DNA of 64,000 nt, from assembly GCA_028279595.1 (NCBI GenBank), contig JANQNK010000004.1, positions 174,993 through 238,992 on the forward strand, in the 5' to 3' direction. The DNA is from Thermoplasmatota archaeon. Lineage in GTDB: Archaea; Thermoplasmatota; JAKEGO01. Position numbers and translations under genes: made by a program. This document shows, one piece after another, positions 1-64,000 of this stretch. Numbering within the stretch: the first letter of the stretch is position 1; the number at the start of each line of letters is the position of its first letter. Below the pieces are notes generated by a model, which saw only the letters and a list, made by a program, of their open reading frames with translations, did not search any database and was not told the origin of the DNA.

Positions 1-996
1 CACCTGCTTCGAGCCGGGACCCACCACCGCGCTGACGTTCGGGTGGATCGTCCGGCCCTTCAGGAGCTCGGCAAATATCATCATGTCCCTGTAGGACGAG
101 TTCGTGCACGAGCCCATGCAGACCTGGTCGACGGCCATCTCGTTCGCGTCGGCGACCGTCATGATGTTCCCGGGGCTGTGCGGTGCAGCAGCAAGCGGTT
201 CGAGCGTGCTGAGATCGACCTGCACAACACGGTCGTACTCCGCGTCAGGGTCCGCTGCCATGGCGACCCACTGGTCGCCGCGGCCCTGCGCGTCGAGGAA
301 CTGCTTCGTAACGTCGTCGCTCGGGAAGATGGATGTCGTCACACCGCACTCGGCCCCCATGTTCGTGATTGTGGCGCGCTCCGGTACGGTGAGTGTGGCG
401 ATCCCCTCGCCGCCGTACTCGAAGACCGTCCCGACGTTCCCGTGCGTGGTGAAGGTCTCGAGGACCTTCAGGATGACGTCCTTCGCGCTCACCCAAGGCC
501 TAAGTTCGCCCGTGAGCTCGATCTTGACCACCTTCGGACAGGTGACGTTGAAATGTCCGCCCGCCATGGCGACGGCGACGTCGAGGCCCCCCGCTCCGAC
601 GGCGATCATGCCGATCCCGCCTCCAGTGGGCGTGTGACTGTCACTTCCGAGAAGCGTCCTTCCAGGACGGCCGAAGCGTTCCAGGTGTACCTGGTGGCAT
701 ATGCCGTTCCCGGCCCGCGAGTAGTATATCCCGAACTTCTTCGCCACGGACTGAAGGTACTTGTGGTCGTCGGCGTTCTCGTAGCCGATCTGGACGGTAT
801 TGTGGTCCACGTAGCTGACCGAAAGCTCGGTCTTGACCCTCGGTACCCCCATCGCCTCGAACTGGAGGTATGCCATGGTCCCGGTGGCGTCCTGGGTCAG
901 GGTCTGGTCGATCCTGATCCCTATCTCCTCTCCCTTTACGTACTCTCCTACAACTAGGTGCTCTTCCAATATCTTCTGCGTCAGGGTCTTGCCCAT
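1..996 (-). CDS. acn: Aconitate hydratase (5' part; runs off left edge)
   Basis: Not in the ORF track. Manual translation from ATG 996: MGKTLTQKILEEHL...IDQTLTQDATGTMAYLQFEAMG...DQVCMGSCTNSSYRDM, with aconitase QD and GSCTN motifs; AGAGGAGG RBS upstream. Confidence 0.9.
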   Translation of the reverse strand, partial: MGKTLTQKILEEHLVVGEYVKGEEIGIRIDQTLTQDATGTMAYLQFEAMGVPRVKTELSVSYVDHNTVQIGYENADDHKYLQSVAKKFGIYYSRAGNGICHQVHLERFGRPGRTLLGSDSHTPTGGGIGMIAVGAGGLDVAVAMAGGHFNVTCPKVVKIELTGELRPWVSAKDVILKVLETFTTHGNVGTVFEYGGEGIATLTVPERATITNMGAECGVTTSIFPSDDVTKQFLDAQGRGDQWVAMAADPDAEYDRVVQVDLSTLEPLAAAPHSPGNIMTVADANEMAVDQVCMGSCTNSSYRDMMIFAELLKGRTIHPNVSAVVGPGSKQV

Positions 997-1099
997 GATA
1001 TCCCTCCTCTGTGCCCCCTTTCGGGTGATACCCGGCCAGGGATGTCTCCCCTGGCTACGAGTTTGGATATTGATTGCGGGCTTGCCCTGTACGCCTATT

Positions 1100-2455
1100 T
1101 CAACTTTCTAGTTCGTCCAGGAAAGCCCCCGTCATCGCGGCGAACGTCTTGAAGTCGTCCGTCCAGTCGTACCTGCTGTCGTACTCCTTCCTGTGGGCCT
1201 TGTCGTAGCTCGACAGATACTTGTTGAGGTGCCTCTTCCACCTCTCCTTAGAGGCCAGCCGCTTGGTCTGGAGCTGGTTCGATATGTCGTACGAGACCAC
1301 GCCGTCCATGCTGTCGAATACGTCCTTGGCGAAGGTCTGGGCGGACTTTCTCGAGTCAGTGAGCAATGAAAGCAATATATCGTCCTGCCCCAGCGAGAAG
1401 GAGAGGTAGGTCGGGAAGACGTTCTCCTTGAGTCCATGGGTGATGAACTTGGACCTGATCGCCTGGTACTGGCTCGGATCGCCCCGAATGGAGACCAGGT
1501 ACCTGTACAGGTCGCTCGGATGGTCCTTCGGGAGCAGGAAGTACGTTGGTTGCAGGAGCGGCACGGTCCGCGTCTTGCGGACGTCGGCCAGAGTGTGGAC
1601 GTTGTTGACAAGGAAGTCCTTCAGGACCTCGAAGTTGTCCACCTCGAATATCACGTTGATGAACTCCTTGTTCTCCTGCTGTGACGCATACAATGGTGTT
1701 ACATGGTCGGTCTCGAACTTCTGGATGTTCTTCTCGACGTCGTTCCATAGCTGCGGCATGCCGGACTTGGCGAATAGCCTCACGATCACGGTGAATGGCG
1801 ACCGTTCCTTCAGGTATGCCTCGAACTCTGCCTTGTTCGCCATCCTGCCCTTCGTTCCGGCGGGCTTGGAATACCTGAACCTGTCCTTGTGCGCCTCGAG
1901 CTTGTTCTGGGGGAGTAGCGACAGGCTGTTGACGATCCTCGAAGTGTCGTATCCTACGACCCCGGGGATCTTGGATATCTTCCTCTCGACGAACCCGCGG
2001 GCCGTCTCCCTGTCCTTCGACAGGACCGAGAGGATGATGTCGTCGTCCCCGAACGAGTACGACAGGTAGGTCATGAAGGTGCTCTTCGTCCACTTGAGCT
2101 CGATGAGCTTGCTGTAGACGTCCCGGTAGTTCTCGGGATTGACCCTCAGGAAGACCAGGAACCGCTGGAGGTCCTTGGCGTGCTCCTTCGGCGGGGGGAA
2201 GTAGACAGGGCTCATTATCGGGATGGTCCTTGTGTCCCTGACGGCAGCCATCGTCTCGAGGTTCTTCAGGAATACCTGCTGGACGGAGTCCAGGCGCTTG
2301 ACCTTCAGAAGTATGCTGAGATATCTTTTTCCCTCCTGGCGGATAGCGTACAGGGGTTCTACGTCCTCCCAGTACAGGTTCCGCTTCTCGGCCTCGATCA
2401 CGCTGCAGAGATTGTTCAGACCACCCTTCGGAAAGAGCCTTACCATTACCAGCAT
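1100..2455 (-). CDS. Protein of tandem Lrp/AsnC ligand-binding (RAM)-like domains, internally duplicated, no HTH
   Basis: Two homologous halves (MVRLF..PLYA..VRDTRTIP..YLSYSFGDDDIILS / IVRLF..PLYA..VRKTRTVP..YLSFSLGQDDILLS); G-x-x-D-hydrophobic and 'IPGV..YDTS' patterns resemble AsnC C-terminal domains. Confidence 0.55.
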   Translation of the reverse strand: MLVMVRLFPKGGLNNLCSVIEAEKRNLYWEDVEPLYAIRQEGKRYLSILLKVKRLDSVQQVFLKNLETMAAVRDTRTIPIMSPVYFPPPKEHAKDLQRFLVFLRVNPENYRDVYSKLIELKWTKSTFMTYLSYSFGDDDIILSVLSKDRETARGFVERKISKIPGVVGYDTSRIVNSLSLLPQNKLEAHKDRFRYSKPAGTKGRMANKAEFEAYLKERSPFTVIVRLFAKSGMPQLWNDVEKNIQKFETDHVTPLYASQQENKEFINVIFEVDNFEVLKDFLVNNVHTLADVRKTRTVPLLQPTYFLLPKDHPSDLYRYLVSIRGDPSQYQAIRSKFITHGLKENVFPTYLSFSLGQDDILLSLLTDSRKSAQTFAKDVFDSMDGVVSYDISNQLQTKRLASKERWKRHLNKYLSSYDKAHRKEYDSRYDWTDDFKTFAAMTGAFLDELES

Positions 2456-2669
2456 TCTATACCCCCCCTGGGGATTCCCCGAATGAGTCGAATGCTATAA
2501 AAATCTTATTCTGTTTATAGGGCTCGATTTCGATAATCGCATTAATTTTACCGCGAAGATGTGAAAAAGAGAATGTGCAGGCCCGTCGTTTCCAAGTTTT
2601 CGTCAATCGAGTGCGGTGGAATCAAAAACAGATATATATCGCTCTCCCATTTGGGACGGGGGAATTCAG

Positions 2670-3836
2670 TTGAAGATACACGAGTATCAGGCGAAGGAGC
2701 TTTTCAGGAAATACAGCATTCCCGTGCCGGACGGCAGGATAGCGACGACTGCCGCCGAGGCGCGCGCGATAGCCGAGGAGATAGGCGGACGGGTCATAGT
2801 AAAGGCACAGATACATGCTGGAGGACGCGGAAAGGGGGGCGGTGTGAAGCTTGCCGCCGACGCGAACGAGGCCGAATCGCTTGCGGACCAGATCCTCGGG
2901 ATGACACTCGTGACCCACCAGACCGGTCCCGATGGGAAGGTCGTGGGAAAGGTGCTCGTCGAGGCTGCGTCGAACATCGAGAGCGAGATGTACATCGCGT
3001 TCGTTCTCGACAGGGAGACGTCGCAGCTCGTGATAATCGCTTCCTCCGAGGGTGGCGTCGAGATCGAGAAGGTGGCAGCCGAGACCCCCGAGAAGATATT
3101 CAAGACCTGGGTGGACCCATCGGTAGGGCTCATGTCATACCAGGCCAGGGAGGTCTGCTTCGCCCTCGGGCTGAAGGGCCAGGCATTCAAGGACGGCGTC
3201 AAGGCCATAACGAACCTTTACAGGTTGTACGAAGGTGAGGACGCGACGCTTGCCGAGATCAATCCGTTCATAGTTACATCGGAAGGGAACGCCATGGCGA
3301 TCGACGCCAAGGTGAACCTGGACGACGACGCGGGATACAGACAGGCGGATCATGCCGAGCTCCGGGACCTCACGGAGGAGGAGCCGCTCGAGACCGAGGC
3401 GAAGAAGTTCGGACTGAACTACATCAAGCTCGACGGTTCGGTTGGATGCATGGTCAACGGCGCCGGGCTGGCAATGGCCACCATGGACCTCATCAAGCTC
3501 TGCGGGTCCGAGCCGGCGAACTTCCTGGACGTCGGAGGAGGGGCCTCCGCGGAGGGGGTCGAGAACGCGTTCAAGATACTCATGAGCGACGAGAACGTGA
3601 AATGCGTACTGATCAACATATTCGGCGGCATCGTAAGGTGCGACCGCGTCGCACAGGGGGTCGTCGAGGCGATCAGGAACATCGGCCAGATCGATGTCCC
3701 GATCGTCGTCAGGCTGGAGGGAACGAACGCAGCGGAGGGACAGGCCATACTTGAGGAGTCCGGACTGGACTTCCATACCGTTGTCGGGTTCCAGGCAGCG
3801 GCTCAAAAGGCCGCCGACCTAGCGGGAGGTGACTGA
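2670..3836 (+). CDS. sucC: Succinyl-CoA synthetase beta subunit
   Basis: [56 protein letters not shown]; TTG start at 2670 after a TATA-like GATATATA. Confidence 0.97.
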
Positions 3837-3837
3837 G

Positions 3838-4710
3838 ATGGCCATACTGCTAACGGACGACACGAAGGCGATAGTCCAGGGCCTGGGAAAGGAGGGCCAG
3901 TTCCACACCGAGAGGATGCTCGATTACGGGACGAAGCTCGTAGGCGGAGTACGCCCCGGCAAGGCTGGCGAGGACTGCCTCGGCCTGCCCGCGTTCAACA
4001 CTGTGAACGACGCCGTCGATGCGACCGGCGCGAATGCGTCGATCATCTTCGTCCCCGCGCGGTTCGCAAAGGACGCCGCCATCGAGGCCATCGACGCCGA
4101 ACTGGACCTGGTGGTATTGATAACCGAGGGGATTCCGCCGATCGATATGATCAAGGTCAAGGACAAGCTGAAGCGGTCCGAGACCCACTTGATAGGACCC
4201 AACTGCCCCGGGATAATCACCCCTGGCGTCGGCAAGCTCGGTATCCTGCCCGTGGAGATCCATACACCCGGAGTCGCCGGGGTCATCTCGCGCTCGGGCA
4301 CCCTGACCTACGAGGTCGCGGCCCAGCTGACGGCAGAGGGCATCGGACAGTCGACCTGTATGGGCATAGGCGGGGATCCGATAATCGGGACCAAGCACCG
4401 GGACGCATTGGAGCTCTTCAACGACGACCCTGACACAGAGATCGTCATATTGATCGGAGAGATAGGAGGCACCGACGAGGAGCTCGCGGCCGAGTTCATC
4501 CGGAACCACATGACGAAGCCAGTGGTCGCGTTCATCGCCGGAAGCACTGCGCCGCCAGGCAAGAGGATGGGCCACGCCGGAGCCATCATCGCCGGAGGCA
4601 AGGGCACTGCTGCAGAGAAGAAGGCTGCCTTGAGTGATGCTGGTGCAACGGTCTGCGATTCTCCTGCCGATGTCGGGGCAACCGCTAAGAAGGTCCTCGA
4701 CGGTCTTTGA
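3838..4710 (+). CDS. sucD: Succinyl-CoA synthetase alpha subunit
   Basis: [26 protein letters not shown], phospho-His motif RMGHAGA; directly after sucC. Confidence 0.97.
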
Positions 4711-4714
4711 GGTC

Positions 4715-5029
4715 ATGTCAAGGATCGCCATAGCCTGCTACAGACCCAACGAAGGTTCTGAGAAGGAACTCATCGAACTGGTCAGAGTGCATTATCCATT
4801 GCTCAGGTCCCAGGACCTGGTCACGGACAGGGAACCCACCCTGATGAAGGCAGGGGACGGGACCATCCTCGAAGTGTTCGAATGGATAGGTGTCGAGGAA
4901 AAGGACATGGCCCACAGCAATAAGGAGGTCATGGCCCTTTGGAACAGGTTCGACGAGATCTCGGAGAGCGTTCCATTGCTGGACCTGGCCGAGGCTAAGC
5001 ACAAGTACGCCAACTTCCAACCGTTGTGA
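4715..5029 (+). CDS. Hypothetical protein, ABM/dimeric alpha-beta barrel-like
   Basis: ATG 4 nt after the sucD stop; IACYRP...LEVFEW...AH pattern. Confidence 0.55.
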   Translation: MSRIAIACYRPNEGSEKELIELVRVHYPLLRSQDLVTDREPTLMKAGDGTILEVFEWIGVEEKDMAHSNKEVMALWNRFDEISESVPLLDLAEAKHKYANFQPL

Positions 5030-5033
5030 CGGA

Positions 5034-5348
5034 TCAGGACTCGTCCGGGGTATCTCCCTCGGCGGCTTCCTCGCCGCCCTCACCCTCGGCTTCGCCCTCG
5101 CCCTCTTCTCCCTCATCGGCCTCCTCGTCCTCGCCGGAGGCGGCCGCTTCCGCGGCTCTCTGCGCTTCGAGCGCTGCGAGCCTCGCCTTCTCCTTCTCCT
5201 CCTGCTCGTGGAGGGCTTTCTGTTCCGCAATGGCCTCCCTGGCATGGGCCGCGCTAGCCTTGGTCCTTCCACACTTCTTGCAGAATCCGGCATAGTTCAG
5301 GAACCGCATCGTCCCACAGAGCTCGCATCGACCGTACGCCTTTGCCAT
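5034..5348 (-). CDS. Small Zn-finger protein with helical middle and acidic tail
   Basis: MAKAYGRCELCG-x9-CKKCG, then an Ala/Glu helix and Glu/Gly/Asp tail; GGTG RBS and TATAAA box upstream. Confidence 0.7.
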   Translation of the reverse strand: MAKAYGRCELCGTMRFLNYAGFCKKCGRTKASAAHAREAIAEQKALHEQEEKEKARLAALEAQRAAEAAASGEDEEADEGEEGEGEAEGEGGEEAAEGDTPDES

Positions 5349-5468
5349 ACGTGAACACCTACCGAGGGAAGGCGATAACGCCTGTCCGTCAATCCACGCC
5401 ATTACACCCTCTCCTATTTATACGCATCGAGCAGAAAAAACCATGAATACAGCCAAGCCAGCACTCCC

Positions 5469-5506
5469 GAGGCGCGTTGACCCCTGACTCGGCCAGGGTC
5501 GAACGC
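5469..5506 (+). repeat. Dispersed hairpin repeat, copy A
   Basis: GAGGCGCGTTG-ACCCCTGACTCGGCCAGGGT-CGAACGC; same flanks and 20-nt core length as copies at 42684 and 47172. Confidence 0.6.
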
Positions 5507-5554
5507 CCCCGAAACCGTTTTATCGATTCCTGCTGTTAGACAACAGGGGATAGG

Positions 5555-6085
5555 ATGAAGGTCACGTTCGAAGGGATAGACATCGAGATAGTCCAGGGTA
5601 ATATCGTCGCGCAGCCCGACCTGGACACGATCGTGAATGCCGCGAATGCGCAGCTCCGGATGGGCGGAGGCGTCGCCGGCGCGATCCATCGTGCCGCGGG
5701 ATCAGGGCTGGAGCAGGAGTGCAGGCCGCTAGCGCCGATAACCCCCGGAGAAGCGGTGATAACGAGCGGCCACGATCTTCCGAACGCCCATGTGATTCAC
5801 TGTCTGGGGCCGATCTACGGTCGGGACAAGCCTTCCGATGTTCTGTTGGCAGATTGTTACAGGAACGCGCTGAAAGTCGCCGACGAAAATGAGGTCGAAT
5901 CCATAGGGTTCCCGGCGATCTCGACCGGGGCATTCGGCTATCCGCTCGAGGAGGCAGCGGAGGTAGCTCTAAGGGCTGTCAAACAGACCGTGCCGAACCT
6001 GAGCAAGGTCAAGACCATCAGGTTCGTCCTCTACGGAGATGACGTCCAACAGGTGCACGAACGGGCCATGGACAATATCTTCTGA
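5555..6085 (+). CDS. Macro domain protein (O-acetyl-ADP-ribose deacetylase, YmdB-like)
   Basis: IVNAAN..L..GGGVAGAIHRAAG, VIHCLGP, FPAISTGAFGYP. Confidence 0.93.
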   Translation: MKVTFEGIDIEIVQGNIVAQPDLDTIVNAANAQLRMGGGVAGAIHRAAGSGLEQECRPLAPITPGEAVITSGHDLPNAHVIHCLGPIYGRDKPSDVLLADCYRNALKVADENEVESIGFPAISTGAFGYPLEEAAEVALRAVKQTVPNLSKVKTIRFVLYGDDVQQVHERAMDNIF

Positions 6086-6096
6086 AAAATGGGTGG

Positions 6097-6115
6097 GAGG
6101 GGGTTGACCCCCCTC
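6097..6115. terminator. Short GC hairpin between convergent genes
   Basis: GAGGGGG-TTGAC-CCCCCTC between the Macro and MerR stop codons. Confidence 0.35.
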
Positions 6116-6959
6116 ACTCGACGGGTATCTGGATCTCGGAGAGCAGCTCCGATTCCGGAACTTCCTTCGGGTCGTTCAGGAAGAGCTCGCGGCTCGGGCC
6201 GTTCATCTTCAATCCCTCTCGGCTGATGTACTCCATCACGGCGGCGAATGCGGGTCCGACCTCCTCGTATGGACCCTTGTACAGGTACGAGACCATGCGA
6301 CCACCGTCGAGGGTTTTGACCTCGTATCCCTCGCCTACGGTCACGTTCCCAGCGATCGGGATCGCGATCTCGATGTCGGCGTCCTCCGCCTTCTCCTCGT
6401 CGTCGTGGCAGATGAACATCGGCGGACCGGTCACGCGGACCTGGGCCCTCTGGTTCTCGGGACTGAAGAGCATCCCGAAGGACTGCTTCATCAGACGCGG
6501 GATCGTCTCCTCGTAGGTCCCGATCTCCCTTATGCTCACGACTCTCTGGCTTGGCACTTCCTTTATGCAGGGTTCGTTCTTCTCCATGTTCAATACCTCC
6601 AAGAAGCTCCTCCGGAGCAACGATCCCCTTATCTTCTCGAGCCGGGCGATGTCGCCATCGATGGCCTCGATCCGTTCCAGTAGCAACTCGTTCAGCCGTT
6701 CCTCGCGCCTCTCCTCGGGGCACTCCTCGAGGATGTCCATTATCTCCTTCATCTCAGGGATTCCGAAGCCGAGGTTCGCCAGCCGCTTGATGCGGATACC
6801 CTTCGCCATCTGCGAGAACGAGTAGAGCCTGTACCCGGTTATCTCTCGCTTGATCGGGTGCAGCAGACCCTTCTCGTCGTACAACCGCAGGGCGCGCTTC
6901 GTGAGCCGTGTCACGACGGAGAACGTTCCGATACCGATGCTCCTGTCATCGTCCGACAT
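6114..6959 (-). CDS. MerR family regulator with GyrI-like effector domain (BmrR/BltR-like)
   Basis: IGTFS..TRLTKRALRLYDEKGLL..TGYRLYS HTH; C-terminal YKGPYEEV..GPSRELFL..EIQIPV. Confidence 0.92.
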   Translation of the reverse strand: MSDDDRSIGIGTFSVVTRLTKRALRLYDEKGLLHPIKREITGYRLYSFSQMAKGIRIKRLANLGFGIPEMKEIMDILEECPEERREERLNELLLERIEAIDGDIARLEKIRGSLLRRSFLEVLNMEKNEPCIKEVPSQRVVSIREIGTYEETIPRLMKQSFGMLFSPENQRAQVRVTGPPMFICHDDEEKAEDADIEIAIPIAGNVTVGEGYEVKTLDGGRMVSYLYKGPYEEVGPAFAAVMEYISREGLKMNGPSRELFLNDPKEVPESELLSEIQIPVE

Positions 6960-7032
6960 GGGGACCGGATAGCGATTATGGCTCTTATACTTTAATCGCC
7001 GGAGTCTGACGCGGGTGAGGTTCTGACTCGGG

Positions 7033-10000
7033 TCAAGGTTCCTTTTGGTCCTCCGGGTCCTCGTCCCCCTCCTTCATCTCGTCATCAGGCCCTGATTTCG
7101 GCTCTTGATCTTCGGATCCCTCCTCGGGTTCGGGATCCTCCTTGACCTCCTCCTCGGGCTCTGGTTCAGGCTCCTGTTCCTCGGAATCGGGGTCATCGGT
7201 CTCGGGTTCCTCGTCGTCCTCTGGTTCAGATCCCTCTGGCTCCTCTGAAGGTTCCTTTGTCCAAAACGGCCGTCCGAGCATCTGATTGAGAAGGATGATC
7301 AGGAGCAGTATTATCACGATGATGAGCAGGATCGTGTTGGGGTCGCCTCCATCATCGTCGTCGTCCGAGACTCCAGCGATGTCATCGCTCATTGCCTCGA
7401 TCGCATCGTCAAGGTCCTCGAGCTCGGTCAAGATGGTTTCGACGTTGGAGATCCCCGCTAGGCTTGTGTTGATCTCGTCCAGGCGAGTCTCGATCTCGGC
7501 TTCGAGAGCGCCGATGGATGCCATGATGCTCGTGATGTTGGCGTCCGTTTCGGCGAATCCAGTGGACATATCGCCAAGGACGATGCTGATGTTGGTGAGT
7601 GATTCGGTGTCGAGCGAGTCGAGCAGCGACGACAGGGTTGCAATGTCCGAAAGAAGGTCAGCGCTGACGTTCCCCTGGTCCTCGGCATGTTGCTCGAGAT
7701 CGGCCGCGAGGGCGGTCAAGGAAGTGTCCAGATCGGCGTAGGAGGAGGTCAGTAGAGTGTCCAGGTCACCGAGTGCCTGATGCAAAGACATGTTGGCCGA
7801 GCTGAGGTTCTGCTCGAGTTGTCCAAGGACCGTTTCCAGCCAAAGTTGGAGATCGGCCTGACCCGAGACGTTCAGGGAAGCGATCTCGGCCGCAAGCGAG
7901 TTGTTCATCATGGCCATGAACGCTGTCAGATTGACCTCGGTCTGAGCCAATCGTGAACTGATCGAGCTGCCAACAACGTCTATGTCAGTGGACAGGCCGT
8001 CGAGCAGGCCAGTGAGGGAAGTATTCAGGCCGCCGAGGGCGGCATCAAGGTCGGATATGCTGGCATCGACGACGTCAAGTCTTGACACGACGGTCGTCAG
8101 GTTCCCCAGGATCTCTCCAAGGTCCATTCCGACGCTCGCGTTCATCCCCTCGATGTATGTGCGGAGGTCGAGTATGGTCTGGTTCAGGTACGCGAGCTGG
8201 TCGTCGATGTCCTGGAGCTCGTCGGCGCGTCCCTTCTTCGTCACCTCGAAGTAGGTCCAGTTCGTGGAGTTCCATATCAACGATGTGCCGTTGTATCCGA
8301 ACGCCTCGACGGTTACGTTATACATCCCGAGGGGGGCGTGGCTGTATATTGGCAATCCGATGATGTGGGTCGTGTTGATGGAAAGACCGCTCTTGTGGGC
8401 CTCGAGGGTCGTTCCGTTCGGGTCGGTGTAGCTGACGACGAGCTCGAGGTTGTCGTAGGACGGTGCTGCGACCGTCCCGATGGTGATGGTGGCGGTGTCG
8501 TCCGGCTTGTACGTGGAGCGAAGTGCATCTACGAGGAGGTAGTCTCCGGCCATGACCTGATTGTTCACGTACAGATCGATCGATACGGAGACGATCCCGC
8601 CGATGTCGAGAACGGCATCGACGCGCAACGGCACCTTCGAGTCCTCGGTGAACCCAGAGGTGTTGACAAGATACCGATACGGGGATACGGGGTCGGATCC
8701 GACGTATGTTCCGTCGAGGTAGAGCCGGACCTCGCTAACCGCCCAGGTGGTCACCACTTCGAACACTTCCATTCCTTCGATGTAATCTCCGTTCGAATGG
8801 CTCGTGATGGCGATCTTGCCGCTGGGAGGTTCGTCCAGTTTGAGGACGAGTGGATAGACGTCCTGCCCGCCATGGAACACATATGGCGTGTCGCCGATGG
8901 TGTCGCCGCCGCTGATGTCCTGGTCTGGCCCTGAAAGATAGTCGCCGCCGGGATAATCGTCCCAGTGGTTGCCGCCGCTCGGATATGAGAGGTTCCAGAT
9001 GTTCCGGGCGGTCTGATAAGCGCCGATAGCGTTGTCGAAGAATTCGTTGTGATATACCATATTTCCGGATTGGTTCAAGAACTGGATGCCGATGTCGTTG
9101 TCCCTGATCTCGTTGTAAATGATCGTGTTCTCTCCAACGTCGGGACCCCACATACAGATCTCATAGTCGCCATCCTCGAATCTGCCCCATACTATCTGGC
9201 CGGCGTTGTTGATCCTTGGCGATTGGTCGGAAAGATTGTTGTCTGTCAATTGTTCGACCCTGGATCCCCTCCATAGGAAGATCTCCCAGCCATCTCCGTC
9301 ATTTCCCATCCACACGATCTCCCCGGCCGAATTGATCTTGGGACTGGCGTCAATGAAGGTATTATCGGATATCTGTTTGACCTTCTTCCCGTTCCAGAAG
9401 TATATCTCAAGGTCGGAACCGTCCGAACCATACCACGTGATCTCGCCAGCATCGTTCAAACTTGGATTATAACCGCCTCCGGTGCCGTCCGTCACCTGGA
9501 TGACCGCGGAACCGTTCCAGAAGAAGATCTGATCATAGTTCCCATCAGAGGCCTGCCATACGACCTGCCCGGCATCGTTGATCCGATGATTGATCTCGGC
9601 AAATGAGTCGTTCGTTAGCTGTAGGGTCCCCGTTCCGTTCCACAGGAAGAGATCGGTATTGTTACCGGACCTACTGGACCAAACAATATCCCCGGCCGAG
9701 TTGATCTGTGGATCCGTATCGTGACGACTGTTGTTGCTGACGTTTGTCACCGATATTCCATCCCAGAAATAGATCTCTTCGTCATTTCCATCATTACCGA
9801 CCCAGGCGACCTCGCCCGCTGAGTTGATCTGGGGTCGCGAGTCATTGTACGGGTTGGCGGAGATGTTCTGGGTGTTTTCGCCATCCCAGACGTATATATC
9901 GTAATCGTAGCCGTTCCACTTAACCCATAGGACCTCCCCCCTCGCATTGATCTGAGGTGGAGAATCGGTCTGGACGCCAACGAGAGGGTCAGCCGTTGAG

Positions 10001-13000
10001 CCATTCCAATGGAAGATGCCGTAATAACCAACGCCGACGTTCTTCAGCCAGACGACCTCCCCTGAGGGATTGATACTTGGCATGGTGTCATTGTATTGAT
10101 CATCGGTAAGATAATCGATCCTGTCCAGATCGCCTTTGATACCTACGTTGTTCGAGGCCACGAGGTTGTTGGTGATCCGGTTCGAGCTAGAACCTCTGAG
10201 GATCGACACGCCGTCCCCCTCCCCGGAATGGATCGTGTTGTTGGTGATGGTGTTGTTCCATGCTGCGAACAGCTTGATCCCTGACTCGCCGAATGATGAG
10301 ATATTGTTGTGTTCTATCAGGTTACTCGAAGATGTATCGATGTAGATCCCGAACTCGGAATTACCGTTCAGATGGTTCTGGGTGATCAGATTATGCCTTG
10401 AACTCGTGGAAAGTTTGATCCCTCCAACGTTGTCCGATGCATTGTTACGGTAGACAATTGTGTGGTTCATCTCCCAGAGATGGACCCCCGAAAGGGAATT
10501 TCCGAAAAGGGTGTTTTCCGAGATGTTGATCCCATTGCAGAAGTGGACGGATATCCCGGCCCGGTTTCGACCCATGGTGTTGTTCATGATCGTGATGTTG
10601 TTCCCTTCGTTGGAACCGATACCAGAGTTACCGTTGAAGTATCCCTCGTTATCGGCGATCGTGATGTTGTCTGAACCACTGGAGTATATTCCATCATAGT
10701 AGTTCTCGGTACAATTGTTGTCAGATATCGTGATGTTATGGGTCACGAAGATACCTATGCCCCACCAGCTACCGATCGCCGTGTTGTTGATCAGATCGGT
10801 GTGGTTCGCGTATGCCAGGGTGATGCCATAGAAGTAATTGTCAGTGACAATATTGTCTTCGATACTGTTATTCTCACATATGCGCACATTTATCCCATAG
10901 CCATCGTTCGAACCCAACTGGTTCCCACGTACGGTATTGTTCGAGGAAGCAAGATGGATCCCGTGACCAACGTTCCAGTTGACGATGTTGTCAGAGATCT
11001 CGAGATGGTGCGACGATTCGCGCACGTGGATCCCATCACCGCTTGAAGAGAGGATCGTATTGCCATCGATGTCGTTGTAGGGCGATTCATCCAGATCCAC
11101 CCCATAACCCGAATTGTTGTTCAGGTAGTTTCCAGATAATGTGTTGTTGCTGGAACGGATGGTTAGGTTGATAGCGGTTTCGGAATTTGACCATAGGTCA
11201 TTATCAGCGATGGTGTTCTCGCTGACGAAAGCGAGATAAATCCCGTTGCTGTTACCACTCACGTTGTTGCCAGATATCAAGTTGCCGAAGCAGTTAGTGG
11301 AAAGAGAGATGCCGTCATTTTTATTGGAAAGGACTGTATTGTTGACGATGGTTCCGTTGCTGCATGTATTCAGATATATGCCATCATCGTCATTCGAGGA
11401 GATATCGTTCCACATGATGTTGGTGTCTGAAAAGTATAGGAGGATACCGACATTGTTCGAATTCACAGTATTGTTCAGTATGTAAATGTCAGATGCGTGC
11501 CACAAGTGGATCCCGTGGTCTCCGTTCGAGCTGATATCGTTGTTCGTGATATTGTTCCGGTCACAGGATGTCATGACATAGATGCCTTTTTCGATGTTCG
11601 AACCCACGGTGTTGTTGATGATGGTATTGTTCGTGGAACCGAACATCATGTAGATGCCGTGTTGTTTGCTCTCATTGATCGTGTTGTTGGAGATCACGTT
11701 CCAGGAAGCATTGATGAGGTATATGCCATGACGTTGATTGACGCTCACATTGTTGTTGATGATCGTGTTGTTGACGGAATCGGAGACATGGATGCCGTCA
11801 TCACCGTTCGCGTTCCAGGTATTGTTATCGATGGTGTTGTTGTTCGATCCATCTAGCCATATGCCAACACCGCCCCCTACGCTCGCACCGTTGTCTCGTA
11901 TCTCGTTGTCGTGTGAGTTCTCGATATAGACTCCCATCCAGTTGATGTTCGCTGTGTTGTTTTGAACTGTAATGCGCTCGCACCATGAGAGCTCTATCCC
12001 TCTCCGATTCCCCATTGCGCTGTTCCAACCAATGACAACCTCGGTCGAGTTGTCCACCGATATACCTGACCTATGCATACCCACATTGTTGTCGAAGACA
12101 TCGATATCGGTTGAATATCCGATGATGATCCCTCTCACGTTCGCTGTGACGCTATTGTTGTAAAGGTCGGCGTCTTCAGTATCATTGAGATAGATGCCCA
12201 TTCCATTGTAGAACACCATGTTGTCGGAGACGTTCACATCGGTCGAGTTCAACATGCGTATAGCCCACTGAGAGTAGAGCACAAGGTTCCCGCTCACGAA
12301 GTGGCCGGTGCCCCCGGGTACATCGATCGCTGTCCTGTTCCCGCTGAAAGTCGAGTTGATGATCCTGGCTGAGTCACCGACGACCCGCAATGCCAGCTTG
12401 CTGCCGGTTATCTCAGAGTCCTCGACGGTCAGATTATCACCCTGGACCCTCACTCCAATGTCGGCAGCCAGGCTGTCGAGGAAATAGACATCGTATACGC
12501 CTGATCTATTGTCCACCCACACCACATCGTCATTGTTGTTGATCTTGTGATACCAGCCATGGGAATTCGCCGCCGAGACGTTGACGACAGAGTTGCCGTC
12601 CCACACACGGATGACGGCTGTCGTTGTGGTGTACTCCCTCCACGCGATCCGTCCATTGTCGTTCAGGATCGGTTCTTGAAGATTGGGCCCATACGTGGTG
12701 ATGATGGAGGTGGAATAGTCACCGTTCCAGTACATGATATCGGATATATCGGGAGCCATCCACGCCCGCCATGCCACCTCTCCGTTGTTGTTGATGCTGG
12801 GATTGAGGTTGAGGATGCCGTTGGCACTGATGTTGCGGACCGAGTTCCCATCCCAGAGCCAGATCTGATAGATAGTGCTGTAGTCATCCCTCCAGACGAC
12901 CTGGCCGGCATCATTCAAATCGATCTGGCTATCATGTTCGGTCGATTTTCCCATGATCCGTATTGAGGTGCCATTCCACAGGAACACGTCGTTGCTGGCA

Positions 13001-13818
13001 TTGTTCATCCCGATCCAAGCGACATCGCCTCGGTTATTGATCAAGATCTCTTCTATATTGCTCGATGAGTTCCAGAGCTCGATCGTGTCCGATCCGTTCC
13101 AAAGCATGACGCGGAAGAGTGTATCGTAGGCGATCCAGGCCACCCAACCATCGTCGTTTATGTGCGGATGGTCGTCCCAGCGGCTGTCGTTCGTGAGCCT
13201 GGTCGTGATACCGTCATCCCACATGAAGACCTCGGTGGTTCCGTTCACCCAGCCCCTCCAGACTATCGTACCGTGGGAGTTGACATCGGGTATCTCATCG
13301 TGATTCGACCTATTGGTCAATTGCATGGTCTCATTGAGGTCCCAATAGAAGATCTCGTACAACGGGGCAGGTGCGACCCAGGCAGTCTGTCCCTTGTCGT
13401 TCATATCGAGTTCCTTCTCGGACTGGTTGCTGTTGCTGAGTCTGATAGCGTTCGCGGGATTGAATATGCTTGCCCTCCGAACGAAGCTTCCCGAGAAGTT
13501 CAATCCGATGAGCGTGACGTTGTCAGCCTCGATCGACATCGTGTACTCCTTGTATGCGGGATAGACGATGGTATCCGTGGTACCGTTCCCGGTCAGCGTC
13601 AACGTCTTGTTCAGAACCAGGGATTCGGTATAGGTTCCCGCATACACCATGACGGTGTCGTTGACGCTTGCCGCGTCGATCGCATCCTGTATGCTGGCGT
13701 AGTCCGCTCCAGCCCAGTTGTCATCCACCACGATCGTGGCCGCGTTCGTCGGGCTCAGTGCGATAACGGTCAGTACCATTACAAATAACGAGATAGCAGC
13801 TGCTGTACCCCATTTCAT
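7033..13818 (-). CDS. Large cell-surface protein: signal peptide, NosD/PbH1 beta-helix with two inserted propeller-like repeat blocks, Ig-like domain, helical stalk, C-terminal TM anchor, acidic tail
   Basis: Hydrophobic N-terminal signal; YASIQDAID helix cap; many GI-x-L..SNNTI..N repeats; 2x8 IN-x-x-G-x-V-x-W repeats; GGNHWDDY..D.YPL closing motif; TM ILLIIVIILLLIILL. Confidence 0.85.
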   Translation of the reverse strand: MKWGTAAAISLFVMVLTVIALSPTNAATIVVDDNWAGADYASIQDAIDAASVNDTVMVYAGTYTESLVLNKTLTLTGNGTTDTIVYPAYKEYTMSIEADNVTLIGLNFSGSFVRRASIFNPANAIRLSNSNQSEKELDMNDKGQTAWVAPAPLYEIFYWDLNETMQLTNRSNHDEIPDVNSHGTIVWRGWVNGTTEVFMWDDGITTRLTNDSRWDDHPHINDDGWVAWIAYDTLFRVMLWNGSDTIELWNSSSNIEEILINNRGDVAWIGMNNASNDVFLWNGTSIRIMGKSTEHDSQIDLNDAGQVVWRDDYSTIYQIWLWDGNSVRNISANGILNLNPSINNNGEVAWRAWMAPDISDIMYWNGDYSTSIITTYGPNLQEPILNDNGRIAWREYTTTTAVIRVWDGNSVVNVSAANSHGWYHKINNNDDVVWVDNRSGVYDVYFLDSLAADIGVRVQGDNLTVEDSEITGSKLALRVVGDSARIINSTFSGNRTAIDVPGGTGHFVSGNLVLYSQWAIRMLNSTDVNVSDNMVFYNGMGIYLNDTEDADLYNNSVTANVRGIIIGYSTDIDVFDNNVGMHRSGISVDNSTEVVIGWNSAMGNRRGIELSWCERITVQNNTANINWMGVYIENSHDNEIRDNGASVGGGVGIWLDGSNNNTIDNNTWNANGDDGIHVSDSVNNTIINNNVSVNQRHGIYLINASWNVISNNTINESKQHGIYMMFGSTNNTIINNTVGSNIEKGIYVMTSCDRNNITNNDISSNGDHGIHLWHASDIYILNNTVNSNNVGILLYFSDTNIMWNDISSNDDDGIYLNTCSNGTIVNNTVLSNKNDGISLSTNCFGNLISGNNVSGNSNGIYLAFVSENTIADNDLWSNSETAINLTIRSSNNTLSGNYLNNNSGYGVDLDESPYNDIDGNTILSSSGDGIHVRESSHHLEISDNIVNWNVGHGIHLASSNNTVRGNQLGSNDGYGINVRICENNSIEDNIVTDNYFYGITLAYANHTDLINNTAIGSWWGIGIFVTHNITISDNNCTENYYDGIYSSGSDNITIADNEGYFNGNSGIGSNEGNNITIMNNTMGRNRAGISVHFCNGINISENTLFGNSLSGVHLWEMNHTIVYRNNASDNVGGIKLSTSSRHNLITQNHLNGNSEFGIYIDTSSSNLIEHNNISSFGESGIKLFAAWNNTITNNTIHSGEGDGVSILRGSSSNRITNNLVASNNVGIKGDLDRIDYLTDDQYNDTMPSINPSGEVVWLKNVGVGYYGIFHWNGSTADPLVGVQTDSPPQINARGEVLWVKWNGYDYDIYVWDGENTQNISANPYNDSRPQINSAGEVAWVGNDGNDEEIYFWDGISVTNVSNNSRHDTDPQINSAGDIVWSSRSGNNTDLFLWNGTGTLQLTNDSFAEINHRINDAGQVVWQASDGNYDQIFFWNGSAVIQVTDGTGGGYNPSLNDAGEITWYGSDGSDLEIYFWNGKKVKQISDNTFIDASPKINSAGEIVWMGNDGDGWEIFLWRGSRVEQLTDNNLSDQSPRINNAGQIVWGRFEDGDYEICMWGPDVGENTIIYNEIRDNDIGIQFLNQSGNMVYHNEFFDNAIGAYQTARNIWNLSYPSGGNHWDDYPGGDYLSGPDQDISGGDTIGDTPYVFHGGQDVYPLVLKLDEPPSGKIAITSHSNGDYIEGMEVFEVVTTWAVSEVRLYLDGTYVGSDPVSPYRYLVNTSGFTEDSKVPLRVDAVLDIGGIVSVSIDLYVNNQVMAGDYLLVDALRSTYKPDDTATITIGTVAAPSYDNLELVVSYTDPNGTTLEAHKSGLSINTTHIIGLPIYSHAPLGMYNVTVEAFGYNGTSLIWNSTNWTYFEVTKKGRADELQDIDDQLAYLNQTILDLRTYIEGMNASVGMDLGEILGNLTTVVSRLDVVDASISDLDAALGGLNTSLTGLLDGLSTDIDVVGSSISSRLAQTEVNLTAFMAMMNNSLAAEIASLNVSGQADLQLWLETVLGQLEQNLSSANMSLHQALGDLDTLLTSSYADLDTSLTALAADLEQHAEDQGNVSADLLSDIATLSSLLDSLDTESLTNISIVLGDMSTGFAETDANITSIMASIGALEAEIETRLDEINTSLAGISNVETILTELEDLDDAIEAMSDDIAGVSDDDDDGGDPNTILLIIVIILLLIILLNQMLGRPFWTKEPSEEPEGSEPEDDEEPETDDPDSEEQEPEPEPEEEVKEDPEPEEGSEDQEPKSGPDDEMKEGDEDPEDQKEP

Positions 13819-13887
13819 TCTAAGTCACCTCGGGGAATGACATCAAAGGAACTCTATTTAGTGATATCTGTGTCTGGGGTTGTGGGA

Positions 13888-13905
13888 ATTGAGAACATTC
13901 TCAAT
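13888..13905. promoter_or_regulatory. Perfect 8-2-8 inverted repeat (operator or terminator hairpin)
   Basis: ATTGAGAA-CA-TTCTCAAT, 70 bp upstream of the surface-protein ATG and 15 bp past the lipoyl-carrier stop. Confidence 0.45.
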
Positions 13906-13920
13906 GGAAGCGATAATGGC

Positions 13921-14349
13921 TCACTTCTTTGCTTCGGCGTCGTCGATCTCCTGCTTGAGCCACGACTCGACGTCCCCGCCGTGCACCAGTCCGTCGATCT
14001 CGTCCTCGTCGGAGGGTTCGAGCTTCATGATCCAGCCTTCACCGTATGGATCCGTGTTGATGAGCGTCGGGTCGTCCTCCAGGTCCTCGTTCACCTCGAG
14101 GACCTCACCTGACAATGGTGCGACGAACTTGCCCACCCACTTCGCGGACTGGATCTTCCCGCAGGTCTCTCCGGCCTCGACGTCGTCGCCCTCGAAGGGA
14201 AGGTCTATGTACGTGGTGTCCCCGGCGGTCTTCTGGTAGAAGTCGTTCATGCCAATGGTCACGTTGCCGTCGTCCTCCTTCCTGACCCACGCGTGCTCTC
14301 CGTGGTAGTACAGCTCATCGGGCATGTCGTATCCGTGGTAAACCGCCAT
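13921..14349 (-). CDS. GcvH-family lipoyl carrier protein, LbpA-like
   Basis: H-protein pattern (YY..EHAWV, GMNDF, N..L..DP.LIN.DPYGEGWI); lipoyl-Lys context IQSAKWVG resembles LbpA (S-x-K-W-V-G) more than glycine-cleavage GcvH (ESVKAAS). Confidence 0.88.
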   Translation of the reverse strand: MAVYHGYDMPDELYYHGEHAWVRKEDDGNVTIGMNDFYQKTAGDTTYIDLPFEGDDVEAGETCGKIQSAKWVGKFVAPLSGEVLEVNEDLEDDPTLINTDPYGEGWIMKLEPSDEDEIDGLVHGGDVESWLKQEIDDAEAKK

Positions 14350-14409
14350 TTGAACACCTCATACTATTTCTACGGACTTGAATTGATAAACGTTGTTTTA
14401 AGGCTTTTC

Positions 14410-14847
14410 CTAGGTTGTGCCGTCGTCCACAACGACGGTCGGTTCGATGATAACGTCAGACCTGACGGATTTGAAGACAAGACAGTAATCCCGTATGTCG
14501 ACGAGGCACTTCTCGACCTTCTGGCGGTCTGATTCCTCGGCGATCGTGATGACCGGGCGCACAACAACTTGCGTGAACCTTAGCGAACCCTCGGACATCG
14601 TGGCCAGTCCTTCGGCCTCGCTCTCGTATGAGACAAGTCGGATGCGCCGTTTCTCAGCGAGCCACAGGAAGGTCGACATGGTGCAGTGCTCGACCGATGC
14701 GACGAATAGGTCCTCCGGGTTCCAGTAACCTTCGTGGCCGCCGAACTCGGGTCCGCAGGCGACCTCAAGGTTTGGCTTTCCCTCGCTGCCGAGGACCCCT
14801 TTCCGCTCGCCGGTCCACCTCAACCGGGTCCGGTAGGTGTACTCCAT
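14410..14847 (-). CDS. OsmC/Ohr family protein
   Basis: PEFGG..WNPEDLFVASVEHC and second Cys in YCLVFKS; ATG 14847. Confidence 0.88.
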   Translation of the reverse strand: MEYTYRTRLRWTGERKGVLGSEGKPNLEVACGPEFGGHEGYWNPEDLFVASVEHCTMSTFLWLAEKRRIRLVSYESEAEGLATMSEGSLRFTQVVVRPVITIAEESDRQKVEKCLVDIRDYCLVFKSVRSDVIIEPTVVVDDGTT

Positions 14848-14858
14848 CCGCTCTCCCT

Positions 14859-16103
14859 TCACACTATCTCCTCCAGGACGGGCACGGTCCATGTCCCGTT
14901 CGGCATGATGATGACGCTGGGTTCCTTCCCGCGGGAACGCATCGTCGCCATGGCCTCATCGACAGCGGCCTGAATATCGGTAAAGGGCCTCAGGTGCGCC
15001 TTGGTGATGAGCTCATCGTCGACGCCCATGACGGTCCATATCTCGGCCCATTGAAGCGTTTGCATGATCCTCAGCGCCTTGTGGTCGCCCAGATGATATC
15101 CCCCGGAGATGCTGGCCTCGACGTCGTCCAGGCTCTCGATCCCGTGGAGGAAACGTAGGAACGCGTCGTTGCCGACACCGTTCCTGCAGGCAGAGACCCA
15201 GATGATGATGCCGCCCTCGTTCAGGACCAGTTTACCGTTCTCCAGCGCGTGCTGCGACTGGTACATCTCGAGGTCCTTGGGCGGGGGGACGCAGGTGACG
15301 ACTATGTCAGCCTTCCTCGTGACAGGGACGCACTGTAGCGCCATGGCATCCCTGGCAGCAGCTTCGAAGGCTCCGACGATATCGCCGCCGTGTGCAGGAA
15401 GAACGCGCTTCTCGCTGTCGAGGACGAGCTGCATGGTGAATATCCTCTCCGTCCGGAGGAACGACACTGCCTCGGCCATGTCCTCGTGGATAGGGTTCCT
15501 GACCAGCGCGGCTGGTTTCGAGCCGTCGGTCACGGCCAGAGAATGGTTCGCCTCGATCGTCTTGAACCCGGCGATGCCTGGCAGGAAAGACTTCCGCCCT
15601 CCGGAGAACCCGGCGAAGTAATGGGGCTCGACGCTATTGATCGTTATTATCCTCTCAGCGTCGACCGCTAACTTGTTGAAAGTTACCGGTGTCCCACGGG
15701 TGGTTGTCCCGACCGAAACCAGCTTGCTTTCGTCGCGCGCGTCGTGCACCTCGATCATGTCGCGAAAGCGATCCAGGTGACGTCCGAATATCGTCCGGAG
15801 CTGCTCCTCCGTCGGAGAACGATGTGTTCCGGTGGCCACCAGGAATGTCAACTCGGGTCCGCCGTCAAGGAAAGGGACCACGGAATCCAGCACCTCGGCC
15901 GTTGGGGTAGCCCTTGTAGCATCGTTGACTATGATGAGGACGTTCTGTGCACCTTCCACGAACTCCTCCATCGAAGGTCCGTCGTCGGGCGGTTCCGTCA
16001 GAGGAAGCGAGGACGCATCGTTGGGATGGATGACCTCGCACTCTGCAACTACGCTGATCGTGATCGTCTCTCCGCCGTAATCGATGTCGACGGTCCTCAT
16101 CAC
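14859..16103 (-). CDS. larA: LarA-family nickel-pincer 2-hydroxyacid racemase (copy 1)
   Basis: VNDATR, ATGTHR, HDA, EPHYFAGFSGGRKS..PG..TIEANH (cofactor Lys and Ni His), HKA. Confidence 0.9.
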   Translation of the reverse strand: MMRTVDIDYGGETITISVVAECEVIHPNDASSLPLTEPPDDGPSMEEFVEGAQNVLIIVNDATRATPTAEVLDSVVPFLDGGPELTFLVATGTHRSPTEEQLRTIFGRHLDRFRDMIEVHDARDESKLVSVGTTTRGTPVTFNKLAVDAERIITINSVEPHYFAGFSGGRKSFLPGIAGFKTIEANHSLAVTDGSKPAALVRNPIHEDMAEAVSFLRTERIFTMQLVLDSEKRVLPAHGGDIVGAFEAAARDAMALQCVPVTRKADIVVTCVPPPKDLEMYQSQHALENGKLVLNEGGIIIWVSACRNGVGNDAFLRFLHGIESLDDVEASISGGYHLGDHKALRIMQTLQWAEIWTVMGVDDELITKAHLRPFTDIQAAVDEAMATMRSRGKEPSVIIMPNGTWTVPVLEEIV

Positions 16104-16142
16104 GATTAGGAATGTAAGGATGTTATTTCATACATCCGGTGC

Positions 16143-17072
16143 TCAGAACTCCGGGACCATCTCCTTGACTTCCTGGTACGTGAAGACAGGGCCGTGCTTG
16201 CACACGTAGATGTCGCCGATGTTGCAGCGGCCGCACTTGCCTATGCCGCACTTCATCCTGTTCTCCAGGGTCGTGTAGATCTGGTCCGAGGACCAGCCGA
16301 GCTTCTCGAGGGCCTGGGTGATGAACTTGATGGCGATCGGAGGTCCACACGTGACGACGATGGAGTTCTCCGGTGACGGCTTGACCACCTCGACCAGCTG
16401 CGGTACGAAACAGGTGAACCTGTTCTGTCCGGCAGGTATCTCGGTGTCGCCTGGCGACTTCATGTTTATCGCCGGCCAGTCCTCGTGGGACGCCGCCTCG
16501 ATCGGGCCGTCGGGTCCGAACTTCCAGTCGATGCAGAGCCAGAGGTCCAGGTCGTCGCGGGCCTCGATCTCCTTGAACTCCTCCTTGTAGGCCAGGTCCG
16601 CCGGTGTCCTGGCGCCGTAGATGAGCGTGACATCGCCGTAATCCTTCCTGTGATCGGGATGGAGCACCCACTGGTAGACGCTCCTGACCGGGGAGATGCC
16701 GATACCGGCACCGATGAAGACCATGTTCTTGCCCTTCCAGTCGTCCACGGGGAAGTCGTTGCCATAGGGACCTCTCAGTCCGACCTTGTCGCCGACATCG
16801 AGCTCGTGGAGCTTTCCAGTGACGTTGCCAACCCGCATCGCCGAGACCTCGACTATTCCGTCGGTGTTCGGGAAAGAGGATATCGCGAAGACGCTCTCGC
16901 CGGTGCCGAAGTGGCTGACGATGCAGAACTGGCCCGGCTTGTGGAGGAAGTCCTCGCGCTCGGACTCGTCGTCGATCTGCATCTTGAACGTCCGTATCGG
17001 ACGGCCGCCGCCGGCCTCAAGCTGGATGTCCAGCACAGTTGCCGTGACCGGCTTGTAGATGTTGTCGGTCAT
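16143..17072 (-). CDS. flxA: FlxA-type FAD/NAD(P)-binding [2Fe-2S] oxidoreductase
   Basis: PGQF, RGPYGN, GAGIG, CGPP, MKCGIGKCGRC; last gene of an mvhD-flxC-flxB-flxA series. Confidence 0.85.
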   Translation of the reverse strand: MTDNIYKPVTATVLDIQLEAGGGRPIRTFKMQIDDESEREDFLHKPGQFCIVSHFGTGESVFAISSFPNTDGIVEVSAMRVGNVTGKLHELDVGDKVGLRGPYGNDFPVDDWKGKNMVFIGAGIGISPVRSVYQWVLHPDHRKDYGDVTLIYGARTPADLAYKEEFKEIEARDDLDLWLCIDWKFGPDGPIEAASHEDWPAINMKSPGDTEIPAGQNRFTCFVPQLVEVVKPSPENSIVVTCGPPIAIKFITQALEKLGWSSDQIYTTLENRMKCGIGKCGRCNIGDIYVCKHGPVFTYQEVKEMVPEF

Positions 17073-17073
17073 T

Positions 17074-18138
17074 TCATGCAGCCTCCTCGCCCTTCGCGTC
17101 GGCATCCTTCTCCATGCACGCTCGCGCGACAGCGCCCTCCGTCACATCGATGATGTCGATGTTCACGGGACAGGCGGATATGCACCTGCCGCAGCCGACG
17201 CAGCCTATCACGCCGAGGTTGTTGTCGATGTAGAGGAACTTGTGGTACATCCTGTTCCGCTGCCTCATGCGCTTCGCCGGCCTCGGGTTGTGCCCCGATG
17301 CGTGGGATGAGTAGTACTCGAACTGGCAGGAGTCCCAGGTCCGCTCGCGCCGTCCCTCGCCCTGCTTCACGACGTCGTTGATGTCGAAGCAGTGGCAGGT
17401 CGGACAGAGCAGGGTGCACATGCCGCATCCGATGCAGCTGGCCGAGATATCCTCCCAGTACTTGCTTTCGAAGAGACAGCGGAGGGATTCCGCCACCTCG
17501 GCCCTGTCGAAAGTGCGTGTGATCGCCTTCACGGCGTTCTCCTTGACCTCCTCGGCAGACGACTCATCGTCCGAGACGGCCTCTACGAAGAGGTTCCCGC
17601 CAAGCTCGATCAGGGCCTCGCCCTTCTCGGTGACGCTCTCGACGAAGTACCTGTCACCCAGGTCGGTCCAGAGGCTGTCGACCCCTTCCGTTCCGGAGGG
17701 GCTCCCCTCGATGGAGGTGCAGAAGCAGTTCTCATCGGGTTTCTGGCCCGAGCACGTTAGCGCGATCGTCGTCGCTCTCTCGCGCCTGTCAACGAAGTAA
17801 GGGTCGATGTAGTCCCAGGTGAAGAGCTTGTCCAGGAGCGTGAACGCCTTGGCGTCGCATGGACGCACGCCGAACACCACGAGCGGCTTGCTCGCCCGCT
17901 GCGGCTCCTCCGCGCCTACGAAACGCGCTCCGTCGCGCTTGAACTCGAACATCGTCTCGGTCTGGGGGAAGAAGACGGACTTCGGAGGGACCTGCGAGTT
18001 GCCGAACTCGAGATCGGGAGCGGAATCGAGCTTCTTGTAGGTCCAGACCCCGTCGACCTCCACCGGTCCGTAGACCTCATGCTCCGAGAGCGCCTCGAAG
18101 AGGGCGTCCATCTTGTCCTTTCCAATTGTGTGTGACAT
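17074..18138 (-). CDS. flxB: FlxB/AsrA-type 4Fe-4S dicluster protein
   Basis: GVRPCD, CFCTS, CIGCGMCTLLCPTCHCF, R.WDSC, CVGCGRCISACP. Confidence 0.85.
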   Translation of the reverse strand: MSHTIGKDKMDALFEALSEHEVYGPVEVDGVWTYKKLDSAPDLEFGNSQVPPKSVFFPQTETMFEFKRDGARFVGAEEPQRASKPLVVFGVRPCDAKAFTLLDKLFTWDYIDPYFVDRRERATTIALTCSGQKPDENCFCTSIEGSPSGTEGVDSLWTDLGDRYFVESVTEKGEALIELGGNLFVEAVSDDESSAEEVKENAVKAITRTFDRAEVAESLRCLFESKYWEDISASCIGCGMCTLLCPTCHCFDINDVVKQGEGRRERTWDSCQFEYYSSHASGHNPRPAKRMRQRNRMYHKFLYIDNNLGVIGCVGCGRCISACPVNIDIIDVTEGAVARACMEKDADAKGEEAA

Positions 18139-18150
18139 GTTTGGTGCCTC

Positions 18151-19071
18151 CTACCAGATGAAATCCTCCGGGTCGGCCGTGTCGCACGTCCCGAACATGC
18201 TGTCGTCCTCGGGATCGACCCCCGCCTCTACGTCGTAGCGTTCCTTCGCCTTCCACTCCAGGTACCTGTTGATCTTCCTGATGGGGATGTCCACGGGGCA
18301 GACGCGCTCGCACTCGCCGCAGTCGACGCAGCGGCCGGCGAGATGCATCGCCCTCACGAGGTGGTAGAACGTGTTCTCGGGCAATTGCACCGACTTCTCG
18401 TTCCACCTGTAGGGCTTCTCGCGGTCGAACACGCACTCCTCGCAGTAGCACAGCGGGCACGCCTCGCGGCATCCGTAGCACCGGACGCACCTCTCGAGCT
18501 GGCGCTCCCAGTACTCCCACCTCTCCTGCGGGGTCATTGCCTCCAACTCGGCCACGTCCGAGTAATCGTCTGTTATCGTTTCAGGGACCGCCTCGCCGCA
18601 GACGACGTCTGCGATCAGTGGATTGTGATGCGTGCATACGAGGCATTTACCGGCGATGTTCTCATCGGTCACCGCGGGCGGCTGCTTTTCGGACCCGTCC
18701 ACCTTCTTGGTGTCGCAGACGCCCTCGCATGTGACCCCGATGATCTTGACGCGCTCCCGTGCGACGATGTTCTCCTTCATGAGCTCGACGATGGTCTTCG
18801 AGTCGCACGGCTTGACGACGATGCCGATCGGCGTCGTGTCGAGCTCCTCGCCACGTCCGGGTCTGGTCTGCATCTCCTCCACGAGGAAGAGCGTCAGGTT
18901 GTTGACGCACATGGAGTTCCATACAAGCTTGTCAGCGTCTTCCGGTCTCCGGACGAAGGCGACCTTCGTGCCTGCGCGGCGGCCCTGTTCGAACCCGACG
19001 ACGTACTTGACCTCTCCGGACTCGAGCCATCCGCGTGCGGTGTCCTGGATCTGGCCCTGGCGGTCCGTCAT
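18151..19071 (-). CDS. flxC: FlxC-type (FrhB/FdhB-related) Fe-S subunit
   Basis: [44 protein letters not shown]; ATG overlaps the upstream stop. Confidence 0.8.
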
Positions 19072-19508
19072 TGGCCACCACCTCCGGCCATCTTGGTCTG
19101 GGGGCCAAGCTCCCTGACCTGTTCCGTGAACTTGGTGACCACTTCCGCGAACTTGTGGCCCTCGGATGCCGAGACCCACGAGAGCTGGAACCGACCTGGA
19201 TCGATGCCCATGTGGTCCATCAGGTCGTGCAGCAATGTCAGCTTTCGCCTCGCATGATAGTTGCCCTTGATGTAGTGGCAGTCGCCCGGATGACATCCGG
19301 AGACGAGCACACCGTCCGCTCCCTCCTGGAACGCTTTCAGAATGAACTGGGGATTGACCCGGCCAGAGCACATCACCTTGATGATGCGGATGTTGGACGG
19401 ATACTGCAGCCTGGACGTCCCTGCGAGGTCGGCGCCCGTGTAGCTGCACCAGTTGCACAGGAATCCCAGGATCTTCGGCTCGAAATCGTTCTTCGCGTCG
19501 TCAGCCAT
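19068..19508 (-). CDS. mvhD: MvhD/FlxD [2Fe-2S] subunit
   Basis: [39 protein letters not shown]. Confidence 0.93.
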
Positions 19509-22500
19509 TCAATACACCTCGTGCATCGCGCCCTTGATCATCGACAGGATCTGCTCGTCCTTGAAGCCCTTCTGCTGGATCGCTCCCGCGCGGCAGGTCG
19601 CCGTGCAGACGCCGCATCCCTTGCACAGGGCGGTGTTCACGATCGCCTTTCCGCTCTCCAGATCGATGGCCGAGAACGGGCAGGCGGCCACGCAGAGGCC
19701 GCAGCCGCTGCATATCTCCTCCAGGACGTTGGCGGTGATCCCCTCGAGTACCAGGGTGCCCTTCATGATAGGTATCGCCGCCCTCGACGCAGCTCCCTCG
19801 GACTGCGCGATGGTATCGGCCAGGTTCTTCGGGAAGTGCGCTGAACCACAGAAGTAGACCCCGTCGGTGGCGAAGTCAAGCGGTCTGATCTTGGCGTGCG
19901 CCTCGATGAGGTAGCGTCCGGGTCCCGCGGGTATTTTGAACATCTCCATCAGGCCCTCGACGCTCTCGTTGCCCTCGGTCTGGGCCGTGAGCACAACGAG
20001 GTCAGCGGGAAGTTCGAGCGTGTCGCCGTAGATGGAGTCGTGGACGGTCACCATGACGTTCCCGTCATCGTCGACCGCCACCTCTGGCTGTTCCTCGTAG
20101 GTGTAGCGGACGATCTTCACCCTCTTGCCCTCGATGACATCGGTGAAGTACTCCTCCTCGTCCTTTCCGAAGACGCGGATGTCGCGGTAGAGGATGTATA
20201 CGTCGCTGTCCGGGTACATCTCCTTGATCATCTTGGCGTTCTTGATGGACACGCCGCAACCCACGCGACAGCAGTATGGCCGCTCCGGCTCCATGGCGCC
20301 GGCGCAGTTCACCATGACCACGGTCTTGGGCTTCTCCAGGGTTCCGGCCTCGATCCTCTCCTCGAGCTCGGTCTGGGTCATGATCTTCTCGCTGTCGCCG
20401 TAGCCGTACCGGCCGGTGAGGTCGATCTCGCCGAACCCGGAGGCGATTATCGCAGTCCCGAACTCGAGCTTCTCCTCTCCGCCGGGAGTGTTGATGGTGG
20501 CCTCGAAGTTTCCGATGAATCCCTCGATGTCCTCGAGGGTGGACCCGGTCATTACCGTGATGAACTCCGACTCGCTGACCCTCTTGATGAGCGGATCGAT
20601 GATGTCGCTCGCCTTCACGTCGGACGGGAAGAGCGTGTGCAGTCTGCGCAGCATGCCGCCCAGTTCGGGGTCCTTCTCGAGAAGATATGTCTTTATCTTC
20701 ATGTCCGAGAGAGCGAGCGCCGCCCTCATCCCGGATAGGCCGCCTCCGACTATCAGGACGGACGGAATGACCGAGACCTCCTCCTGCTCCAGGGGTTCAA
20801 GGAGCGCGGACTTGTTCGCAGACATCCGTACCAGGTCCTTCGCCTTCTGGGTGGCCTCCTCCCTGTCGTGGGAGTGGACCCATGAACAGTGCTGTCTGAT
20901 GTTGGCGAACTCGAAGAGGTACTTGTTCAGGCCGGCCTCGACCATTGTGTCCTGGAACAGACCGCCGTGCGTGATCGGCGAACATGCCGCGACGATCACA
21001 CGGTTCAGACCCTCCTCCTCGATCTTCTCCCTGATGTCCTTCTGGGTGTCCTCGGAGCAGGCGAACATTATGTCAGTGGCGTACTCGACGTAGGGCTGTT
21101 CGCCAATGTAATCGGCGACCTCCTTGCAGTCGAGGTAGCCGTTGATGTTCTTGCCGCAGTGACAGACGAACACTCCGATGCGGGGCTTCTCGCCGGTGAC
21201 GTCCTTCTGCTCCGGCGGCTCGACGGCCTCCGCCTGGTCCCTGTCTACGATGTCGCTGATGGCCTTGGCGGCCGCACCGCTGGCCATCGCCACGGAGTCC
21301 GGGATGTCCTTGGGGCCCTGGTCGCAGCCCGCGAGGTATACGCCGTCGCGGGTGGACTCGATCGGGTCCGTCATTATGGACTTGACCTGGAAGAAACCGC
21401 TCTCGTCCACGTCGATACCGAGCACCTCGGCGAGGCGCTGGTTCTCCTGGGACGGGATTATCGCGGTGGAAAGGACGAGCATCTCGACCGTCTTCTCCTT
21501 CACCTCCCGGGTGTGTGTGTCCATGTATCTTATCGTGATGCTCTTGTCCTCGTTCTCGTAGACGCTGGACGGCCGGGCGCGGATGTACTCCACACCCATG
21601 TCCTTGGCCTTGTCGTAGTACTGCTGGAAGTCCTTTCCGTAGGCGCGGAGGTCCATGTAGAAGATGGAGACGTCTGTCTCGGGATCGGTCTCCTTCTGTA
21701 TCGAGGCCTCCTTGGTTGCGTACATGCAGCACACGCGGGAGCAGTAGGGCCACCCGAGCTGCTTGCTCCGGGAGCCGACGCACTGGATCCACGCGATCGA
21801 TTCCGGCTTCTCGCCGTCGGACGGCCTCCTAGCCTTGCCTTCGGTCGGACCGAAGGAGGAAAGCAGGCGTTCGAACTGCATCGCCGTGATGACGTTAGGG
21901 TACTTGCCGTAGCCGTACTCGCGCCTCATCTCCACGGGCTCGAAGAGCTCGTATCCCGTTGCGACGATGACGCTGCCCACCTTGACCTCGATGTCCTCGG
22001 ACTTCTCGAGGAAGGAGATGGCCCCCGGCTCGCAGACCCTCTCGCAGGAGCCGCAGCCGACGCAGGCCTCGTAATCTATCGTGTAGACGATCGGCACGGC
22101 CTGGGGGAACTCGATGTAGATCGCCTTCCTCTTGGCCAGCTTCTCGTCGAAGACGCTGATGACGTCGACGGGGCACACGGGTGTGCAATCGTCGCAGCCG
22201 GTGCACTTGTCGGGGTCGACGTACTTGCTCTTCCTGTACACGCGGGCGGTGAAGTTGCCCGCCTCGCCCTTCAGATCAGCGATCTCGGCGTAGGTAAGTA
22301 AGGTAATGTTCGGATGTCTGGAGACCTCCACCATCTTCGGGGCGGAGGTGCAGATCGAGCAGTCGTTCGTCGGGAAGGTCTTGTCCAGCTTCACCATGTT
22401 CCCGCCGATCGTGGACGACTTGTCGATGAGGATCACACGGTATCCCTTGTCGGCGATGTCCAGCGCCGCCTGCATCCCGGATATCCCGGCGCCGACGATG

Positions 22501-22688
22501 AGCACATCGCCCTCCATCTTGCGCTTGCGGGAATGGATCGCTGTCTCTGCGACGATGGCCGCATCGCTCTCAGCCTGGGGCCACTCGTCGTCGAGCTTCG
22601 CTATCTCCGGCACCTGGATCAGGTAGTCGTCCTCAAGGGGGACGTCCTCGTAGTACTGCGGAATTATTCCATCACTCTGGTCGGGCAT
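19509..22688 (-). CDS. hdrA: Double-length heterodisulfide reductase subunit A (paralog 3) with acidic N-terminal extension
   Basis: GAGISG, KLDKTFPTNDCSIC, QCVGSR..CSRVCCMYATK, PRIGVFVCHCG, second GGGLSG, EAHAKIRP, C-terminal 2x[4Fe-4S]. Confidence 0.92.
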   Translation of the reverse strand: MPDQSDGIIPQYYEDVPLEDDYLIQVPEIAKLDDEWPQAESDAAIVAETAIHSRKRKMEGDVLIVGAGISGMQAALDIADKGYRVILIDKSSTIGGNMVKLDKTFPTNDCSICTSAPKMVEVSRHPNITLLTYAEIADLKGEAGNFTARVYRKSKYVDPDKCTGCDDCTPVCPVDVISVFDEKLAKRKAIYIEFPQAVPIVYTIDYEACVGCGSCERVCEPGAISFLEKSEDIEVKVGSVIVATGYELFEPVEMRREYGYGKYPNVITAMQFERLLSSFGPTEGKARRPSDGEKPESIAWIQCVGSRSKQLGWPYCSRVCCMYATKEASIQKETDPETDVSIFYMDLRAYGKDFQQYYDKAKDMGVEYIRARPSSVYENEDKSITIRYMDTHTREVKEKTVEMLVLSTAIIPSQENQRLAEVLGIDVDESGFFQVKSIMTDPIESTRDGVYLAGCDQGPKDIPDSVAMASGAAAKAISDIVDRDQAEAVEPPEQKDVTGEKPRIGVFVCHCGKNINGYLDCKEVADYIGEQPYVEYATDIMFACSEDTQKDIREKIEEEGLNRVIVAACSPITHGGLFQDTMVEAGLNKYLFEFANIRQHCSWVHSHDREEATQKAKDLVRMSANKSALLEPLEQEEVSVIPSVLIVGGGLSGMRAALALSDMKIKTYLLEKDPELGGMLRRLHTLFPSDVKASDIIDPLIKRVSESEFITVMTGSTLEDIEGFIGNFEATINTPGGEEKLEFGTAIIASGFGEIDLTGRYGYGDSEKIMTQTELEERIEAGTLEKPKTVVMVNCAGAMEPERPYCCRVGCGVSIKNAKMIKEMYPDSDVYILYRDIRVFGKDEEEYFTDVIEGKRVKIVRYTYEEQPEVAVDDDGNVMVTVHDSIYGDTLELPADLVVLTAQTEGNESVEGLMEMFKIPAGPGRYLIEAHAKIRPLDFATDGVYFCGSAHFPKNLADTIAQSEGAASRAAIPIMKGTLVLEGITANVLEEICSGCGLCVAACPFSAIDLESGKAIVNTALCKGCGVCTATCRAGAIQQKGFKDEQILSMIKGAMHEVY

Positions 22689-23211
22689 TCTTACCAGCCT
22701 CTAATCCTCTCTCGAATGCGTTCACGTTGAGGTCTATGAACCGCTTCGGCACGCTGTCTACTACGGCCTTCTTGACGGACTCCGGGTCGAGGAGGTCGTC
22801 GATCCCGGCCATGGCACCCACCATCGCGATGTTGGTAACGATCTTGTTACCCAGGTCCTCTGCGATCTTCTGGACCCTGACCTTGTAGATCGGCCGACCT
22901 ATGTCGTGGTTCGGCACGAGGTCTGGATCGATGATAATGACTGTGTTCTCATGCAGATCGTCGCGATACGTGTTGAAGGCCTCCTGGGCCATCGCCACGT
23001 ACAGGTCCACGCCGGTCGGGCGCGGGTATCCGATCTTCTCGTCCGAGATCAGGACCTCGGAGCGGGCGGCGCCTCCGCGGGCCTCGGGTCCGTATGACTG
23101 GCTCTGGACAGCATTGAGGTCTCCGAACACGCAGGCTGCCTTTCCCCAGATGAATCCGGCCAGGATCACTCCCTGACCGCCGAAACCGCAGATCCTCACT
23201 TCACGTTTCAT
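22672..23211 (-). CDS. korG: 2-oxoacid:ferredoxin oxidoreductase gamma subunit
   Basis: GFGGQGVILAG, QSYGPEARGG. Confidence 0.9.
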   Translation of the reverse strand: MKREVRICGFGGQGVILAGFIWGKAACVFGDLNAVQSQSYGPEARGGAARSEVLISDEKIGYPRPTGVDLYVAMAQEAFNTYRDDLHENTVIIIDPDLVPNHDIGRPIYKVRVQKIAEDLGNKIVTNIAMVGAMAGIDDLLDPESVKKAVVDSVPKRFIDLNVNAFERGLEAGKNARPE

Positions 23212-23213
23212 GT

Positions 23214-24092
23214 TCAGACCCCCCACTTCGCGTCGTCCTGCTCCATCAGTCTCGTGGTCATCTTGTCATACTCCCCGAAGAAGCCGGACCTCTCCTGATG
23301 CTGGAACACGCCGATCTTGATCTTGTTCTTGGCGGCCGCGATCTCCTCCTCGGTTCCGTAGTCCATGATCCGGTCGTAGTCCTCCATGAGCATGGTGTTA
23401 TCCTCGTACCACGTCCATAGCGCGTCGATCTTGCCCAGCTTGTTCCTCCGGCCGTAGGCCGTCGGACAGGGGGACATGAGCTCGACGAGTCCGAAACCCG
23501 GTGTCGAGAGGGCGTCCTTGATGGACTTGATCGGCTGGTACGGATAGAAGACGGGCCAACGAGCCACGTACGCTGCTCCGAGGGCCTGGGTCAGTTCGGA
23601 TATGTTGAACGCATGCTCGATGTTCCCGTAAGGTGCGGTTGTGGCGATACTGCCCTTCGGCGCCGTCGGGGCCAGCTGTCCGCCGGTCATCCCGTAGATG
23701 AAGTTGTTCAGCAGGATCACTGTCATGTCGATGTTCCTCCGGGCAGCGTGGATGAAATGGTTTCCGCCGATCCCGGTGGCGTCGCCGTCGCCGGTGAAGA
23801 CGATGACGTGCAGGTCGGGGTTCGCCGCCTTTATCCCGGTCGCGAACGCGATGGCGCGACCGTGCGTGGTGTGCAGGCCGTCCGCGCTGACGTACCCGGG
23901 TATCCTCGACGAGCAGCCGATACCGGATGCAAGAGCAACGTCGTCCATGTCGATCCCGAGCTCCTCTATGGCCCAGAACACGTAGTCCAGCGAGTTGCCG
24001 TGGCCGCATCCGTTGCAGAAGATGGTCGGCAGCATTCCGTCCCTAAGGTACTTCTCCCTCAGCTCGTTCGCGTTGATCATGTCCTCGACCAT
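23214..24092 (-). CDS. korB: 2-oxoacid:ferredoxin oxidoreductase beta subunit
   Basis: FCNGCGHG, SGIGCSSR, HTTHGRA, TPP motif GDGD..IGGNH..NN..YGMTGGQ. Confidence 0.93.
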   Translation of the reverse strand: MVEDMINANELREKYLRDGMLPTIFCNGCGHGNSLDYVFWAIEELGIDMDDVALASGIGCSSRIPGYVSADGLHTTHGRAIAFATGIKAANPDLHVIVFTGDGDATGIGGNHFIHAARRNIDMTVILLNNFIYGMTGGQLAPTAPKGSIATTAPYGNIEHAFNISELTQALGAAYVARWPVFYPYQPIKSIKDALSTPGFGLVELMSPCPTAYGRRNKLGKIDALWTWYEDNTMLMEDYDRIMDYGTEEEIAAAKNKIKIGVFQHQERSGFFGEYDKMTTRLMEQDDAKWGV

Positions 24093-25273
24093 CAGCTCAC
24101 CTCCAGCATCTCTAACAGTTCCTGTGGCAGGTGCATCTCACCGCCTATCTTCGGGGCCAGAACGATCTCACAGCCGGGATCGGAGTACTCGACTATCGGG
24201 TGGTACATCTGGCCTAGGTTCATCTCCGGGACGATTATCTTGTCGACCTGCTTGGAGACCTTGTTGACGATGTGCCTCGGGAACGGCCAGCAGAGCTTCA
24301 TCCGGAGCATTCCCGCCTTGATCCCCTTCGCTCGGGCCATGGCGACGGCGCTCTCAGCGGGTCTGGCGGACGCACCGTATGTGACGAACGCCACCTCTGC
24401 GTCCTCGAGTTCGATCTCCTCGACGTCGGTCATCTCCTCCCGGTCGTCGGTTATCTTCGTGATTATCCTCATCACCAACCGCTCGTGGTCCGGCTGCTTG
24501 TCGGTCTTCGGGAATCCCTTGTCATTGTGTGTCAGTCCAGTGACGTATGTGCGGTATCCCGATCCGAACGTCGGGAAGTCGGGCACCTTGCTTCCGGTGG
24601 TCGGCGATTCCGCGAACGGAAGGAAGGTCTCCTTGTCCGTGGTCGCCTCGACCCTCTCGATAAGGGGCATCTCCTCCTCCTCCGGGATGACGACCTTCTC
24701 CCTCAGATGTCCGACCTCCCCGTCGGTCATCAGGCACACCGGGTGCCTGTACTTCTCCGACAGGTTGAACGAGTCGATGGTCATGTCCAGGCACTCCTGC
24801 ACGGTACTGGGGGCGTAGGCTATCGCCTCCATGTCGCCGTGGGTGCCCCATCGCACCTGCATCATATCGCCCTGGGCGCCGAGGGTCGGCTGACCCGTGG
24901 ACGGCCCCGTCCTCTGGACGTTGGCGATGACGCAAGGCGTCTCGGTCATGATCGCGTAACCGTAGTTCTCCATCATCAGCGAGAATCCGGGTCCAGACGT
25001 CGCTGTCATCGCCTTCGCACCGCCCCATGCGGCGCCGATGACTGCGGCTATGCTTGCGATCTCGTCCTCCATCTGGATGAAGCATCCGCCAACCCGCGGG
25101 AGCAGCCGGGCCATGCCCTCAGCCACCTCTGACGCAGGTGTGATCGGATATCCCCCGAAGAACGACACCCCAGACAGAAGCCCGCCGTATGCGACGGCCA
25201 TGTCTCCCTGGATGAACTGTACCTTCTCGCCGAGGACCTTCCTGATGCGTACTGGGTCCCTCTCATACTTCAT
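24092..25273 (-). CDS. korA: 2-oxoacid (probably 2-oxoglutarate):ferredoxin oxidoreductase alpha subunit
   Basis: GYPITPASE, QMEDEIAS, TATSGPGFSLM, QRTGPSTGQPT, EMNLGQ. Confidence 0.93.
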   Translation of the reverse strand: MKYERDPVRIRKVLGEKVQFIQGDMAVAYGGLLSGVSFFGGYPITPASEVAEGMARLLPRVGGCFIQMEDEIASIAAVIGAAWGGAKAMTATSGPGFSLMMENYGYAIMTETPCVIANVQRTGPSTGQPTLGAQGDMMQVRWGTHGDMEAIAYAPSTVQECLDMTIDSFNLSEKYRHPVCLMTDGEVGHLREKVVIPEEEEMPLIERVEATTDKETFLPFAESPTTGSKVPDFPTFGSGYRTYVTGLTHNDKGFPKTDKQPDHERLVMRIITKITDDREEMTDVEEIELEDAEVAFVTYGASARPAESAVAMARAKGIKAGMLRMKLCWPFPRHIVNKVSKQVDKIIVPEMNLGQMYHPIVEYSDPGCEIVLAPKIGGEMHLPQELLEMLEVS

Positions 25274-25520
25274 TAGCTACACCTCCGATGATGAGCCCGC
25301 TCTTCGACTCCTCCTTCCTCTCCTCCGCGACCACGGTGATCGCGAAGTCCGGACAGAGCAACTCGCAGAGCCGGCAGTAATTGCATTCGTTCTCCTCCTT
25401 CAATTTGGGTGGATAGACGCCTCGCTTGTTCAGCTCGTCGGATGTCTCGAGAGCATGGACCGGGCACCTCCTGACGCATATATCGCAGCCCTTGCACCAG
25501 TCCTTGATCACCTCGATCAT
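25263..25520 (-). CDS. korD: 2x[4Fe-4S] ferredoxin, oxidoreductase delta subunit
   Basis: CKGCDICVRRCP and CNYCRLCELLCPDFAI, directly upstream of korA. Confidence 0.88.
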   Translation of the reverse strand: MIEVIKDWCKGCDICVRRCPVHALETSDELNKRGVYPPKLKEENECNYCRLCELLCPDFAITVVAEERKEESKSGLIIGGVANEV

Positions 25521-25534
25521 GTCCCTTCACCACC

Positions 25535-27184
25535 TCATAGGATGTCCAGAGCCCTGGCCAGAGTATCCTGGCCCCTGTATTCCGGCAGGATCGCCGGGGC
25601 GGTCATATCGCTGACTATGCTTGCGTCCTCGAGGGCCTTGTTGTACTTGTCGATGTGGGCCATCGAGAGCTTTCCGATCGAACTGCGCTTCTTGACCAGT
25701 TCGGCGACCTTGATGCCGGCGCGCCTTCCGAAGACGTTGAAGTCGAGGAGGGAGTTGCCCATCAGCCTGTTCTTTCCGTGTACGCCGCCGGTGACCTCGC
25801 CTGCCGCAAGCAGGCCGGGCACCCCGGTCTCGCACCACTCGTTGATCTCGACGCCGCCGTTCTGATAGTGCAGTGTCGGGTAGACGAGGATCGGGTGCTT
25901 GGTCATGTCGATGCCGAAGCGCTTGAACTTGCGGACCTCTCCCGCAAGCTTCTCCTCGATCGTTCCCTCTCCGTGGATGATATCTATCATCGGTGCGTCG
26001 AGCCACACGCCCGGCATTCCCGTCGGTGTGGTTATCCCGCGGCACTCGTCGCACTCCTTCAGGAACATAGCGGACTCGACATCCCTCGGTTCCAGCGGGA
26101 ACACGAACGGGTCGCCGTCCTTGTTGAGCGGCTTGCCGCCCAGGCCCCGGACCTTCTCCGTGGTCAGGATGCCGACGACCGCTTCGGGATAGGCGTCGCC
26201 GGTCGGATGGATCTGTATGGTGTCGAGGTCGAGCAGGTTCGCACCTGCATGATAGGCCATAATCAGGCCGTCCCCGGTCGCTCCGTAGTGGTTCGTGGTC
26301 GGATAACCGGAAAGATGAAGTCGCCCAGAGCCTCCCGTGGCCATCACGACGGCCTTCGCCCTGATGACCTGGTACTCGTTGGTCTCGATGTTGAACGCTA
26401 CTCCGCCGGAGACAGTTCCTGTATCGTCCAGCAGCAGCTCGACGACCGGGCAGAACTCGAGCGTCGGTATGCTCAGGTTCCGCGAGCGGTCGCGGATGTT
26501 GCGCATGATCTCCATGCCGCTGTAGTCCTTGGCGCTGTGCATGCGGTTCCTGCTGGTCCCGCCGCCCGACAGCTCCTGGAACTCGCCGTCGTCGTGCCTG
26601 TCGTACATGACGCCGAGGTCGACGTGCCACCTGATGATCTCGGGCGCGTCCATTGCAAGTGCACGGGCGAGCTCCGGCTTGTTCGTGAAGTGGCCTCCGC
26701 CGTAGATGTCCAGGTAGTGGATGGACGGACTGTCGATAGCCCTGTCCGCAGCCTGGATGCCGCCTTGGGCCATCATGGAGTTGGCGTCGCCGTGCCTCAG
26801 CTTCGTTGTGATGAGTATCCTGTCCGTCGGGACGCCGTGATCGTGTGCGAATATCGATGCTACGGTTCCTGCGCCCCCGCCTCCGATGATCAATACGTCG
26901 ACGTCGTAGTCGACCTTCGATAGGTCGACCGCCGACGTGTCGAGCGCCGACCTGGCCTCGAGGAGGTCGACGATGCCGTTGTATATCAGGTCGCCCTTGT
27001 TGGGGCCGATCCCGACCTCGCGGCGCGTGCCCTCCATGAAATCGGGGTGGTAGTTCTTCAGCACCTCCTCCCTCTCCTCCATGGTGAGCGGCGTCACGGC
27101 CGTCTCGATGTTCTTCTCCCTCTTCTCCTCGATGAGCTTGATGGATTCCATCATGTAGTCGGGGTAGCCGTCTATGATCTCCAT
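25535..27184 (-). CDS. tfrA: Soluble fumarate reductase-type flavoprotein (TfrA-like)
   Basis: GGGGAG, AQGG, QIHPT, LTTE, PRD, PTLHYQNGG, HGKNRLMGNSL; covalent-FAD His absent (ANSMMAQGG). Confidence 0.75.
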   Translation of the reverse strand: MEIIDGYPDYMMESIKLIEEKREKNIETAVTPLTMEEREEVLKNYHPDFMEGTRREVGIGPNKGDLIYNGIVDLLEARSALDTSAVDLSKVDYDVDVLIIGGGGAGTVASIFAHDHGVPTDRILITTKLRHGDANSMMAQGGIQAADRAIDSPSIHYLDIYGGGHFTNKPELARALAMDAPEIIRWHVDLGVMYDRHDDGEFQELSGGGTSRNRMHSAKDYSGMEIMRNIRDRSRNLSIPTLEFCPVVELLLDDTGTVSGGVAFNIETNEYQVIRAKAVVMATGGSGRLHLSGYPTTNHYGATGDGLIMAYHAGANLLDLDTIQIHPTGDAYPEAVVGILTTEKVRGLGGKPLNKDGDPFVFPLEPRDVESAMFLKECDECRGITTPTGMPGVWLDAPMIDIIHGEGTIEEKLAGEVRKFKRFGIDMTKHPILVYPTLHYQNGGVEINEWCETGVPGLLAAGEVTGGVHGKNRLMGNSLLDFNVFGRRAGIKVAELVKKRSSIGKLSMAHIDKYNKALEDASIVSDMTAPAILPEYRGQDTLARALDIL

Positions 27185-27949
27185 TCAGTCACCCCCCCCC
27201 TCGTCGAGGTCTCCGCTGGCCTCGATCTTGCGCTCGCTGTAGAGCTTCTCCATCTTGCCCCGCTCCATGGTCATGAGGTCCTCGATCTCAGCGTCGTACT
27301 TGCCGTCCTCGATCTCCTTCAGCCGGACCACGAGGTCGCCGGACCGCTTGTCGAGGTACTTGCCGAACAGACGCCGGGCGAGCTGGGCCACGTGATAGTG
27401 CTTGATGTCGGCGGGACAGCGCATGGCGCACATCCCGCACTGGATGCAGTCGAACGAGAGCTCGGCCGCCTTGGCGATGTCGCCCCTCAGTGCGTTCTGG
27501 ATGTACATCATGACCTTGATGTCCTGCGGACAGGCCTTGGTGCACGTGTTGCACGAGACGCATCGGGCTATCTCCGGATAGATCGCCAGGATGGCGTTCT
27601 CGTCCGGGGTGAGCTCGTAGATATCGTACTGGGCCCGGTTCGCCGGCACGAAGGGTATCTGCACCAGGTACATCCCGTCCTCGACGAGCGTCTGGCACGC
27701 GAGGGCGAAGTGGAGCTTCTGCTCGTCCTCCTTCCTGTACACCGTCGAGCAGGCGCCGCAGAAACCTGCCCTGCAGCCGCAGCTCCTGATGTACTGGTAC
27801 CCCGCGTATTCGATGGCCTTCATTATGGTGAACCCGACGGGCACCCTGTACCTCTTGCCCATCACGAATATCTCGATGGTCCCCTCTTCATGGGTCTCGC
27901 ATTCCGTTGCCTCTCGGTCCTCTGTAATGGCGTCAGTTGCGCCGGTCAT
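27185..27949 (-). CDS. SdhB/TfrB-like Fe-S subunit ([2Fe-2S] plus 2x[4Fe-4S])
   Basis: CGCRAGFCGAC..LACQ, CVSCNTCTKACP, CIQCGMCAMRCP; abuts the flavoprotein gene. Confidence 0.8.
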   Translation of the reverse strand: MTGATDAITEDREATECETHEEGTIEIFVMGKRYRVPVGFTIMKAIEYAGYQYIRSCGCRAGFCGACSTVYRKEDEQKLHFALACQTLVEDGMYLVQIPFVPANRAQYDIYELTPDENAILAIYPEIARCVSCNTCTKACPQDIKVMMYIQNALRGDIAKAAELSFDCIQCGMCAMRCPADIKHYHVAQLARRLFGKYLDKRSGDLVVRLKEIEDGKYDAEIEDLMTMERGKMEKLYSERKIEASGDLDEGGGD

Positions 27950-28839
27950 GTGCTTCCCTCCGATATGGGTAGGACCCCCTTCTCCTCCAGAAGGGGGGTC
28001 GGGTCCACGGCGTGCGCGCCGAAGCCCCAGTCGCCCTCGAGCCCGAGGGCGATGGCTAACAGTTGAGTGTAATACATCACGGGGATCTGGGAGTATCCAT
28101 CGAACAGGAGCTCCGCCTCCTTACCCCTCTGGTCGATGTTGTACTTGCAGAGCGGGCAGGACAGCATGATGAGGTCCGCGTCACGCTCCACGGCGTACGT
28201 GGAGATGGTCTTCGCCCGCCTCGACGTCATCTCCTTCTCCTCGATGGTCTTGTACGACCCGCAGCACTCGATCTTGTACGGGTTGTCCACGACCTCTGCG
28301 CCGAGGGCCTTTATCAGGTCGGCCATTATGCGCGGTTCCTCCGCGTCGTCGATGGCCACCTCCCTCGGGCGGAGGAGCATACAGCCGTAGTACGGCATTA
28401 TCCTGACGCCTTTCAGAGGGTTCACGACCTTCTTTTTGAGCGTCTTCCACCCGACATCGTCTCGGAGGAACTCGAGGAAGTGCTGGACGGAGACCGTCAT
28501 CCTGTAGTCGTTCTCCTGGTCCATGAAGTCGTTAAGCGTCTTCAGGTCGTCCTCCCTCTCGCGGACGCGGTAATCGGTCTGCTTCAGCGTGTTCGAGCAC
28601 ATGTCGCAGAGGGTGACGATCCTGTCCATGCCCTGGTCCTCGGCATGGACAAGGTTCCTCAGGGGAGCGAGATGATGCATGAGGTCGTCCTCGGTGAGGG
28701 ATGCGGAAACGCCGCAGCAGTTCCACTCCTCCATCTCGATCATACTGTGCCCGAGGGCCTCTGCCACAGCGAACGCTGATTCCTCTAGGTTCACCGCCGA
28801 CGTCTTCAGCGTGCATCCTGGATAGTAGAGCAGTTCCAT
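27946..28839 (-). CDS. hdrB: Heterodisulfide reductase subunit B (CCG domains), copy 2
   Basis: YYPGC, WNCCG, LCDMC, YYGC.LLRP, ECCG, CPLC. Confidence 0.9.
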   Translation of the reverse strand: MELLYYPGCTLKTSAVNLEESAFAVAEALGHSMIEMEEWNCCGVSASLTEDDLMHHLAPLRNLVHAEDQGMDRIVTLCDMCSNTLKQTDYRVREREDDLKTLNDFMDQENDYRMTVSVQHFLEFLRDDVGWKTLKKKVVNPLKGVRIMPYYGCMLLRPREVAIDDAEEPRIMADLIKALGAEVVDNPYKIECCGSYKTIEEKEMTSRRAKTISTYAVERDADLIMLSCPLCKYNIDQRGKEAELLFDGYSQIPVMYYTQLLAIALGLEGDWGFGAHAVDPTPLLEEKGVLPISEGST

Positions 28840-28845
28840 GTTAGC

Positions 28846-29277
28846 TCAACCTATGTTCTTCCTGAAGAGACTGACGAAGGCCATCTGCGGGATCGACCTC
28901 TTCTCCTCGTCGGTGAGGCATTCGAGGTCGGTCTCGTCGATGTTCTGGCGAAGGACTATCTGCCTGAGGGCCTCCATTATCTTGGTAATGTTGATATCCC
29001 TCGGGCACCGCTCGGCGCAGGCGAAACACGATGCGCAGAGCCAGATAGTCTTGGATTCGAGGACCTCCTTCTTGTCGAGAATGACATATCTCAGTACCTC
29101 ATCCACAGTGAGGTCCATCTCGTCCATGAACGGGCATCCTGCGGCACATGTGCCGCATTGATAGCAACCGAACACGTCCTCCTCGCAAAGGCCCTCCAGC
29201 TCATCGATCAACTTCCCGCTGACAACTATATGCTTATCAGCGGAGTCCTGGCAGCCCCCTTCGGTTTCTGTTGCCAT
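28846..29277 (-). CDS. hdrC: Heterodisulfide reductase subunit C, copy 2
   Basis: CYQCGTCAAGCP, IWLCASCFACAERCPR; ATG 29277 with GGAGG RBS. Confidence 0.9.
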   Translation of the reverse strand: MATETEGGCQDSADKHIVVSGKLIDELEGLCEEDVFGCYQCGTCAAGCPFMDEMDLTVDEVLRYVILDKKEVLESKTIWLCASCFACAERCPRDINITKIMEALRQIVLRQNIDETDLECLTDEEKRSIPQMAFVSLFRKNIG

Positions 29278-29339
29278 TGATCGTCCTCCGTCGCCATTCA
29301 GGCTCGTTAACGCGGGCTGGCGCTGGTGCTTTCGGTAAG

Positions 29340-29400
29340 GTTTCCGAATATATATTCTTTCTGGCATTTCGAAGGCCAGGAAACGATGAATTTTCATAAA
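29340..29400 (-). promoter_or_regulatory. Internal BRE/TATA promoter with palindromes for the hdrC2B2-tfr-kor-hdrA3-flx sub-operon
   Basis: AT-rich 214-bp gap; minus strand AGAAAG-AATATATA; palindromes GAATATATATTC (29346-29357) and ATGAA-TT-TTCAT (29386-29397). Confidence 0.55.
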
Positions 29401-29491
29401 AAAGCGTTATACGTTACGAATATGTTATGGCTGGTCCTTCGGGGTTTCCGTTTTCGTAATAATTGGGTGATTCGCTCAACCGCGGCTTCCA

Positions 29492-32400
29492 CTAGAGGAC
29501 CTCGCAGAGCGCTCCCTTGATCAGGGAGAGTATCTGCTCGTCCTTGAACCCCTTCTGCTGTACGGCACCGGACCTGCATGTCGCGGCGCATACTCCGCAT
29601 CCCTTGCAGAGGGCCGTGGTGACGACTGCCTTCCCGTCCACGAGCTCGATGGCAAGATATGGACAGGCTGCCGCGCATAGGCCGCAGCCCGAGCAGAGCG
29701 CCTCGTTCACCGACGATACGGTCGCCTCGGTCTCGAACTTGTCGCTCGATATTATGGTGCAAGCCCTCGAGGCGGCCGCATAGGCCTGGGCGATCGCCTC
29801 CCCGATGAACTTCGGTGAATGGGCCATTCCAGCGAGGAAGACCCCCTCGGTGGAGAAGTCCACGGGCCTCAGTTTCACGTGCGCCTCGAGGAAGAAGCCG
29901 TCCTCGTTGAGCGGGACCTTCAGTAGCTTGCCGATGTCGGCGTTCCCGGGCTGCGGGATTATGGCCGGTGCGAGCACGACGAGATCGGCCTCGATCTCCA
30001 AGTCCATGTCGAGGATGTGGTCCCTGGTGCCGACGACCAGACCGTCCTTCCCCTTGGCGACGGTGGGCTTTCGGTCGAGGCTGTAACGTATGAATATGAC
30101 GCCTTCGGCGCGGGCCCTTTCGTAAAGGGTCTCCTTGAACCCGTACGTGCGCATGTCACGATATAGGACGTAGACGTTCGCGTCCGGATGCGCCTCCTTT
30201 ATCGCGAGCGCGTTCTTGACGGCGTCGGTGCAGCAGACGCGGCTGCAGTACGGCCTGTGCTCCTCCCTCGAGCCGACGCACTGGATCATCGCGATGGTCT
30301 TCCCGGACAGGTCGGCCCCTTCTGCCATCATTCCCTCGAGGTCGAGCTGGGTGACGACGCGCTCGTCCTCGCCGAACAGGTACTCCTCTGGCTTGGACTC
30401 GACCGCGCCGGTGGCGACTATGACAACGCCGTGCTCGATCTCGATCTGGTCGCTGTCCTGCTCCACGGTGGTCCGGTAGTTGCCGATGTATCCGTCGATA
30501 TCTATGATCTGCGAGTTACTATGTACTGTAATGAGCGGGTTGGAGTCTACCTTCCCGATGGTATCGCGGAGGAATCCTTGCACGTCCATCCCCTCGCTGG
30601 AGTGATGGATCCGGCGCATGACCCCGCCGAGTTCCGACTGTGCCTCGATCAGGTCCACCGGATATCCCTGCTCGGCGATGGCAAGGGCCGATATCATGCC
30701 GGACAATCCGCCGCCCACAACGAGGGCGGACTGCGTGATGTCCAGTTCGACCATCGGAAGAGGTTCGATTATCGAAGCCTTGGCGATGGCCATTCTGACC
30801 AGGTCCCTGGCCTTCTCGGTCGCCGTGGACCTGTCATCCATGTGGACCCACGAGCACTGGTCCCGGATGTTGGCCATCTCGAAGAGGTGGGCGTTGAGCC
30901 CGGCCTCGCGTATCGTGGCCTGGAAGAGCGGTTCGTGCGTCCTCGGCGTGCACGATGCGACGATGACGCGGTTAAGATGGTTCTCCTGGATGGTCTCGAC
31001 GAAGCGCTTCTGGGTGTCCTGGGAGCAGGTGTAGAGGTTGTCTTCGGCATAGACCACGCCGGGCAGCCCCCTTGCGTAGTCGACGAGGCCTGGTACGTCG
31101 ACGTAACCGCCGATGTTGATGCCGCAGTGGCAGATGAACACGCCGATCCGGGGGCCGACGCCCGTGACGTCCAGCTCGGGCGGGAGCGCCTTCCTCTCCA
31201 CCATTGTGTTCCTCGCCTCGGATATCAGGCCGCTGGCCTTCGCGGCGGCACCGGAGGCTTCCATGACCGTTTCCGGGATGTCCTTCGGACCGGAGAAAGC
31301 GCCGCAGACGAACACGCCGTCCCTGGACGTCTCGACGGGGCACTCCTCCTGGGTCTGGCAGAAGCCCCGCTCGTTGAGGTCGATCCCCATGCGGCCGGCC
31401 AGGTCGCGGGAGTCCTCCTTGGACGTGAACCCGACCGACAGGACGGCCATGTCGAACTCCTCCTCGATGAGCTGTCCGTCCTCGGTCTCGTACTGGATCG
31501 TCAGGTCGTGGGTCTCCGGGTCCTCCTTGATCTCCGATATCCTGCATCGCAGGAAGCGGACCCCGTACTCGTCCTTAGCCCGGTTGTAATATGATTCGAA
31601 GCCCTTGCCGAAGGTCCGCATGTCCATGAAGAAGATGGTCGGTTCTATTGACGGTACATGCTCCTTGGCTATGACGGCCTCCTTGATGGCGTACGTGCAG
31701 CAGACCGATGAACAGTAGTCAGCGCCGCAGCCCAGGTCCCTGGACCCGACGCACTGGACCCACGCGATCTTCTTCGGCTGCTTGCCGTCCGAGGCCCTCA
31801 GTACATGGCTCTTGTACGGGCCTGATGCGGAAAGTATGCGCTCGAACTCGATGCTCGAGACGACGTTGGGGAATCGGCCGTGACCGTACTCGCCCTTCTG
31901 GTCGGAGTCGAACTCCTCGAACCCGGGACAGAGTATGATCGATCCGACGTTGATCTCCGACAGTTCGTCCTTGTCGTCGTAGACGATGGCGTCGGCAAGG
32001 CAGAGGTTCTCGCATAGCCCGCAGCCGATGCACTTCTCCCTGTCGATGGCGAATGCCAGGGGCACCGCCTGGGGGTACATGAGATAGATCGCACGCCTTT
32101 CCGAAAGGCCCTCGTTGAAGACGGAGACGGCGTCGATGGGGCACTCCTTGGCGCAGACGCCGCATCCCGTGCACTTCTCGACGTCCACGTATCGCGCCTT
32201 CTTCCTGATCTTGACCTTGAAGTCACCGGCCTCGCCCTCGACGGACTCGACCTCGGAATATGTGATTAGTTCGATGTTGGGATGTCTTCCGACGTCCACG
32301 AGCTTTGGGGCCATGATGCACATGGAGCAGTCGTTCGTCGGGAACGTCTTGTCCAGCTGGGCCATCGTCCCGCCGATCCCCGGCGATGAGTCGAGGAGAT

Positions 32401-32500
32401 AGACCTTGAAACCCGAGTTGGCCAGGTCGAGGGACGACTGCATCCCGGCGATCCCGCCTCCGACCACGAGAACGGCTCCGACCTTGTTCTCGGCCGTCAT
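29492..32500 (-). CDS. hdrA: Double-length heterodisulfide reductase subunit A (paralog 2)
   Basis: MTAENKVGAVLVVGGGIAG, LDKTFPTNDC, QCVGSR..CSSVCC..K, PRIGVFICHCG, QCVGSR..CSRVCC..K, EAHVKLRP. Confidence 0.93.
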   Translation of the reverse strand: MTAENKVGAVLVVGGGIAGMQSSLDLANSGFKVYLLDSSPGIGGTMAQLDKTFPTNDCSMCIMAPKLVDVGRHPNIELITYSEVESVEGEAGDFKVKIRKKARYVDVEKCTGCGVCAKECPIDAVSVFNEGLSERRAIYLMYPQAVPLAFAIDREKCIGCGLCENLCLADAIVYDDKDELSEINVGSIILCPGFEEFDSDQKGEYGHGRFPNVVSSIEFERILSASGPYKSHVLRASDGKQPKKIAWVQCVGSRDLGCGADYCSSVCCTYAIKEAVIAKEHVPSIEPTIFFMDMRTFGKGFESYYNRAKDEYGVRFLRCRISEIKEDPETHDLTIQYETEDGQLIEEEFDMAVLSVGFTSKEDSRDLAGRMGIDLNERGFCQTQEECPVETSRDGVFVCGAFSGPKDIPETVMEASGAAAKASGLISEARNTMVERKALPPELDVTGVGPRIGVFICHCGINIGGYVDVPGLVDYARGLPGVVYAEDNLYTCSQDTQKRFVETIQENHLNRVIVASCTPRTHEPLFQATIREAGLNAHLFEMANIRDQCSWVHMDDRSTATEKARDLVRMAIAKASIIEPLPMVELDITQSALVVGGGLSGMISALAIAEQGYPVDLIEAQSELGGVMRRIHHSSEGMDVQGFLRDTIGKVDSNPLITVHSNSQIIDIDGYIGNYRTTVEQDSDQIEIEHGVVIVATGAVESKPEEYLFGEDERVVTQLDLEGMMAEGADLSGKTIAMIQCVGSREEHRPYCSRVCCTDAVKNALAIKEAHPDANVYVLYRDMRTYGFKETLYERARAEGVIFIRYSLDRKPTVAKGKDGLVVGTRDHILDMDLEIEADLVVLAPAIIPQPGNADIGKLLKVPLNEDGFFLEAHVKLRPVDFSTEGVFLAGMAHSPKFIGEAIAQAYAAASRACTIISSDKFETEATVSSVNEALCSGCGLCAAACPYLAIELVDGKAVVTTALCKGCGVCAATCRSGAVQQKGFKDEQILSLIKGALCEVL

Positions 32501-33261
32501 TCCGACACCTCCCCGACGAGTATGTAGCGTGGGTCGTCGTCCACGATGTCCATCATGTGGACCTGTCCGGCGTTCTCGAGGTCGATCATGTACTTGAAGA
32601 CCGTCGCCGTGTCCATCTCGACCGCTTCGGCGATCGATGGGACCGTCGCGGGCGATCCGGCCCTGATGGCGGACCGTATCAGTTCCCGGTTGTACTCGTT
32701 CACTATATTGTTCCACAGGATGTCCTTCAGTTCGGCCTCGTCGAGCTTGTCGCCGTAGACGTTGCCGTGGTCGACCATGTCCCGCTCCTTGCCGACGAGC
32801 CATCGGATGCGGTCCATCGAGGCGATCTTCTCACCGACCGCTGCCTTCGGTCCGGCGTCAGCCGCGTCGAGCGGTCCGAGCTCCCGGATGCGCTCGGTGA
32901 AGTCCGTGATGACCTCGCCGAACCTCTGGCCCTCGGCGGCCGAGACCCAGTCGAGGAGCAAACGGTCGGGGTCGATGCCGACCTTCTCCATGACGCGGAA
33001 GGTCAGGTCCATCTTCCTCTCGGCCTGGTAGTTGCCTGTGAGGTAATGGCAGTCGCCCGGATGGCAGCCGAGGACCGCGACGCCGTCCATACCGTTCCTG
33101 AACGCCTCGAGTACGTGGAGCGGGTCCACCCGGCCGGAGCACATGACGCGGATGACCCGCATGTTCGGAGGGTACTGGACCCGCGAGACACCGGCGAGGT
33201 CCGCGCCCGCGTAGGCGCACCAGTTGCAGAGGAATCCGAGGAGCTTGGGTTCGTAGGCCAT
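32497..33261 (-). CDS. mvhD: MvhD-like [2Fe-2S] subunit with C-terminal winged-helix-like extension
   Basis: [30 protein letters not shown]; ~120 extra aa ending TVPSIAEAVEMDTATVFKYMIDLENAGQV. Confidence 0.85.
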   Translation of the reverse strand: MAYEPKLLGFLCNWCAYAGADLAGVSRVQYPPNMRVIRVMCSGRVDPLHVLEAFRNGMDGVAVLGCHPGDCHYLTGNYQAERKMDLTFRVMEKVGIDPDRLLLDWVSAAEGQRFGEVITDFTERIRELGPLDAADAGPKAAVGEKIASMDRIRWLVGKERDMVDHGNVYGDKLDEAELKDILWNNIVNEYNRELIRSAIRAGSPATVPSIAEAVEMDTATVFKYMIDLENAGQVHMMDIVDDDPRYILVGEVSE

Positions 33262-36200
33262 CAGGCCACCCCCCTGTAGGCCTCGATCTGGGCCGTGATC
33301 TCCTCGTTCGTGAAATGCTTCATGGTGATGGCCAGCTTCGGACAGCTTGCTCCGCAGACGCCGCAGCCCTTGCACGATGCGGGGATGACCTGAGCCTTGC
33401 GTCCGCCCTCCTTCAGAACTAGCTCCATGGCCTTGAAGGGACAGTTGGTGACGCACAGACCGCAGCCGATGCACATCTCCTCGGTGATATCGGCAATGGC
33501 GGGATTGACCCTGACCTCGCCCTTGGCGAGCAGTGTCGAAGCCCTTGCGGCCGCAGCGTACGCCTGTGCAATGGACTCTTCCATCGTCTTCGGGGAGTGT
33601 GCCATGCCGGCGAGGAAGACGCCGTCCGTGGCGAAATCGACAGGACGCAGCTTGACATGCGCCTCGAGGAAGAAACCGTCCTCGTTGAGGGGGACCTTGA
33701 GCATCTTCGCCAGGTCGACCCTGTCGGGGCGCGGCTCGATGGCCGGTGCCAGTGCTACTATGTCCGCCTCTATGAAGAGCTCTTCGCCGAGTATCTTCTC
33801 CTTGACCTTGACCGTCAGCGCATCGCCGTCAGTGTCCACGGCGGGCTTGCCGTCCAGGTCGAACCGGACGAACACGACGCCGAGCTCCCTTGCGCGGCCG
33901 TAGTGGCTCTCCTTCAATCCATACGTGCGCATGTCCCTGTAGAGGATGTAGACCTGTGCCGATGGGTCAGTTTCCTTGATCCTGATGGCGTTCTTGATGG
34001 CGTCCGAGCAGCAGACGCGGCTGCAGTACGTGTGGCTCTCGTCCCTTGAACCGACGCACTGGATCATGGCGACGGTCCTCCCGACCGGTTCGCCCTCAGC
34101 GATCCGTCGCTCCAGCTCCGTCTGTGAGATGACGCGCTCGTCCTCGCCGAAGAGGTACTCCGCAGGTGCCGATTCGACCGCGCCTGTCGCGACGATTATC
34201 GCACCATGCTCGACCCTCTCCGGGCCGTCCGGCGTGTCTATGACCGACTCGAAGTTGCCGACGAAGCCGCCGATCTCCGAGACCTTCGCGTTGAGGTGGA
34301 CATCGATGATGTCGCTCTCCCCGATCCGGTCCACGAGCGAGCCCAGGTATTCCTGGACGTTGTCATTGTCAAGTGTGTAATGTATGTTCCTCATGTTCCC
34401 GCCGAGAGCGTCCTCCTGTTCGACGAGTGATACTCCGAAGCCCTGGTCCGCAAGGGCGAGGGCAGCGGTCATTCCCGCAAGTCCGCCGCCGATCACGAGG
34501 CCGTGCTGGATGACGTCCAGTGAGAGTTCCTCGAGGGGTTCGATGTGCGCCGCCCGAGCGACGGACATCCGGACTAGGTCCTGCGCCTTCTCGGTCGCGG
34601 TGGCCTTGTCGTCCATGTGGACCCACGAGCACTGGTCCCGGATGTTGGCCATCTCGAAGAGGTGGGCGTTCAGACCTGCCTCCCGAAGCGTCTCCTGGAA
34701 TAGGGGTTCGTGCGTCCTTGGAGTGCACGAGGCAACGAGCACGCGGTTCAGCCCATGCTCCTTGATCCGGTCGATGAGCGTGTGCTGTGCGTCCTGGCTG
34801 CAGGAGTAGATGTTCTCCTCGGCGTGGACGACGTTCGGCAGTCCCCTGGCGTACTCCACGACCGCGGGCACGTCGACGTAGGCACCGATGTTGATGCCGC
34901 AATGACATACGTAGACGCCGATCCGCGGCTCCTCGCCGGAGACGTCGCGCTCGGGGACGAACTCGCGCTCCTCGACGAGAGTCCCGCGTCCGGACGATAT
35001 CATCGCGCCAGCCTTCGCGGCCGCGCCGGAGGCCTCCATCACGGTCTCCGGGATGTCCTTCGGACCGGAGAATGCGCCGCAGACGAAGACGCCTGGTACG
35101 TCGGTCTCCATGGGCCTCGTCTCCTCGGTCTCGCAGAAACCGAAGTCGTCCAGGGATATGCCGGCCGTCTCGGCGAGGTCCTTGACGCCCTCGCCCGGCT
35201 CCAGGCCGATGGAAAGGACGACCATGTCGAAGGTCTCCTCCCTCAATGCCCCTTCCTCGCTCTCGTACCTTATCCTGAGGTCCTTCCCGGGGGTCTCCTG
35301 GACCTCCGAGATCCTGGACCTTATGAATCGGATGCCATGCTGGTCCTCGGCGCGGTTGAGATAGGACTCGAAACCCTTGCCGTGGGTGCGCATGTCCATG
35401 TAGAAGATGGTCGGCTCGACGGAACCGGAGTGCTCCTTGGCGATTATGGCCTCCTTGATGGAGTAGGTGCAGCAGACGGAAGAGCAGTACTCGTTCCCGC
35501 ATGACCTGTCCCTGGACCCGACGCAGTTGATCCAGGCGATCCTTTTCGGCTCCTTCCCGTCGGACGGCCTGAGCACGTGACCTTCGTACGGACCGGAGGC
35601 AGAAAGTATCCGCTCGAACTCGAGGGACGTCACGACGTTGTCGAAGCGGCCGTAGCCGTATTCGCCCTTCGCCTCTGCGTGGAAACCCTCGAACCCGGGC
35701 GCCATGACGATCGACCCTACCTCGACGGTGCGTTCGATATCCTGCATGTCGAAATCGATTGCGTTAGCGGGGCAGGCCTCGACGCACTTCATGGCGCACT
35801 TGCCGGTCTTGACCTGGAGGCAGTTGACGGGATCGACGACGTACCGGAGCGGTACGGCCTGGGGATATGGGATGTAGATCGCGCTCCTCTCCTTCAGCTC
35901 CTCGTCGAACTCGTTCCTGAGACGCCCCTTGAGGACGCATGCCTCGGCGCAGAGGTTGCATCCGACGCAGGCCTCGGTTACGCGGCGTGCTCTTTCGGTG
36001 ATCTTGACGGTGAAGTCGCCCGCCTTTCCGTCGATCGCAGTGACCGACGAGTTCGTCATCAATTCTATGTTCGGGTGCCTGCCGACGTCCACGAGCTTCG
36101 GCGACAGGATGCAGAGGGAACAGTCATTGGTTGGAAATGTCTTGTCGAGCTGTGCCATCGCCCCGCCTATCGCGGGCTTGTCCTCCACCATGTAGACCTT

Positions 36201-36287
36201 GAAGCCGGCGTCGGCCAGGTCGAGTGCGGACTGGATGCCACCAATGCCGCCCCCGACTACCAGCACAGCGCCGACCGGGTCGCTCAT
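33261..36287 (-). CDS. hdrA: Double-length heterodisulfide reductase subunit A (paralog 1)
   Basis: Same two-FAD-domain motif set as paralog 2; translationally coupled to hdrB and mvhD. Confidence 0.93.
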   Translation of the reverse strand: MSDPVGAVLVVGGGIGGIQSALDLADAGFKVYMVEDKPAIGGAMAQLDKTFPTNDCSLCILSPKLVDVGRHPNIELMTNSSVTAIDGKAGDFTVKITERARRVTEACVGCNLCAEACVLKGRLRNEFDEELKERSAIYIPYPQAVPLRYVVDPVNCLQVKTGKCAMKCVEACPANAIDFDMQDIERTVEVGSIVMAPGFEGFHAEAKGEYGYGRFDNVVTSLEFERILSASGPYEGHVLRPSDGKEPKRIAWINCVGSRDRSCGNEYCSSVCCTYSIKEAIIAKEHSGSVEPTIFYMDMRTHGKGFESYLNRAEDQHGIRFIRSRISEVQETPGKDLRIRYESEEGALREETFDMVVLSIGLEPGEGVKDLAETAGISLDDFGFCETEETRPMETDVPGVFVCGAFSGPKDIPETVMEASGAAAKAGAMISSGRGTLVEEREFVPERDVSGEEPRIGVYVCHCGINIGAYVDVPAVVEYARGLPNVVHAEENIYSCSQDAQHTLIDRIKEHGLNRVLVASCTPRTHEPLFQETLREAGLNAHLFEMANIRDQCSWVHMDDKATATEKAQDLVRMSVARAAHIEPLEELSLDVIQHGLVIGGGLAGMTAALALADQGFGVSLVEQEDALGGNMRNIHYTLDNDNVQEYLGSLVDRIGESDIIDVHLNAKVSEIGGFVGNFESVIDTPDGPERVEHGAIIVATGAVESAPAEYLFGEDERVISQTELERRIAEGEPVGRTVAMIQCVGSRDESHTYCSRVCCSDAIKNAIRIKETDPSAQVYILYRDMRTYGLKESHYGRARELGVVFVRFDLDGKPAVDTDGDALTVKVKEKILGEELFIEADIVALAPAIEPRPDRVDLAKMLKVPLNEDGFFLEAHVKLRPVDFATDGVFLAGMAHSPKTMEESIAQAYAAAARASTLLAKGEVRVNPAIADITEEMCIGCGLCVTNCPFKAMELVLKEGGRKAQVIPASCKGCGVCGASCPKLAITMKHFTNEEITAQIEAYRGVA

Positions 36288-37171
36288 GCCGCCTCCTCTC
36301 CCTCCTCGAGTTTCGCCAGGAGGTCCTTGGCCTTGACCTTGTTGAGCCTGAATCCCAGCTGTTTCTTGTCCATTCCGTAAGCGAGGCCCAGCAGCTGGGG
36401 GTAGTAGAGGACCGGCAGGCCGTACTCCGTCTCGTACTTCTGCTCGATCTTCTTCTGATTGTCCTCGTACATGACGGTACAGAAGGGACAGACCGTGATG
36501 AGCCCGTCAACCGGGTTCGCCGTGATGTGATCGAGCTTCTTCTTCGCCATCTGGAGGGCGATGTCCTCCTCCACGCCGAGGATGGCCCCTCCGCAGCATT
36601 CGAGCTTGTCCTGGTAGTCGACGGACTTCGCTCCGGCGGCCTCGATGAGCTCGTCGATCGTCCGCGGGTCCTCGGCGTCGTCGAAGCAGTGCACTTCAGC
36701 AGGCCTGAGGTAGTGGCACCCGTAATGGACCGAGAACGAGAAGTCGCTCATGTCCCGTGTGATGGGGTCCTTGATCTTCTCAAGACCTATATCCTCGTAG
36801 AGCATCCTCGAGAAGTGCTTGATCTTCGTCCCTGGCTTGAACTCGCAACCCACGTCCTTCAGGTCCTCGTTGACCTTGGCGCGCAGTTCGGAGTCCTCCG
36901 AGAGGATGTGGTTAGCCTCGGCAAGTACGCCGGTGCAGGCGTTGCAGAGGGTCACGATATCGACGCCCTCCTTCTGGGCCTGACATATGTTCCTGGCAGC
37001 GAGGGCCAGAGTGCTCCTGGCACTCGTCGATTTCACGGGATATCCGCAGCACGAGAAACCGTCCATGTCGACGAGCTCGATGCCGAGCTTCTCGGCGACT
37101 GCGCGGGCGGAGAGTTCGTAGTTCTGACCCCTTACGGGGATCGTGCAGCCTAGGAAGAGTGCGTACTTCAT
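36284..37171 (-). CDS. hdrB: Heterodisulfide reductase subunit B, copy 1
   Basis: FLGCTIP, FSCCG, LCNAC, HYGCHYLRP, ECCGG, CPFC. Confidence 0.93.
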   Translation of the reverse strand: MKYALFLGCTIPVRGQNYELSARAVAEKLGIELVDMDGFSCCGYPVKSTSARSTLALAARNICQAQKEGVDIVTLCNACTGVLAEANHILSEDSELRAKVNEDLKDVGCEFKPGTKIKHFSRMLYEDIGLEKIKDPITRDMSDFSFSVHYGCHYLRPAEVHCFDDAEDPRTIDELIEAAGAKSVDYQDKLECCGGAILGVEEDIALQMAKKKLDHITANPVDGLITVCPFCTVMYEDNQKKIEQKYETEYGLPVLYYPQLLGLAYGMDKKQLGFRLNKVKAKDLLAKLEEGEEAA

Positions 37172-37656
37172 TCACACACCTCCGCGATGGCCGGGTCCTT
37201 GACGACCTTCCTGACCTCGTCGATGGTCTTCTGGACGGGGGGCAGGCCCATCTTCTCGCGCTTCTTGTTGTCGAAGTCCTCGACCTCGTAGAGACGGCCG
37301 AACTCGAGCACGAGCCGCGCCTGCTCCTTGAAGGAGGGATGCATGTATCCCTCCCGTACGGCGATGTTCTTCAATGCCGTCATGATGTCGGTGAGGTGTA
37401 CGTCCTGGGGACACCTGTCGTAACAGGTATAGCATGTGGAACAGAGCCATATGAACTCGCTCGACAGTACCTCTTCCCTCATTCCAAGAAGGACCATCCT
37501 GATGATCTTGCGGGGATTGTACTTGTCGTCGATCTCGCGGACGGGGCATCCTGCCGTGCAGGTTCCGCACGCGAAGCAGCGGGATATCTCCCATCCACCG
37601 AGTTCCTTCGAGACCTCGTCCTTGAAGTTCGGATCAAGCTCGCTGGTCCTTATCAT
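37168..37656 (-). CDS. hdrC: Heterodisulfide reductase subunit C, copy 1
   Basis: CFACGTCTAGCP, IWLCSTCYTCYDRCPQ. Confidence 0.93.
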   Translation of the reverse strand: MIRTSELDPNFKDEVSKELGGWEISRCFACGTCTAGCPVREIDDKYNPRKIIRMVLLGMREEVLSSEFIWLCSTCYTCYDRCPQDVHLTDIMTALKNIAVREGYMHPSFKEQARLVLEFGRLYEVEDFDNKKREKMGLPPVQKTIDEVRKVVKDPAIAEVCE

Positions 37657-37657
37657 C

Positions 37658-38707
37658 TCACTTTGCCTCCATGACCGCTTTTGTGATGTCCCTGGGCTCG
37701 ACGCCTGGCGTCTGGACCTCGGACTCCTCGTAGAACTCCTCGATCGCGTTCACGACCTCGGACTCGTCCCTCTGGGTGTCGGCCAGGCTCGCCTCGAGAC
37801 CGGCCAGTTCCTTCTTCGGAAGGAGCGTGAAGTCGCCGGAGATGCCGATGTCGGCGATGCGGGCCTCGACCACCTCCTGCTGCGTCCTTATCAGGCCGCC
37901 CTGGGCCTTGTACATGCCGTAGAGTATCTCCACGCCTTCCTTGATCTTGACCCCGCTGGGGACCTTCGGGGTCTTCCTGTACTTGAACTCGGGTGAATCG
38001 AACCAGACCGCCAGTTCCTCCATCTTCGCGACCACGTCGTCGCTCAGGGTCAGCGGGGTCAGCTTTCCGAGGAGGTCCTCGTATCGGCTATGGAGCACGC
38101 CGGTGAGCTCCTCCCTCGGGGGGAGCCTTCCGAGTTCCTTCTTCATTGTGGTGACGTTCTCCTCCATCGTCTTGAAGACCTTGTCCCTGAACTTCTCGTC
38201 GGGGACCTTGATCGCATGGGCCATCGCGTTGAAGTCGAAGTCCATGATGAGCGAACCGACGAAGACCATCGAATCGTCTATGTCCGCGCCGCCGAGACCC
38301 GCGATCTTGCGGCCCTCGGTCGTGATTATGTCGTTGACCTCGCGGAACTTGGTCTGGATGCCGTACTCCTCGTAGGTCTCGATCGGCGGGATCGACAGCT
38401 GCTGGTAGATCTCCTTGACGCTCTTGGGGAACGCCGGATTGTCCTGGTTCCAGATTATATGGTAGAATATCTGGTCCCTGTCGAGGTAGACCGTGCCCCC
38501 GCCGACCTCCCTGCGGATTATCGGGAGACCCGCTTTTTCGCAGTAGGCGGTGTCAACCTCCTTCTCTAGGTCCTGGAAGTATCCCACGCTGATGAACGGG
38601 GTCTCGGGGGACACCGTCACCATCGCCTCCACGCCCATCCGGGCGAGGGTGTGGAATATCAACATCGACTGTTTCCATGGGCGCACACCGAGATCGAGCA
38701 GGTACAC
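37658..38707 (-). CDS. lplA: Lipoate:protein ligase, catalytic plus C-terminal accessory domain (Lpl(AB))
   Basis: SVGYFQ, RREVGGGTVYLD, NDI...RKIAG, C-terminal KAQGGLIR..ISGDF; GTG start. Confidence 0.92.
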   Translation of the reverse strand: MYLLDLGVRPWKQSMLIFHTLARMGVEAMVTVSPETPFISVGYFQDLEKEVDTAYCEKAGLPIIRREVGGGTVYLDRDQIFYHIIWNQDNPAFPKSVKEIYQQLSIPPIETYEEYGIQTKFREVNDIITTEGRKIAGLGGADIDDSMVFVGSLIMDFDFNAMAHAIKVPDEKFRDKVFKTMEENVTTMKKELGRLPPREELTGVLHSRYEDLLGKLTPLTLSDDVVAKMEELAVWFDSPEFKYRKTPKVPSGVKIKEGVEILYGMYKAQGGLIRTQQEVVEARIADIGISGDFTLLPKKELAGLEASLADTQRDESEVVNAIEEFYEESEVQTPGVEPRDITKAVMEAK

Positions 38708-38716
38708 ATGATCACC

Positions 38717-39775
38717 TCATTTCAGGGCTTTCCAGATGAGGTCCTCAATGTTCCTGACGGTTATAGTATCTTCACCTAACTCCGCCACGGTCTTCGCGGC
38801 CTTCTTGAGCACCGTCTCGCAGGTTGAACAAGTAGTGACGAGGACCTCGGCTCCGGTGGCGACGGCCTGTCGGATCCGGTAGAGGGAGATGTCGTCCGAG
38901 AGCTCCTGATCGGACATGAGGATGCCCCCGCCGCCTCCGCAGCAGGCAGAGCCGTCCTTGTTGCTCTCCATCTCGATGAGCTCGCAGCCGAGCCTCTTGA
39001 TTATCTCACGGGGCTCGTCGATTATCTTGAGACCGCGCGAGAAATCGCATGGGTCGTGGTATGTGACCTTCATTCCGAGGTCGCCCTGCGGAAGCACCTC
39101 CAGGATCGCCTGGAGCAGATGCCTGGCTTCGATGTCGTGGCCTTCCCTCAGGAAGACGGTGCAGGTCGGACACATCGTGATCGCCTCTCCGTGCGGGAAC
39201 GCCGCCTTGAAGCGCTCCTTGTGCTCGTCGAAGTCGTCAACGAACCCGAGGATCTCCATGGGGAATCCGCAGCAGACCTCGTCGCTAATCGTTGCGTCGA
39301 TGCCGAGCTTCTCCAGGATCTTGATGAACTTCTTGGTCTTGTTGGGCCGGGACTGGTACTGGCATCCGACGAAGAGGGGTGTGTCGCCCTCCTTGCCCTC
39401 GATGCCTCCCTCGGTGTCGCCGTAGATGTTGCCTGTGTCCTTGACGTTCTGGATGACGCGCTCGTGTGTCTCGCTCGAAAAGCCGGCCTTGACGAGGTCG
39501 GCGCGGGCTGCGGCTATGATGTCCACGACGGTCACGTTCGAGGGGCAGCGCTCCATGCAGTCGCCGCACGTCGTGCACTGGAACAGGCGGTCCGCGACCT
39601 CCTGGGTCGCCTCCAGGTCGCCGGTCATCAGCCCGTACGAGAGCATGACCTTTCCCCGGGCGCCGTCGGTGTCCCATCCGCGCTCGCGGATCACTGGGCA
39701 CTCCTCGAAGCAGTAGGCGCACCTTATGCAGACGTACATCTCGTTCTCGAGCTTCTCCAGGTTCTTCGCTTCCAT
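38717..39775 (-). CDS. GlcF/HdrD-like (Fe-S + CCG) oxidoreductase subunit
   Basis: CIRCAYCFEECP, CTTCGDCMERCP, CCGFP, YHDPC, CCGGGG; ATG 39775. Confidence 0.88.
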   Translation of the reverse strand: MEAKNLEKLENEMYVCIRCAYCFEECPVIRERGWDTDGARGKVMLSYGLMTGDLEATQEVADRLFQCTTCGDCMERCPSNVTVVDIIAAARADLVKAGFSSETHERVIQNVKDTGNIYGDTEGGIEGKEGDTPLFVGCQYQSRPNKTKKFIKILEKLGIDATISDEVCCGFPMEILGFVDDFDEHKERFKAAFPHGEAITMCPTCTVFLREGHDIEARHLLQAILEVLPQGDLGMKVTYHDPCDFSRGLKIIDEPREIIKRLGCELIEMESNKDGSACCGGGGGILMSDQELSDDISLYRIRQAVATGAEVLVTTCSTCETVLKKAAKTVAELGEDTITVRNIEDLIWKALK

Positions 39776-39780
39776 CCTTG

Positions 39781-41223
39781 TCACCCCCTCACCTTGTACC
39801 TGAGGTCCGTCGCGGTCACCCAGTCGTCCGGAGCGTCCTGCAGTTTGTGCGGGTTGAGTATGTTGTTGGGATCTAGGGCCTTCTTGATGGCGCGCATCGT
39901 CTCGAGCTGGTCGGCCTTCTCCTCCTTCCACGCAGGTGCCTTGGAGAGGGCGATGCCGTGCTCGCCGGATGTCGTTCCGCCTACCTCGCGTATGAACTTG
40001 TAGACCTCGTCGACCGCCTTCGCCGATGCGTCCCACTGGCTCTGCTGGGATGGGTCGATGAGGATCTTCGTGTGTATGAGGCCGGAGCCGGCGTGGCCGT
40101 AGGCGCTCATTATGATGCCGTTGTTCTCGGCGATCTCGTGGATCTTCTGTATCGTTGCCGCGATCTGGGATATCGGAACGGCCATGTCGTCGGCCAGGGA
40201 GGTCGAGACGAGTCCTTCCTTGTAACGGGAGAGCGATGGGAAGAGCTTCTTCCTTCCGGCGTAGATACGGGCCATCTCCTTTGGGTCGTCACTGACCTCG
40301 ATCCCGGAGCCGTTGTGCTCCTTGAATATCTCCTGGACGCGCTCCATATCGCGGTCCACCTCGTCCTTGGCCATGCCGTTGCACTCGAACATCACGATGG
40401 CCTCGACGTCAGGGAGTCCCATGTCCAGTGCTGTATTGACGGCCTTGATGGCAACGTGGTCCATCAGCTCGAGCATGGACGGCTTCACGCCGCTGGCGGC
40501 GATGGCCGATATCGCGTTCCCGGCGTCCTCGAGCCTGTCGAAGTTTACCACGCCGATCATCCTGAACTTGGGAAGAGGTGCCAGCCTGAGTGTAGCCTCC
40601 GTGACGATCCCGAGTGTGCCCTCGGAACCGACGATCAGCCTGTGGAGCTGGTAGCCGGCGGATTCCACGATCGTGTTGGAGCCGAGGTCCAGTGCCTCAC
40701 CGTTCGCCATGACGACCTTCATGCCCATTATCGAGTCGCGGGTCGCGCCGTACTTCACCGCGCGGTTCCCAGAGGCGTTGGTCCCGATCATCCCGCCGAT
40801 CGTGCAGATGTTGCCGGATGACGGTGTCGGGGGGAAGAAGACGCCGAACGGCTTCAGGGCCTTGTTGAGGTCGTCGTTGACGACCCCGGCCTCGACGCGG
40901 ACGAGCACGTCCTCGGGTTTTATGTCCATGATCCTGTCCATCCTCTTCATGTCGAGGACGATGCCGCCGTCGATAGGGACTGTGTGCCCGGACATGCCGG
41001 AGCCGGCGCCCCTAGGGACGATCGGTATCTTCTTCTCGTTCGCGTAGCGAACGATGTCCTGGACCTCCTCGGTCGTACCGGGCCGGACCACCACGTCGGG
41101 CTTGGCCTGGTGAACCGATGCGTCCGAGGAATACACGTACAGGTCGAACGCCCTGTCGGAGACGTTCTCATCACCGACTATCGACCTCAGCCTCTCGATG
41201 TCGACGTCCATATTGACCACCAT
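39781..41223 (-). CDS. GlcD/Dld-family FAD-linked D-2-hydroxyacid dehydrogenase
   Basis: PRGAGSGMSG, TIGGMIGTNASG..VKYG, GSEGTLG, GHAG..IH, GEHGI. Confidence 0.9.
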   Translation of the reverse strand: MVVNMDVDIERLRSIVGDENVSDRAFDLYVYSSDASVHQAKPDVVVRPGTTEEVQDIVRYANEKKIPIVPRGAGSGMSGHTVPIDGGIVLDMKRMDRIMDIKPEDVLVRVEAGVVNDDLNKALKPFGVFFPPTPSSGNICTIGGMIGTNASGNRAVKYGATRDSIMGMKVVMANGEALDLGSNTIVESAGYQLHRLIVGSEGTLGIVTEATLRLAPLPKFRMIGVVNFDRLEDAGNAISAIAASGVKPSMLELMDHVAIKAVNTALDMGLPDVEAIVMFECNGMAKDEVDRDMERVQEIFKEHNGSGIEVSDDPKEMARIYAGRKKLFPSLSRYKEGLVSTSLADDMAVPISQIAATIQKIHEIAENNGIIMSAYGHAGSGLIHTKILIDPSQQSQWDASAKAVDEVYKFIREVGGTTSGEHGIALSKAPAWKEEKADQLETMRAIKKALDPNNILNPHKLQDAPDDWVTATDLRYKVRG

Positions 41224-41364
41224 ATTCGATGTCGTACCAGAAGAGTCCCCGGCCTTGCCGAGTGGGTCTTGGCGCAGCCCCCGGGCCGCCTTGCACCGCC
41301 GTTCGCCGCCCTATCCGGACCGTCCGTCAGGGCTCCCCTGTTTCCGCGGATATGCCCCGCCGTT

Positions 41365-41386
41365 TCCCGAATATCGATATTCGGGA
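41365..41386. promoter_or_regulatory. Perfect 22-bp palindrome in the divergent glcD/mdh control region
   Basis: TCCCGAATATCGATATTCGGGA; second IR GCGAAA-T-TTTCGC at 41417-41429. Confidence 0.55.
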
Positions 41387-41689
41387 GGGATTCTCGTTAT
41401 TCTGGAGCGGATGGAAGCGAAATTTTCGCGTTCTATCGCCCCTGTGCAGGCAGGGCAACGAAGAAGGACCCTTTGTCTTATTTTAGATTTCCGCTTCCCC
41501 GCGGTGAAAAGGATAAACAGGATATTACCGAGTGTGTAAATTGACAAGCCCGTCCGAGGGGCTTGGGAGCGACCGTTCCGATGTATTGTAACAACGCCGG
41601 GGACGGACGTAACGTTTTATCGGATATCTGTGTCCAGGCGTCCGCTTGGCAGGGATATTCTTATAAATCGGACCTGCCTTACCGACCCT

Positions 41690-42571
41690 ATGGGGAAGAT
41701 AGCAGTCATTGGAGCAGGCAGGCTCGGTTCGACCATCGCGTTCTCGGTCATGAAGGAGCGGATCGCTGACGAGCTGGTCATCATAGACATCATCGAGAAC
41801 CTCGTCAAGGGCGAGGGGCTCGACCTCGGGCAGACCACCATCTGTCCGGTGGCCGGGTCGACAGATTACAGCAACATCGCGGGGTCCGACCTGATCATAA
41901 TCGTCGCCGGCATTGCGAGGAAGCCGGACATGACCAGGGAGCAGCTCCTCGGCACGAACGCGAAGATCATGAAGTCTGTGATCGAGCAGATCAAGATCCA
42001 CGCACCCGAAGCGCTCCTGCTCGTCGTCGCGAACCCGATGGACGCCATGGCGTACATCGCCTTCAAGGAGTCCGGCTTCGAGAGGCACAGGGTGTTCGGC
42101 ATGGGCGGGGTCGTCGACTCGAACAGGTTCAAATACTTCCTGTCTCTGGAGTTCGGCGTCCCGGTGGAGAACGTGGAGGGCGTCGTCGTCGGCCAGCACG
42201 GCGAGATAATGATACCGCTGGCAAGCTCCGTCAAGATCAACGGCGAGCCCGCTGACCCGGAAAGGGTCGCGCGCGCCGTAGCAAGGACGAAGGACGCGGG
42301 AAGGGAGGTCATCGCCCTCAAGGGCGCCACCTTCTACGCGCCGGCACACGCCACGTCGATCATGGCCAGGATAGTCATGAACGACGAGAAGGTCGTGGTG
42401 CCCAGCTCCGTCCTCTGGGAGGACGAGCAGGTGTTCGTGGGCCAGCCCATCAGGCTGGGCCGCAACGGCGTCGAGGAGGTAATGGACATGGACATGACCG
42501 ACGCCGAGAAGGAGGAGTTCAGCAGGGCCGCCAGGGCTCTGAGGGGCAACCTCGAAGCAGTGGGATACTGA
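41690..42571 (+). CDS. mdh: Malate dehydrogenase (LDH-like)
   Basis: GAGRLG; specificity loop AGIARKPDMTR carries the Arg of malate-type enzymes; VANPMD, DSNRF, GQHG. Confidence 0.9.
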   Translation: MGKIAVIGAGRLGSTIAFSVMKERIADELVIIDIIENLVKGEGLDLGQTTICPVAGSTDYSNIAGSDLIIIVAGIARKPDMTREQLLGTNAKIMKSVIEQIKIHAPEALLLVVANPMDAMAYIAFKESGFERHRVFGMGGVVDSNRFKYFLSLEFGVPVENVEGVVVGQHGEIMIPLASSVKINGEPADPERVARAVARTKDAGREVIALKGATFYAPAHATSIMARIVMNDEKVVVPSSVLWEDEQVFVGQPIRLGRNGVEEVMDMDMTDAEKEEFSRAARALRGNLEAVGY

Positions 42572-42683
42572 GATCGCAGATGGGGACCGGCTCCGATTTG
42601 GGGCTTCTGCAGTGTAGATTGTAGTAGTTCGAACGAGGCCGTGACCCTGGACCCCTAACCCAACCTCGGACCAGTGATCATCA

Positions 42684-42720
42684 AGACGCGTTGATCGCCG
42701 AAGGGCTCGCGGTCGAGCGC
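42684..42720 (+). repeat. Dispersed hairpin repeat, copy B
   Basis: AGACGCGTTG-ATCGCCGAAGGGCTCGCGGT-CGAGCGC. Confidence 0.7.
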
Positions 42721-42748
42721 GTTCACTGCTGGGTTTTGAATGGTCCGA

Positions 42749-43831
42749 TCAAATATTGTCCAGGATCTTCCGGACCAGTGGTTCGTAAACGAGCCACTTC
42801 ACCTCGTATATCCTCGGGATGGACTGGAGGAGGACGAAGGGGTCGTTCCTCAACGTGTTGTGCTCCTGGCAGTAGGAGACGTACTCGTTGTGGAGGTACT
42901 TGAACTCCTCGAAGTCTCGGAATGCCGTGAGCATGACGCTCTCGGGGTCGCGGGCGATATTGAATATCGGCGTCTGGACAGCCCGAGTATGCTGTACGCA
43001 CTTCTGACGTCCAGAGAGCGGGATGAGCGGATTGAACTTGGAATGCGTCAGAGCGAGCATCTTGAAGCCGAGCTTCTCGAGGCTGACTATGCGGCGGCGT
43101 TCTATCAGCCGTTCCTCCAGGAAACGGTTCTTGACGCGAGTGAAGACAGGCCTGGAGCACCCGATACGTTCGCTGAGCGATGAATCGGATAGTTCTGGAT
43201 ACTTGACGAGTCCGAGGAATACACGCTTCTCGAGGTCGTTGAGCTCGGGGTAATGGACCTTCGTCTTGTTCTTCTCGGAGCTCACGTCGATGTCCTCGGT
43301 TATCGCGTCCTCGGGCTCGATCTGGAATATCCGATTGAGAAGTGGAGCGAAGTCGAAGCAGCTGAATATCGACGAGGCGTCGAACGGGAACATGACCTGA
43401 TGGATCTCCTCGAGGAAGTCGTTCTCCTCGTAGAGCTGGACGAGGTCGTCGGTGACCTTCACGTGCTCGCCTATGTTCTTGGACACAGAAAGGAATACGG
43501 CCTGGTTCGACTCGCTGACGATGGTGAAGATGTCGGAGGCCGCGAGGAGCCTTCCGCGCGAGATCGCGAGGCGGTCCTCGGTGCGGGTCTTCCGGTTGAG
43601 GGTGACGTACCAGACGACGAGGAGTTCAGAACCGAGCCTGTTGAAGACGGGGGAATGCGAGGAGTAGAAGTAACCCTCGGTCCGGAGCTTCTTCTTGATG
43701 GTCGAGAAGGTCGACTGCTTCATGTCGATCCTGTTGCAGAGCTCCTGGTCCGAGAGTAGCGGATGGCGCACGAGGTTGTACAGGACGGTCTGTTCGTTGA
43801 CCGATAATCCGCTGATATCAGCACTGTTCAT
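42749..43831 (-). CDS. Tandem-duplicated Lrp/AsnC-type transcriptional regulator
   Basis: Two HTH modules (LSDQELCNRIDMKQSTFSTIKKKL; LSDSSLSERIGCSRPVFTRVKNRF), each followed by the Lrp linker (FNRLG / LEKLGF) and an effector domain. Confidence 0.75.
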   Translation of the reverse strand: MNSADISGLSVNEQTVLYNLVRHPLLSDQELCNRIDMKQSTFSTIKKKLRTEGYFYSSHSPVFNRLGSELLVVWYVTLNRKTRTEDRLAISRGRLLAASDIFTIVSESNQAVFLSVSKNIGEHVKVTDDLVQLYEENDFLEEIHQVMFPFDASSIFSCFDFAPLLNRIFQIEPEDAITEDIDVSSEKNKTKVHYPELNDLEKRVFLGLVKYPELSDSSLSERIGCSRPVFTRVKNRFLEERLIERRRIVSLEKLGFKMLALTHSKFNPLIPLSGRQKCVQHTRAVQTPIFNIARDPESVMLTAFRDFEEFKYLHNEYVSYCQEHNTLRNDPFVLLQSIPRIYEVKWLVYEPLVRKILDNI

Positions 43832-44118
43832 TGTAGCGACGGAGAAGGGCGATATCCGCATAAGAACCTTACTAGGGCCCGATTTCCCCTAATTTGGGCT
43901 TCGAAAGTACATCGGCATTATCGCTTCAAGCGTGATATTGTGCAACAGGGCCATGATTCTCGCAATAACGAGTTATTTCTGTGATTTTCGATGAATTGAG
44001 AATAATTTCAGCGAGATGTGTTCAGGTTATCGGGAATTTTCCATATCGACTTCGGAATATATTTACACTTCCCCACCGATTTTAATGGTAGAGAAGAGCA
44101 AAATATCGGGTGATTCCC

Positions 44119-45399
44119 ATGGAAAACCGAACTGCGGAAAATGGCGAGCGGGTTGCACGGATCGCGGGCGTCGACATCGACCTCGGACAGGTCGAGGAAG
44201 TGCTGTTGAGCCACGGGGCGGTCCTCGAGGCGGAGGTCATGGCGGTGGAGGACGAGGCGAGGGGCGAGCTGCTCAATGCCGTGATATCCCTGAAGGGAGG
44301 CCATCACGTATCCAACGACCTCAAGACCGAGATCGCTTGGCACGTGGGTACCGACATCGGGTATCCGTCGATATTCAAGGACATAGAGTTCATAGCGAAG
44401 GAGGTCGAGCCCCAGGTCCCGTGGGACGAGGTCCGGGAGGAGGGCGACGTCGTCTTCACCTCCGGTCACAAGATAGATATCACCGAGGTCGAGAAGGTCC
44501 TCATGCGGTACGACGAGGTCACCAAGGCCGTCGTCACCGGCGTGCCCGACGAGAGGCACGGTGAGATCCTCAGGGCATATGTGACCCTAAAGGAGGGCAG
44601 CGTACCCACCGACGACCTCAAGAGGGACCTCGCGTGGTACGCCCAGGTCGAGGTCGGCCCGATGCTCCTCTTCGAGGACATCGAGTTCGGCGACCGCCCC
44701 TCCGGAGCACCTGTCAAGGTGCCAGTCGGCAATGACGGCATGGTCGTCGTCGACGATGTCGCCATGGACGGAGGGGCCATGGAGATCTCCGGACACAGGC
44801 TCTCCACCACGGAGATCACCAACGTCCTTCTCAGTCACCCCGACATATCCGACGCGGCTGTTGTAACGGTCCCGGACGAGAGGAAGGGAGAGGTCATGAA
44901 GGCCTTCGCAAAGGTCAAGGAGGGCGTCGTTCCCTCGAACGACCTCAAGCTCGAACTGGCCTGGCTCGTTCTTACTGAGCTCAAACCCATAGGCGTCTTC
45001 AAGAGCATAGAGCTGGAGCAGGAGGAGACCGAAAAGGCACCGGTCATGGGCGAGGAGGTCCACATCTCCGGACACACGCTCCTCAGCATCGACGTCGAGG
45101 AGGCCCTCGTGAGCCACCCTTCGGTCGCCGAGGCGATCGTCGTCGGGGTCCCGGACGGCACCCACGGAGAGGCGCTGCAGGCCTTCGTCAATCTCAATAC
45201 CGACGTTCTCCCGACCGAGGCTCTGAAGGAGGAGCTCGCATGGCATGCGCGGACCGAGATCGGCCCGGAGGTCGTCTTCAGGTCCGTGAAGTTCAGGAGC
45301 TTCCTGCCCAGGGCAAAAGATAGAAGAACGTTAAGGAGCATACTCCGGGCCGACGCCCTGGAGATCCCGACGAAGATGTCCATCACCATGGCAGACTGA
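44119..45399 (+). CDS. Protein of four tandem AMP-binding C-terminal (acyl-CoA synthetase lid) domains
   Basis: Four repeats of (S)GH-x-I...EVE.VL.SHP.V.EA.V.GVPD...GE...A.V.LK.G....LK.ELAW; no adenylation core. Confidence 0.8.
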   Translation: MENRTAENGERVARIAGVDIDLGQVEEVLLSHGAVLEAEVMAVEDEARGELLNAVISLKGGHHVSNDLKTEIAWHVGTDIGYPSIFKDIEFIAKEVEPQVPWDEVREEGDVVFTSGHKIDITEVEKVLMRYDEVTKAVVTGVPDERHGEILRAYVTLKEGSVPTDDLKRDLAWYAQVEVGPMLLFEDIEFGDRPSGAPVKVPVGNDGMVVVDDVAMDGGAMEISGHRLSTTEITNVLLSHPDISDAAVVTVPDERKGEVMKAFAKVKEGVVPSNDLKLELAWLVLTELKPIGVFKSIELEQEETEKAPVMGEEVHISGHTLLSIDVEEALVSHPSVAEAIVVGVPDGTHGEALQAFVNLNTDVLPTEALKEELAWHARTEIGPEVVFRSVKFRSFLPRAKDRRTLRSILRADALEIPTKMSITMAD

Positions 45400-45448
45400 T
45401 GGCCAGCGGCTCTCCGGTGGGCGGACTGTCCCCATTGGAAGTGAGAGC

Positions 45449-46786
45449 CTGAGCTACACCGTCCACTACGGAAAGGACGCCATCGACGTCGAGATCGAGG
45501 GTGAGGTACAGATACTCGATCCTGCCGAGTTCGAAGTAGGCGACGAGTCGGTGATAATCAAGAACGCCCTGGAGGATCCGATCGACTCCGTCGGGTTCGC
45601 CGAGTTCGCTGACTACGAGGATTCCCTTCTGATAATCGTCAATGACGGGACCCGGCCGACGCCGACAGCGAGGATCGTCAGGGAGATATATCCGATATTG
45701 AAGGACCATCCCGACGTCAGGTTCCTGATCGCGACCGGAGCGCACCGCGCGCCGAACCAGGAGGAGTTCGACTTCATGTTCGGCGAGCACCACGAGGAGT
45801 TCGCCGACAGGATATTCTCGCACGATGCCAGGGACGAGGATGCCATGGTCCACCTCGGGACGTCGACGAACGGCACCGAGATGTACATCAACAGGATGGT
45901 GCCGGAGGCGGACAGGATACTAGTCATCTCGAGCGTCGAGCCGCACTACTTCGGCGGCTACACCGGCGGGCGAAAGTCGTTCCTGCCCGGGGTTGCATCG
46001 TACAAGACCATAACGCAGAACCACAAGCTTGCACTCTCGAACAGGGCGCGGGCCCTGGCTCTGGACGGCAATCCAGTACACGAGGACATGATGGACGCGC
46101 TCAAGAACCTGTCCGACATGAAGGTGTTCTCGATACAGACCGTGTTGACGGGAGACCACAAGATATTCGCATGCACCGCGGGCGACCTGCACGGTTCCTT
46201 CTACGCCGCCATCGAGCAGGCCTTCAAGATATTCTGCGTTCCCCTCGAACACAGGGGTAACATCGTGGTAACGGTCGCGCCATATCCCATGGACGTCGAC
46301 CTCTACCAGTCGCAGAAGGCCGTCGAGAACGGGAAGTACGCTCTCCAGAACGGCGGTGTTCTCATCCTGGTGTCGCGCTGTACCGATGGCATCGGCGGCA
46401 AGACCTTCTTCGACCTCCTGTCCTCGGAGCCGACTCCGCAGGAGGTCCTGTACAGGATCAACAAGGACTACAAGCTCGGATGGCACAAGGCCGCGAAGAT
46501 GGCCCAGATCGGCGTCTGGGCACAGGTCTGGGCCGTTTCCGAACTACCGGAAGAGGACCTGGAGGCGATCAATATAGTATCCTACCGCGACGTCCAGAAG
46601 GCCATCGACGACGCGATCGATTTCATCAAGGAGAAGGGTTCGGAGCCGAAGACCGTGATCCTTTCGAGCGGCAGCCTGACCGTCCCGGTCCTCGAGGGTA
46701 CCGAGACCGAAGGGGGCTGGATGAGGGTCTCTACGGACGTCGGACTCGACGACCTGCTGGAAGTGCTGGACATCTCCATAGAATGA
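45449..46786 (+). CDS. larA: LarA-family nickel-pincer 2-hydroxyacid racemase (copy 2), probable CTG start
   Basis: VNDGTRPTPT, ATGAHR, EPHYFGGYTGGRKS..PG..NH, HKA; the frame extends upstream of GTG 45551 with a LarA-like N-terminus SYTVHYGKDAIDVEI. Confidence 0.88.
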   Translation: MSYTVHYGKDAIDVEIEGEVQILDPAEFEVGDESVIIKNALEDPIDSVGFAEFADYEDSLLIIVNDGTRPTPTARIVREIYPILKDHPDVRFLIATGAHRAPNQEEFDFMFGEHHEEFADRIFSHDARDEDAMVHLGTSTNGTEMYINRMVPEADRILVISSVEPHYFGGYTGGRKSFLPGVASYKTITQNHKLALSNRARALALDGNPVHEDMMDALKNLSDMKVFSIQTVLTGDHKIFACTAGDLHGSFYAAIEQAFKIFCVPLEHRGNIVVTVAPYPMDVDLYQSQKAVENGKYALQNGGVLILVSRCTDGIGGKTFFDLLSSEPTPQEVLYRINKDYKLGWHKAAKMAQIGVWAQVWAVSELPEEDLEAINIVSYRDVQKAIDDAIDFIKEKGSEPKTVILSSGSLTVPVLEGTETEGGWMRVSTDVGLDDLLEVLDISIE

Positions 46787-46795
46787 GGTGAGGAT

Positions 46796-47137
46796 ATGGA
46801 TGAGAAGGACGGACACATGACGGTGATCGACGTGGACCAGCTGGAGAGGGACAATCCCGAGAAGTGGACCAACTTCACGCTCTGCAGGATCAACGACTCA
46901 CTGGTAAGGATGGGAATATTCGAGGGAGAGTTCCACTGGCACCACCACGAGGACGAGGACGAGTTCTTCTACGTCGTGAGCGGGAAGCTCCTCCTGGACC
47001 TGCCGGACGAGACCGTGGAGGTCCTTCCGCACCAGGGATTCGCCGTCCCGAAGGGAGTCGAGCACAGGACCCGCGCCGAGGAGAGGACCGTGGTCCTCAT
47101 GGTCGAAGGGGACACGGTGAGTCCCAAGGGCGATTGA
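46796..47137 (+). CDS. Cupin domain protein
   Basis: GEFHWHHHEDEDEFFYV..G, VPKGVEHR. Confidence 0.9.
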   Translation: MDEKDGHMTVIDVDQLERDNPEKWTNFTLCRINDSLVRMGIFEGEFHWHHHEDEDEFFYVVSGKLLLDLPDETVEVLPHQGFAVPKGVEHRTRAEERTVVLMVEGDTVSPKGD

Positions 47138-47171
47138 TGGGGTGCCAAAACCGACCTCGCAGCAGAATCGG

Positions 47172-47278
47172 TGAGACGCGTTGAAGCTGCCGAGGCCCAG
47201 CTTCGAGCGCTGTTGTCCTCTCTGTTCAGGATCCCTGAGACGCGTTGTCCCCCGATCGGCCGGGGTCTAGCGCTGTTG
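47172..47278 (+). repeat. Dispersed hairpin repeat, tandem copies C and D (64-bp period)
   Basis: TGAGACGCGTTG-AAGCTGCCGAGGCCCAGCTT-CGAGCGCTGTTG (47172-47215) and TGAGACGCGTTG-TCCCCCGATCGGCCGGGGT-CTAGCGCTGTTG (47236-47278). Confidence 0.8.
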
Positions 47279-47340
47279 CGGTAATGTCGGTTACCCTTTT
47301 ATCCGGAAATCACAATGCGGGGCCAATCAGGGGGCGCTAA

Positions 47341-48201
47341 ATGTTCGACAAGGACAAGTTCATAGACGCTGCCGTCAAAGGTCTCCGCGACGGCGTCGTG
47401 GAGCTGCCGCCGGACGTCACCGAGAGGATACGGACGGCGTACGAGAACGAGACGAGCGACATCGCCAGGATGCAACTGAAGGCGATACTGGACAACATCG
47501 ACCTCGCCCACGATGAGGGTCTACCTTTGTGCCAGGACACGGGCGTTCAGCTCTTCTTCGTCAAGGCTGGCTACGATTTCCCTTACCTGTCAGATGTCAT
47601 GAAAGCGATACCGGAGGCGATAGAACGGGCGACGGCCGAGGTGCCCTTGAGGCCGAACACGGTCGATCCGTTCACCGGCGTCAATCCGAAGAACAACCTC
47701 GGGCACAACATGCCGGCCGTGACTGTCGAGCTTGTCGAGGGCGACGGCGCCACTGTCATCGTATTTCCAAAGGGCGGCGGGAGCGAGAACATGTCCGCTC
47801 TCTGGATGCTCACGCCCGCAGAGGGTTTCGACGGTGCAAAGAGGAAGATCCTGGAACAGATGCAGTATGCCGCGGGGAAACCGTGCACCCCAGTGGTGCT
47901 GGGCATCGGGTTCGGCGGCGGCGCCGACATCGCACTCAAGCTCGCCAAGAAGGCGCTCCTGAGACCGTTGGGGACGGAGAATCCGATCCCGGAGGTGGCG
48001 GCGATGGAGAAGGAATTGATGGACGACGTCAACTCAATCGGCATAGGCCCCATGGGGCTGGGCGGCAGGACGACCGCTCTTGGGGTCCACATCGAACATA
48101 CGGTGAGGCATCCGGCGACGTTCCCGGTCGCCATGGTGGTCCAGTGCTGGTGCGACCGCCGGGCCATCGTCAAGCTCGACGTCAACGGGGAGGTGGTCTG
48201 A
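47341..48201 (+). CDS. Class I Fe-S fumarate hydratase alpha subunit
   Basis: PLCQDTG, LRPN, PKGGGSEN, KPCTP, GIGPMGLGG, RHPA..PV..QCW. Confidence 0.92.
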   Translation: MFDKDKFIDAAVKGLRDGVVELPPDVTERIRTAYENETSDIARMQLKAILDNIDLAHDEGLPLCQDTGVQLFFVKAGYDFPYLSDVMKAIPEAIERATAEVPLRPNTVDPFTGVNPKNNLGHNMPAVTVELVEGDGATVIVFPKGGGSENMSALWMLTPAEGFDGAKRKILEQMQYAAGKPCTPVVLGIGFGGGADIALKLAKKALLRPLGTENPIPEVAAMEKELMDDVNSIGIGPMGLGGRTTALGVHIEHTVRHPATFPVAMVVQCWCDRRAIVKLDVNGEVV

Positions 48202-48797
48202 TGACCGAGTACAGGCTGCAGACTCCGATAGACGAAGAGACCATCGCCGGACTGAACGCCGGCGACATCATCTACATATCAGGGACCGTCTTCACGGCGC
48301 GTGACGAGGCTCACATGGAGCTTCTCAAGGACGGGGAGCCGGAGGGTCTGGACATGACCGGGCTCGGCCTCTACCACTGCGGACCGGTGATGAAGCAGAC
48401 CGATGGAGTATGGCAGGTCGTCTCGGCCGGACCGACCACGTCGTTCAGGATGGAGACGCTCGAGCCGGGTTTCCTGGATATGTTCGGAGTCAAGGTCATC
48501 ATCGGAAAGGGCGGAATGGGGCCGGGGACCCTGGCCGCGCTCGAAAAGCACAATGTCGTTTACGCGACCTTCACGGGGGGTGCTGGAGCGCTAGCTGCAA
48601 AGGGACTTGGTCGAGTGGCTGCAGTCCATTATCTTGAAGAGCTCGGCATGCCAGAAGCGGTCTGGATCTTCGAAGCAAAGGATTTCGGCCCTCTCGTTGT
48701 CTCGATGGACGCTCACGGAAACTCGTTGTACGCCGACGTCGACGCTGAGACGAAGGCCAACCTGAAGGCTATCTTCGAGAGAAAGGGGCTTGACTGA
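48201..48797 (+). CDS. Class I Fe-S fumarate hydratase beta subunit
   Basis: TARDEAH, YHCGP, GPTTS.RM, IGKGG, LGMPEA, FGP; ATG overlaps the alpha stop. Confidence 0.92.
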   Translation: MTEYRLQTPIDEETIAGLNAGDIIYISGTVFTARDEAHMELLKDGEPEGLDMTGLGLYHCGPVMKQTDGVWQVVSAGPTTSFRMETLEPGFLDMFGVKVIIGKGGMGPGTLAALEKHNVVYATFTGGAGALAAKGLGRVAAVHYLEELGMPEAVWIFEAKDFGPLVVSMDAHGNSLYADVDAETKANLKAIFERKGLD

Positions 48798-48800
48798 ACC

Positions 48801-49487
48801 TCATTCCAGGCGGTCTATCAGGTCGCCGAAGAAGCCCATCAGGGCATGGTACTCCCATTTGGTTATCACAGCGCGTCCGAAGATCCTTCTGTAGTAGGTC
48901 TCGACGCGCTCGCGGCGCGCGTCATCGTATTCAAGTATCTCAAGCAGCTCCGCCGCCCTCTCGACTAGCCTGTCGCGCTCGGATGCGGAGGCCTCCTCCT
49001 TCTCCGGGAGGTCCCAATTCCCCTTGGAGAACTCGTACAGGAAGATGCCGACGGCATGTGAGAGATTCAATATCGGATAGTCAGGGAACGCTGGTATGGA
49101 CGCGATGATGTCGCAGACAGCGATCTCCTCGTTGGATAGTCCAGCGTCCTCCCTTCCGAACAGGAGGCCGACGTTGCCCGTGAAGTCGCTGAGATGTTCG
49201 ACCAATGCTTCCGGTGTGTGAGCGAAGCGGGTCTCGCCCTTCTCGGAGCTCGTGAAGCGGCCAGTTGTTCCCACACGGATGTCGACGGGGGCGTCCTGGA
49301 TCGAGTCGTAGTACATTGCGTTCTCGAGAGTGTGGCGCCCGTGCATGGACATCCTCATGGAGTCGTCGTCCGGGCGGAAGTCGCCGACTATGGCAAGGTC
49401 ATTAATGTTGAAGTTGGCCATGATCCGAGCGACGGAACCAACGTTGCCCCCGTAGATCGGTTCGACGAGAACGACGGTGATCTTCAA
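48801..49487 (-). CDS. trmJ: TrmJ-family SPOUT tRNA 2'-O-methyltransferase
   Basis: VLVEP..GNVGSVAR.M.NF, FGREDAGLSNEE, YPILNLSHAV. Confidence 0.9.
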   Translation of the reverse strand: MKITVVLVEPIYGGNVGSVARIMANFNINDLAIVGDFRPDDDSMRMSMHGRHTLENAMYYDSIQDAPVDIRVGTTGRFTSSEKGETRFAHTPEALVEHLSDFTGNVGLLFGREDAGLSNEEIAVCDIIASIPAFPDYPILNLSHAVGIFLYEFSKGNWDLPEKEEASASERDRLVERAAELLEILEYDDARRERVETYYRRIFGRAVITKWEYHALMGFFGDLIDRLE

Positions 49488-49500
49488 GTTAGGCCTCCGT

Positions 49501-49779
49501 CTAGTCGAGGCGCCAGATCCTGAGTACCTGCTTCGTCAGGACCATCACCTCTTCGAGTGGGTGGATGGTGTTCCCGCCCTCGGTCCCGGGACCGGATGGC
49601 AGGGCCACCTCGGGTTTCTTCCATCTGACCTCCCGGGTCGAAGTCTCGATGACGTTGTCGAGTAGCATCGCTTCCTCGTCGAACTCGATGAGACGCCCCT
49701 TGTAGGTCCGGCTGTCGACTGTCACGACAAGGATGTCGCGCCCGAGGAGATCGTCCAGATAACGCTTTCGAAGGTTCAT
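49501..49779 (-). CDS. Sm-like (LSm) domain protein
   Basis: Sm1-like LLGRDILV..DSRTYKGRLIEFD..LLDNV.E, with a long loop before Sm2. Confidence 0.6.
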   Translation of the reverse strand: MNLRKRYLDDLLGRDILVVTVDSRTYKGRLIEFDEEAMLLDNVIETSTREVRWKKPEVALPSGPGTEGGNTIHPLEEVMVLTKQVLRIWRLD

Positions 49780-49861
49780 TCCGACACCGTTTGACCACCC
49801 AACACGATTTATTTAAACGTTTTGAAGGTAGAGGACATGGTCTATGGAGGCACCATTATCA

Positions 49862-50644
49862 TTACACCCAGGCCTCGATCTGGCAGGCATGTGTGAACAG
49901 CCGTCTGCGGGCGAGGGACGCCACGGTCATCGACGAGATGATCCCGCCTCCGACTATCATGAAATATACTATGATCTGGTACTGGGCGGCGACGATTGGG
50001 CTCGTCCCCGCAAGGACCAGGCCGGTCATGGCGCCGGGAATGAAGATTATCCCCAGTGTCCTCAAGCTGTCTAGGGTCGGGATCAGGGCCGATCTGATCG
50101 AGAGGGTCTCGTACGGTTCGATTGATTGTGTGCTGGATGCGCCCAGCGCCAGGGAGGTCTCGATCCGCGTCCGATTGAGCCTTGCCTCGCGTACCAGGCG
50201 GTCAAGGGTCAGGGAGCATATTATCATAGCATTCCCAATGGCCATCCCCGCGAGGGGGATAATGAACTGCGGAGCCGGAGGGATCGCGCCGGTGATGAAG
50301 AGGAATACCAGGACGGACCCCGATCCAAGGGCGATGCTCGGCGTTGTTATCATCATGGGATTTGGCATGTCGGGAGTCCTTCTGGCCGATGTCCAGCCAC
50401 CGATGAACATCATGAAGGGGAGCAGTAGCAGCGTCCACAGGGGCCACAGGTCCGAGACGAATATCAGGGTCAGCAATACGGCAACGACGGCAAGCTGCGA
50501 TCCACCCTTGACGAGAGCGAAGGCGAAGTCGCGATCGATCCCTAGGCGTCTTCTCCTGGAAAGCACCAGGACGAGCAGGAAGAGCAAGGATACCAGTCCG
50601 AGGCGGAACAGTCCCTCAGCCTCATCGTATGGTATTCCGCTCAA
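49862..50644 (-). CDS. fetB: FetB/YbbM-family ABC permease
   Basis: IIPLAGMAIGNAM, IETSLALGAS, IPGAMTG..LAG..P..AAQYQI; TTG start overlapping the ATPase stop. Confidence 0.88.
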   Translation of the reverse strand: MSGIPYDEAEGLFRLGLVSLLFLLVLVLSRRRRLGIDRDFAFALVKGGSQLAVVAVLLTLIFVSDLWPLWTLLLLPFMMFIGGWTSARRTPDMPNPMMITTPSIALGSGSVLVFLFITGAIPPAPQFIIPLAGMAIGNAMIICSLTLDRLVREARLNRTRIETSLALGASSTQSIEPYETLSIRSALIPTLDSLRTLGIIFIPGAMTGLVLAGTSPIVAAQYQIIVYFMIVGGGIISSMTVASLARRRLFTHACQIEAWV

Positions 50645-51333
50645 TATGCCACCCCCCAATCGAACTCGTCCGGTTGAGCGATCTGGGTGATCCTCCCATC
50701 CACCAGATTTGCAATGCGGTCTCCGACCCTTCGCGCCTGGTCGGCGGAATGGGTTACCCAGAGGAACGAGGTCTTTCCCTCCCGGGCCATCGAGACTAGC
50801 GCGTCCTCTATGTGCCGTAACCGTTTCGGGTCGATCTCCGACGTGGGTTCATCGAGCAGCAGGACCTCGGGGCCGATCGCTAGTGCTCGAGCGATTGCGA
50901 CACGTTGCTTCTCGCCTCCGGACAGCTTCGACGCGGACCTGTCGAGGTGTCTCCTGGACACGGCAGCTACCTTCGCGGCCTTTGCGACGGCCTTCGCGAC
51001 CACCCTGGGGTCGTCCACGCCGCGGACCGTTAGTCCGAACGAGATGTTCTCGCGCACGGTCCCCGGGAACATGGCGCTATCCTGGAAGACCATCCCGACC
51101 TGCGACCTGAGTTGTCTGGCGTCCAGCCCGTCGACGTTCGCACCATCGAACTTGATCGCCCCTTCGTCCGGGTCGTGGAGCCTGTTGGCGCAGCGGAGGA
51201 CCGTGCTCTTACCGCTCCCCGAGGGACCGACGATCGCGATCACCTCGCCCTTCTGAAGCTTCAGGTCGACGCCGTTCAGGATGGGATGTCCGCCGAGCGA
51301 CTTGTGGACGTTTTCGAATTCGAGGACGCTCAC
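50641..51333 (-). CDS. fetA: ABC ATP-binding protein (FetA/YbbL-like)
   Basis: GPSGSGKST, LSGGEKQR, LLLDEPT; adjacent to fetB. Confidence 0.85.
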   Translation of the reverse strand: MSVLEFENVHKSLGGHPILNGVDLKLQKGEVIAIVGPSGSGKSTVLRCANRLHDPDEGAIKFDGANVDGLDARQLRSQVGMVFQDSAMFPGTVRENISFGLTVRGVDDPRVVAKAVAKAAKVAAVSRRHLDRSASKLSGGEKQRVAIARALAIGPEVLLLDEPTSEIDPKRLRHIEDALVSMAREGKTSFLWVTHSADQARRVGDRIANLVDGRITQIAQPDEFDWGVAY

Positions 51334-51632
51334 ACGATCACCTCACCGTGGAGTTCGGTGATGGACCTTCGTATCCGCCTCAGGACGTGCTTCCCTTTCG
51401 GCGTCGCCCGGTAGACCCTGCGGGAACGTCCGCCATCCTTCCGTTCCCTGGACCTCAGAATGCCCTCATTCTCCATCTCGTGGAGGAGAGGGTAGATCGT
51501 GCCGGGGCTGACCGTGTAGCCGTGATCTGCCAGTTCATGGATCATCCACATACCGTAGACGCCTTCGGGAGAGCACGCGTGGTGCAGGACATGGACCCTC
51601 ATGAAACCGAGTATGACCTTGCGTTCGAACAT
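51330..51632 (-). CDS. PadR family transcriptional regulator
   Basis: YG..MI.EL..HGY.VSPGTIYPLL..ME..G, RRVY.AT.KG. Confidence 0.92.
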   Translation of the reverse strand: MFERKVILGFMRVHVLHHACSPEGVYGMWMIHELADHGYTVSPGTIYPLLHEMENEGILRSRERKDGGRSRRVYRATPKGKHVLRRIRRSITELHGEVIV

Positions 51633-51634
51633 GT

Positions 51635-51663
51635 TATCGATTTTCGATATCGAATTTCGATAT
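51635..51663. promoter_or_regulatory. Tandem palindromic operator (probable PadR autoregulation)
   Basis: Two overlapping TATCGA-WWW-TCGATA sites (51635-51649, 51648-51662) between the TATA box and padR ATG. Confidence 0.65.
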
Positions 51664-51736
51664 AAAGAGATTGCCATAGATAAAGTTGGATTTGAATCAC
51701 TACAGGGAAATCAGCAGGGGTGTGGGTTTATCCCAC

Positions 51737-52720
51737 TCACTTGTCCCTGGAGACCATGTAATCGGCGATCCCGATGAGAAGGTCCTTGTGCTCGCTGTCC
51801 GGAAGCACGTTCAGGTACTCGACGGCCTTGTCGGACATCTCCTTCGTGGTCGTCTTGATGAAATCGATGGCGCCGGTCCGTTCGAGCACTTCCACGACCC
51901 TCGCCAGCTCCTCCATCGTGACGTCCTCGCGGCCGATGTTGTCGAGGATGGTCTGCCTGTCCTCGGGCGAAGAGTTCTCGATCGCGTGAAGCAAGATGAC
52001 CGTCTTCTTCCCCTCGCGGAGGTCGCTCCACTTCGGTTTTCCGATCTTCTCCTGTTCGCCGATGATGTCCAGGAGGTCGTCGTGTAGCTGGAAGCCGATC
52101 CCGACGTTGATGCCGTACCTCTTCATGGCCTCGACCTGTTCCGGCGTCCCCTTCGCGATGAGTGCGCCACCCCTTGCGGCCGTCTCGAAGAAGACCGCGG
52201 TCTTGAGCTCGATCATCTTCATCGCATCGGCCTCTGTGACGTCGCCACGGGACTCGAAGTCCATGTCGGACTGCTGACCCTCGCCTATCAATCGGACGGT
52301 CTTCGCCAGGTCCCGGACGATCTCGCGCATGGTCCTGTCGTCGCATTCGAGGTCGGTAAGCACCTCGAACGCCCTTGCGAAGAGCACATCGCCGGCGTTT
52401 ATTGCTGTCGGGTCGTCGAACGCCTTGTGGACGGTGATGACGCCGCGGCGGAGGTCGTCCTGGTCCATCAGGTCGTCGTGGATCAAGGTGAAGTTGTGGG
52501 TGAGTTCGAGAGCGACGCCGAACGGTATTGTCCTCTTGCCAGTACCGTTGATGGCATCAGCTACGAGCATCGCCATTACCGGGCGCAGCCGTTTCCCGCC
52601 GGCGAGCGGGTAGTGCCTCATCGCGTCGATGAGCTTCCTCTGGATGTCCAGGTCGAGGCTCTCCTCGAGCGCCTCGTCAACTATGGCTATCCTGCCCCCA
52701 AGCGCTTCCTTCAGATCCAT
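51737..52720 (-). CDS. idsA: Geranylgeranyl diphosphate synthase
   Basis: GGKRLRP, FTLIHDDLMD (Phe five residues before the first DDxxD, short-chain type), GQQSD, FQLHDD. Confidence 0.9.
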   Translation of the reverse strand: MDLKEALGGRIAIVDEALEESLDLDIQRKLIDAMRHYPLAGGKRLRPVMAMLVADAINGTGKRTIPFGVALELTHNFTLIHDDLMDQDDLRRGVITVHKAFDDPTAINAGDVLFARAFEVLTDLECDDRTMREIVRDLAKTVRLIGEGQQSDMDFESRGDVTEADAMKMIELKTAVFFETAARGGALIAKGTPEQVEAMKRYGINVGIGFQLHDDLLDIIGEQEKIGKPKWSDLREGKKTVILLHAIENSSPEDRQTILDNIGREDVTMEELARVVEVLERTGAIDFIKTTTKEMSDKAVEYLNVLPDSEHKDLLIGIADYMVSRDK

Positions 52721-52724
52721 CCTG

Positions 52725-53771
52725 TCACCTCATCGCCCCGGTCCACCTCTCGATCTCGGCGTCAAGTATCACCTGTGCCGATCGGAGGGACCGAATGTCG
52801 GGGGAACCCGTGAGGAACATGGCGGTCACCAGTTCCGCCCTGATAGCCTCGAGTTCCGCCTTCACCGCGTCCGCGCTCTCGGTCGCGGCGCGCAGCAGCG
52901 CGGCGGCCATCCCCGCCGAGCCTGCGCCCATGGCCAACGCCTTGGCGGCGTCCAGCCCGTTCCTGATGCCGCCGGTCGCGATGGTATCGAACCGGTCGGC
53001 CGCTAATGAGAGTGTAACTGGTGTCGGGACCCCCCAGTCCCAGAAGGTCGTCCCGACGCGTTTGAGCGGGTTGCCATCCGGAACGCGGTAGGTCTCCACG
53101 GCGGAGAACGACGTCCCGCCGAGGCCTCCGATGTCGAGGCCGACGATGCCTGTGCCGGCGAGCGCGTCGAGGTCGGCCCCCGAAAGGCCGGCGCCCGTCT
53201 CCTTGGCGATGACCTTCAGTTCGGACGCTATCTCGGTGATCGCGTCGAGGCAGCCGCGGGCCTTCCTGTCGCCCTCCGGCTGTGCGGCCTCCTGAAGGAA
53301 GTTGAGATGTATAGCGAGCACGTCCGCATCGACCATGTCCATGGCCTTCCGCGCGTCGTCCACGCCGTAGGCGCGCTTGTCCCCCTGCGGTATGAGCTGG
53401 GGCGCGCCGAGGTTCCCGATGACCAGAGGAACATCAAAGTCCTTTACAACTGAATAGGTGGATTCGAGGTCGGGGTGCTCGAGGCCCGCCCGCTGGCTGC
53501 CGACCCCCATCCCGATGCCGAATTCGGCCGCTGCCTCTGCGAGGTTCCGGTTGATCTCCTCGCCGCGAGGGTAACCGCCCGTTATCGCTGAGATGACCAG
53601 GGGCATCGAGAGCTCTGCGCTGTAAAGTGTGGCCGAGGTATCTATCTCGTCCATGTCGATCTCGGGCAGCGCCCGATGGACCAGATGGACGCCGTCCCAC
53701 CAGTTCTCGCTAGCGCTGACCCTGTTGTTGAGGACTATATCCACGTGGTCTGACTTCCGCTCCTGTATCAT
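52725..53771 (-). CDS. fni: Type 2 isopentenyl-diphosphate isomerase
   Basis: RKSDH, AITGG, GVGSQR, HLNFLQEAAQPEGD, KETGAG, GGTSF, WGVPT. Confidence 0.95.
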   Translation of the reverse strand: MIQERKSDHVDIVLNNRVSASENWWDGVHLVHRALPEIDMDEIDTSATLYSAELSMPLVISAITGGYPRGEEINRNLAEAAAEFGIGMGVGSQRAGLEHPDLESTYSVVKDFDVPLVIGNLGAPQLIPQGDKRAYGVDDARKAMDMVDADVLAIHLNFLQEAAQPEGDRKARGCLDAITEIASELKVIAKETGAGLSGADLDALAGTGIVGLDIGGLGGTSFSAVETYRVPDGNPLKRVGTTFWDWGVPTPVTLSLAADRFDTIATGGIRNGLDAAKALAMGAGSAGMAAALLRAATESADAVKAELEAIRAELVTAMFLTGSPDIRSLRSAQVILDAEIERWTGAMR

Positions 53772-53831
53772 GGGACCATACGATTGTGAAGTCCCTATTT
53801 AAAAGTTGGCGGATTGGTGTTCGGTGTCTGG

Positions 53832-54677
53832 CTATCCTGAACCGAGTATCCGCCTGGAGAGCTCTGCACCGATCGGTATGGACGACGCTTCGGACATCAA
53901 TGTGCGGGTCGAATGGACTCCGTCGCAAGTGCTCATCCGATCGAACGCGTTTCCCGAGAACAAACCGTGTGTGCAGACGGCGACCACCCTCGTAGCGCCC
54001 TGCGACCTGAGCTGTTCGGACGCTCGTGCGATGGTCCCGCCGGTCGAGATGATGTCGTCTACAATCGCGACGGACATTCCCGATACGTCGAGACCCTTCG
54101 GTTCCATCACGACGTGCTGGTCATCGAGCCTGACCTTGACGAGATGGTCCCAGGGCTTGTCCAGGTGTTCGGCGACAGCTTCGGCACGGTGCTTCGCCCC
54201 TTCGTCCGGAGCGAGGACGACATCCATGTCGTTGAGGAAGTCCGCGAACGATTTCGCGGGGTAGATGTTCTGGGCCGGAACGTCCGAGTTGTCGAGAACG
54301 GAAGGCGAATGGATATCTATCGTTGCAAGGGCATCCACGCTTCTGGAGATGTGCCTGATGATCGTGCCCGAGCTGACGGCCTCACCGGGGGTGAAGCTCT
54401 TGTCCTGGCGGGCGTAGCCCAGATACGGAACTAGGAGGTGGACGTATTCGGCGCCGCGCGATTTGATCAGGTCCGCGAGCACCAGGAGTTCGACGATCCC
54501 TCCGTCGGGAAACGCGTTCTGGACCAGGACGACCTCGCCCTCCAGGTCGTCGGGGATCCTGAAGTATGCCTCGCCGTCCGGGAACCTCTTGTGTTCAGGG
54601 ACGATGAGCTTCTGTCCGGACGCCTCGGCCATCTCGGCCGCGAGCTCGCGGCTGCGCGGTCCCGCTACAATGGTCAT
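53832..54677 (-). CDS. prs: Ribose-phosphate pyrophosphokinase (archaeal type)
   Basis: FPDGE, PYLGYARQD, APDEGA, VDDIISTGGT. Confidence 0.93.
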   Translation of the reverse strand: MTIVAGPRSRELAAEMAEASGQKLIVPEHKRFPDGEAYFRIPDDLEGEVVLVQNAFPDGGIVELLVLADLIKSRGAEYVHLLVPYLGYARQDKSFTPGEAVSSGTIIRHISRSVDALATIDIHSPSVLDNSDVPAQNIYPAKSFADFLNDMDVVLAPDEGAKHRAEAVAEHLDKPWDHLVKVRLDDQHVVMEPKGLDVSGMSVAIVDDIISTGGTIARASEQLRSQGATRVVAVCTHGLFSGNAFDRMSTCDGVHSTRTLMSEASSIPIGAELSRRILGSG

Positions 54678-54761
54678 GTTCCGGGATAGCGGAGCGCTCT
54701 CATAATGTTTGCTGTGGTGGGTCAGTAAAACCTATATAGCGGGGGGCGGGTTAGCCACCTC

Positions 54762-55970
54762 ATGGACTACGACGTAGCGGTAGTTGGCGCCGGACCCGGT
54801 GGTTCCTCGACGGCTGCAGCCCTCGCATCGGCAGGGCTCAACGTCGCGCTCATCGACAGGAGCGACTTCCCCCGGGACAAGGTCTGCGGGGGCGCGGTGT
54901 CACCGCGTGCGCTTTCCTCGCTGGAGCACATGGGACTCCTGTCAAAGGTCGAGAACGCTGGCTTCCGCAAGATACGGGGGGTCAGGGTCTCCTCGCCGAA
55001 CGGCATGGACGTGCTCGGCGATGCACCGACTGGGACTCCGTTCCGCAACTACGGCTACACTGTCCTGAGGTCCAGGTTCGACGAGCTGGTCAGGCTCCAC
55101 GCCATCGACAGGGGGGCTAACTTCATCGGCGGAGCGCCCGTCATCGACCTCGTCCGGAAGGACGGTGCGGTCTCCGGCGTCATCGTCAGGAAGGACGGGA
55201 AGACCGAGATCTCTGCAAAGGCCGTTGTCGGGGCGGACGGACCTGGCAGCATCGTCGCGAAGCTCACGGGCCTCTACTCGCGGGATCCCGACAACCTAGG
55301 AGTTGCTTCGCGCGCCGTCTTCAAGAACGTCTACGATATCGAGGACTATGTCGAGTTCCATTTCGACAGGTCCGTTCTACCGGGCTACGCCTGGATATTC
55401 CCGCTCGCCGACGGTCACGTCAACATCGGCCTCGGAGGACTGGTCGAGCGGTTCAAGAAGGACGGTTCGGACGTCTTCCACCTCCTCGACGTCTTCATGA
55501 GGAAGAACAAGTGGGCGGCCGAGAGATTGGTCGACGCCGAGGTGGTCCTGAAACCCCAGGGATGGGTCCTGCCCATGGGCGGCAAGGTGGAGCGCTCGGT
55601 AGCGGACGGCGTCCTGCTTGTCGGAGACTCGGCGCATCAGATCAACCCCCTTACAGGCGAGGGGATCGAGTACTCGATGGAGGCGGGAACGATGGCCGCC
55701 AATGTGATCGCCGCGGCGATCGAGGCCGACGACATGTCCGAGGCGCGCCTCGAGGAGTACGAGAGGTTGTGGCGCGGCGAGTTCACGTCCGATTACGAGA
55801 ACTCGATCAAGATAAGGAACATGCTCCAGAGCCAGTCACTGTTCAACCTGCTCGTCCGCAGGGCCAAGAAGAAGAAGGTGCTGGCAGATACCCTGGCCGG
55901 GCTCATAGCGAACATGCTGCCGAAGGAGGACCTCAATTCGAGGTTCAAGTGGTTCAAGCGGATCCTCTAG
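54762..55970 (+). CDS. Geranylgeranyl reductase family flavoprotein
   Basis: GAGPGG, FPRDKVCG, RSRFD, PGYAWIFP, GDSA..INPLTGEGI. Confidence 0.88.
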   Translation: MDYDVAVVGAGPGGSSTAAALASAGLNVALIDRSDFPRDKVCGGAVSPRALSSLEHMGLLSKVENAGFRKIRGVRVSSPNGMDVLGDAPTGTPFRNYGYTVLRSRFDELVRLHAIDRGANFIGGAPVIDLVRKDGAVSGVIVRKDGKTEISAKAVVGADGPGSIVAKLTGLYSRDPDNLGVASRAVFKNVYDIEDYVEFHFDRSVLPGYAWIFPLADGHVNIGLGGLVERFKKDGSDVFHLLDVFMRKNKWAAERLVDAEVVLKPQGWVLPMGGKVERSVADGVLLVGDSAHQINPLTGEGIEYSMEAGTMAANVIAAAIEADDMSEARLEEYERLWRGEFTSDYENSIKIRNMLQSQSLFNLLVRRAKKKKVLADTLAGLIANMLPKEDLNSRFKWFKRIL

Positions 55971-56851
55971 AACTCCTCTCCGGTCAGGCGCTCGAATATG
56001 TCTACATAGAGAGCGGAGACCTCGGCGATAATATCGTCTGGAAGCGGCGGGATCGGAGGCTCCTCCGCACCATTTTCGCGGGCTGTCATGAGCGCCTCGT
56101 GATAGCCTGTGTTGCGGTAGTGGCTCCTGACCACTTCCTTGCTCATGTCCACGAAGCGTCCCTCCCGATGCGCTGCCAGGTCCCAGAACCGATCCTCATC
56201 GGGTGTCCCGAAGGAATCTACCAGCACGGGGTTCCTGTCGGCGTCGAGAGCGAACTCCTTCTTCCCGTCCACGTGCACCAGACCGGCTATCGACGCCCTC
56301 TCGGCGACGATGGCGTCGATCCCGAGGATGGCGTCCCTGATCCTGTCCATCTCCTCAGGCGTGATACCTCCGATGTCGAGGGCCTCCTGGCCCGCGACCG
56401 GACGGTCGTGCGCCTCGAACTTCGTGGTCACCTCGAAGTACGGTTTGGGGAGCTTCATGCCCATCTCCACCTCGCCCTCGAGGCCGACCTCGGACGGGTC
56501 CACAACGCCCTTCCTGATGCGGTCGAGCATGGATCCTGCCAGGTAATGCCTTACGATGAACTCGAGAGGGACCAGGTATTCTGTGTCCGACGTCGTCGGT
56601 CCGTCGATGATCTTGAACCGCCGGACGACCATCTCCGCCCCGCCCTCGAGCGAGATGAAATGGTTGTGCACGAAGTCCTCGGTCTCCTTGAGCCAGTGAG
56701 CGCTCAGGCGGCACAGGACCTCGCCCTTGTTCGGGATCGACGATGGTATCACCTTGTCGAAGACCGAAATGTTGTCCGTGAACCTGAACTTCAGGTCCTC
56801 TCCTCTCGAATATACCTCTTTTACCTTGCCACGACTTATCAACTCGTCCAT
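55967..56851 (-). CDS. purC: SAICAR synthetase
   Basis: GKVKEVY, TDNISVFD, IPNKG, PLEFIVR, DGKKEF, GTPDEDRFWD, SKE. Confidence 0.95.
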   Translation of the reverse strand: MDELISRGKVKEVYSRGEDLKFRFTDNISVFDKVIPSSIPNKGEVLCRLSAHWLKETEDFVHNHFISLEGGAEMVVRRFKIIDGPTTSDTEYLVPLEFIVRHYLAGSMLDRIRKGVVDPSEVGLEGEVEMGMKLPKPYFEVTTKFEAHDRPVAGQEALDIGGITPEEMDRIRDAILGIDAIVAERASIAGLVHVDGKKEFALDADRNPVLVDSFGTPDEDRFWDLAAHREGRFVDMSKEVVRSHYRNTGYHEALMTARENGAEEPPIPPLPDDIIAEVSALYVDIFERLTGEEF

Positions 56852-56856
56852 ATCGA

Positions 56857-57774
56857 TCACCCGTAACCGTAGACAGGGGATGCCTTGCCCTGCTTCGCCT
56901 CGGACACCTTCTGGGCCATCTGTATGTGCTTCTCGATTGCGATGGCCTGCGCGTAGAGCGGCATCGGATCTATGTCGATCTTGAGCAGCATGCTGTCGAT
57001 GGTCTCGAGGATCTTCGCGGCAGCACGCGCATCGGGATAATCGGGATGGGCCTCGGCGAGCAGGCATACGACCTCCAGCCTCCGGCGCTTGCCCTCGTTC
57101 AGGAGGACGCCCGAGACACCTGAGATCACTCCCTCCTCGAATACCGGCACTTCGTACTTCTGCAGCAATGCGTTCGCGTTGTCCGTGCATCCCACGCCGT
57201 AGGTGTTCACGGACTGACGCATGAGGTCGATGGCCTTGGCGAGCTTCTCCTTGAGGTCCTCGGCCGATATGTCCTCGAGGTCGCCCTTCGGGAGGTCCCC
57301 GGGCAGGCTGCCCTCTTGTCCGGATCCCTCGTCGCCTTCCTCCGATTGTTCGTCCGGGAGGGCCATTCCGTCGTCCTCGGACCCTTCGCCTATGACAAAA
57401 CCTTCGGGGGATATCAGAAGGGTGCAGTTCTGCTCCTGCATCCAGTCCAGGACTGTGGTCGTTATGGACCTTATCATCGCCTGGGGCGGTTGGAACTCGG
57501 AGATGAAGACGACGAGCTTGGTGGTCCCGCCCTCGCCAACGGTTCCTCCGTAGATGCGGACCGGGTTGTAGGGTATCCCGTTCCGTACCAGGGATATCGT
57601 CGGGAACTTCTCGCTGTCCAGCACGCCGATCTGTTCCAGTTCGAGGGTTGTTATGATGTAGTCCGCGACGATGGAGCTTACGAGCCCCACACTGGGGAAT
57701 CCCTCGATTATGACGGCGCCTGTTAGGTCCATCTTCTTCATGTCGAATATCTTGATGTCGGATGCGTCGGTCAC
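56857..57774 (-). CDS. PAC2-family proteasome assembly chaperone
   Basis: EGFPSVGLVSSI, P.RIY, ISGVSGVLL, YPDARAAA; C-terminal YG. Confidence 0.88.
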   Translation of the reverse strand: MTDASDIKIFDMKKMDLTGAVIIEGFPSVGLVSSIVADYIITTLELEQIGVLDSEKFPTISLVRNGIPYNPVRIYGGTVGEGGTTKLVVFISEFQPPQAMIRSITTTVLDWMQEQNCTLLISPEGFVIGEGSEDDGMALPDEQSEEGDEGSGQEGSLPGDLPKGDLEDISAEDLKEKLAKAIDLMRQSVNTYGVGCTDNANALLQKYEVPVFEEGVISGVSGVLLNEGKRRRLEVVCLLAEAHPDYPDARAAAKILETIDSMLLKIDIDPMPLYAQAIAIEKHIQMAQKVSEAKQGKASPVYGYG

Positions 57775-57793
57775 TGAACCACGTCCTGCATGG

Positions 57794-58042
57794 TCACTTC
57801 ACGGTCTCCAGCTGACTGATGAGGTCCCATATGAGCGTTCGTCCGTGGATTGGTATGTTGGGGTCGTTCGCGAGCTCATCGAGCATGAATATGGCGCTTG
57901 CTGTACGAACGTCGAGGGCCTCCGCCTCGTTGAGGAGCCTCTCCCGTGCCTCCCTCGCGCCGCGACGGATGTTCCTGGGGACGGATGTGTCCTCCGATAG
58001 TTGCTCAAGTATGTCGATTATGGGTTTCAGTTTCTCCTCCAT
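57794..58042 (-). CDS. UPF0147 family protein
   Basis: DTSVPRNIRR..A, LDELANDPNIP.HGRT.IW. Confidence 0.9.
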   Translation of the reverse strand: MEEKLKPIIDILEQLSEDTSVPRNIRRGAREARERLLNEAEALDVRTASAIFMLDELANDPNIPIHGRTLIWDLISQLETVK

Positions 58043-58212
58043 GCGACCACCCCGGTCAACACGAATAATGGGCATACCTGATAAACATTTCTGATAACAT
58101 GTAAACCTCGGACCGGGCCAGGTCGGCCCGGGGGTCCGGACCGTTGGATTCCGCTCGTTCCGGATTAACCTTTTATAGACTGGGTACGTTGGTCGCAAGG
58201 GGGTAGCAAAGC

Positions 58213-58485
58213 ATGAAAAGCGTCAAGATAAAAGCGGCAGGCCACTTCATCGAAAGGGACGTCTTCCGGCAGATGGAGGACGTCGTCGCAGGGACCCCTG
58301 CGGACATAACGGACGTGGAGATGTACCTGCCCAGTCTGAAGGGCGGTATAGGGAAGAAGTACCCGTCCATCGTCCAGTTCACCCTCATCGCCAGACGGAT
58401 CCACGTGGACGTCTACTACGAGAAGGTCATGGAGATCATCTCGAAGAACGGCTGCAACATCCTCTACACCGGCATCGAGGATTGA
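58213..58485 (+). CDS. Small hypothetical protein (possibly ACT-like fold)
   Basis: ATG after a TTTTATA promoter and GGGGGT RBS; GC3-rich codon usage like neighbouring genes. Confidence 0.65.
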   Translation: MKSVKIKAAGHFIERDVFRQMEDVVAGTPADITDVEMYLPSLKGGIGKKYPSIVQFTLIARRIHVDVYYEKVMEIISKNGCNILYTGIED

Positions 58486-58522
58486 GCTGACGCTGGTCGT
58501 AATGGGTTCTCGGTCTATTGTA

Positions 58523-60109
58523 TCACACTATCGGTACGAAGGTCGGCAGTAGATTTCCGTCGCCGGGCTTCCACGAGATGTGGTAGAACCTCGTCTTAGG
58601 CTTGACGCCGTAGAGCAGTATGCTCCCGGCGAACTCCATGAGGCCGAAGTGGATGTCCGAGATCGCGGAGACCTTGTCCTTGAGCCTGCTCTCGTCGGAG
58701 GTGGTGACGCGGAGGGTCAGGTTGCCCTCCTGGGCAGTCCCCTCGGCCGAGATGTCCAGCTCCCTCGAGTAGGCGTCCTGCCCGTGCCTCGACACGACCG
58801 TCTCGACGCCGACGACCTCCAGGATGCCTTTCCTCGTCCGCTCCTCCAGGGCCTTCCTGGCCCGCTGGACCTTCTTCGAGTCCTCCTCGATGTTCTTGAA
58901 ATCCAGGGGCAGGACGTTGATGTCCTCCTCCTTGGCGCCGCCGGTGTGGGCGGTGAGGACCATGTGGTTCCTGAACTCGTTCTCGAGTCCCGCTGCGGTC
59001 GCGAGCTGCGACAGCTGGGCATGGCTCGCACCTGCGAACGGTGTGAACATGACGCCGCCGCCAGACACGAGGAAATGCAGAATGGTATTCGACACCAGGA
59101 GCCTTGCCGCCTCGTTGGGGACGCCGTTCCCGATCTCGAAGAGGACGTTCGCACCTACAGGGAAACCGCCCTCGAGTATCTCGTCGAGGGTGGGAGATCC
59201 CGTCGAGTAGTATCCGGCGGGAGCGGTTATCGGCGAGCACTTGATCCCCCCCTTTATCTGTACGGGCGTGAACGGCTGGAAGCTCCGGAAGTGGCCGCCG
59301 TGGAGTGTCAGGAGGTAGTCCGGCTGGCGGATCTCCTCTCCCCTCAGCTTCTGGATGTTCATGGTCCTGTAGCGGCGTCCGCTCTCCTCGAAGATGCGCT
59401 GTTCCACGACGCCGTCGACGAGGAAGTCCACGGCCGTCGGCTCGCGCTCCTCCATGACGACGAGGAGGTCGGCGTAGTTCCTCTCGACGAGGTCCTTCTG
59501 AAGCGTGAATATAAGCTCCTCGGGCTCGAGGTGGTACTTGCCCACCAGGCCCTTCAGGCTGTCCAGGACGAAGAACGATTTGTTGGGTATGTTGTCGTTG
59601 ACCTTGCGATACACGGCCTCGATGTCCGGTATGGCCTCGCGCCTGCCGAGTCTGTCCAGGTACGGTGTCTCGAAGTTCAGGGACCTCTCCTGCCGCGGTT
59701 TCGCCGCAGGTTCCTCCTTCCGCTCCTCCTCGAGACGCCTTATGCCGGCGTACATGAACTTCTCCTTGGAGAAGTAGTCGCCAGGGGTGATGAAGGCCAT
59801 CTCCTTCTCCGCGGCCTTCGGCGCCGGCGCCCTCGCCTTGTGGGGTGCGTGGAGCTCCTTCTCCCTTAGCCACGGGTAATGACGGTAGAGGGCCTCGTTG
59901 GATACCCGCGTGGAGACGTAGTAGACGTTCTCGAAACTGCTCATGACCTCGATCATCTCCAATGCGAAGGTCGTCTTGCCGGTACCGGCCAGACCCTTCA
60001 CGAGGAGCGAGGATGTGGTCGATTTCCCGAAGAACGAGATGATCTCGAGCGGGACATGTGGATGAGTAAGGAATACCGCAGTCTCCGTCATGGTCTCACG
60101 TGTGGTCAT
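58523..60109 (-). CDS. GvpD/KaiC-like tandem RecA-fold ATPase
   Basis: Walker A GLAGTGKT, LDS, DFLVDGVV, R...IQKLRG; second domain STGSPTLDEILEGG has no Walker A. Confidence 0.8.
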   Translation of the reverse strand: MTTRETMTETAVFLTHPHVPLEIISFFGKSTTSSLLVKGLAGTGKTTFALEMIEVMSSFENVYYVSTRVSNEALYRHYPWLREKELHAPHKARAPAPKAAEKEMAFITPGDYFSKEKFMYAGIRRLEEERKEEPAAKPRQERSLNFETPYLDRLGRREAIPDIEAVYRKVNDNIPNKSFFVLDSLKGLVGKYHLEPEELIFTLQKDLVERNYADLLVVMEEREPTAVDFLVDGVVEQRIFEESGRRYRTMNIQKLRGEEIRQPDYLLTLHGGHFRSFQPFTPVQIKGGIKCSPITAPAGYYSTGSPTLDEILEGGFPVGANVLFEIGNGVPNEAARLLVSNTILHFLVSGGGVMFTPFAGASHAQLSQLATAAGLENEFRNHMVLTAHTGGAKEEDINVLPLDFKNIEEDSKKVQRARKALEERTRKGILEVVGVETVVSRHGQDAYSRELDISAEGTAQEGNLTLRVTTSDESRLKDKVSAISDIHFGLMEFAGSILLYGVKPKTRFYHISWKPGDGNLLPTFVPIV

Positions 60110-60204
60110 TGGTCCAAGGGGTATTTGATTCTTTTCAATCGGTCGGGAAATCTGGCCTTTCCATGACGGAGGGGTTTTATATCGATCGGAACGCTCCCTG
60201 TTCC

Positions 60205-60606
60205 GTGTACGAGGTACTGGAGCACACGGCCGACGTCGGGATCAGGGGGGCTGGCCCCACGCTTGAGGAGGCGTTCCGGGAGACGGCCCGCGGGATGTTC
60301 TCCATAATCGGCACGGCCAGCGAGCTTCCCTGCTCCATGGAGGTCGCCGTCACTGCCGACGGTCACGACCACGAATCGCTCCTCCACGGTCTTCTTTCGG
60401 AACTGCTCTTCGTCCATGAGGTGAGCGAGATCTTCGTAACGGACCTGGAGCTGGTACTGGATGGTCTCTCCCTCAAGGGGACGGCCAGGGGATGTCCGGC
60501 GTCCCTTTCCGAGATCTCGTCGGAGATAAAAGCGGTCACCTATCACCGCCTCAGTGTGGCGGAGACGGCCGAGGGATGGGTCTGCGAGGTCCTGTTCGAC
60601 ATCTGA
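60205..60606 (+). CDS. Archease
   Basis: YEVLEHTADVG, IKAVTYH, VLFDI; GTG 60205 ~25 nt after TTTTATAT suggests a leaderless transcript. Confidence 0.93.
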   Translation: MYEVLEHTADVGIRGAGPTLEEAFRETARGMFSIIGTASELPCSMEVAVTADGHDHESLLHGLLSELLFVHEVSEIFVTDLELVLDGLSLKGTARGCPASLSEISSEIKAVTYHRLSVAETAEGWVCEVLFDI

Positions 60607-60661
60607 CGGCCACAGCGGTCCAGCTGTCAGGAGTGTGCCTCGTTTTCGTCAAAAGACCGCT

Positions 60662-61168
60662 TCAGGCGAGCTCCCTCTCCTCGACCAGTTTTGACCGCAC
60701 CTTGAGCACGGTGTTCTGGCCCACGTCCACGATCGTATCGCCGTAGAGCCCGCCGTCGACCTTCTCGGGGAAGGTGAGGGTGCGCTTCTCCACCACTGCT
60801 GCCTCGACCACGGGTTCGGGCTCCGGTTCCGGGGGCGGTGGCGGGGGTGCGGGCGGCGAGGGCTCCTGTACCGCTGAGAACTCGGTCGGCGGCGGCGGTG
60901 GCGGAGGGGCTTCGGAGAACGCCGGGGGTGTCGATGACTCCTGGACCACGCTCTCCTCCGGTGCCAGCTGCATCGCGAGGATGAACATGGCGGCGATAAG
61001 GAACACGCCGATGAGAATGAAAGTGTTCTCGCCGATGAACTCGTAGTCCTCGGCGACGTCCGGTGCCTGGAGGTACATGACCATGACCACTACGATGTAG
61101 GCCATGGAAAGCAGGATAGCCCAGCCCATTATGTTGCGCTGGCCCTGAGCTGCGGTAGATGCCATCAT
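60662..61168 (-). CDS. Two-TM membrane protein with Pro-rich linker
   Basis: Two hydrophobic segments, poly-Pro/PEPE linker, short C-terminal domain GGLYGDTIV. Confidence 0.7.
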   Translation of the reverse strand: MMASTAAQGQRNIMGWAILLSMAYIVVVMVMYLQAPDVAEDYEFIGENTFILIGVFLIAAMFILAMQLAPEESVVQESSTPPAFSEAPPPPPPPTEFSAVQEPSPPAPPPPPPEPEPEPVVEAAVVEKRTLTFPEKVDGGLYGDTIVDVGQNTVLKVRSKLVEERELA

Positions 61169-61265
61169 GTCACCGGATGTTCCTCCAAATACTGGAAATG
61201 TAGTTAAAGGTTTCTCATGGCCAACGACGTGGAAAAGTGCATTTACGGGGCGTTTTTCGAGCGCC

Positions 61266-61517
61266 TTACGGATTTCCTTTCCGGTCCCTCGAGAAAATGG
61301 TGTTACCTCCGTCCGATATCTCGATCACCCTGTGATAGGGGATGATCGTGTCGCCCATCTCGAAGTGTCCCCGGCCCACATCGGTTATGTCGGCGCCGCT
61401 CACGACGGCGATGTCGTTTGGGGAGCCCCTGGATACGTACGATATCTCGAGTCGAGAGAGGTCGTGGCCCTCGGTCCATCTGTACCTCAGGAGCACGTCC
61501 CTAGGGAATTCGCCCAT
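61266..61517 (-). CDS. DUF504/UPF0248 (RNA-repair-associated domain) protein
   Basis: PRDVL..RW, Y.SRG.P, IPYHRV. Confidence 0.75.
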   Translation of the reverse strand: MGEFPRDVLLRYRWTEGHDLSRLEISYVSRGSPNDIAVVSGADITDVGRGHFEMGDTIIPYHRVIEISDGGNTIFSRDRKGNP

Positions 61518-61558
61518 AGCTACACTAACAGATGCGGCCACAAATAAGTCTTCGTGCA

Positions 61559-61864
61559 TCACTCCGATAGGGTGAACCTGACATCGTCCCCTCCGACATC
61601 GAATAGGCCGACGCGGACGCCGGCGTCGATCCAGCCGTAGGCGTACGAGACCGCCTCCACCGCTCTTAGCAGGTCGCCGCCGTCGGCGAAGTGCCTTGCG
61701 TCGGAGATGTATGCATCTATCATCTCGAGGAAGTCCTCGGCCAGACGTCTCAGGTGCGAGGGTTCCGGCGCAGCGATCCCCATCCTCTCGCGCGCGGTCT
61801 CGGCCAGCTCCATCCTCTTCTCGAAGAACTCCATCGTCGTCTCATCCATCCTGACACTCTCCAT
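61559..61864 (-). CDS. DUF357 family protein
   Basis: AYISDARHF..GD..A..AVSYAYGWIDAGVRVG. Confidence 0.85.
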   Translation of the reverse strand: MESVRMDETTMEFFEKRMELAETARERMGIAAPEPSHLRRLAEDFLEMIDAYISDARHFADGGDLLRAVEAVSYAYGWIDAGVRVGLFDVGGDDVRFTLSE

Positions 61865-62147
61865 CGGGCATCGTGACGACGACCTCCGCCGACGTCACCC
61901 ATCTTAGTTTCCTAACAGACCTGGCCATGTCGGCCTTAAGCTCCTCGAGGACAGGGCAGGCAGGGGTGTCCGGCCTGAAGTTGACGACGACCCTGTATCC
62001 CTTTCCGTCGGGGACGACCTCCACACCGGTCACGAGCTTCATCTTCAGGACCGAGATGTTGGTGTGTGGGTCGATCACCTTGTCAAGACGCTTGAGGACC
62101 TTTGCCGTCCGTTTTGAGATGTCGTCCTTCGGGTCGGACCGGCTCAA
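61842..62147 (-). CDS. DUF59/SufT-like Fe-S cluster assembly protein
   Basis: L.KVIDPH.NISV..M.LV, TPACP. Confidence 0.75.
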   Translation of the reverse strand: MSRSDPKDDISKRTAKVLKRLDKVIDPHTNISVLKMKLVTGVEVVPDGKGYRVVVNFRPDTPACPVLEELKADMARSVRKLRWVTSAEVVVTMPDGECQDG

Positions 62148-62902
62148 TCCCTTTCACCCCAGCCGTCGTTCATGGCGGTGATGATGTCGCCGAGAACGGA
62201 CTCCACCTCCGTCTCGTCCTCGACCAGGGTTCCAGTGACGATGATGTCAGCGCCAGCCGCGACGAGTGCCCTGGCCTGTTCCGGTTTCCTGATGCCGCCG
62301 CCGGCAACTACCGTGATATCGGATTCGGACCGGATCGCGCCGACCATCTCGGCCTTGACCGGCTCGGGAGCACCCGAGCCGGCCTCCAGATAGAGCAGTT
62401 TCATCCCCAGGTACTGGGCGCAGAGCGCGTACGATACGGCAGTGTCAAGCTCTCCGTGCATGACGGGGTCGGCCATGCCGACCTTCCCGACGGCCATCCC
62501 TGGCTCGATTATCAGGTAACCCAGGGGTATCGGCTCGAGACCCATCTTCTTGACGATCCGCGAACCCTTCATCTGCTCTCCCACGATGAACCTGGGGTCG
62601 CGGGAGTTCAGGAGGCTCATGAAGTAGAGTGCGTCGGCGAGCGGCGACAGGGCCGAGGCCGCCGGAGGGAAGAGGATGATCGGGCCGTCGAACGAGTCCC
62701 TGACGCCCTTGATGCAGTCGTCCAGACCCTCCTGGGTAAGTCCCGTGGAGCCGCCTACCATAATGGCTCCGGACCCAGCGCGCTGGGCAGCGCCGGCGAG
62801 CTCGCTAGCGATCTGTCTGGGCGCCTTGTCCGGGTCTATCAGGGTCATGTGGACGGGTCCGTCTTGAATCCGCCCCATGAGGTATCCGAGAACGTCCTTC
62901 AT
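62144..62902 (-). CDS. Geranylgeranylglyceryl phosphate synthase
   Basis: HMTLIDPDK, MVGGST, ILFP, SLLNS, GYLI, YLEAGSG, GGGIR; ATG 62902. Confidence 0.93.
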   Translation of the reverse strand: MKDVLGYLMGRIQDGPVHMTLIDPDKAPRQIASELAGAAQRAGSGAIMVGGSTGLTQEGLDDCIKGVRDSFDGPIILFPPAASALSPLADALYFMSLLNSRDPRFIVGEQMKGSRIVKKMGLEPIPLGYLIIEPGMAVGKVGMADPVMHGELDTAVSYALCAQYLGMKLLYLEAGSGAPEPVKAEMVGAIRSESDITVVAGGGIRKPEQARALVAAGADIIVTGTLVEDETEVESVLGDIITAMNDGWGERD

Positions 62903-63711
62903 GTGAGTCCTCCCGCGATGAACGCCGCCAGCCCCACCCCCATGGCATACTTCAGCAGTGTCGATGCCCTGGCCGGGTCCTTGAACCGGGTGATGGAATA
63001 TATAAATATTGCATCCGCGGCGATAACCGCGTACAGGTAGCCGAGGCCGAGGAGCCCGAAGACCACAGGGATCGGGCTGAGAGCGACCGCCATCACCACC
63101 ATCGCTGCAGCGACGGTCGTTGCCTGCTCGATGCCTATCGCCTTCGGGAGAGTCCTTCGGTCGGCGTCGCCCTCCACGTCCTGGACGTCCTTGACGATCT
63201 CCCTCGAGAGCGTTGCGAGGAATGCGAGCATCAGGAGCGAGACCGTCGGAAGCGGATTCCCGACGACGGCTCCGCCGAAAAGGAAGAGCATTCCGACGAG
63301 GAGGCTGATCGTGACATTTCCGACGAAACCCCGATGCTTGAGGCCCAGGTCGTAGGAGACCATGAGCACTGCCGCGACTGCGGCGATGACCGTAGCGATC
63401 GGATCGAGAAGCAGGGCGATAGCCATGCATATGACGAACATCCCTGCCGAGAAGCCCATCACCGTCTTCGGCCTCAGCCGGCCAGAGGGGATCGGCCTTC
63501 CGGGATGGTTCTTCCTGTCGACCTCACGGTCGGTGTAATCGTTGAGCGCGTTCCCTCCCGCCATGAAGGTCGCGACGACCAGGCAGCCGAAGAGCACCGG
63601 ATACTGATGGTCCACGACCCCGGTCCCGCTGGCGACAAGAGCTCCGACGACCACCCCGAGCATGCCGAAGAGCAGGTTCACGGGACGGGCGAGCTCGACG
63701 AACGCCTTCAT
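62899..63711 (-). CDS. Digeranylgeranylglyceryl phosphate synthase (UbiA family)
   Basis: RPVN, NDYTDREVDRKNHPGRPIPSG, REIVKDVQDVEGD; coupled to the GGGP synthase gene. Confidence 0.9.
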   Translation of the reverse strand: MKAFVELARPVNLLFGMLGVVVGALVASGTGVVDHQYPVLFGCLVVATFMAGGNALNDYTDREVDRKNHPGRPIPSGRLRPKTVMGFSAGMFVICMAIALLLDPIATVIAAVAAVLMVSYDLGLKHRGFVGNVTISLLVGMLFLFGGAVVGNPLPTVSLLMLAFLATLSREIVKDVQDVEGDADRRTLPKAIGIEQATTVAAAMVVMAVALSPIPVVFGLLGLGYLYAVIAADAIFIYSITRFKDPARASTLLKYAMGVGLAAFIAGGLT

Positions 63712-63832
63712 CCGGTTGAAAGGAACGCAGCGTTATTTAAGGCTGAGGGAGGCGTTGGCCAACATACAAAACCTTTTTTATGTCCGCCCATATCGCTCCT
63801 TCCCCCCGCGCTTCGGCGCGGACTAGCAACCT

Positions 63833-63921
63833 GCCGAGGTAGCCTAGCCCGGCCAAGGCGACAGCCTCGAGAGCTGTTGGTGCTTTGCGCCTCGAGGGTT
63901 CGAATCCCTCCCTCGGCGCCA
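63833..63921 (+). tRNA. tRNA-Ser(CGA), intronless, CCA encoded
   Basis: Acceptor GCCGAGG/CCTCGGC, anticodon arm ACAGC-CTCGAGA-GCTGT, long variable arm, T arm GAGGG-TTCGAAT-CCCTC, discriminator G plus CCA. Confidence 0.96.
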
Positions 63922-64000
63922 ATCTCATTCTGCCAGTGAAGCCGAGGGTGGGTGAGAACCCGCTCTCGAACAGGGTTGTTCGGGGACTTGAGGTAATTGG

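What the first reader, a model, noticed from the sequence alone, without database searches (positions are those of the whole stretch)
13921..41223. Candidate lipoyl-carrier-dependent Hdr-Flx-fumarate reductase bifurcation system
Seen: 24 co-oriented genes, many with overlapping stop/start codons: glcD, glcF/hdrD, lpl, hdrC, hdrB, hdrA, mvhD+, hdrA | hdrC, hdrB, tfrB-like, tfrA, korDABG, hdrA, mvhD, flxCBA | larA, osmC | lbpA/gcvH. The ligase stop is 1 nt from the hdrC start. No GcvP/T, E2/E3, DsrC, hydrogenase or methanogenesis gene is in the window. Known: HdrB/CCG domains reduce disulfides; Flx-Hdr bifurcates NADH to ferredoxin and a disulfide; Tfr oxidises thiols with fumarate; LbpA and Lpl accompany the sulfur-oxidising sHdr system; OsmC/Ohr use lipoyl groups. 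Inference: the lipoylated carrier is the shared dithiol/disulfide. HdrABC-Flx and GlcD/F would reduce it, and HdrB2C2-Tfr (fumarate) and OsmC (peroxide) would re-oxidise it, giving reduced ferredoxin. Flx-Hdr-Tfr clusters are known; the lipoyl shuttle is the part I have not seen described.
Basis: partly seen in the sequence, partly recalled or inferred. Interest (0 to 1): 0.92.

Follow-up and report, generated by a model that had tools for sequence, protein, structure and literature searches.

The report
Lipoyl carrier protein wired to Hdr enzymes
An uncultured Thermoplasmata archaeon has a 24-gene redox operon holding a special lipoic-acid carrier protein and its own loading enzyme, and the same carrier travels with heterodisulfide-reductase genes in at least nine phyla, so protein-bound lipoate is a testable candidate for the unknown disulfide these enzymes use outside methanogens.

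Summary
There are 24 co-oriented, mostly overlapping genes at 41223-13921 on the minus strand, with small corrections to the korD frame and several start codons.

The carrier is not an LbpA and not the housekeeping H protein. In a tree it falls in a separate clade (GcvH*, 99% support). This genome's second GcvH falls in the canonical clade, and gcvP and gcvT lie on other contigs.

Of 60 GcvH* genes from at least 9 phyla, 35 lie within 10 kb of Hdr, Flx or CCG genes, and none lies next to gcvPT.

Among 61 Thermoplasmatota genomes, the same 10 carry GcvH*, a fused lipoate ligase and an HdrB1-type HdrB.

No DsrC, CoM-synthesis gene, McrA, E2 or LipA was found.

The best reading is that lipoyl-GcvH* is the dithiol/disulfide partner of the CCG enzymes (HdrB1C1, HdrB2C2-Tfr, GlcD-HdrD). 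This rests on comparative genomics only. The direction of electron flow is untested.

The Hdr-Flx-Tfr-Kor half matches a published tubeworm-symbiont cluster. A GcvH-Hdr link was speculated once, for Culexarchaeia.

This scan has noted the same ligase/carrier-in-Hdr theme before on other DNA: 35 notes in at least 31 genomes.

The parts
39781..41223 (-). glcD-like FAD-linked D-2-hydroxyacid dehydrogenase
   Evidence: FAD_binding_4 plus FAD-oxidase_C. TIGR00387 glcD scores 398 bits, below its cut-off.
38717..39775 (-). HdrD/GlcF-like subunit: two [4Fe-4S] sites plus two CCG domains
   Evidence: CCG x2 and Fer4_8. The true start, at MEAKNLEK, was found.
37658..38707 (-). Dedicated fused lipoate-protein ligase Lpl(AB)
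   Evidence: LplA-B_cat plus Lip_prot_lig_C. The RRxxGGGxVYxD motif and the RKIAG lysine motif align with solved ligases. It keeps its place between hdrD and hdrC in G001, G022, Stahlbacteria and L056-58.
37168..37656 (-). HdrC1
   Evidence: TIGR03290 scores 137.5 bits.
36284..37171 (-). HdrB1, the disulfide-reducing CCG subunit
   Evidence: TIGR03288 scores 307.7 bits. It scores 270-277 bits against solved methanogen HdrB over its full length. All 10 cysteines of the two CCG motifs are invariant (A1).
33261..36287 (-). HdrA1, a double-length HdrA
   Evidence: 698 bits to 5ODC_A in 3 stretches, against 160 bits to sHdrA 6TJR. The HdrA2 model scores 1012 bits.
32497..33261 (-). MvhD1 with a C-terminal extension of about 125 aa
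   Evidence: FlpD domain. The start was set.
29492..32500 (-). HdrA2, a double-length HdrA
28846..29397 (-). HdrC2
   Evidence: TIGR03290 scores 81.8 bits.
27946..28839 (-). HdrB2, the CCG subunit next to Tfr
   Evidence: CCG x2. All 10 cysteines are kept (A1).
27185..27949 (-). TfrB N-part-like Fe-S subunit: 2Fe-2S plus 4Fe-4S
   Evidence: Fer2_4 and Fer4_9.
25535..27184 (-). TfrA-like fumarate reductase flavoprotein
   Evidence: The TfrA model scores 310.8 bits, below its cut-off. The HPTG, RGxGG, HYxxGG and NRLxGNSL motifs are kept. The histidine that binds FAD covalently is replaced by Asn.
25263..25520 (-). KorD, a ferredoxin-type delta subunit
   Evidence: Two CxxCxxCxxxCP motifs.
24092..25273 (-). 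KorA
   Evidence: PRK08659 scores 541 bits, over its cut-off.
23214..24092 (-). KorB
   Evidence: TPP_enzyme_C. PRK09628 scores 271 bits.
22672..23226 (-). KorG
   Evidence: POR domain.
19509..22688 (-). HdrA3, a double-length HdrA
   Evidence: The HdrA2 model scores 1031.9 bits.
19068..19508 (-). MvhD2 (FlxD)
   Evidence: FlpD scores 197.6 bits.
18151..19071 (-). FlxC-like Fe-S protein
   Evidence: Fer4_8 and a weak FrhB_FdhB_C match. The start was set.
17074..18138 (-). FlxB (AsrA/HydB-like)
   Evidence: Fer4_22. ShyB and HydB models match.
16143..17072 (-). FlxA, the NAD(P)H/FAD/2Fe-2S subunit
   Evidence: NAD_binding_1 and DHODB_Fe-S_bind.
14859..16103 (-). LarA-family 2-hydroxyacid racemase homologue
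   Evidence: Lar_N and LarA_C. The best model is malate racemase LarAH6, at 326 bits, below its cut-off.
14410..14847 (-). OsmC-family peroxiredoxin
   Evidence: OsmC scores 58.6 bits.
13921..14349 (-). GcvH* lipoyl carrier, from the clade linked to Hdr genes
   Evidence: GCV_H scores 138 bits. The signature is GETCGKIQSAKWVGKF (A2). It sits in a clade separate from canonical GcvH. Contexts are given.

Best explanation
The operon encodes a soluble electron-transfer network that links NAD(P)H, ferredoxin, fumarate and 2-oxo/2-hydroxy acids. Its three CCG-domain catalytic modules share one protein-bound dithiol/disulfide. That shared carrier is the lipoyl arm of a specialised H-protein paralogue (GcvH*), loaded by a dedicated fused lipoate ligase encoded between hdrD and hdrC1. 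The three modules are HdrB1C1 with HdrA1/MvhD1/HdrA2, HdrB2C2 with TfrA/TfrB', and HdrD with GlcD.

The most likely scheme (inferred, not shown) runs as follows. FlxABC-MvhD2-HdrA3 takes electrons from NAD(P)H. A HdrA flavin splits them between ferredoxin, which serves the Kor 2-oxoacid:ferredoxin oxidoreductase, and lipoyl-GcvH*, reduced at HdrB1. HdrB2C2-Tfr re-oxidises dihydrolipoyl-GcvH* with fumarate. OsmC can re-oxidise it with peroxide. GlcD-HdrD, fed by the LarA racemase, exchanges electrons between a D-2-hydroxyacid/2-oxoacid pair and the same carrier.

Shown here:
- the gene content;
- intact catalytic motifs;
- a separate GcvH* clade;
- conserved synteny and phyletic co-occurrence;
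- no alternative thiol carrier found.

Inferred:
- binding of GcvH* to CCG subunits;
- the directions of electron flow;
- bifurcation.
For: Domain content and intact motifs:
- All 24 genes were assigned to families.
- Both CCG motifs, 10 cysteines, are invariant in HdrB1 and HdrB2.
- The ligase keeps its catalytic lysine motif.
- HdrA and HdrB are of the methanogen type.

Synteny:
- A sister genus (G001) has the whole cluster.
- G022, from another family, has larA-glcD-hdrD-lpl-hdrC-hdrB.
- Stahlbacteria have GlcD::HdrD-Lpl-HdrC-HdrB-HdrA::MvhD-GcvH*-...-Kor.
- Another lineage has HdrD-Lpl-HdrC-HdrB-OsmC-HdrL-MvhD-GcvH*.
- Latescibacteria have HdrC-HdrB-GcvH*.
- A Desulfatiglandales MAG has LarA-GlcD-HdrD-GcvH*-HdrD-cytochrome b-Lpl.

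Survey of 80 GcvH loci:
- Among carriers at least 60% identical to this one, 29 of 35 have Hdr, Flx, CCG, OsmC, LarA, GlcD, Tfr or Kor within 10 kb.
- gcvP and gcvT neighbours occur only beside homologues 46% identical or less (11 loci).

Tree:
- A split with 99% SH-aLRT support separates a canonical clade from the GcvH* clade.
- The canonical clade has 21 rows, including this genome's C18 copy.
- The GcvH* clade has 60 rows. 35 are in an Hdr/CCG context and none is next to gcvPT.

Phyletic profile over 61 Thermoplasmatota genomes:
- The same 10 genomes hold GcvH* (E <= 1e-30), the fused Lpl (E <= 6e-40) and an HdrB1-type HdrB (E <= 2e-86).
- 13 other genomes have only a more distant HdrB and no GcvH*.

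Own genome:
- A housekeeping bipartite LplA/LplB lies next to a radical SAM gene on C5, so the cluster ligase is an extra one.
- A canonical GcvH, GcvP and GcvT lie elsewhere.
- DsrC, ComA and McrA were not found.
Against: - No biochemical or structural evidence exists for contact between GcvH* and HdrB.
- GcvH* still scores above the curated cut-off of the canonical gcvH model (131.6 against 115.85 bits), so a role in glycine cleavage is not excluded.
- One GcvH* subclade (10 Desulfobacterales loci) has only a ligase next door and unrelated flanks.
- Most of the bacterial orthologues of the ligase, about 55% identical, are not next to hdr.
- Free lipoamide sits near -290 mV (textbook value), close to NADH. 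It is therefore a poor high-potential acceptor for NADH-driven bifurcation unless fumarate reduction pulls it. It also lies below the lactate/pyruvate couple.
- The published model for the Hdr-Flx-Tfr-Kor cluster also allows direct electron transfer with no thiol carrier (PMC11636981).
- The genome is only 86% complete, so the absences are provisional.
Confidence: 0.6

Rival explanations
1. This rival proposes an antioxidant side-module. GcvH*, OsmC and Lpl form a lipoyl-dependent peroxidase system. It merely draws reducing power from, or is co-regulated with, the oxygen-sensitive Hdr/Flx/Kor enzymes. The Hdr-Flx-Tfr-Kor assembly passes electrons internally, from NADH to fumarate and ferredoxin, without any free thiol carrier.
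For: - OsmC lies next to GcvH* here and in 14 of the 35 closest loci. In L056-58 it sits inside the hdr operon.
- Lipoyl-dependent Ohr/OsmC peroxidases are established, as cited in the Dahl-laboratory texts read.
- The published Endoriftia model allows direct transfer to Tfr and OGOR.
- Several bacterial ligase orthologues sit beside Fur-family, thioredoxin and Lpd-like genes.
Against: - Many GcvH* loci have Hdr/CCG genes but no OsmC: Latescibacteria, Stahlbacteria, L112, L117 and L015.
- The ligase is placed between hdrD and hdrC, not beside osmC.
- Even in this reading, something with a CCG domain must reduce lipoyl-GcvH*. The rival therefore overlaps with the main explanation.
Confidence: 0.2
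2. This rival proposes a sulfur-carrier role like that of sHdr-LbpA. The lipoyl arm would carry sulfane sulfur (persulfide) to the Hdr active site for sulfur oxidation or reduction, and would not cycle as a plain dithiol/disulfide.
For: - The only proven pairing of a lipoyl protein with Hdr is sHdr-LbpA, which has its own ligase (PMC6067878).
- TusA homologues exist in the genome.
- An earlier scan note (e1-5470437) describes a variant flanked by dsrE and tusA in another lineage. I did not check it.
Against: - None of the 24 genes is a sulfurtransferase, and the TusA homologues lie on other contigs.
- The carrier lacks the conserved N- and C-terminal cysteine pair and the basic surface of LbpA. 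Its pI is 4.05.
- HdrA is of the long methanogen type (698 bits) and not sHdrA-like (160 bits).
- The partners in the cluster are carbon-metabolism enzymes: Tfr, Kor, GlcD, LarA and a fumarase nearby.
Confidence: 0.1
3. This rival proposes housekeeping and coincidence. GcvH and Lpl would serve glycine cleavage and general lipoate salvage, and would lie near hdr genes by chance.
For: - GcvH* passes the TIGR00527 cut-off.
- gcvP, gcvT and an Lpd-like gene exist in the genome.
Against: - The genome has a second, canonical GcvH (motif ESVKA, in the canonical clade) and a separate LplA/LplB pair.
- None of the 53 loci with a carrier at least 50% identical has gcvP or gcvT nearby.
- Synteny recurs in at least 9 phyla.
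- Three-way co-occurrence is seen in 10 of 61 genomes.
Confidence: 0.05

Closest known systems
sHdr-LbpA-sLpl(AB) sulfur-oxidising heterodisulfide-reductase-like system (Cao et al. 2018, PMC6067878; Tanabe et al. 2023, PMC10332631)
   Same: A GcvH-family lipoyl carrier and a dedicated lipoate ligase are encoded with HdrB/C/A-type genes. The genome keeps a separate canonical lipoylation route.
   Different: - The carrier is acidic and lacks the LbpA cysteine pair.
- HdrA is the long methanogen type.
- The cluster has no sulfurtransferases and no LipS1/S2.
- The partners are Flx, Tfr, Kor, GlcD and LarA, in an anaerobe.
rTCA-linked Hdr-Flx-Tfr-KorABCD gene cluster of Ca. Endoriftia (PMC11636981) and FlxABCD-HdrABC of Desulfovibrio (Ramos et al. 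2015, from my own knowledge)
   Same: The half hdrC2-hdrB2-tfrB'-tfrA-korDABG-hdrA3-mvhD2-flxCBA has the same parts, with Kor lying between HdrBC and HdrA. The published idea is also the same: NADH is bifurcated to fumarate and to ferredoxin/OGOR.
   Different: - The published models invoke direct transfer or a DsrC-like protein. Here no DsrC was found.
- A lipoyl carrier, a ligase, a second HdrABC set and GlcD-HdrD are added in the same operon.
Methanogen MvhAGD-HdrABC plus thiol:fumarate reductase TfrAB (CoM-SH/CoB-SH); solved HdrABC 5ODC
   Same: HdrB1 aligns over its full length with solved HdrB, and both CCG clusters are intact. The logic is also shared: one enzyme reduces a disulfide and Tfr re-oxidises the thiols with fumarate.
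   Different: - McrA and ComA were not found.
- TfrB is split into an Fe-S protein plus HdrB2C2.
- The donor module is Flx (NAD(P)H), and no hydrogenase lies in the cluster.
Ehe-HdrBC-SdhA-CdhA-HdrA2B2C2-GcvH cluster of Culexarchaeia (Kohtz et al. 2022, PMC9723716)
   Same: A GcvH gene lies inside an Hdr cluster of a non-methanogen that lacks CoM/CoB synthesis. The authors speculate that GcvH carries the disulfide for HdrB.
   Different: - That cluster is built around a membrane hydrogenase and mentions no ligase.
- It offers no clade analysis and no cross-phylum survey.
- It was a single sentence of speculation.
Lipoyl-dependent Ohr/OsmC peroxidases (Cussiol et al. 2010, as cited in the texts read)
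   Same: An OsmC-family protein is encoded next to a lipoyl carrier.
   Different: In the known systems the lipoyl protein is an E2 or H protein reduced by Lpd. Here the neighbours are Hdr and Flx.

Membership tests
sHdr-LbpA system | [quoted passage not shown] | tested here: not met
   The carrier has one cysteine, in the middle of the protein (E. coli GcvH has a cysteine at the same position). Its pI is 4.05. The criteria come from bioRxiv 10.64898/2026.10.01.755906.
sHdr-LbpA system | A short sHdrA flavoprotein of the non-bifurcating type | tested here: not met
   HdrA1 scores 698 bits to methanogen HdrA 5ODC_A, against 160 bits to 6TJR.
sHdr-LbpA system | Sulfurtransferases (TusA, DsrE, rhodanese) in the cluster | tested here: not met
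   None is found among the 24 genes. The TusA homologues lie on contigs C18, C10 and C13.
sHdr-LbpA system | A dedicated lipoate ligase encoded with the hdr genes | tested here: met
   Lpl at 38707-37658 lies between hdrD and hdrC1. A second, bipartite LplA/LplB lies elsewhere.
sHdr-LbpA system | The carrier groups with LbpA in a phylogeny | not testable with these tools
   I could not obtain a reference LbpA sequence. The PDB holds none, and the Thioalkalivibrio genome I reached has only one GCV_H match.
Canonical glycine-cleavage H protein | Scores above the curated equivalog cut-off of TIGR00527 | tested here: met
   131.6 bits against a cut-off of 115.85.
Canonical glycine-cleavage H protein | Groups with gcvPT-linked H proteins and lies near gcvP or gcvT | tested here: not met
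   It falls in a separate clade at 99% SH-aLRT. None of the 60 clade members is next to gcvPT, and the genome's C18 copy is the canonical one.
HdrB (CCG-domain disulfide reductase) | Two CX31-39CCX35-36CXXC motifs that bind the two non-cubane [4Fe-4S] clusters | tested here: met
   C9, C41, C42, C76 and C79, and C152, C192, C193, C228 and C231, are invariant in HdrB1, its relatives and HdrB2. HdrB1 matches 5ODC_B over its full length.
FlxABCD-HdrABC | FlxA (NAD(P)H/FAD/2Fe-2S), FlxB, FlxC, FlxD (MvhD-like), HdrA, HdrB and HdrC encoded together | tested here: met
   Shown by domain composition. HdrB/C are separated from HdrA3 by tfr and kor, as in the Endoriftia cluster.
Thiol:fumarate reductase TfrAB | A flavoprotein with the fumarate-reductase catalytic residues | tested here: met
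   The HPTG, RGxGG, HYxxGG and NRLxGNSL motifs align with Sdh/Frd structures. The histidine that binds FAD covalently is replaced by Asn.
Thiol:fumarate reductase TfrAB | A single TfrB that fuses the Fe-S domain and the CCG domain, and use of CoM-SH/CoB-SH | tested here: not met
   The Fe-S part (27949-27185) and the CCG part (HdrB2C2) are separate genes. ComA and McrA were not found.
Lipoate-protein ligase LplA | A catalytic domain with the conserved lysine motif, plus the C-terminal accessory domain | tested here: met
   EGRKIAG aligns with DGKKFCG of 1VQZ and EGKKVSG of 6JOM. Lip_prot_lig_C is present. Activity was not tested.

The most novel reading that the evidence does not exclude
The lipoate bound to GcvH* is the general physiological disulfide of methanogen-type HdrABC, HdrD-type dehydrogenases and split thiol:fumarate reductases in non-methanogenic anaerobes of many phyla. 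These include Thermoplasmatota, Stahlbacteria, WOR-3, Zixibacteria, Latescibacteria, Armatimonadota, Actinomycetota, Bacillota and Desulfobacterota. The carrier would be the protein-bound counterpart of CoM-S-S-CoB and DsrC, loaded by its own ligase.
Probability: 0.5. Interest if true: 0.9.

Novelty: new variant of a known kind. Interest (0 to 1): 0.8.

Why it matters
HdrABC, HdrD and Flx-Hdr genes are widespread in non-methanogenic anaerobes. Their disulfide substrate is unknown except where DsrC (sulfate reducers) or LbpA (sulfur oxidisers) has been implicated. That gap blocks any quantitative account of electron bifurcation, and so of energy conservation, in large parts of the uncultured anaerobic biosphere.

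A small, well-defined lipoyl protein with its own ligase is a concrete candidate that can be expressed. It can be lipoylated in vitro and offered to Hdr, to Tfr and to GlcD-HdrD. If it works, it also explains why these operons carry OsmC, and how oxidation of 2-hydroxyacids, reduction of fumarate and 2-oxoacid:ferredoxin chemistry are tied together in one operon.

Tried and rejected
- **Complex prediction.** HdrB1 (alignment A1) with GcvH* (alignment A2) gave no verdict (score 0.00, controls not run). This is neither support nor evidence against binding.
- **LbpA in the tree.** I could not place LbpA. The Thioalkalivibrio genome reached through L133 has only one GCV_H match, and the PDB holds no LbpA. 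I therefore used the published sequence criteria instead.
- **A conserved cysteine.** I first took the cysteine seven residues before the lipoyl-lysine for a GcvH*-specific feature. E. coli GcvH has it too, so I dropped the idea.
- **The 86-aa ORF at 25533-25273.** It matches no family and is Arg/Gly-rich junk. The real korD is in the neighbouring frame.
- **The third 'LplA-like' hit, on C13.** It is a biotin ligase (BPL_C domain).
- **The ligase as a universal Hdr marker.** I rejected this. Most Desulfobacterota orthologues, about 55% identical, sit in contexts without hdr.
- **Literature searches.** Searches found no paper describing this module beyond the Culexarchaeia remark.

Full report
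**What is there.** Region 41223-13921 holds 24 intact genes, all on the minus strand. In order of transcription they are:

- a GlcD-like FAD dehydrogenase;
- its HdrD/GlcF-like partner with two CCG domains;
- a fused lipoate-protein ligase;
- HdrC1, HdrB1, a double-length HdrA1, an MvhD with an extension, and a double-length HdrA2;
- HdrC2, HdrB2, a 2Fe-2S/4Fe-4S protein like the N-terminal part of TfrB, and a TfrA-like flavoprotein;
- KorD, KorA, KorB and KorG;
- HdrA3, MvhD2, FlxC, FlxB and FlxA;
- a LarA-family racemase homologue, an OsmC-family protein, and a GcvH-family protein.

The ligase stop and the hdrC1 start are 1 nt apart. Most junctions are 1-4-nt overlaps. Only three gaps exceed 30 nt.

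I corrected a few gene models. korD is 25520-25263, with two ferredoxin-type cysteine motifs. hdrD starts at 39775. mvhD1, hdrA2 and flxC start at 33261, 32500 and 19071.

The closest named relative is a Thermoplasmata MAG, JAKEGO01. Its contig is the G001 contig that carries the same cluster.

**The catalytic parts look functional.**
- HdrB1 and HdrB2 keep all ten cysteines of the two CCG motifs. HdrB1 aligns end to end with solved methanogen HdrB.
- HdrA1 scores 698 bits against HdrA of the solved Mvh-Hdr complex. It scores only 160 bits against the sulfur-oxidiser sHdrA.
- The ligase keeps the RRxxGGGxVYxD motif and the lysine motif of solved lipoate ligases.
- The TfrA-like protein keeps the fumarate-reductase catalytic motifs. 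It has Asn where membrane Sdh/Frd enzymes have the histidine that binds FAD covalently. By general knowledge of this family, that fits a reductase better than a succinate dehydrogenase. This last point is an inference.

**Is the carrier just the glycine-cleavage H protein?** The genome (86% complete) has gcvP on contig C4, gcvT on C7, an Lpd-like gene on C16 and a second GcvH on C18.

The C18 copy has the canonical ESVKA lipoylation motif. The cluster copy reads QSAKW inside a strongly conserved signature, GETCGKIQSAKWVGKF. It still passes the curated gcvH model.

It lacks the two terminal cysteines and the basic surface that define LbpA; its pI is 4.05.

In a tree of 81 H-family proteins, a branch with 99% SH-aLRT support separates two groups:
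- a canonical clade of 21 rows, which holds the gcvPT-linked genes, Bacillus and this genome's C18 copy;
- a clade of 60 rows that contains the window's protein. I call this clade GcvH*.

**Synteny.**
- The sister genus has the whole cluster.
- A genome of another family has larA-glcD-hdrD-lpl-hdrC-hdrB up to a contig end.
- Homologues about 70% identical occur in other phyla, and their neighbourhoods repeat the theme.
- Stahlbacteria have a GlcD::HdrD fusion, then Lpl, HdrC, HdrB, HdrA::MvhD and GcvH*, then GlcD, ferredoxin and Kor.
- Another lineage has malic enzyme, HdrD, Lpl, HdrC, HdrB, OsmC, a 1477-aa HdrA/GltD-like protein, MvhD and GcvH*.
- Latescibacteria have HdrC-HdrB-GcvH*.
- A Desulfatiglandales MAG has LarA, GlcD, HdrD, GcvH*, a second HdrD, a NarI-like cytochrome b and Lpl.

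I also surveyed 80 loci from species-representative genomes.

| Carrier identity to the window's | Loci | Loci with Hdr, Flx, CCG, OsmC, LarA, GlcD, Tfr or Kor within 10 kb |
|---|---|---|
| 60% or more | 35 | 29 |
| 50-60% | 18 | 6 |

gcvP and gcvT neighbours appear only beside homologues 46% identical or less (11 loci).

Relatives are not independent. Even so, the association is seen in Thermoplasmatota, WOR-3, Zixibacteria, Stahlbacteria, Latescibacteria, Clostridia/Bacillota, Armatimonadota, Actinomycetota, Thermodesulfobacteriota and a Pseudomonadota MAG.

**Phyletic profile.** Among the 61 Thermoplasmatota genomes sampled, the same ten hold three things:
- GcvH* (E <= 1e-30);
- a full-length fused ligase (E <= 6e-40);
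- an HdrB1-type HdrB (E <= 2e-86).

Thirteen further genomes have only a more distant HdrB (E >= 8.5e-72) and no GcvH*. In six of the ten genomes, GcvH* and the HdrB gene lie on one contig within about 11 kb. I read the E-value break off after seeing the data, so the counts are descriptive.

**No rival thiol carrier was found.** DsrC, ComA, McrA, E2 lipoyl proteins and LipA were not found. A bipartite LplA/LplB pair next to a radical SAM gene on C5 looks like the housekeeping lipoylation route. The cluster ligase is therefore an additional, dedicated one.

**Weak points.**
- One GcvH* subclade (Desulfobacterales) has only a ligase beside it and unrelated flanks.
- Most bacterial orthologues of the ligase are not next to hdr.
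- There is no binding evidence.
- Thermodynamics constrain the scheme. Lipoamide at about -290 mV (textbook value) is too close to NADH to serve as the 'pulling' acceptor, unless fumarate reduction keeps it oxidised. It also lies below the lactate/pyruvate couple, so the direction of GlcD-HdrD is open.

**Relation to what is known.**
- The hdrC2-to-flxA half matches the rTCA-linked Hdr-Flx-Tfr-KorABCD cluster of Ca. Endoriftia. The published model for that cluster is NADH bifurcation to fumarate and ferredoxin/OGOR, either directly or through a DsrC-like protein (PMC11636981). An earlier scan note led me to that paper.
- The lipoyl-carrier-plus-ligase logic is that of sHdr-LbpA (PMC6067878). 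The defining features of that system were tested and not met.
- One paper speculated that a GcvH in an Hdr cluster of Culexarchaeia might carry the disulfide (PMC9723716).
- Five literature searches found nothing further.
- Within this scan the theme has been noted 35 times in at least 31 genomes. My analysis reached the same reading independently, before I looked those notes up.

**Verdict.** The carrier-Hdr link is strong by comparative genomics, while the mechanism and its direction are inferred. It is a new variant of a known kind and is directly testable.

Noticed in passing
window 7033-13818 (-): A 2261-aa protein with eight Beta_helix/NosD stretches lies directly downstream of gcvH. It is probably a surface protein unrelated to the operon.
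   Followed up: no
window 44110-45399 (+): A 429-aa protein consists of four tandem AMP-binding_C domains and has no adenylation core. This is an odd architecture.
   Followed up: no
window 45551-46786 (+) and 47341-48797 (+): A second LarA homologue and a class I fumarase (Fumerase_C) lie on the opposite strand, upstream of the operon and transcribed away from it. They fit a malate/fumarate/succinate theme. LarC (PF01969), which is needed to make the nickel-pincer cofactor of LarA, was not found in the 86%-complete genome.
   Followed up: partly
window 42749-43861 (-): A 370-aa protein with two winged-helix regions (weak MarR and TrmB/Crp matches) lies just upstream of glcD. It is a candidate regulator of the operon.
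   Followed up: no
L015 3612-11053; also L156, L157, L161, L173, L182: A bacterial variant has [LarA-GlcD]-HdrD-GcvH*-HdrD-NarI-like cytochrome b-Lpl. It would link the same carrier to a membrane module of the HdrDE/DsrMK type, and so to the quinone pool.
   Followed up: partly
L010 5927-15989: In Syntrophaceae-type MAGs the orthologous ligase (56% identical) sits among a Fur-family regulator, an Lpd-like disulfide reductase, a MOSC protein, a methyltransferase, DUF364/DUF4213, thioredoxin and a DAO/BFD protein. This looks like a different, possibly redox-stress, context for the same ligase clade.
   Followed up: partly
L052/L053 1-2581; L056-L058 4091-8524: Giant fusions of 1477-1504 aa join HdrA to a GltD/NfnB-like part and accompany HdrC-HdrB-GcvH* in bacteria. 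This suggests a direct NAD(P)H input in place of Flx.
   Followed up: no
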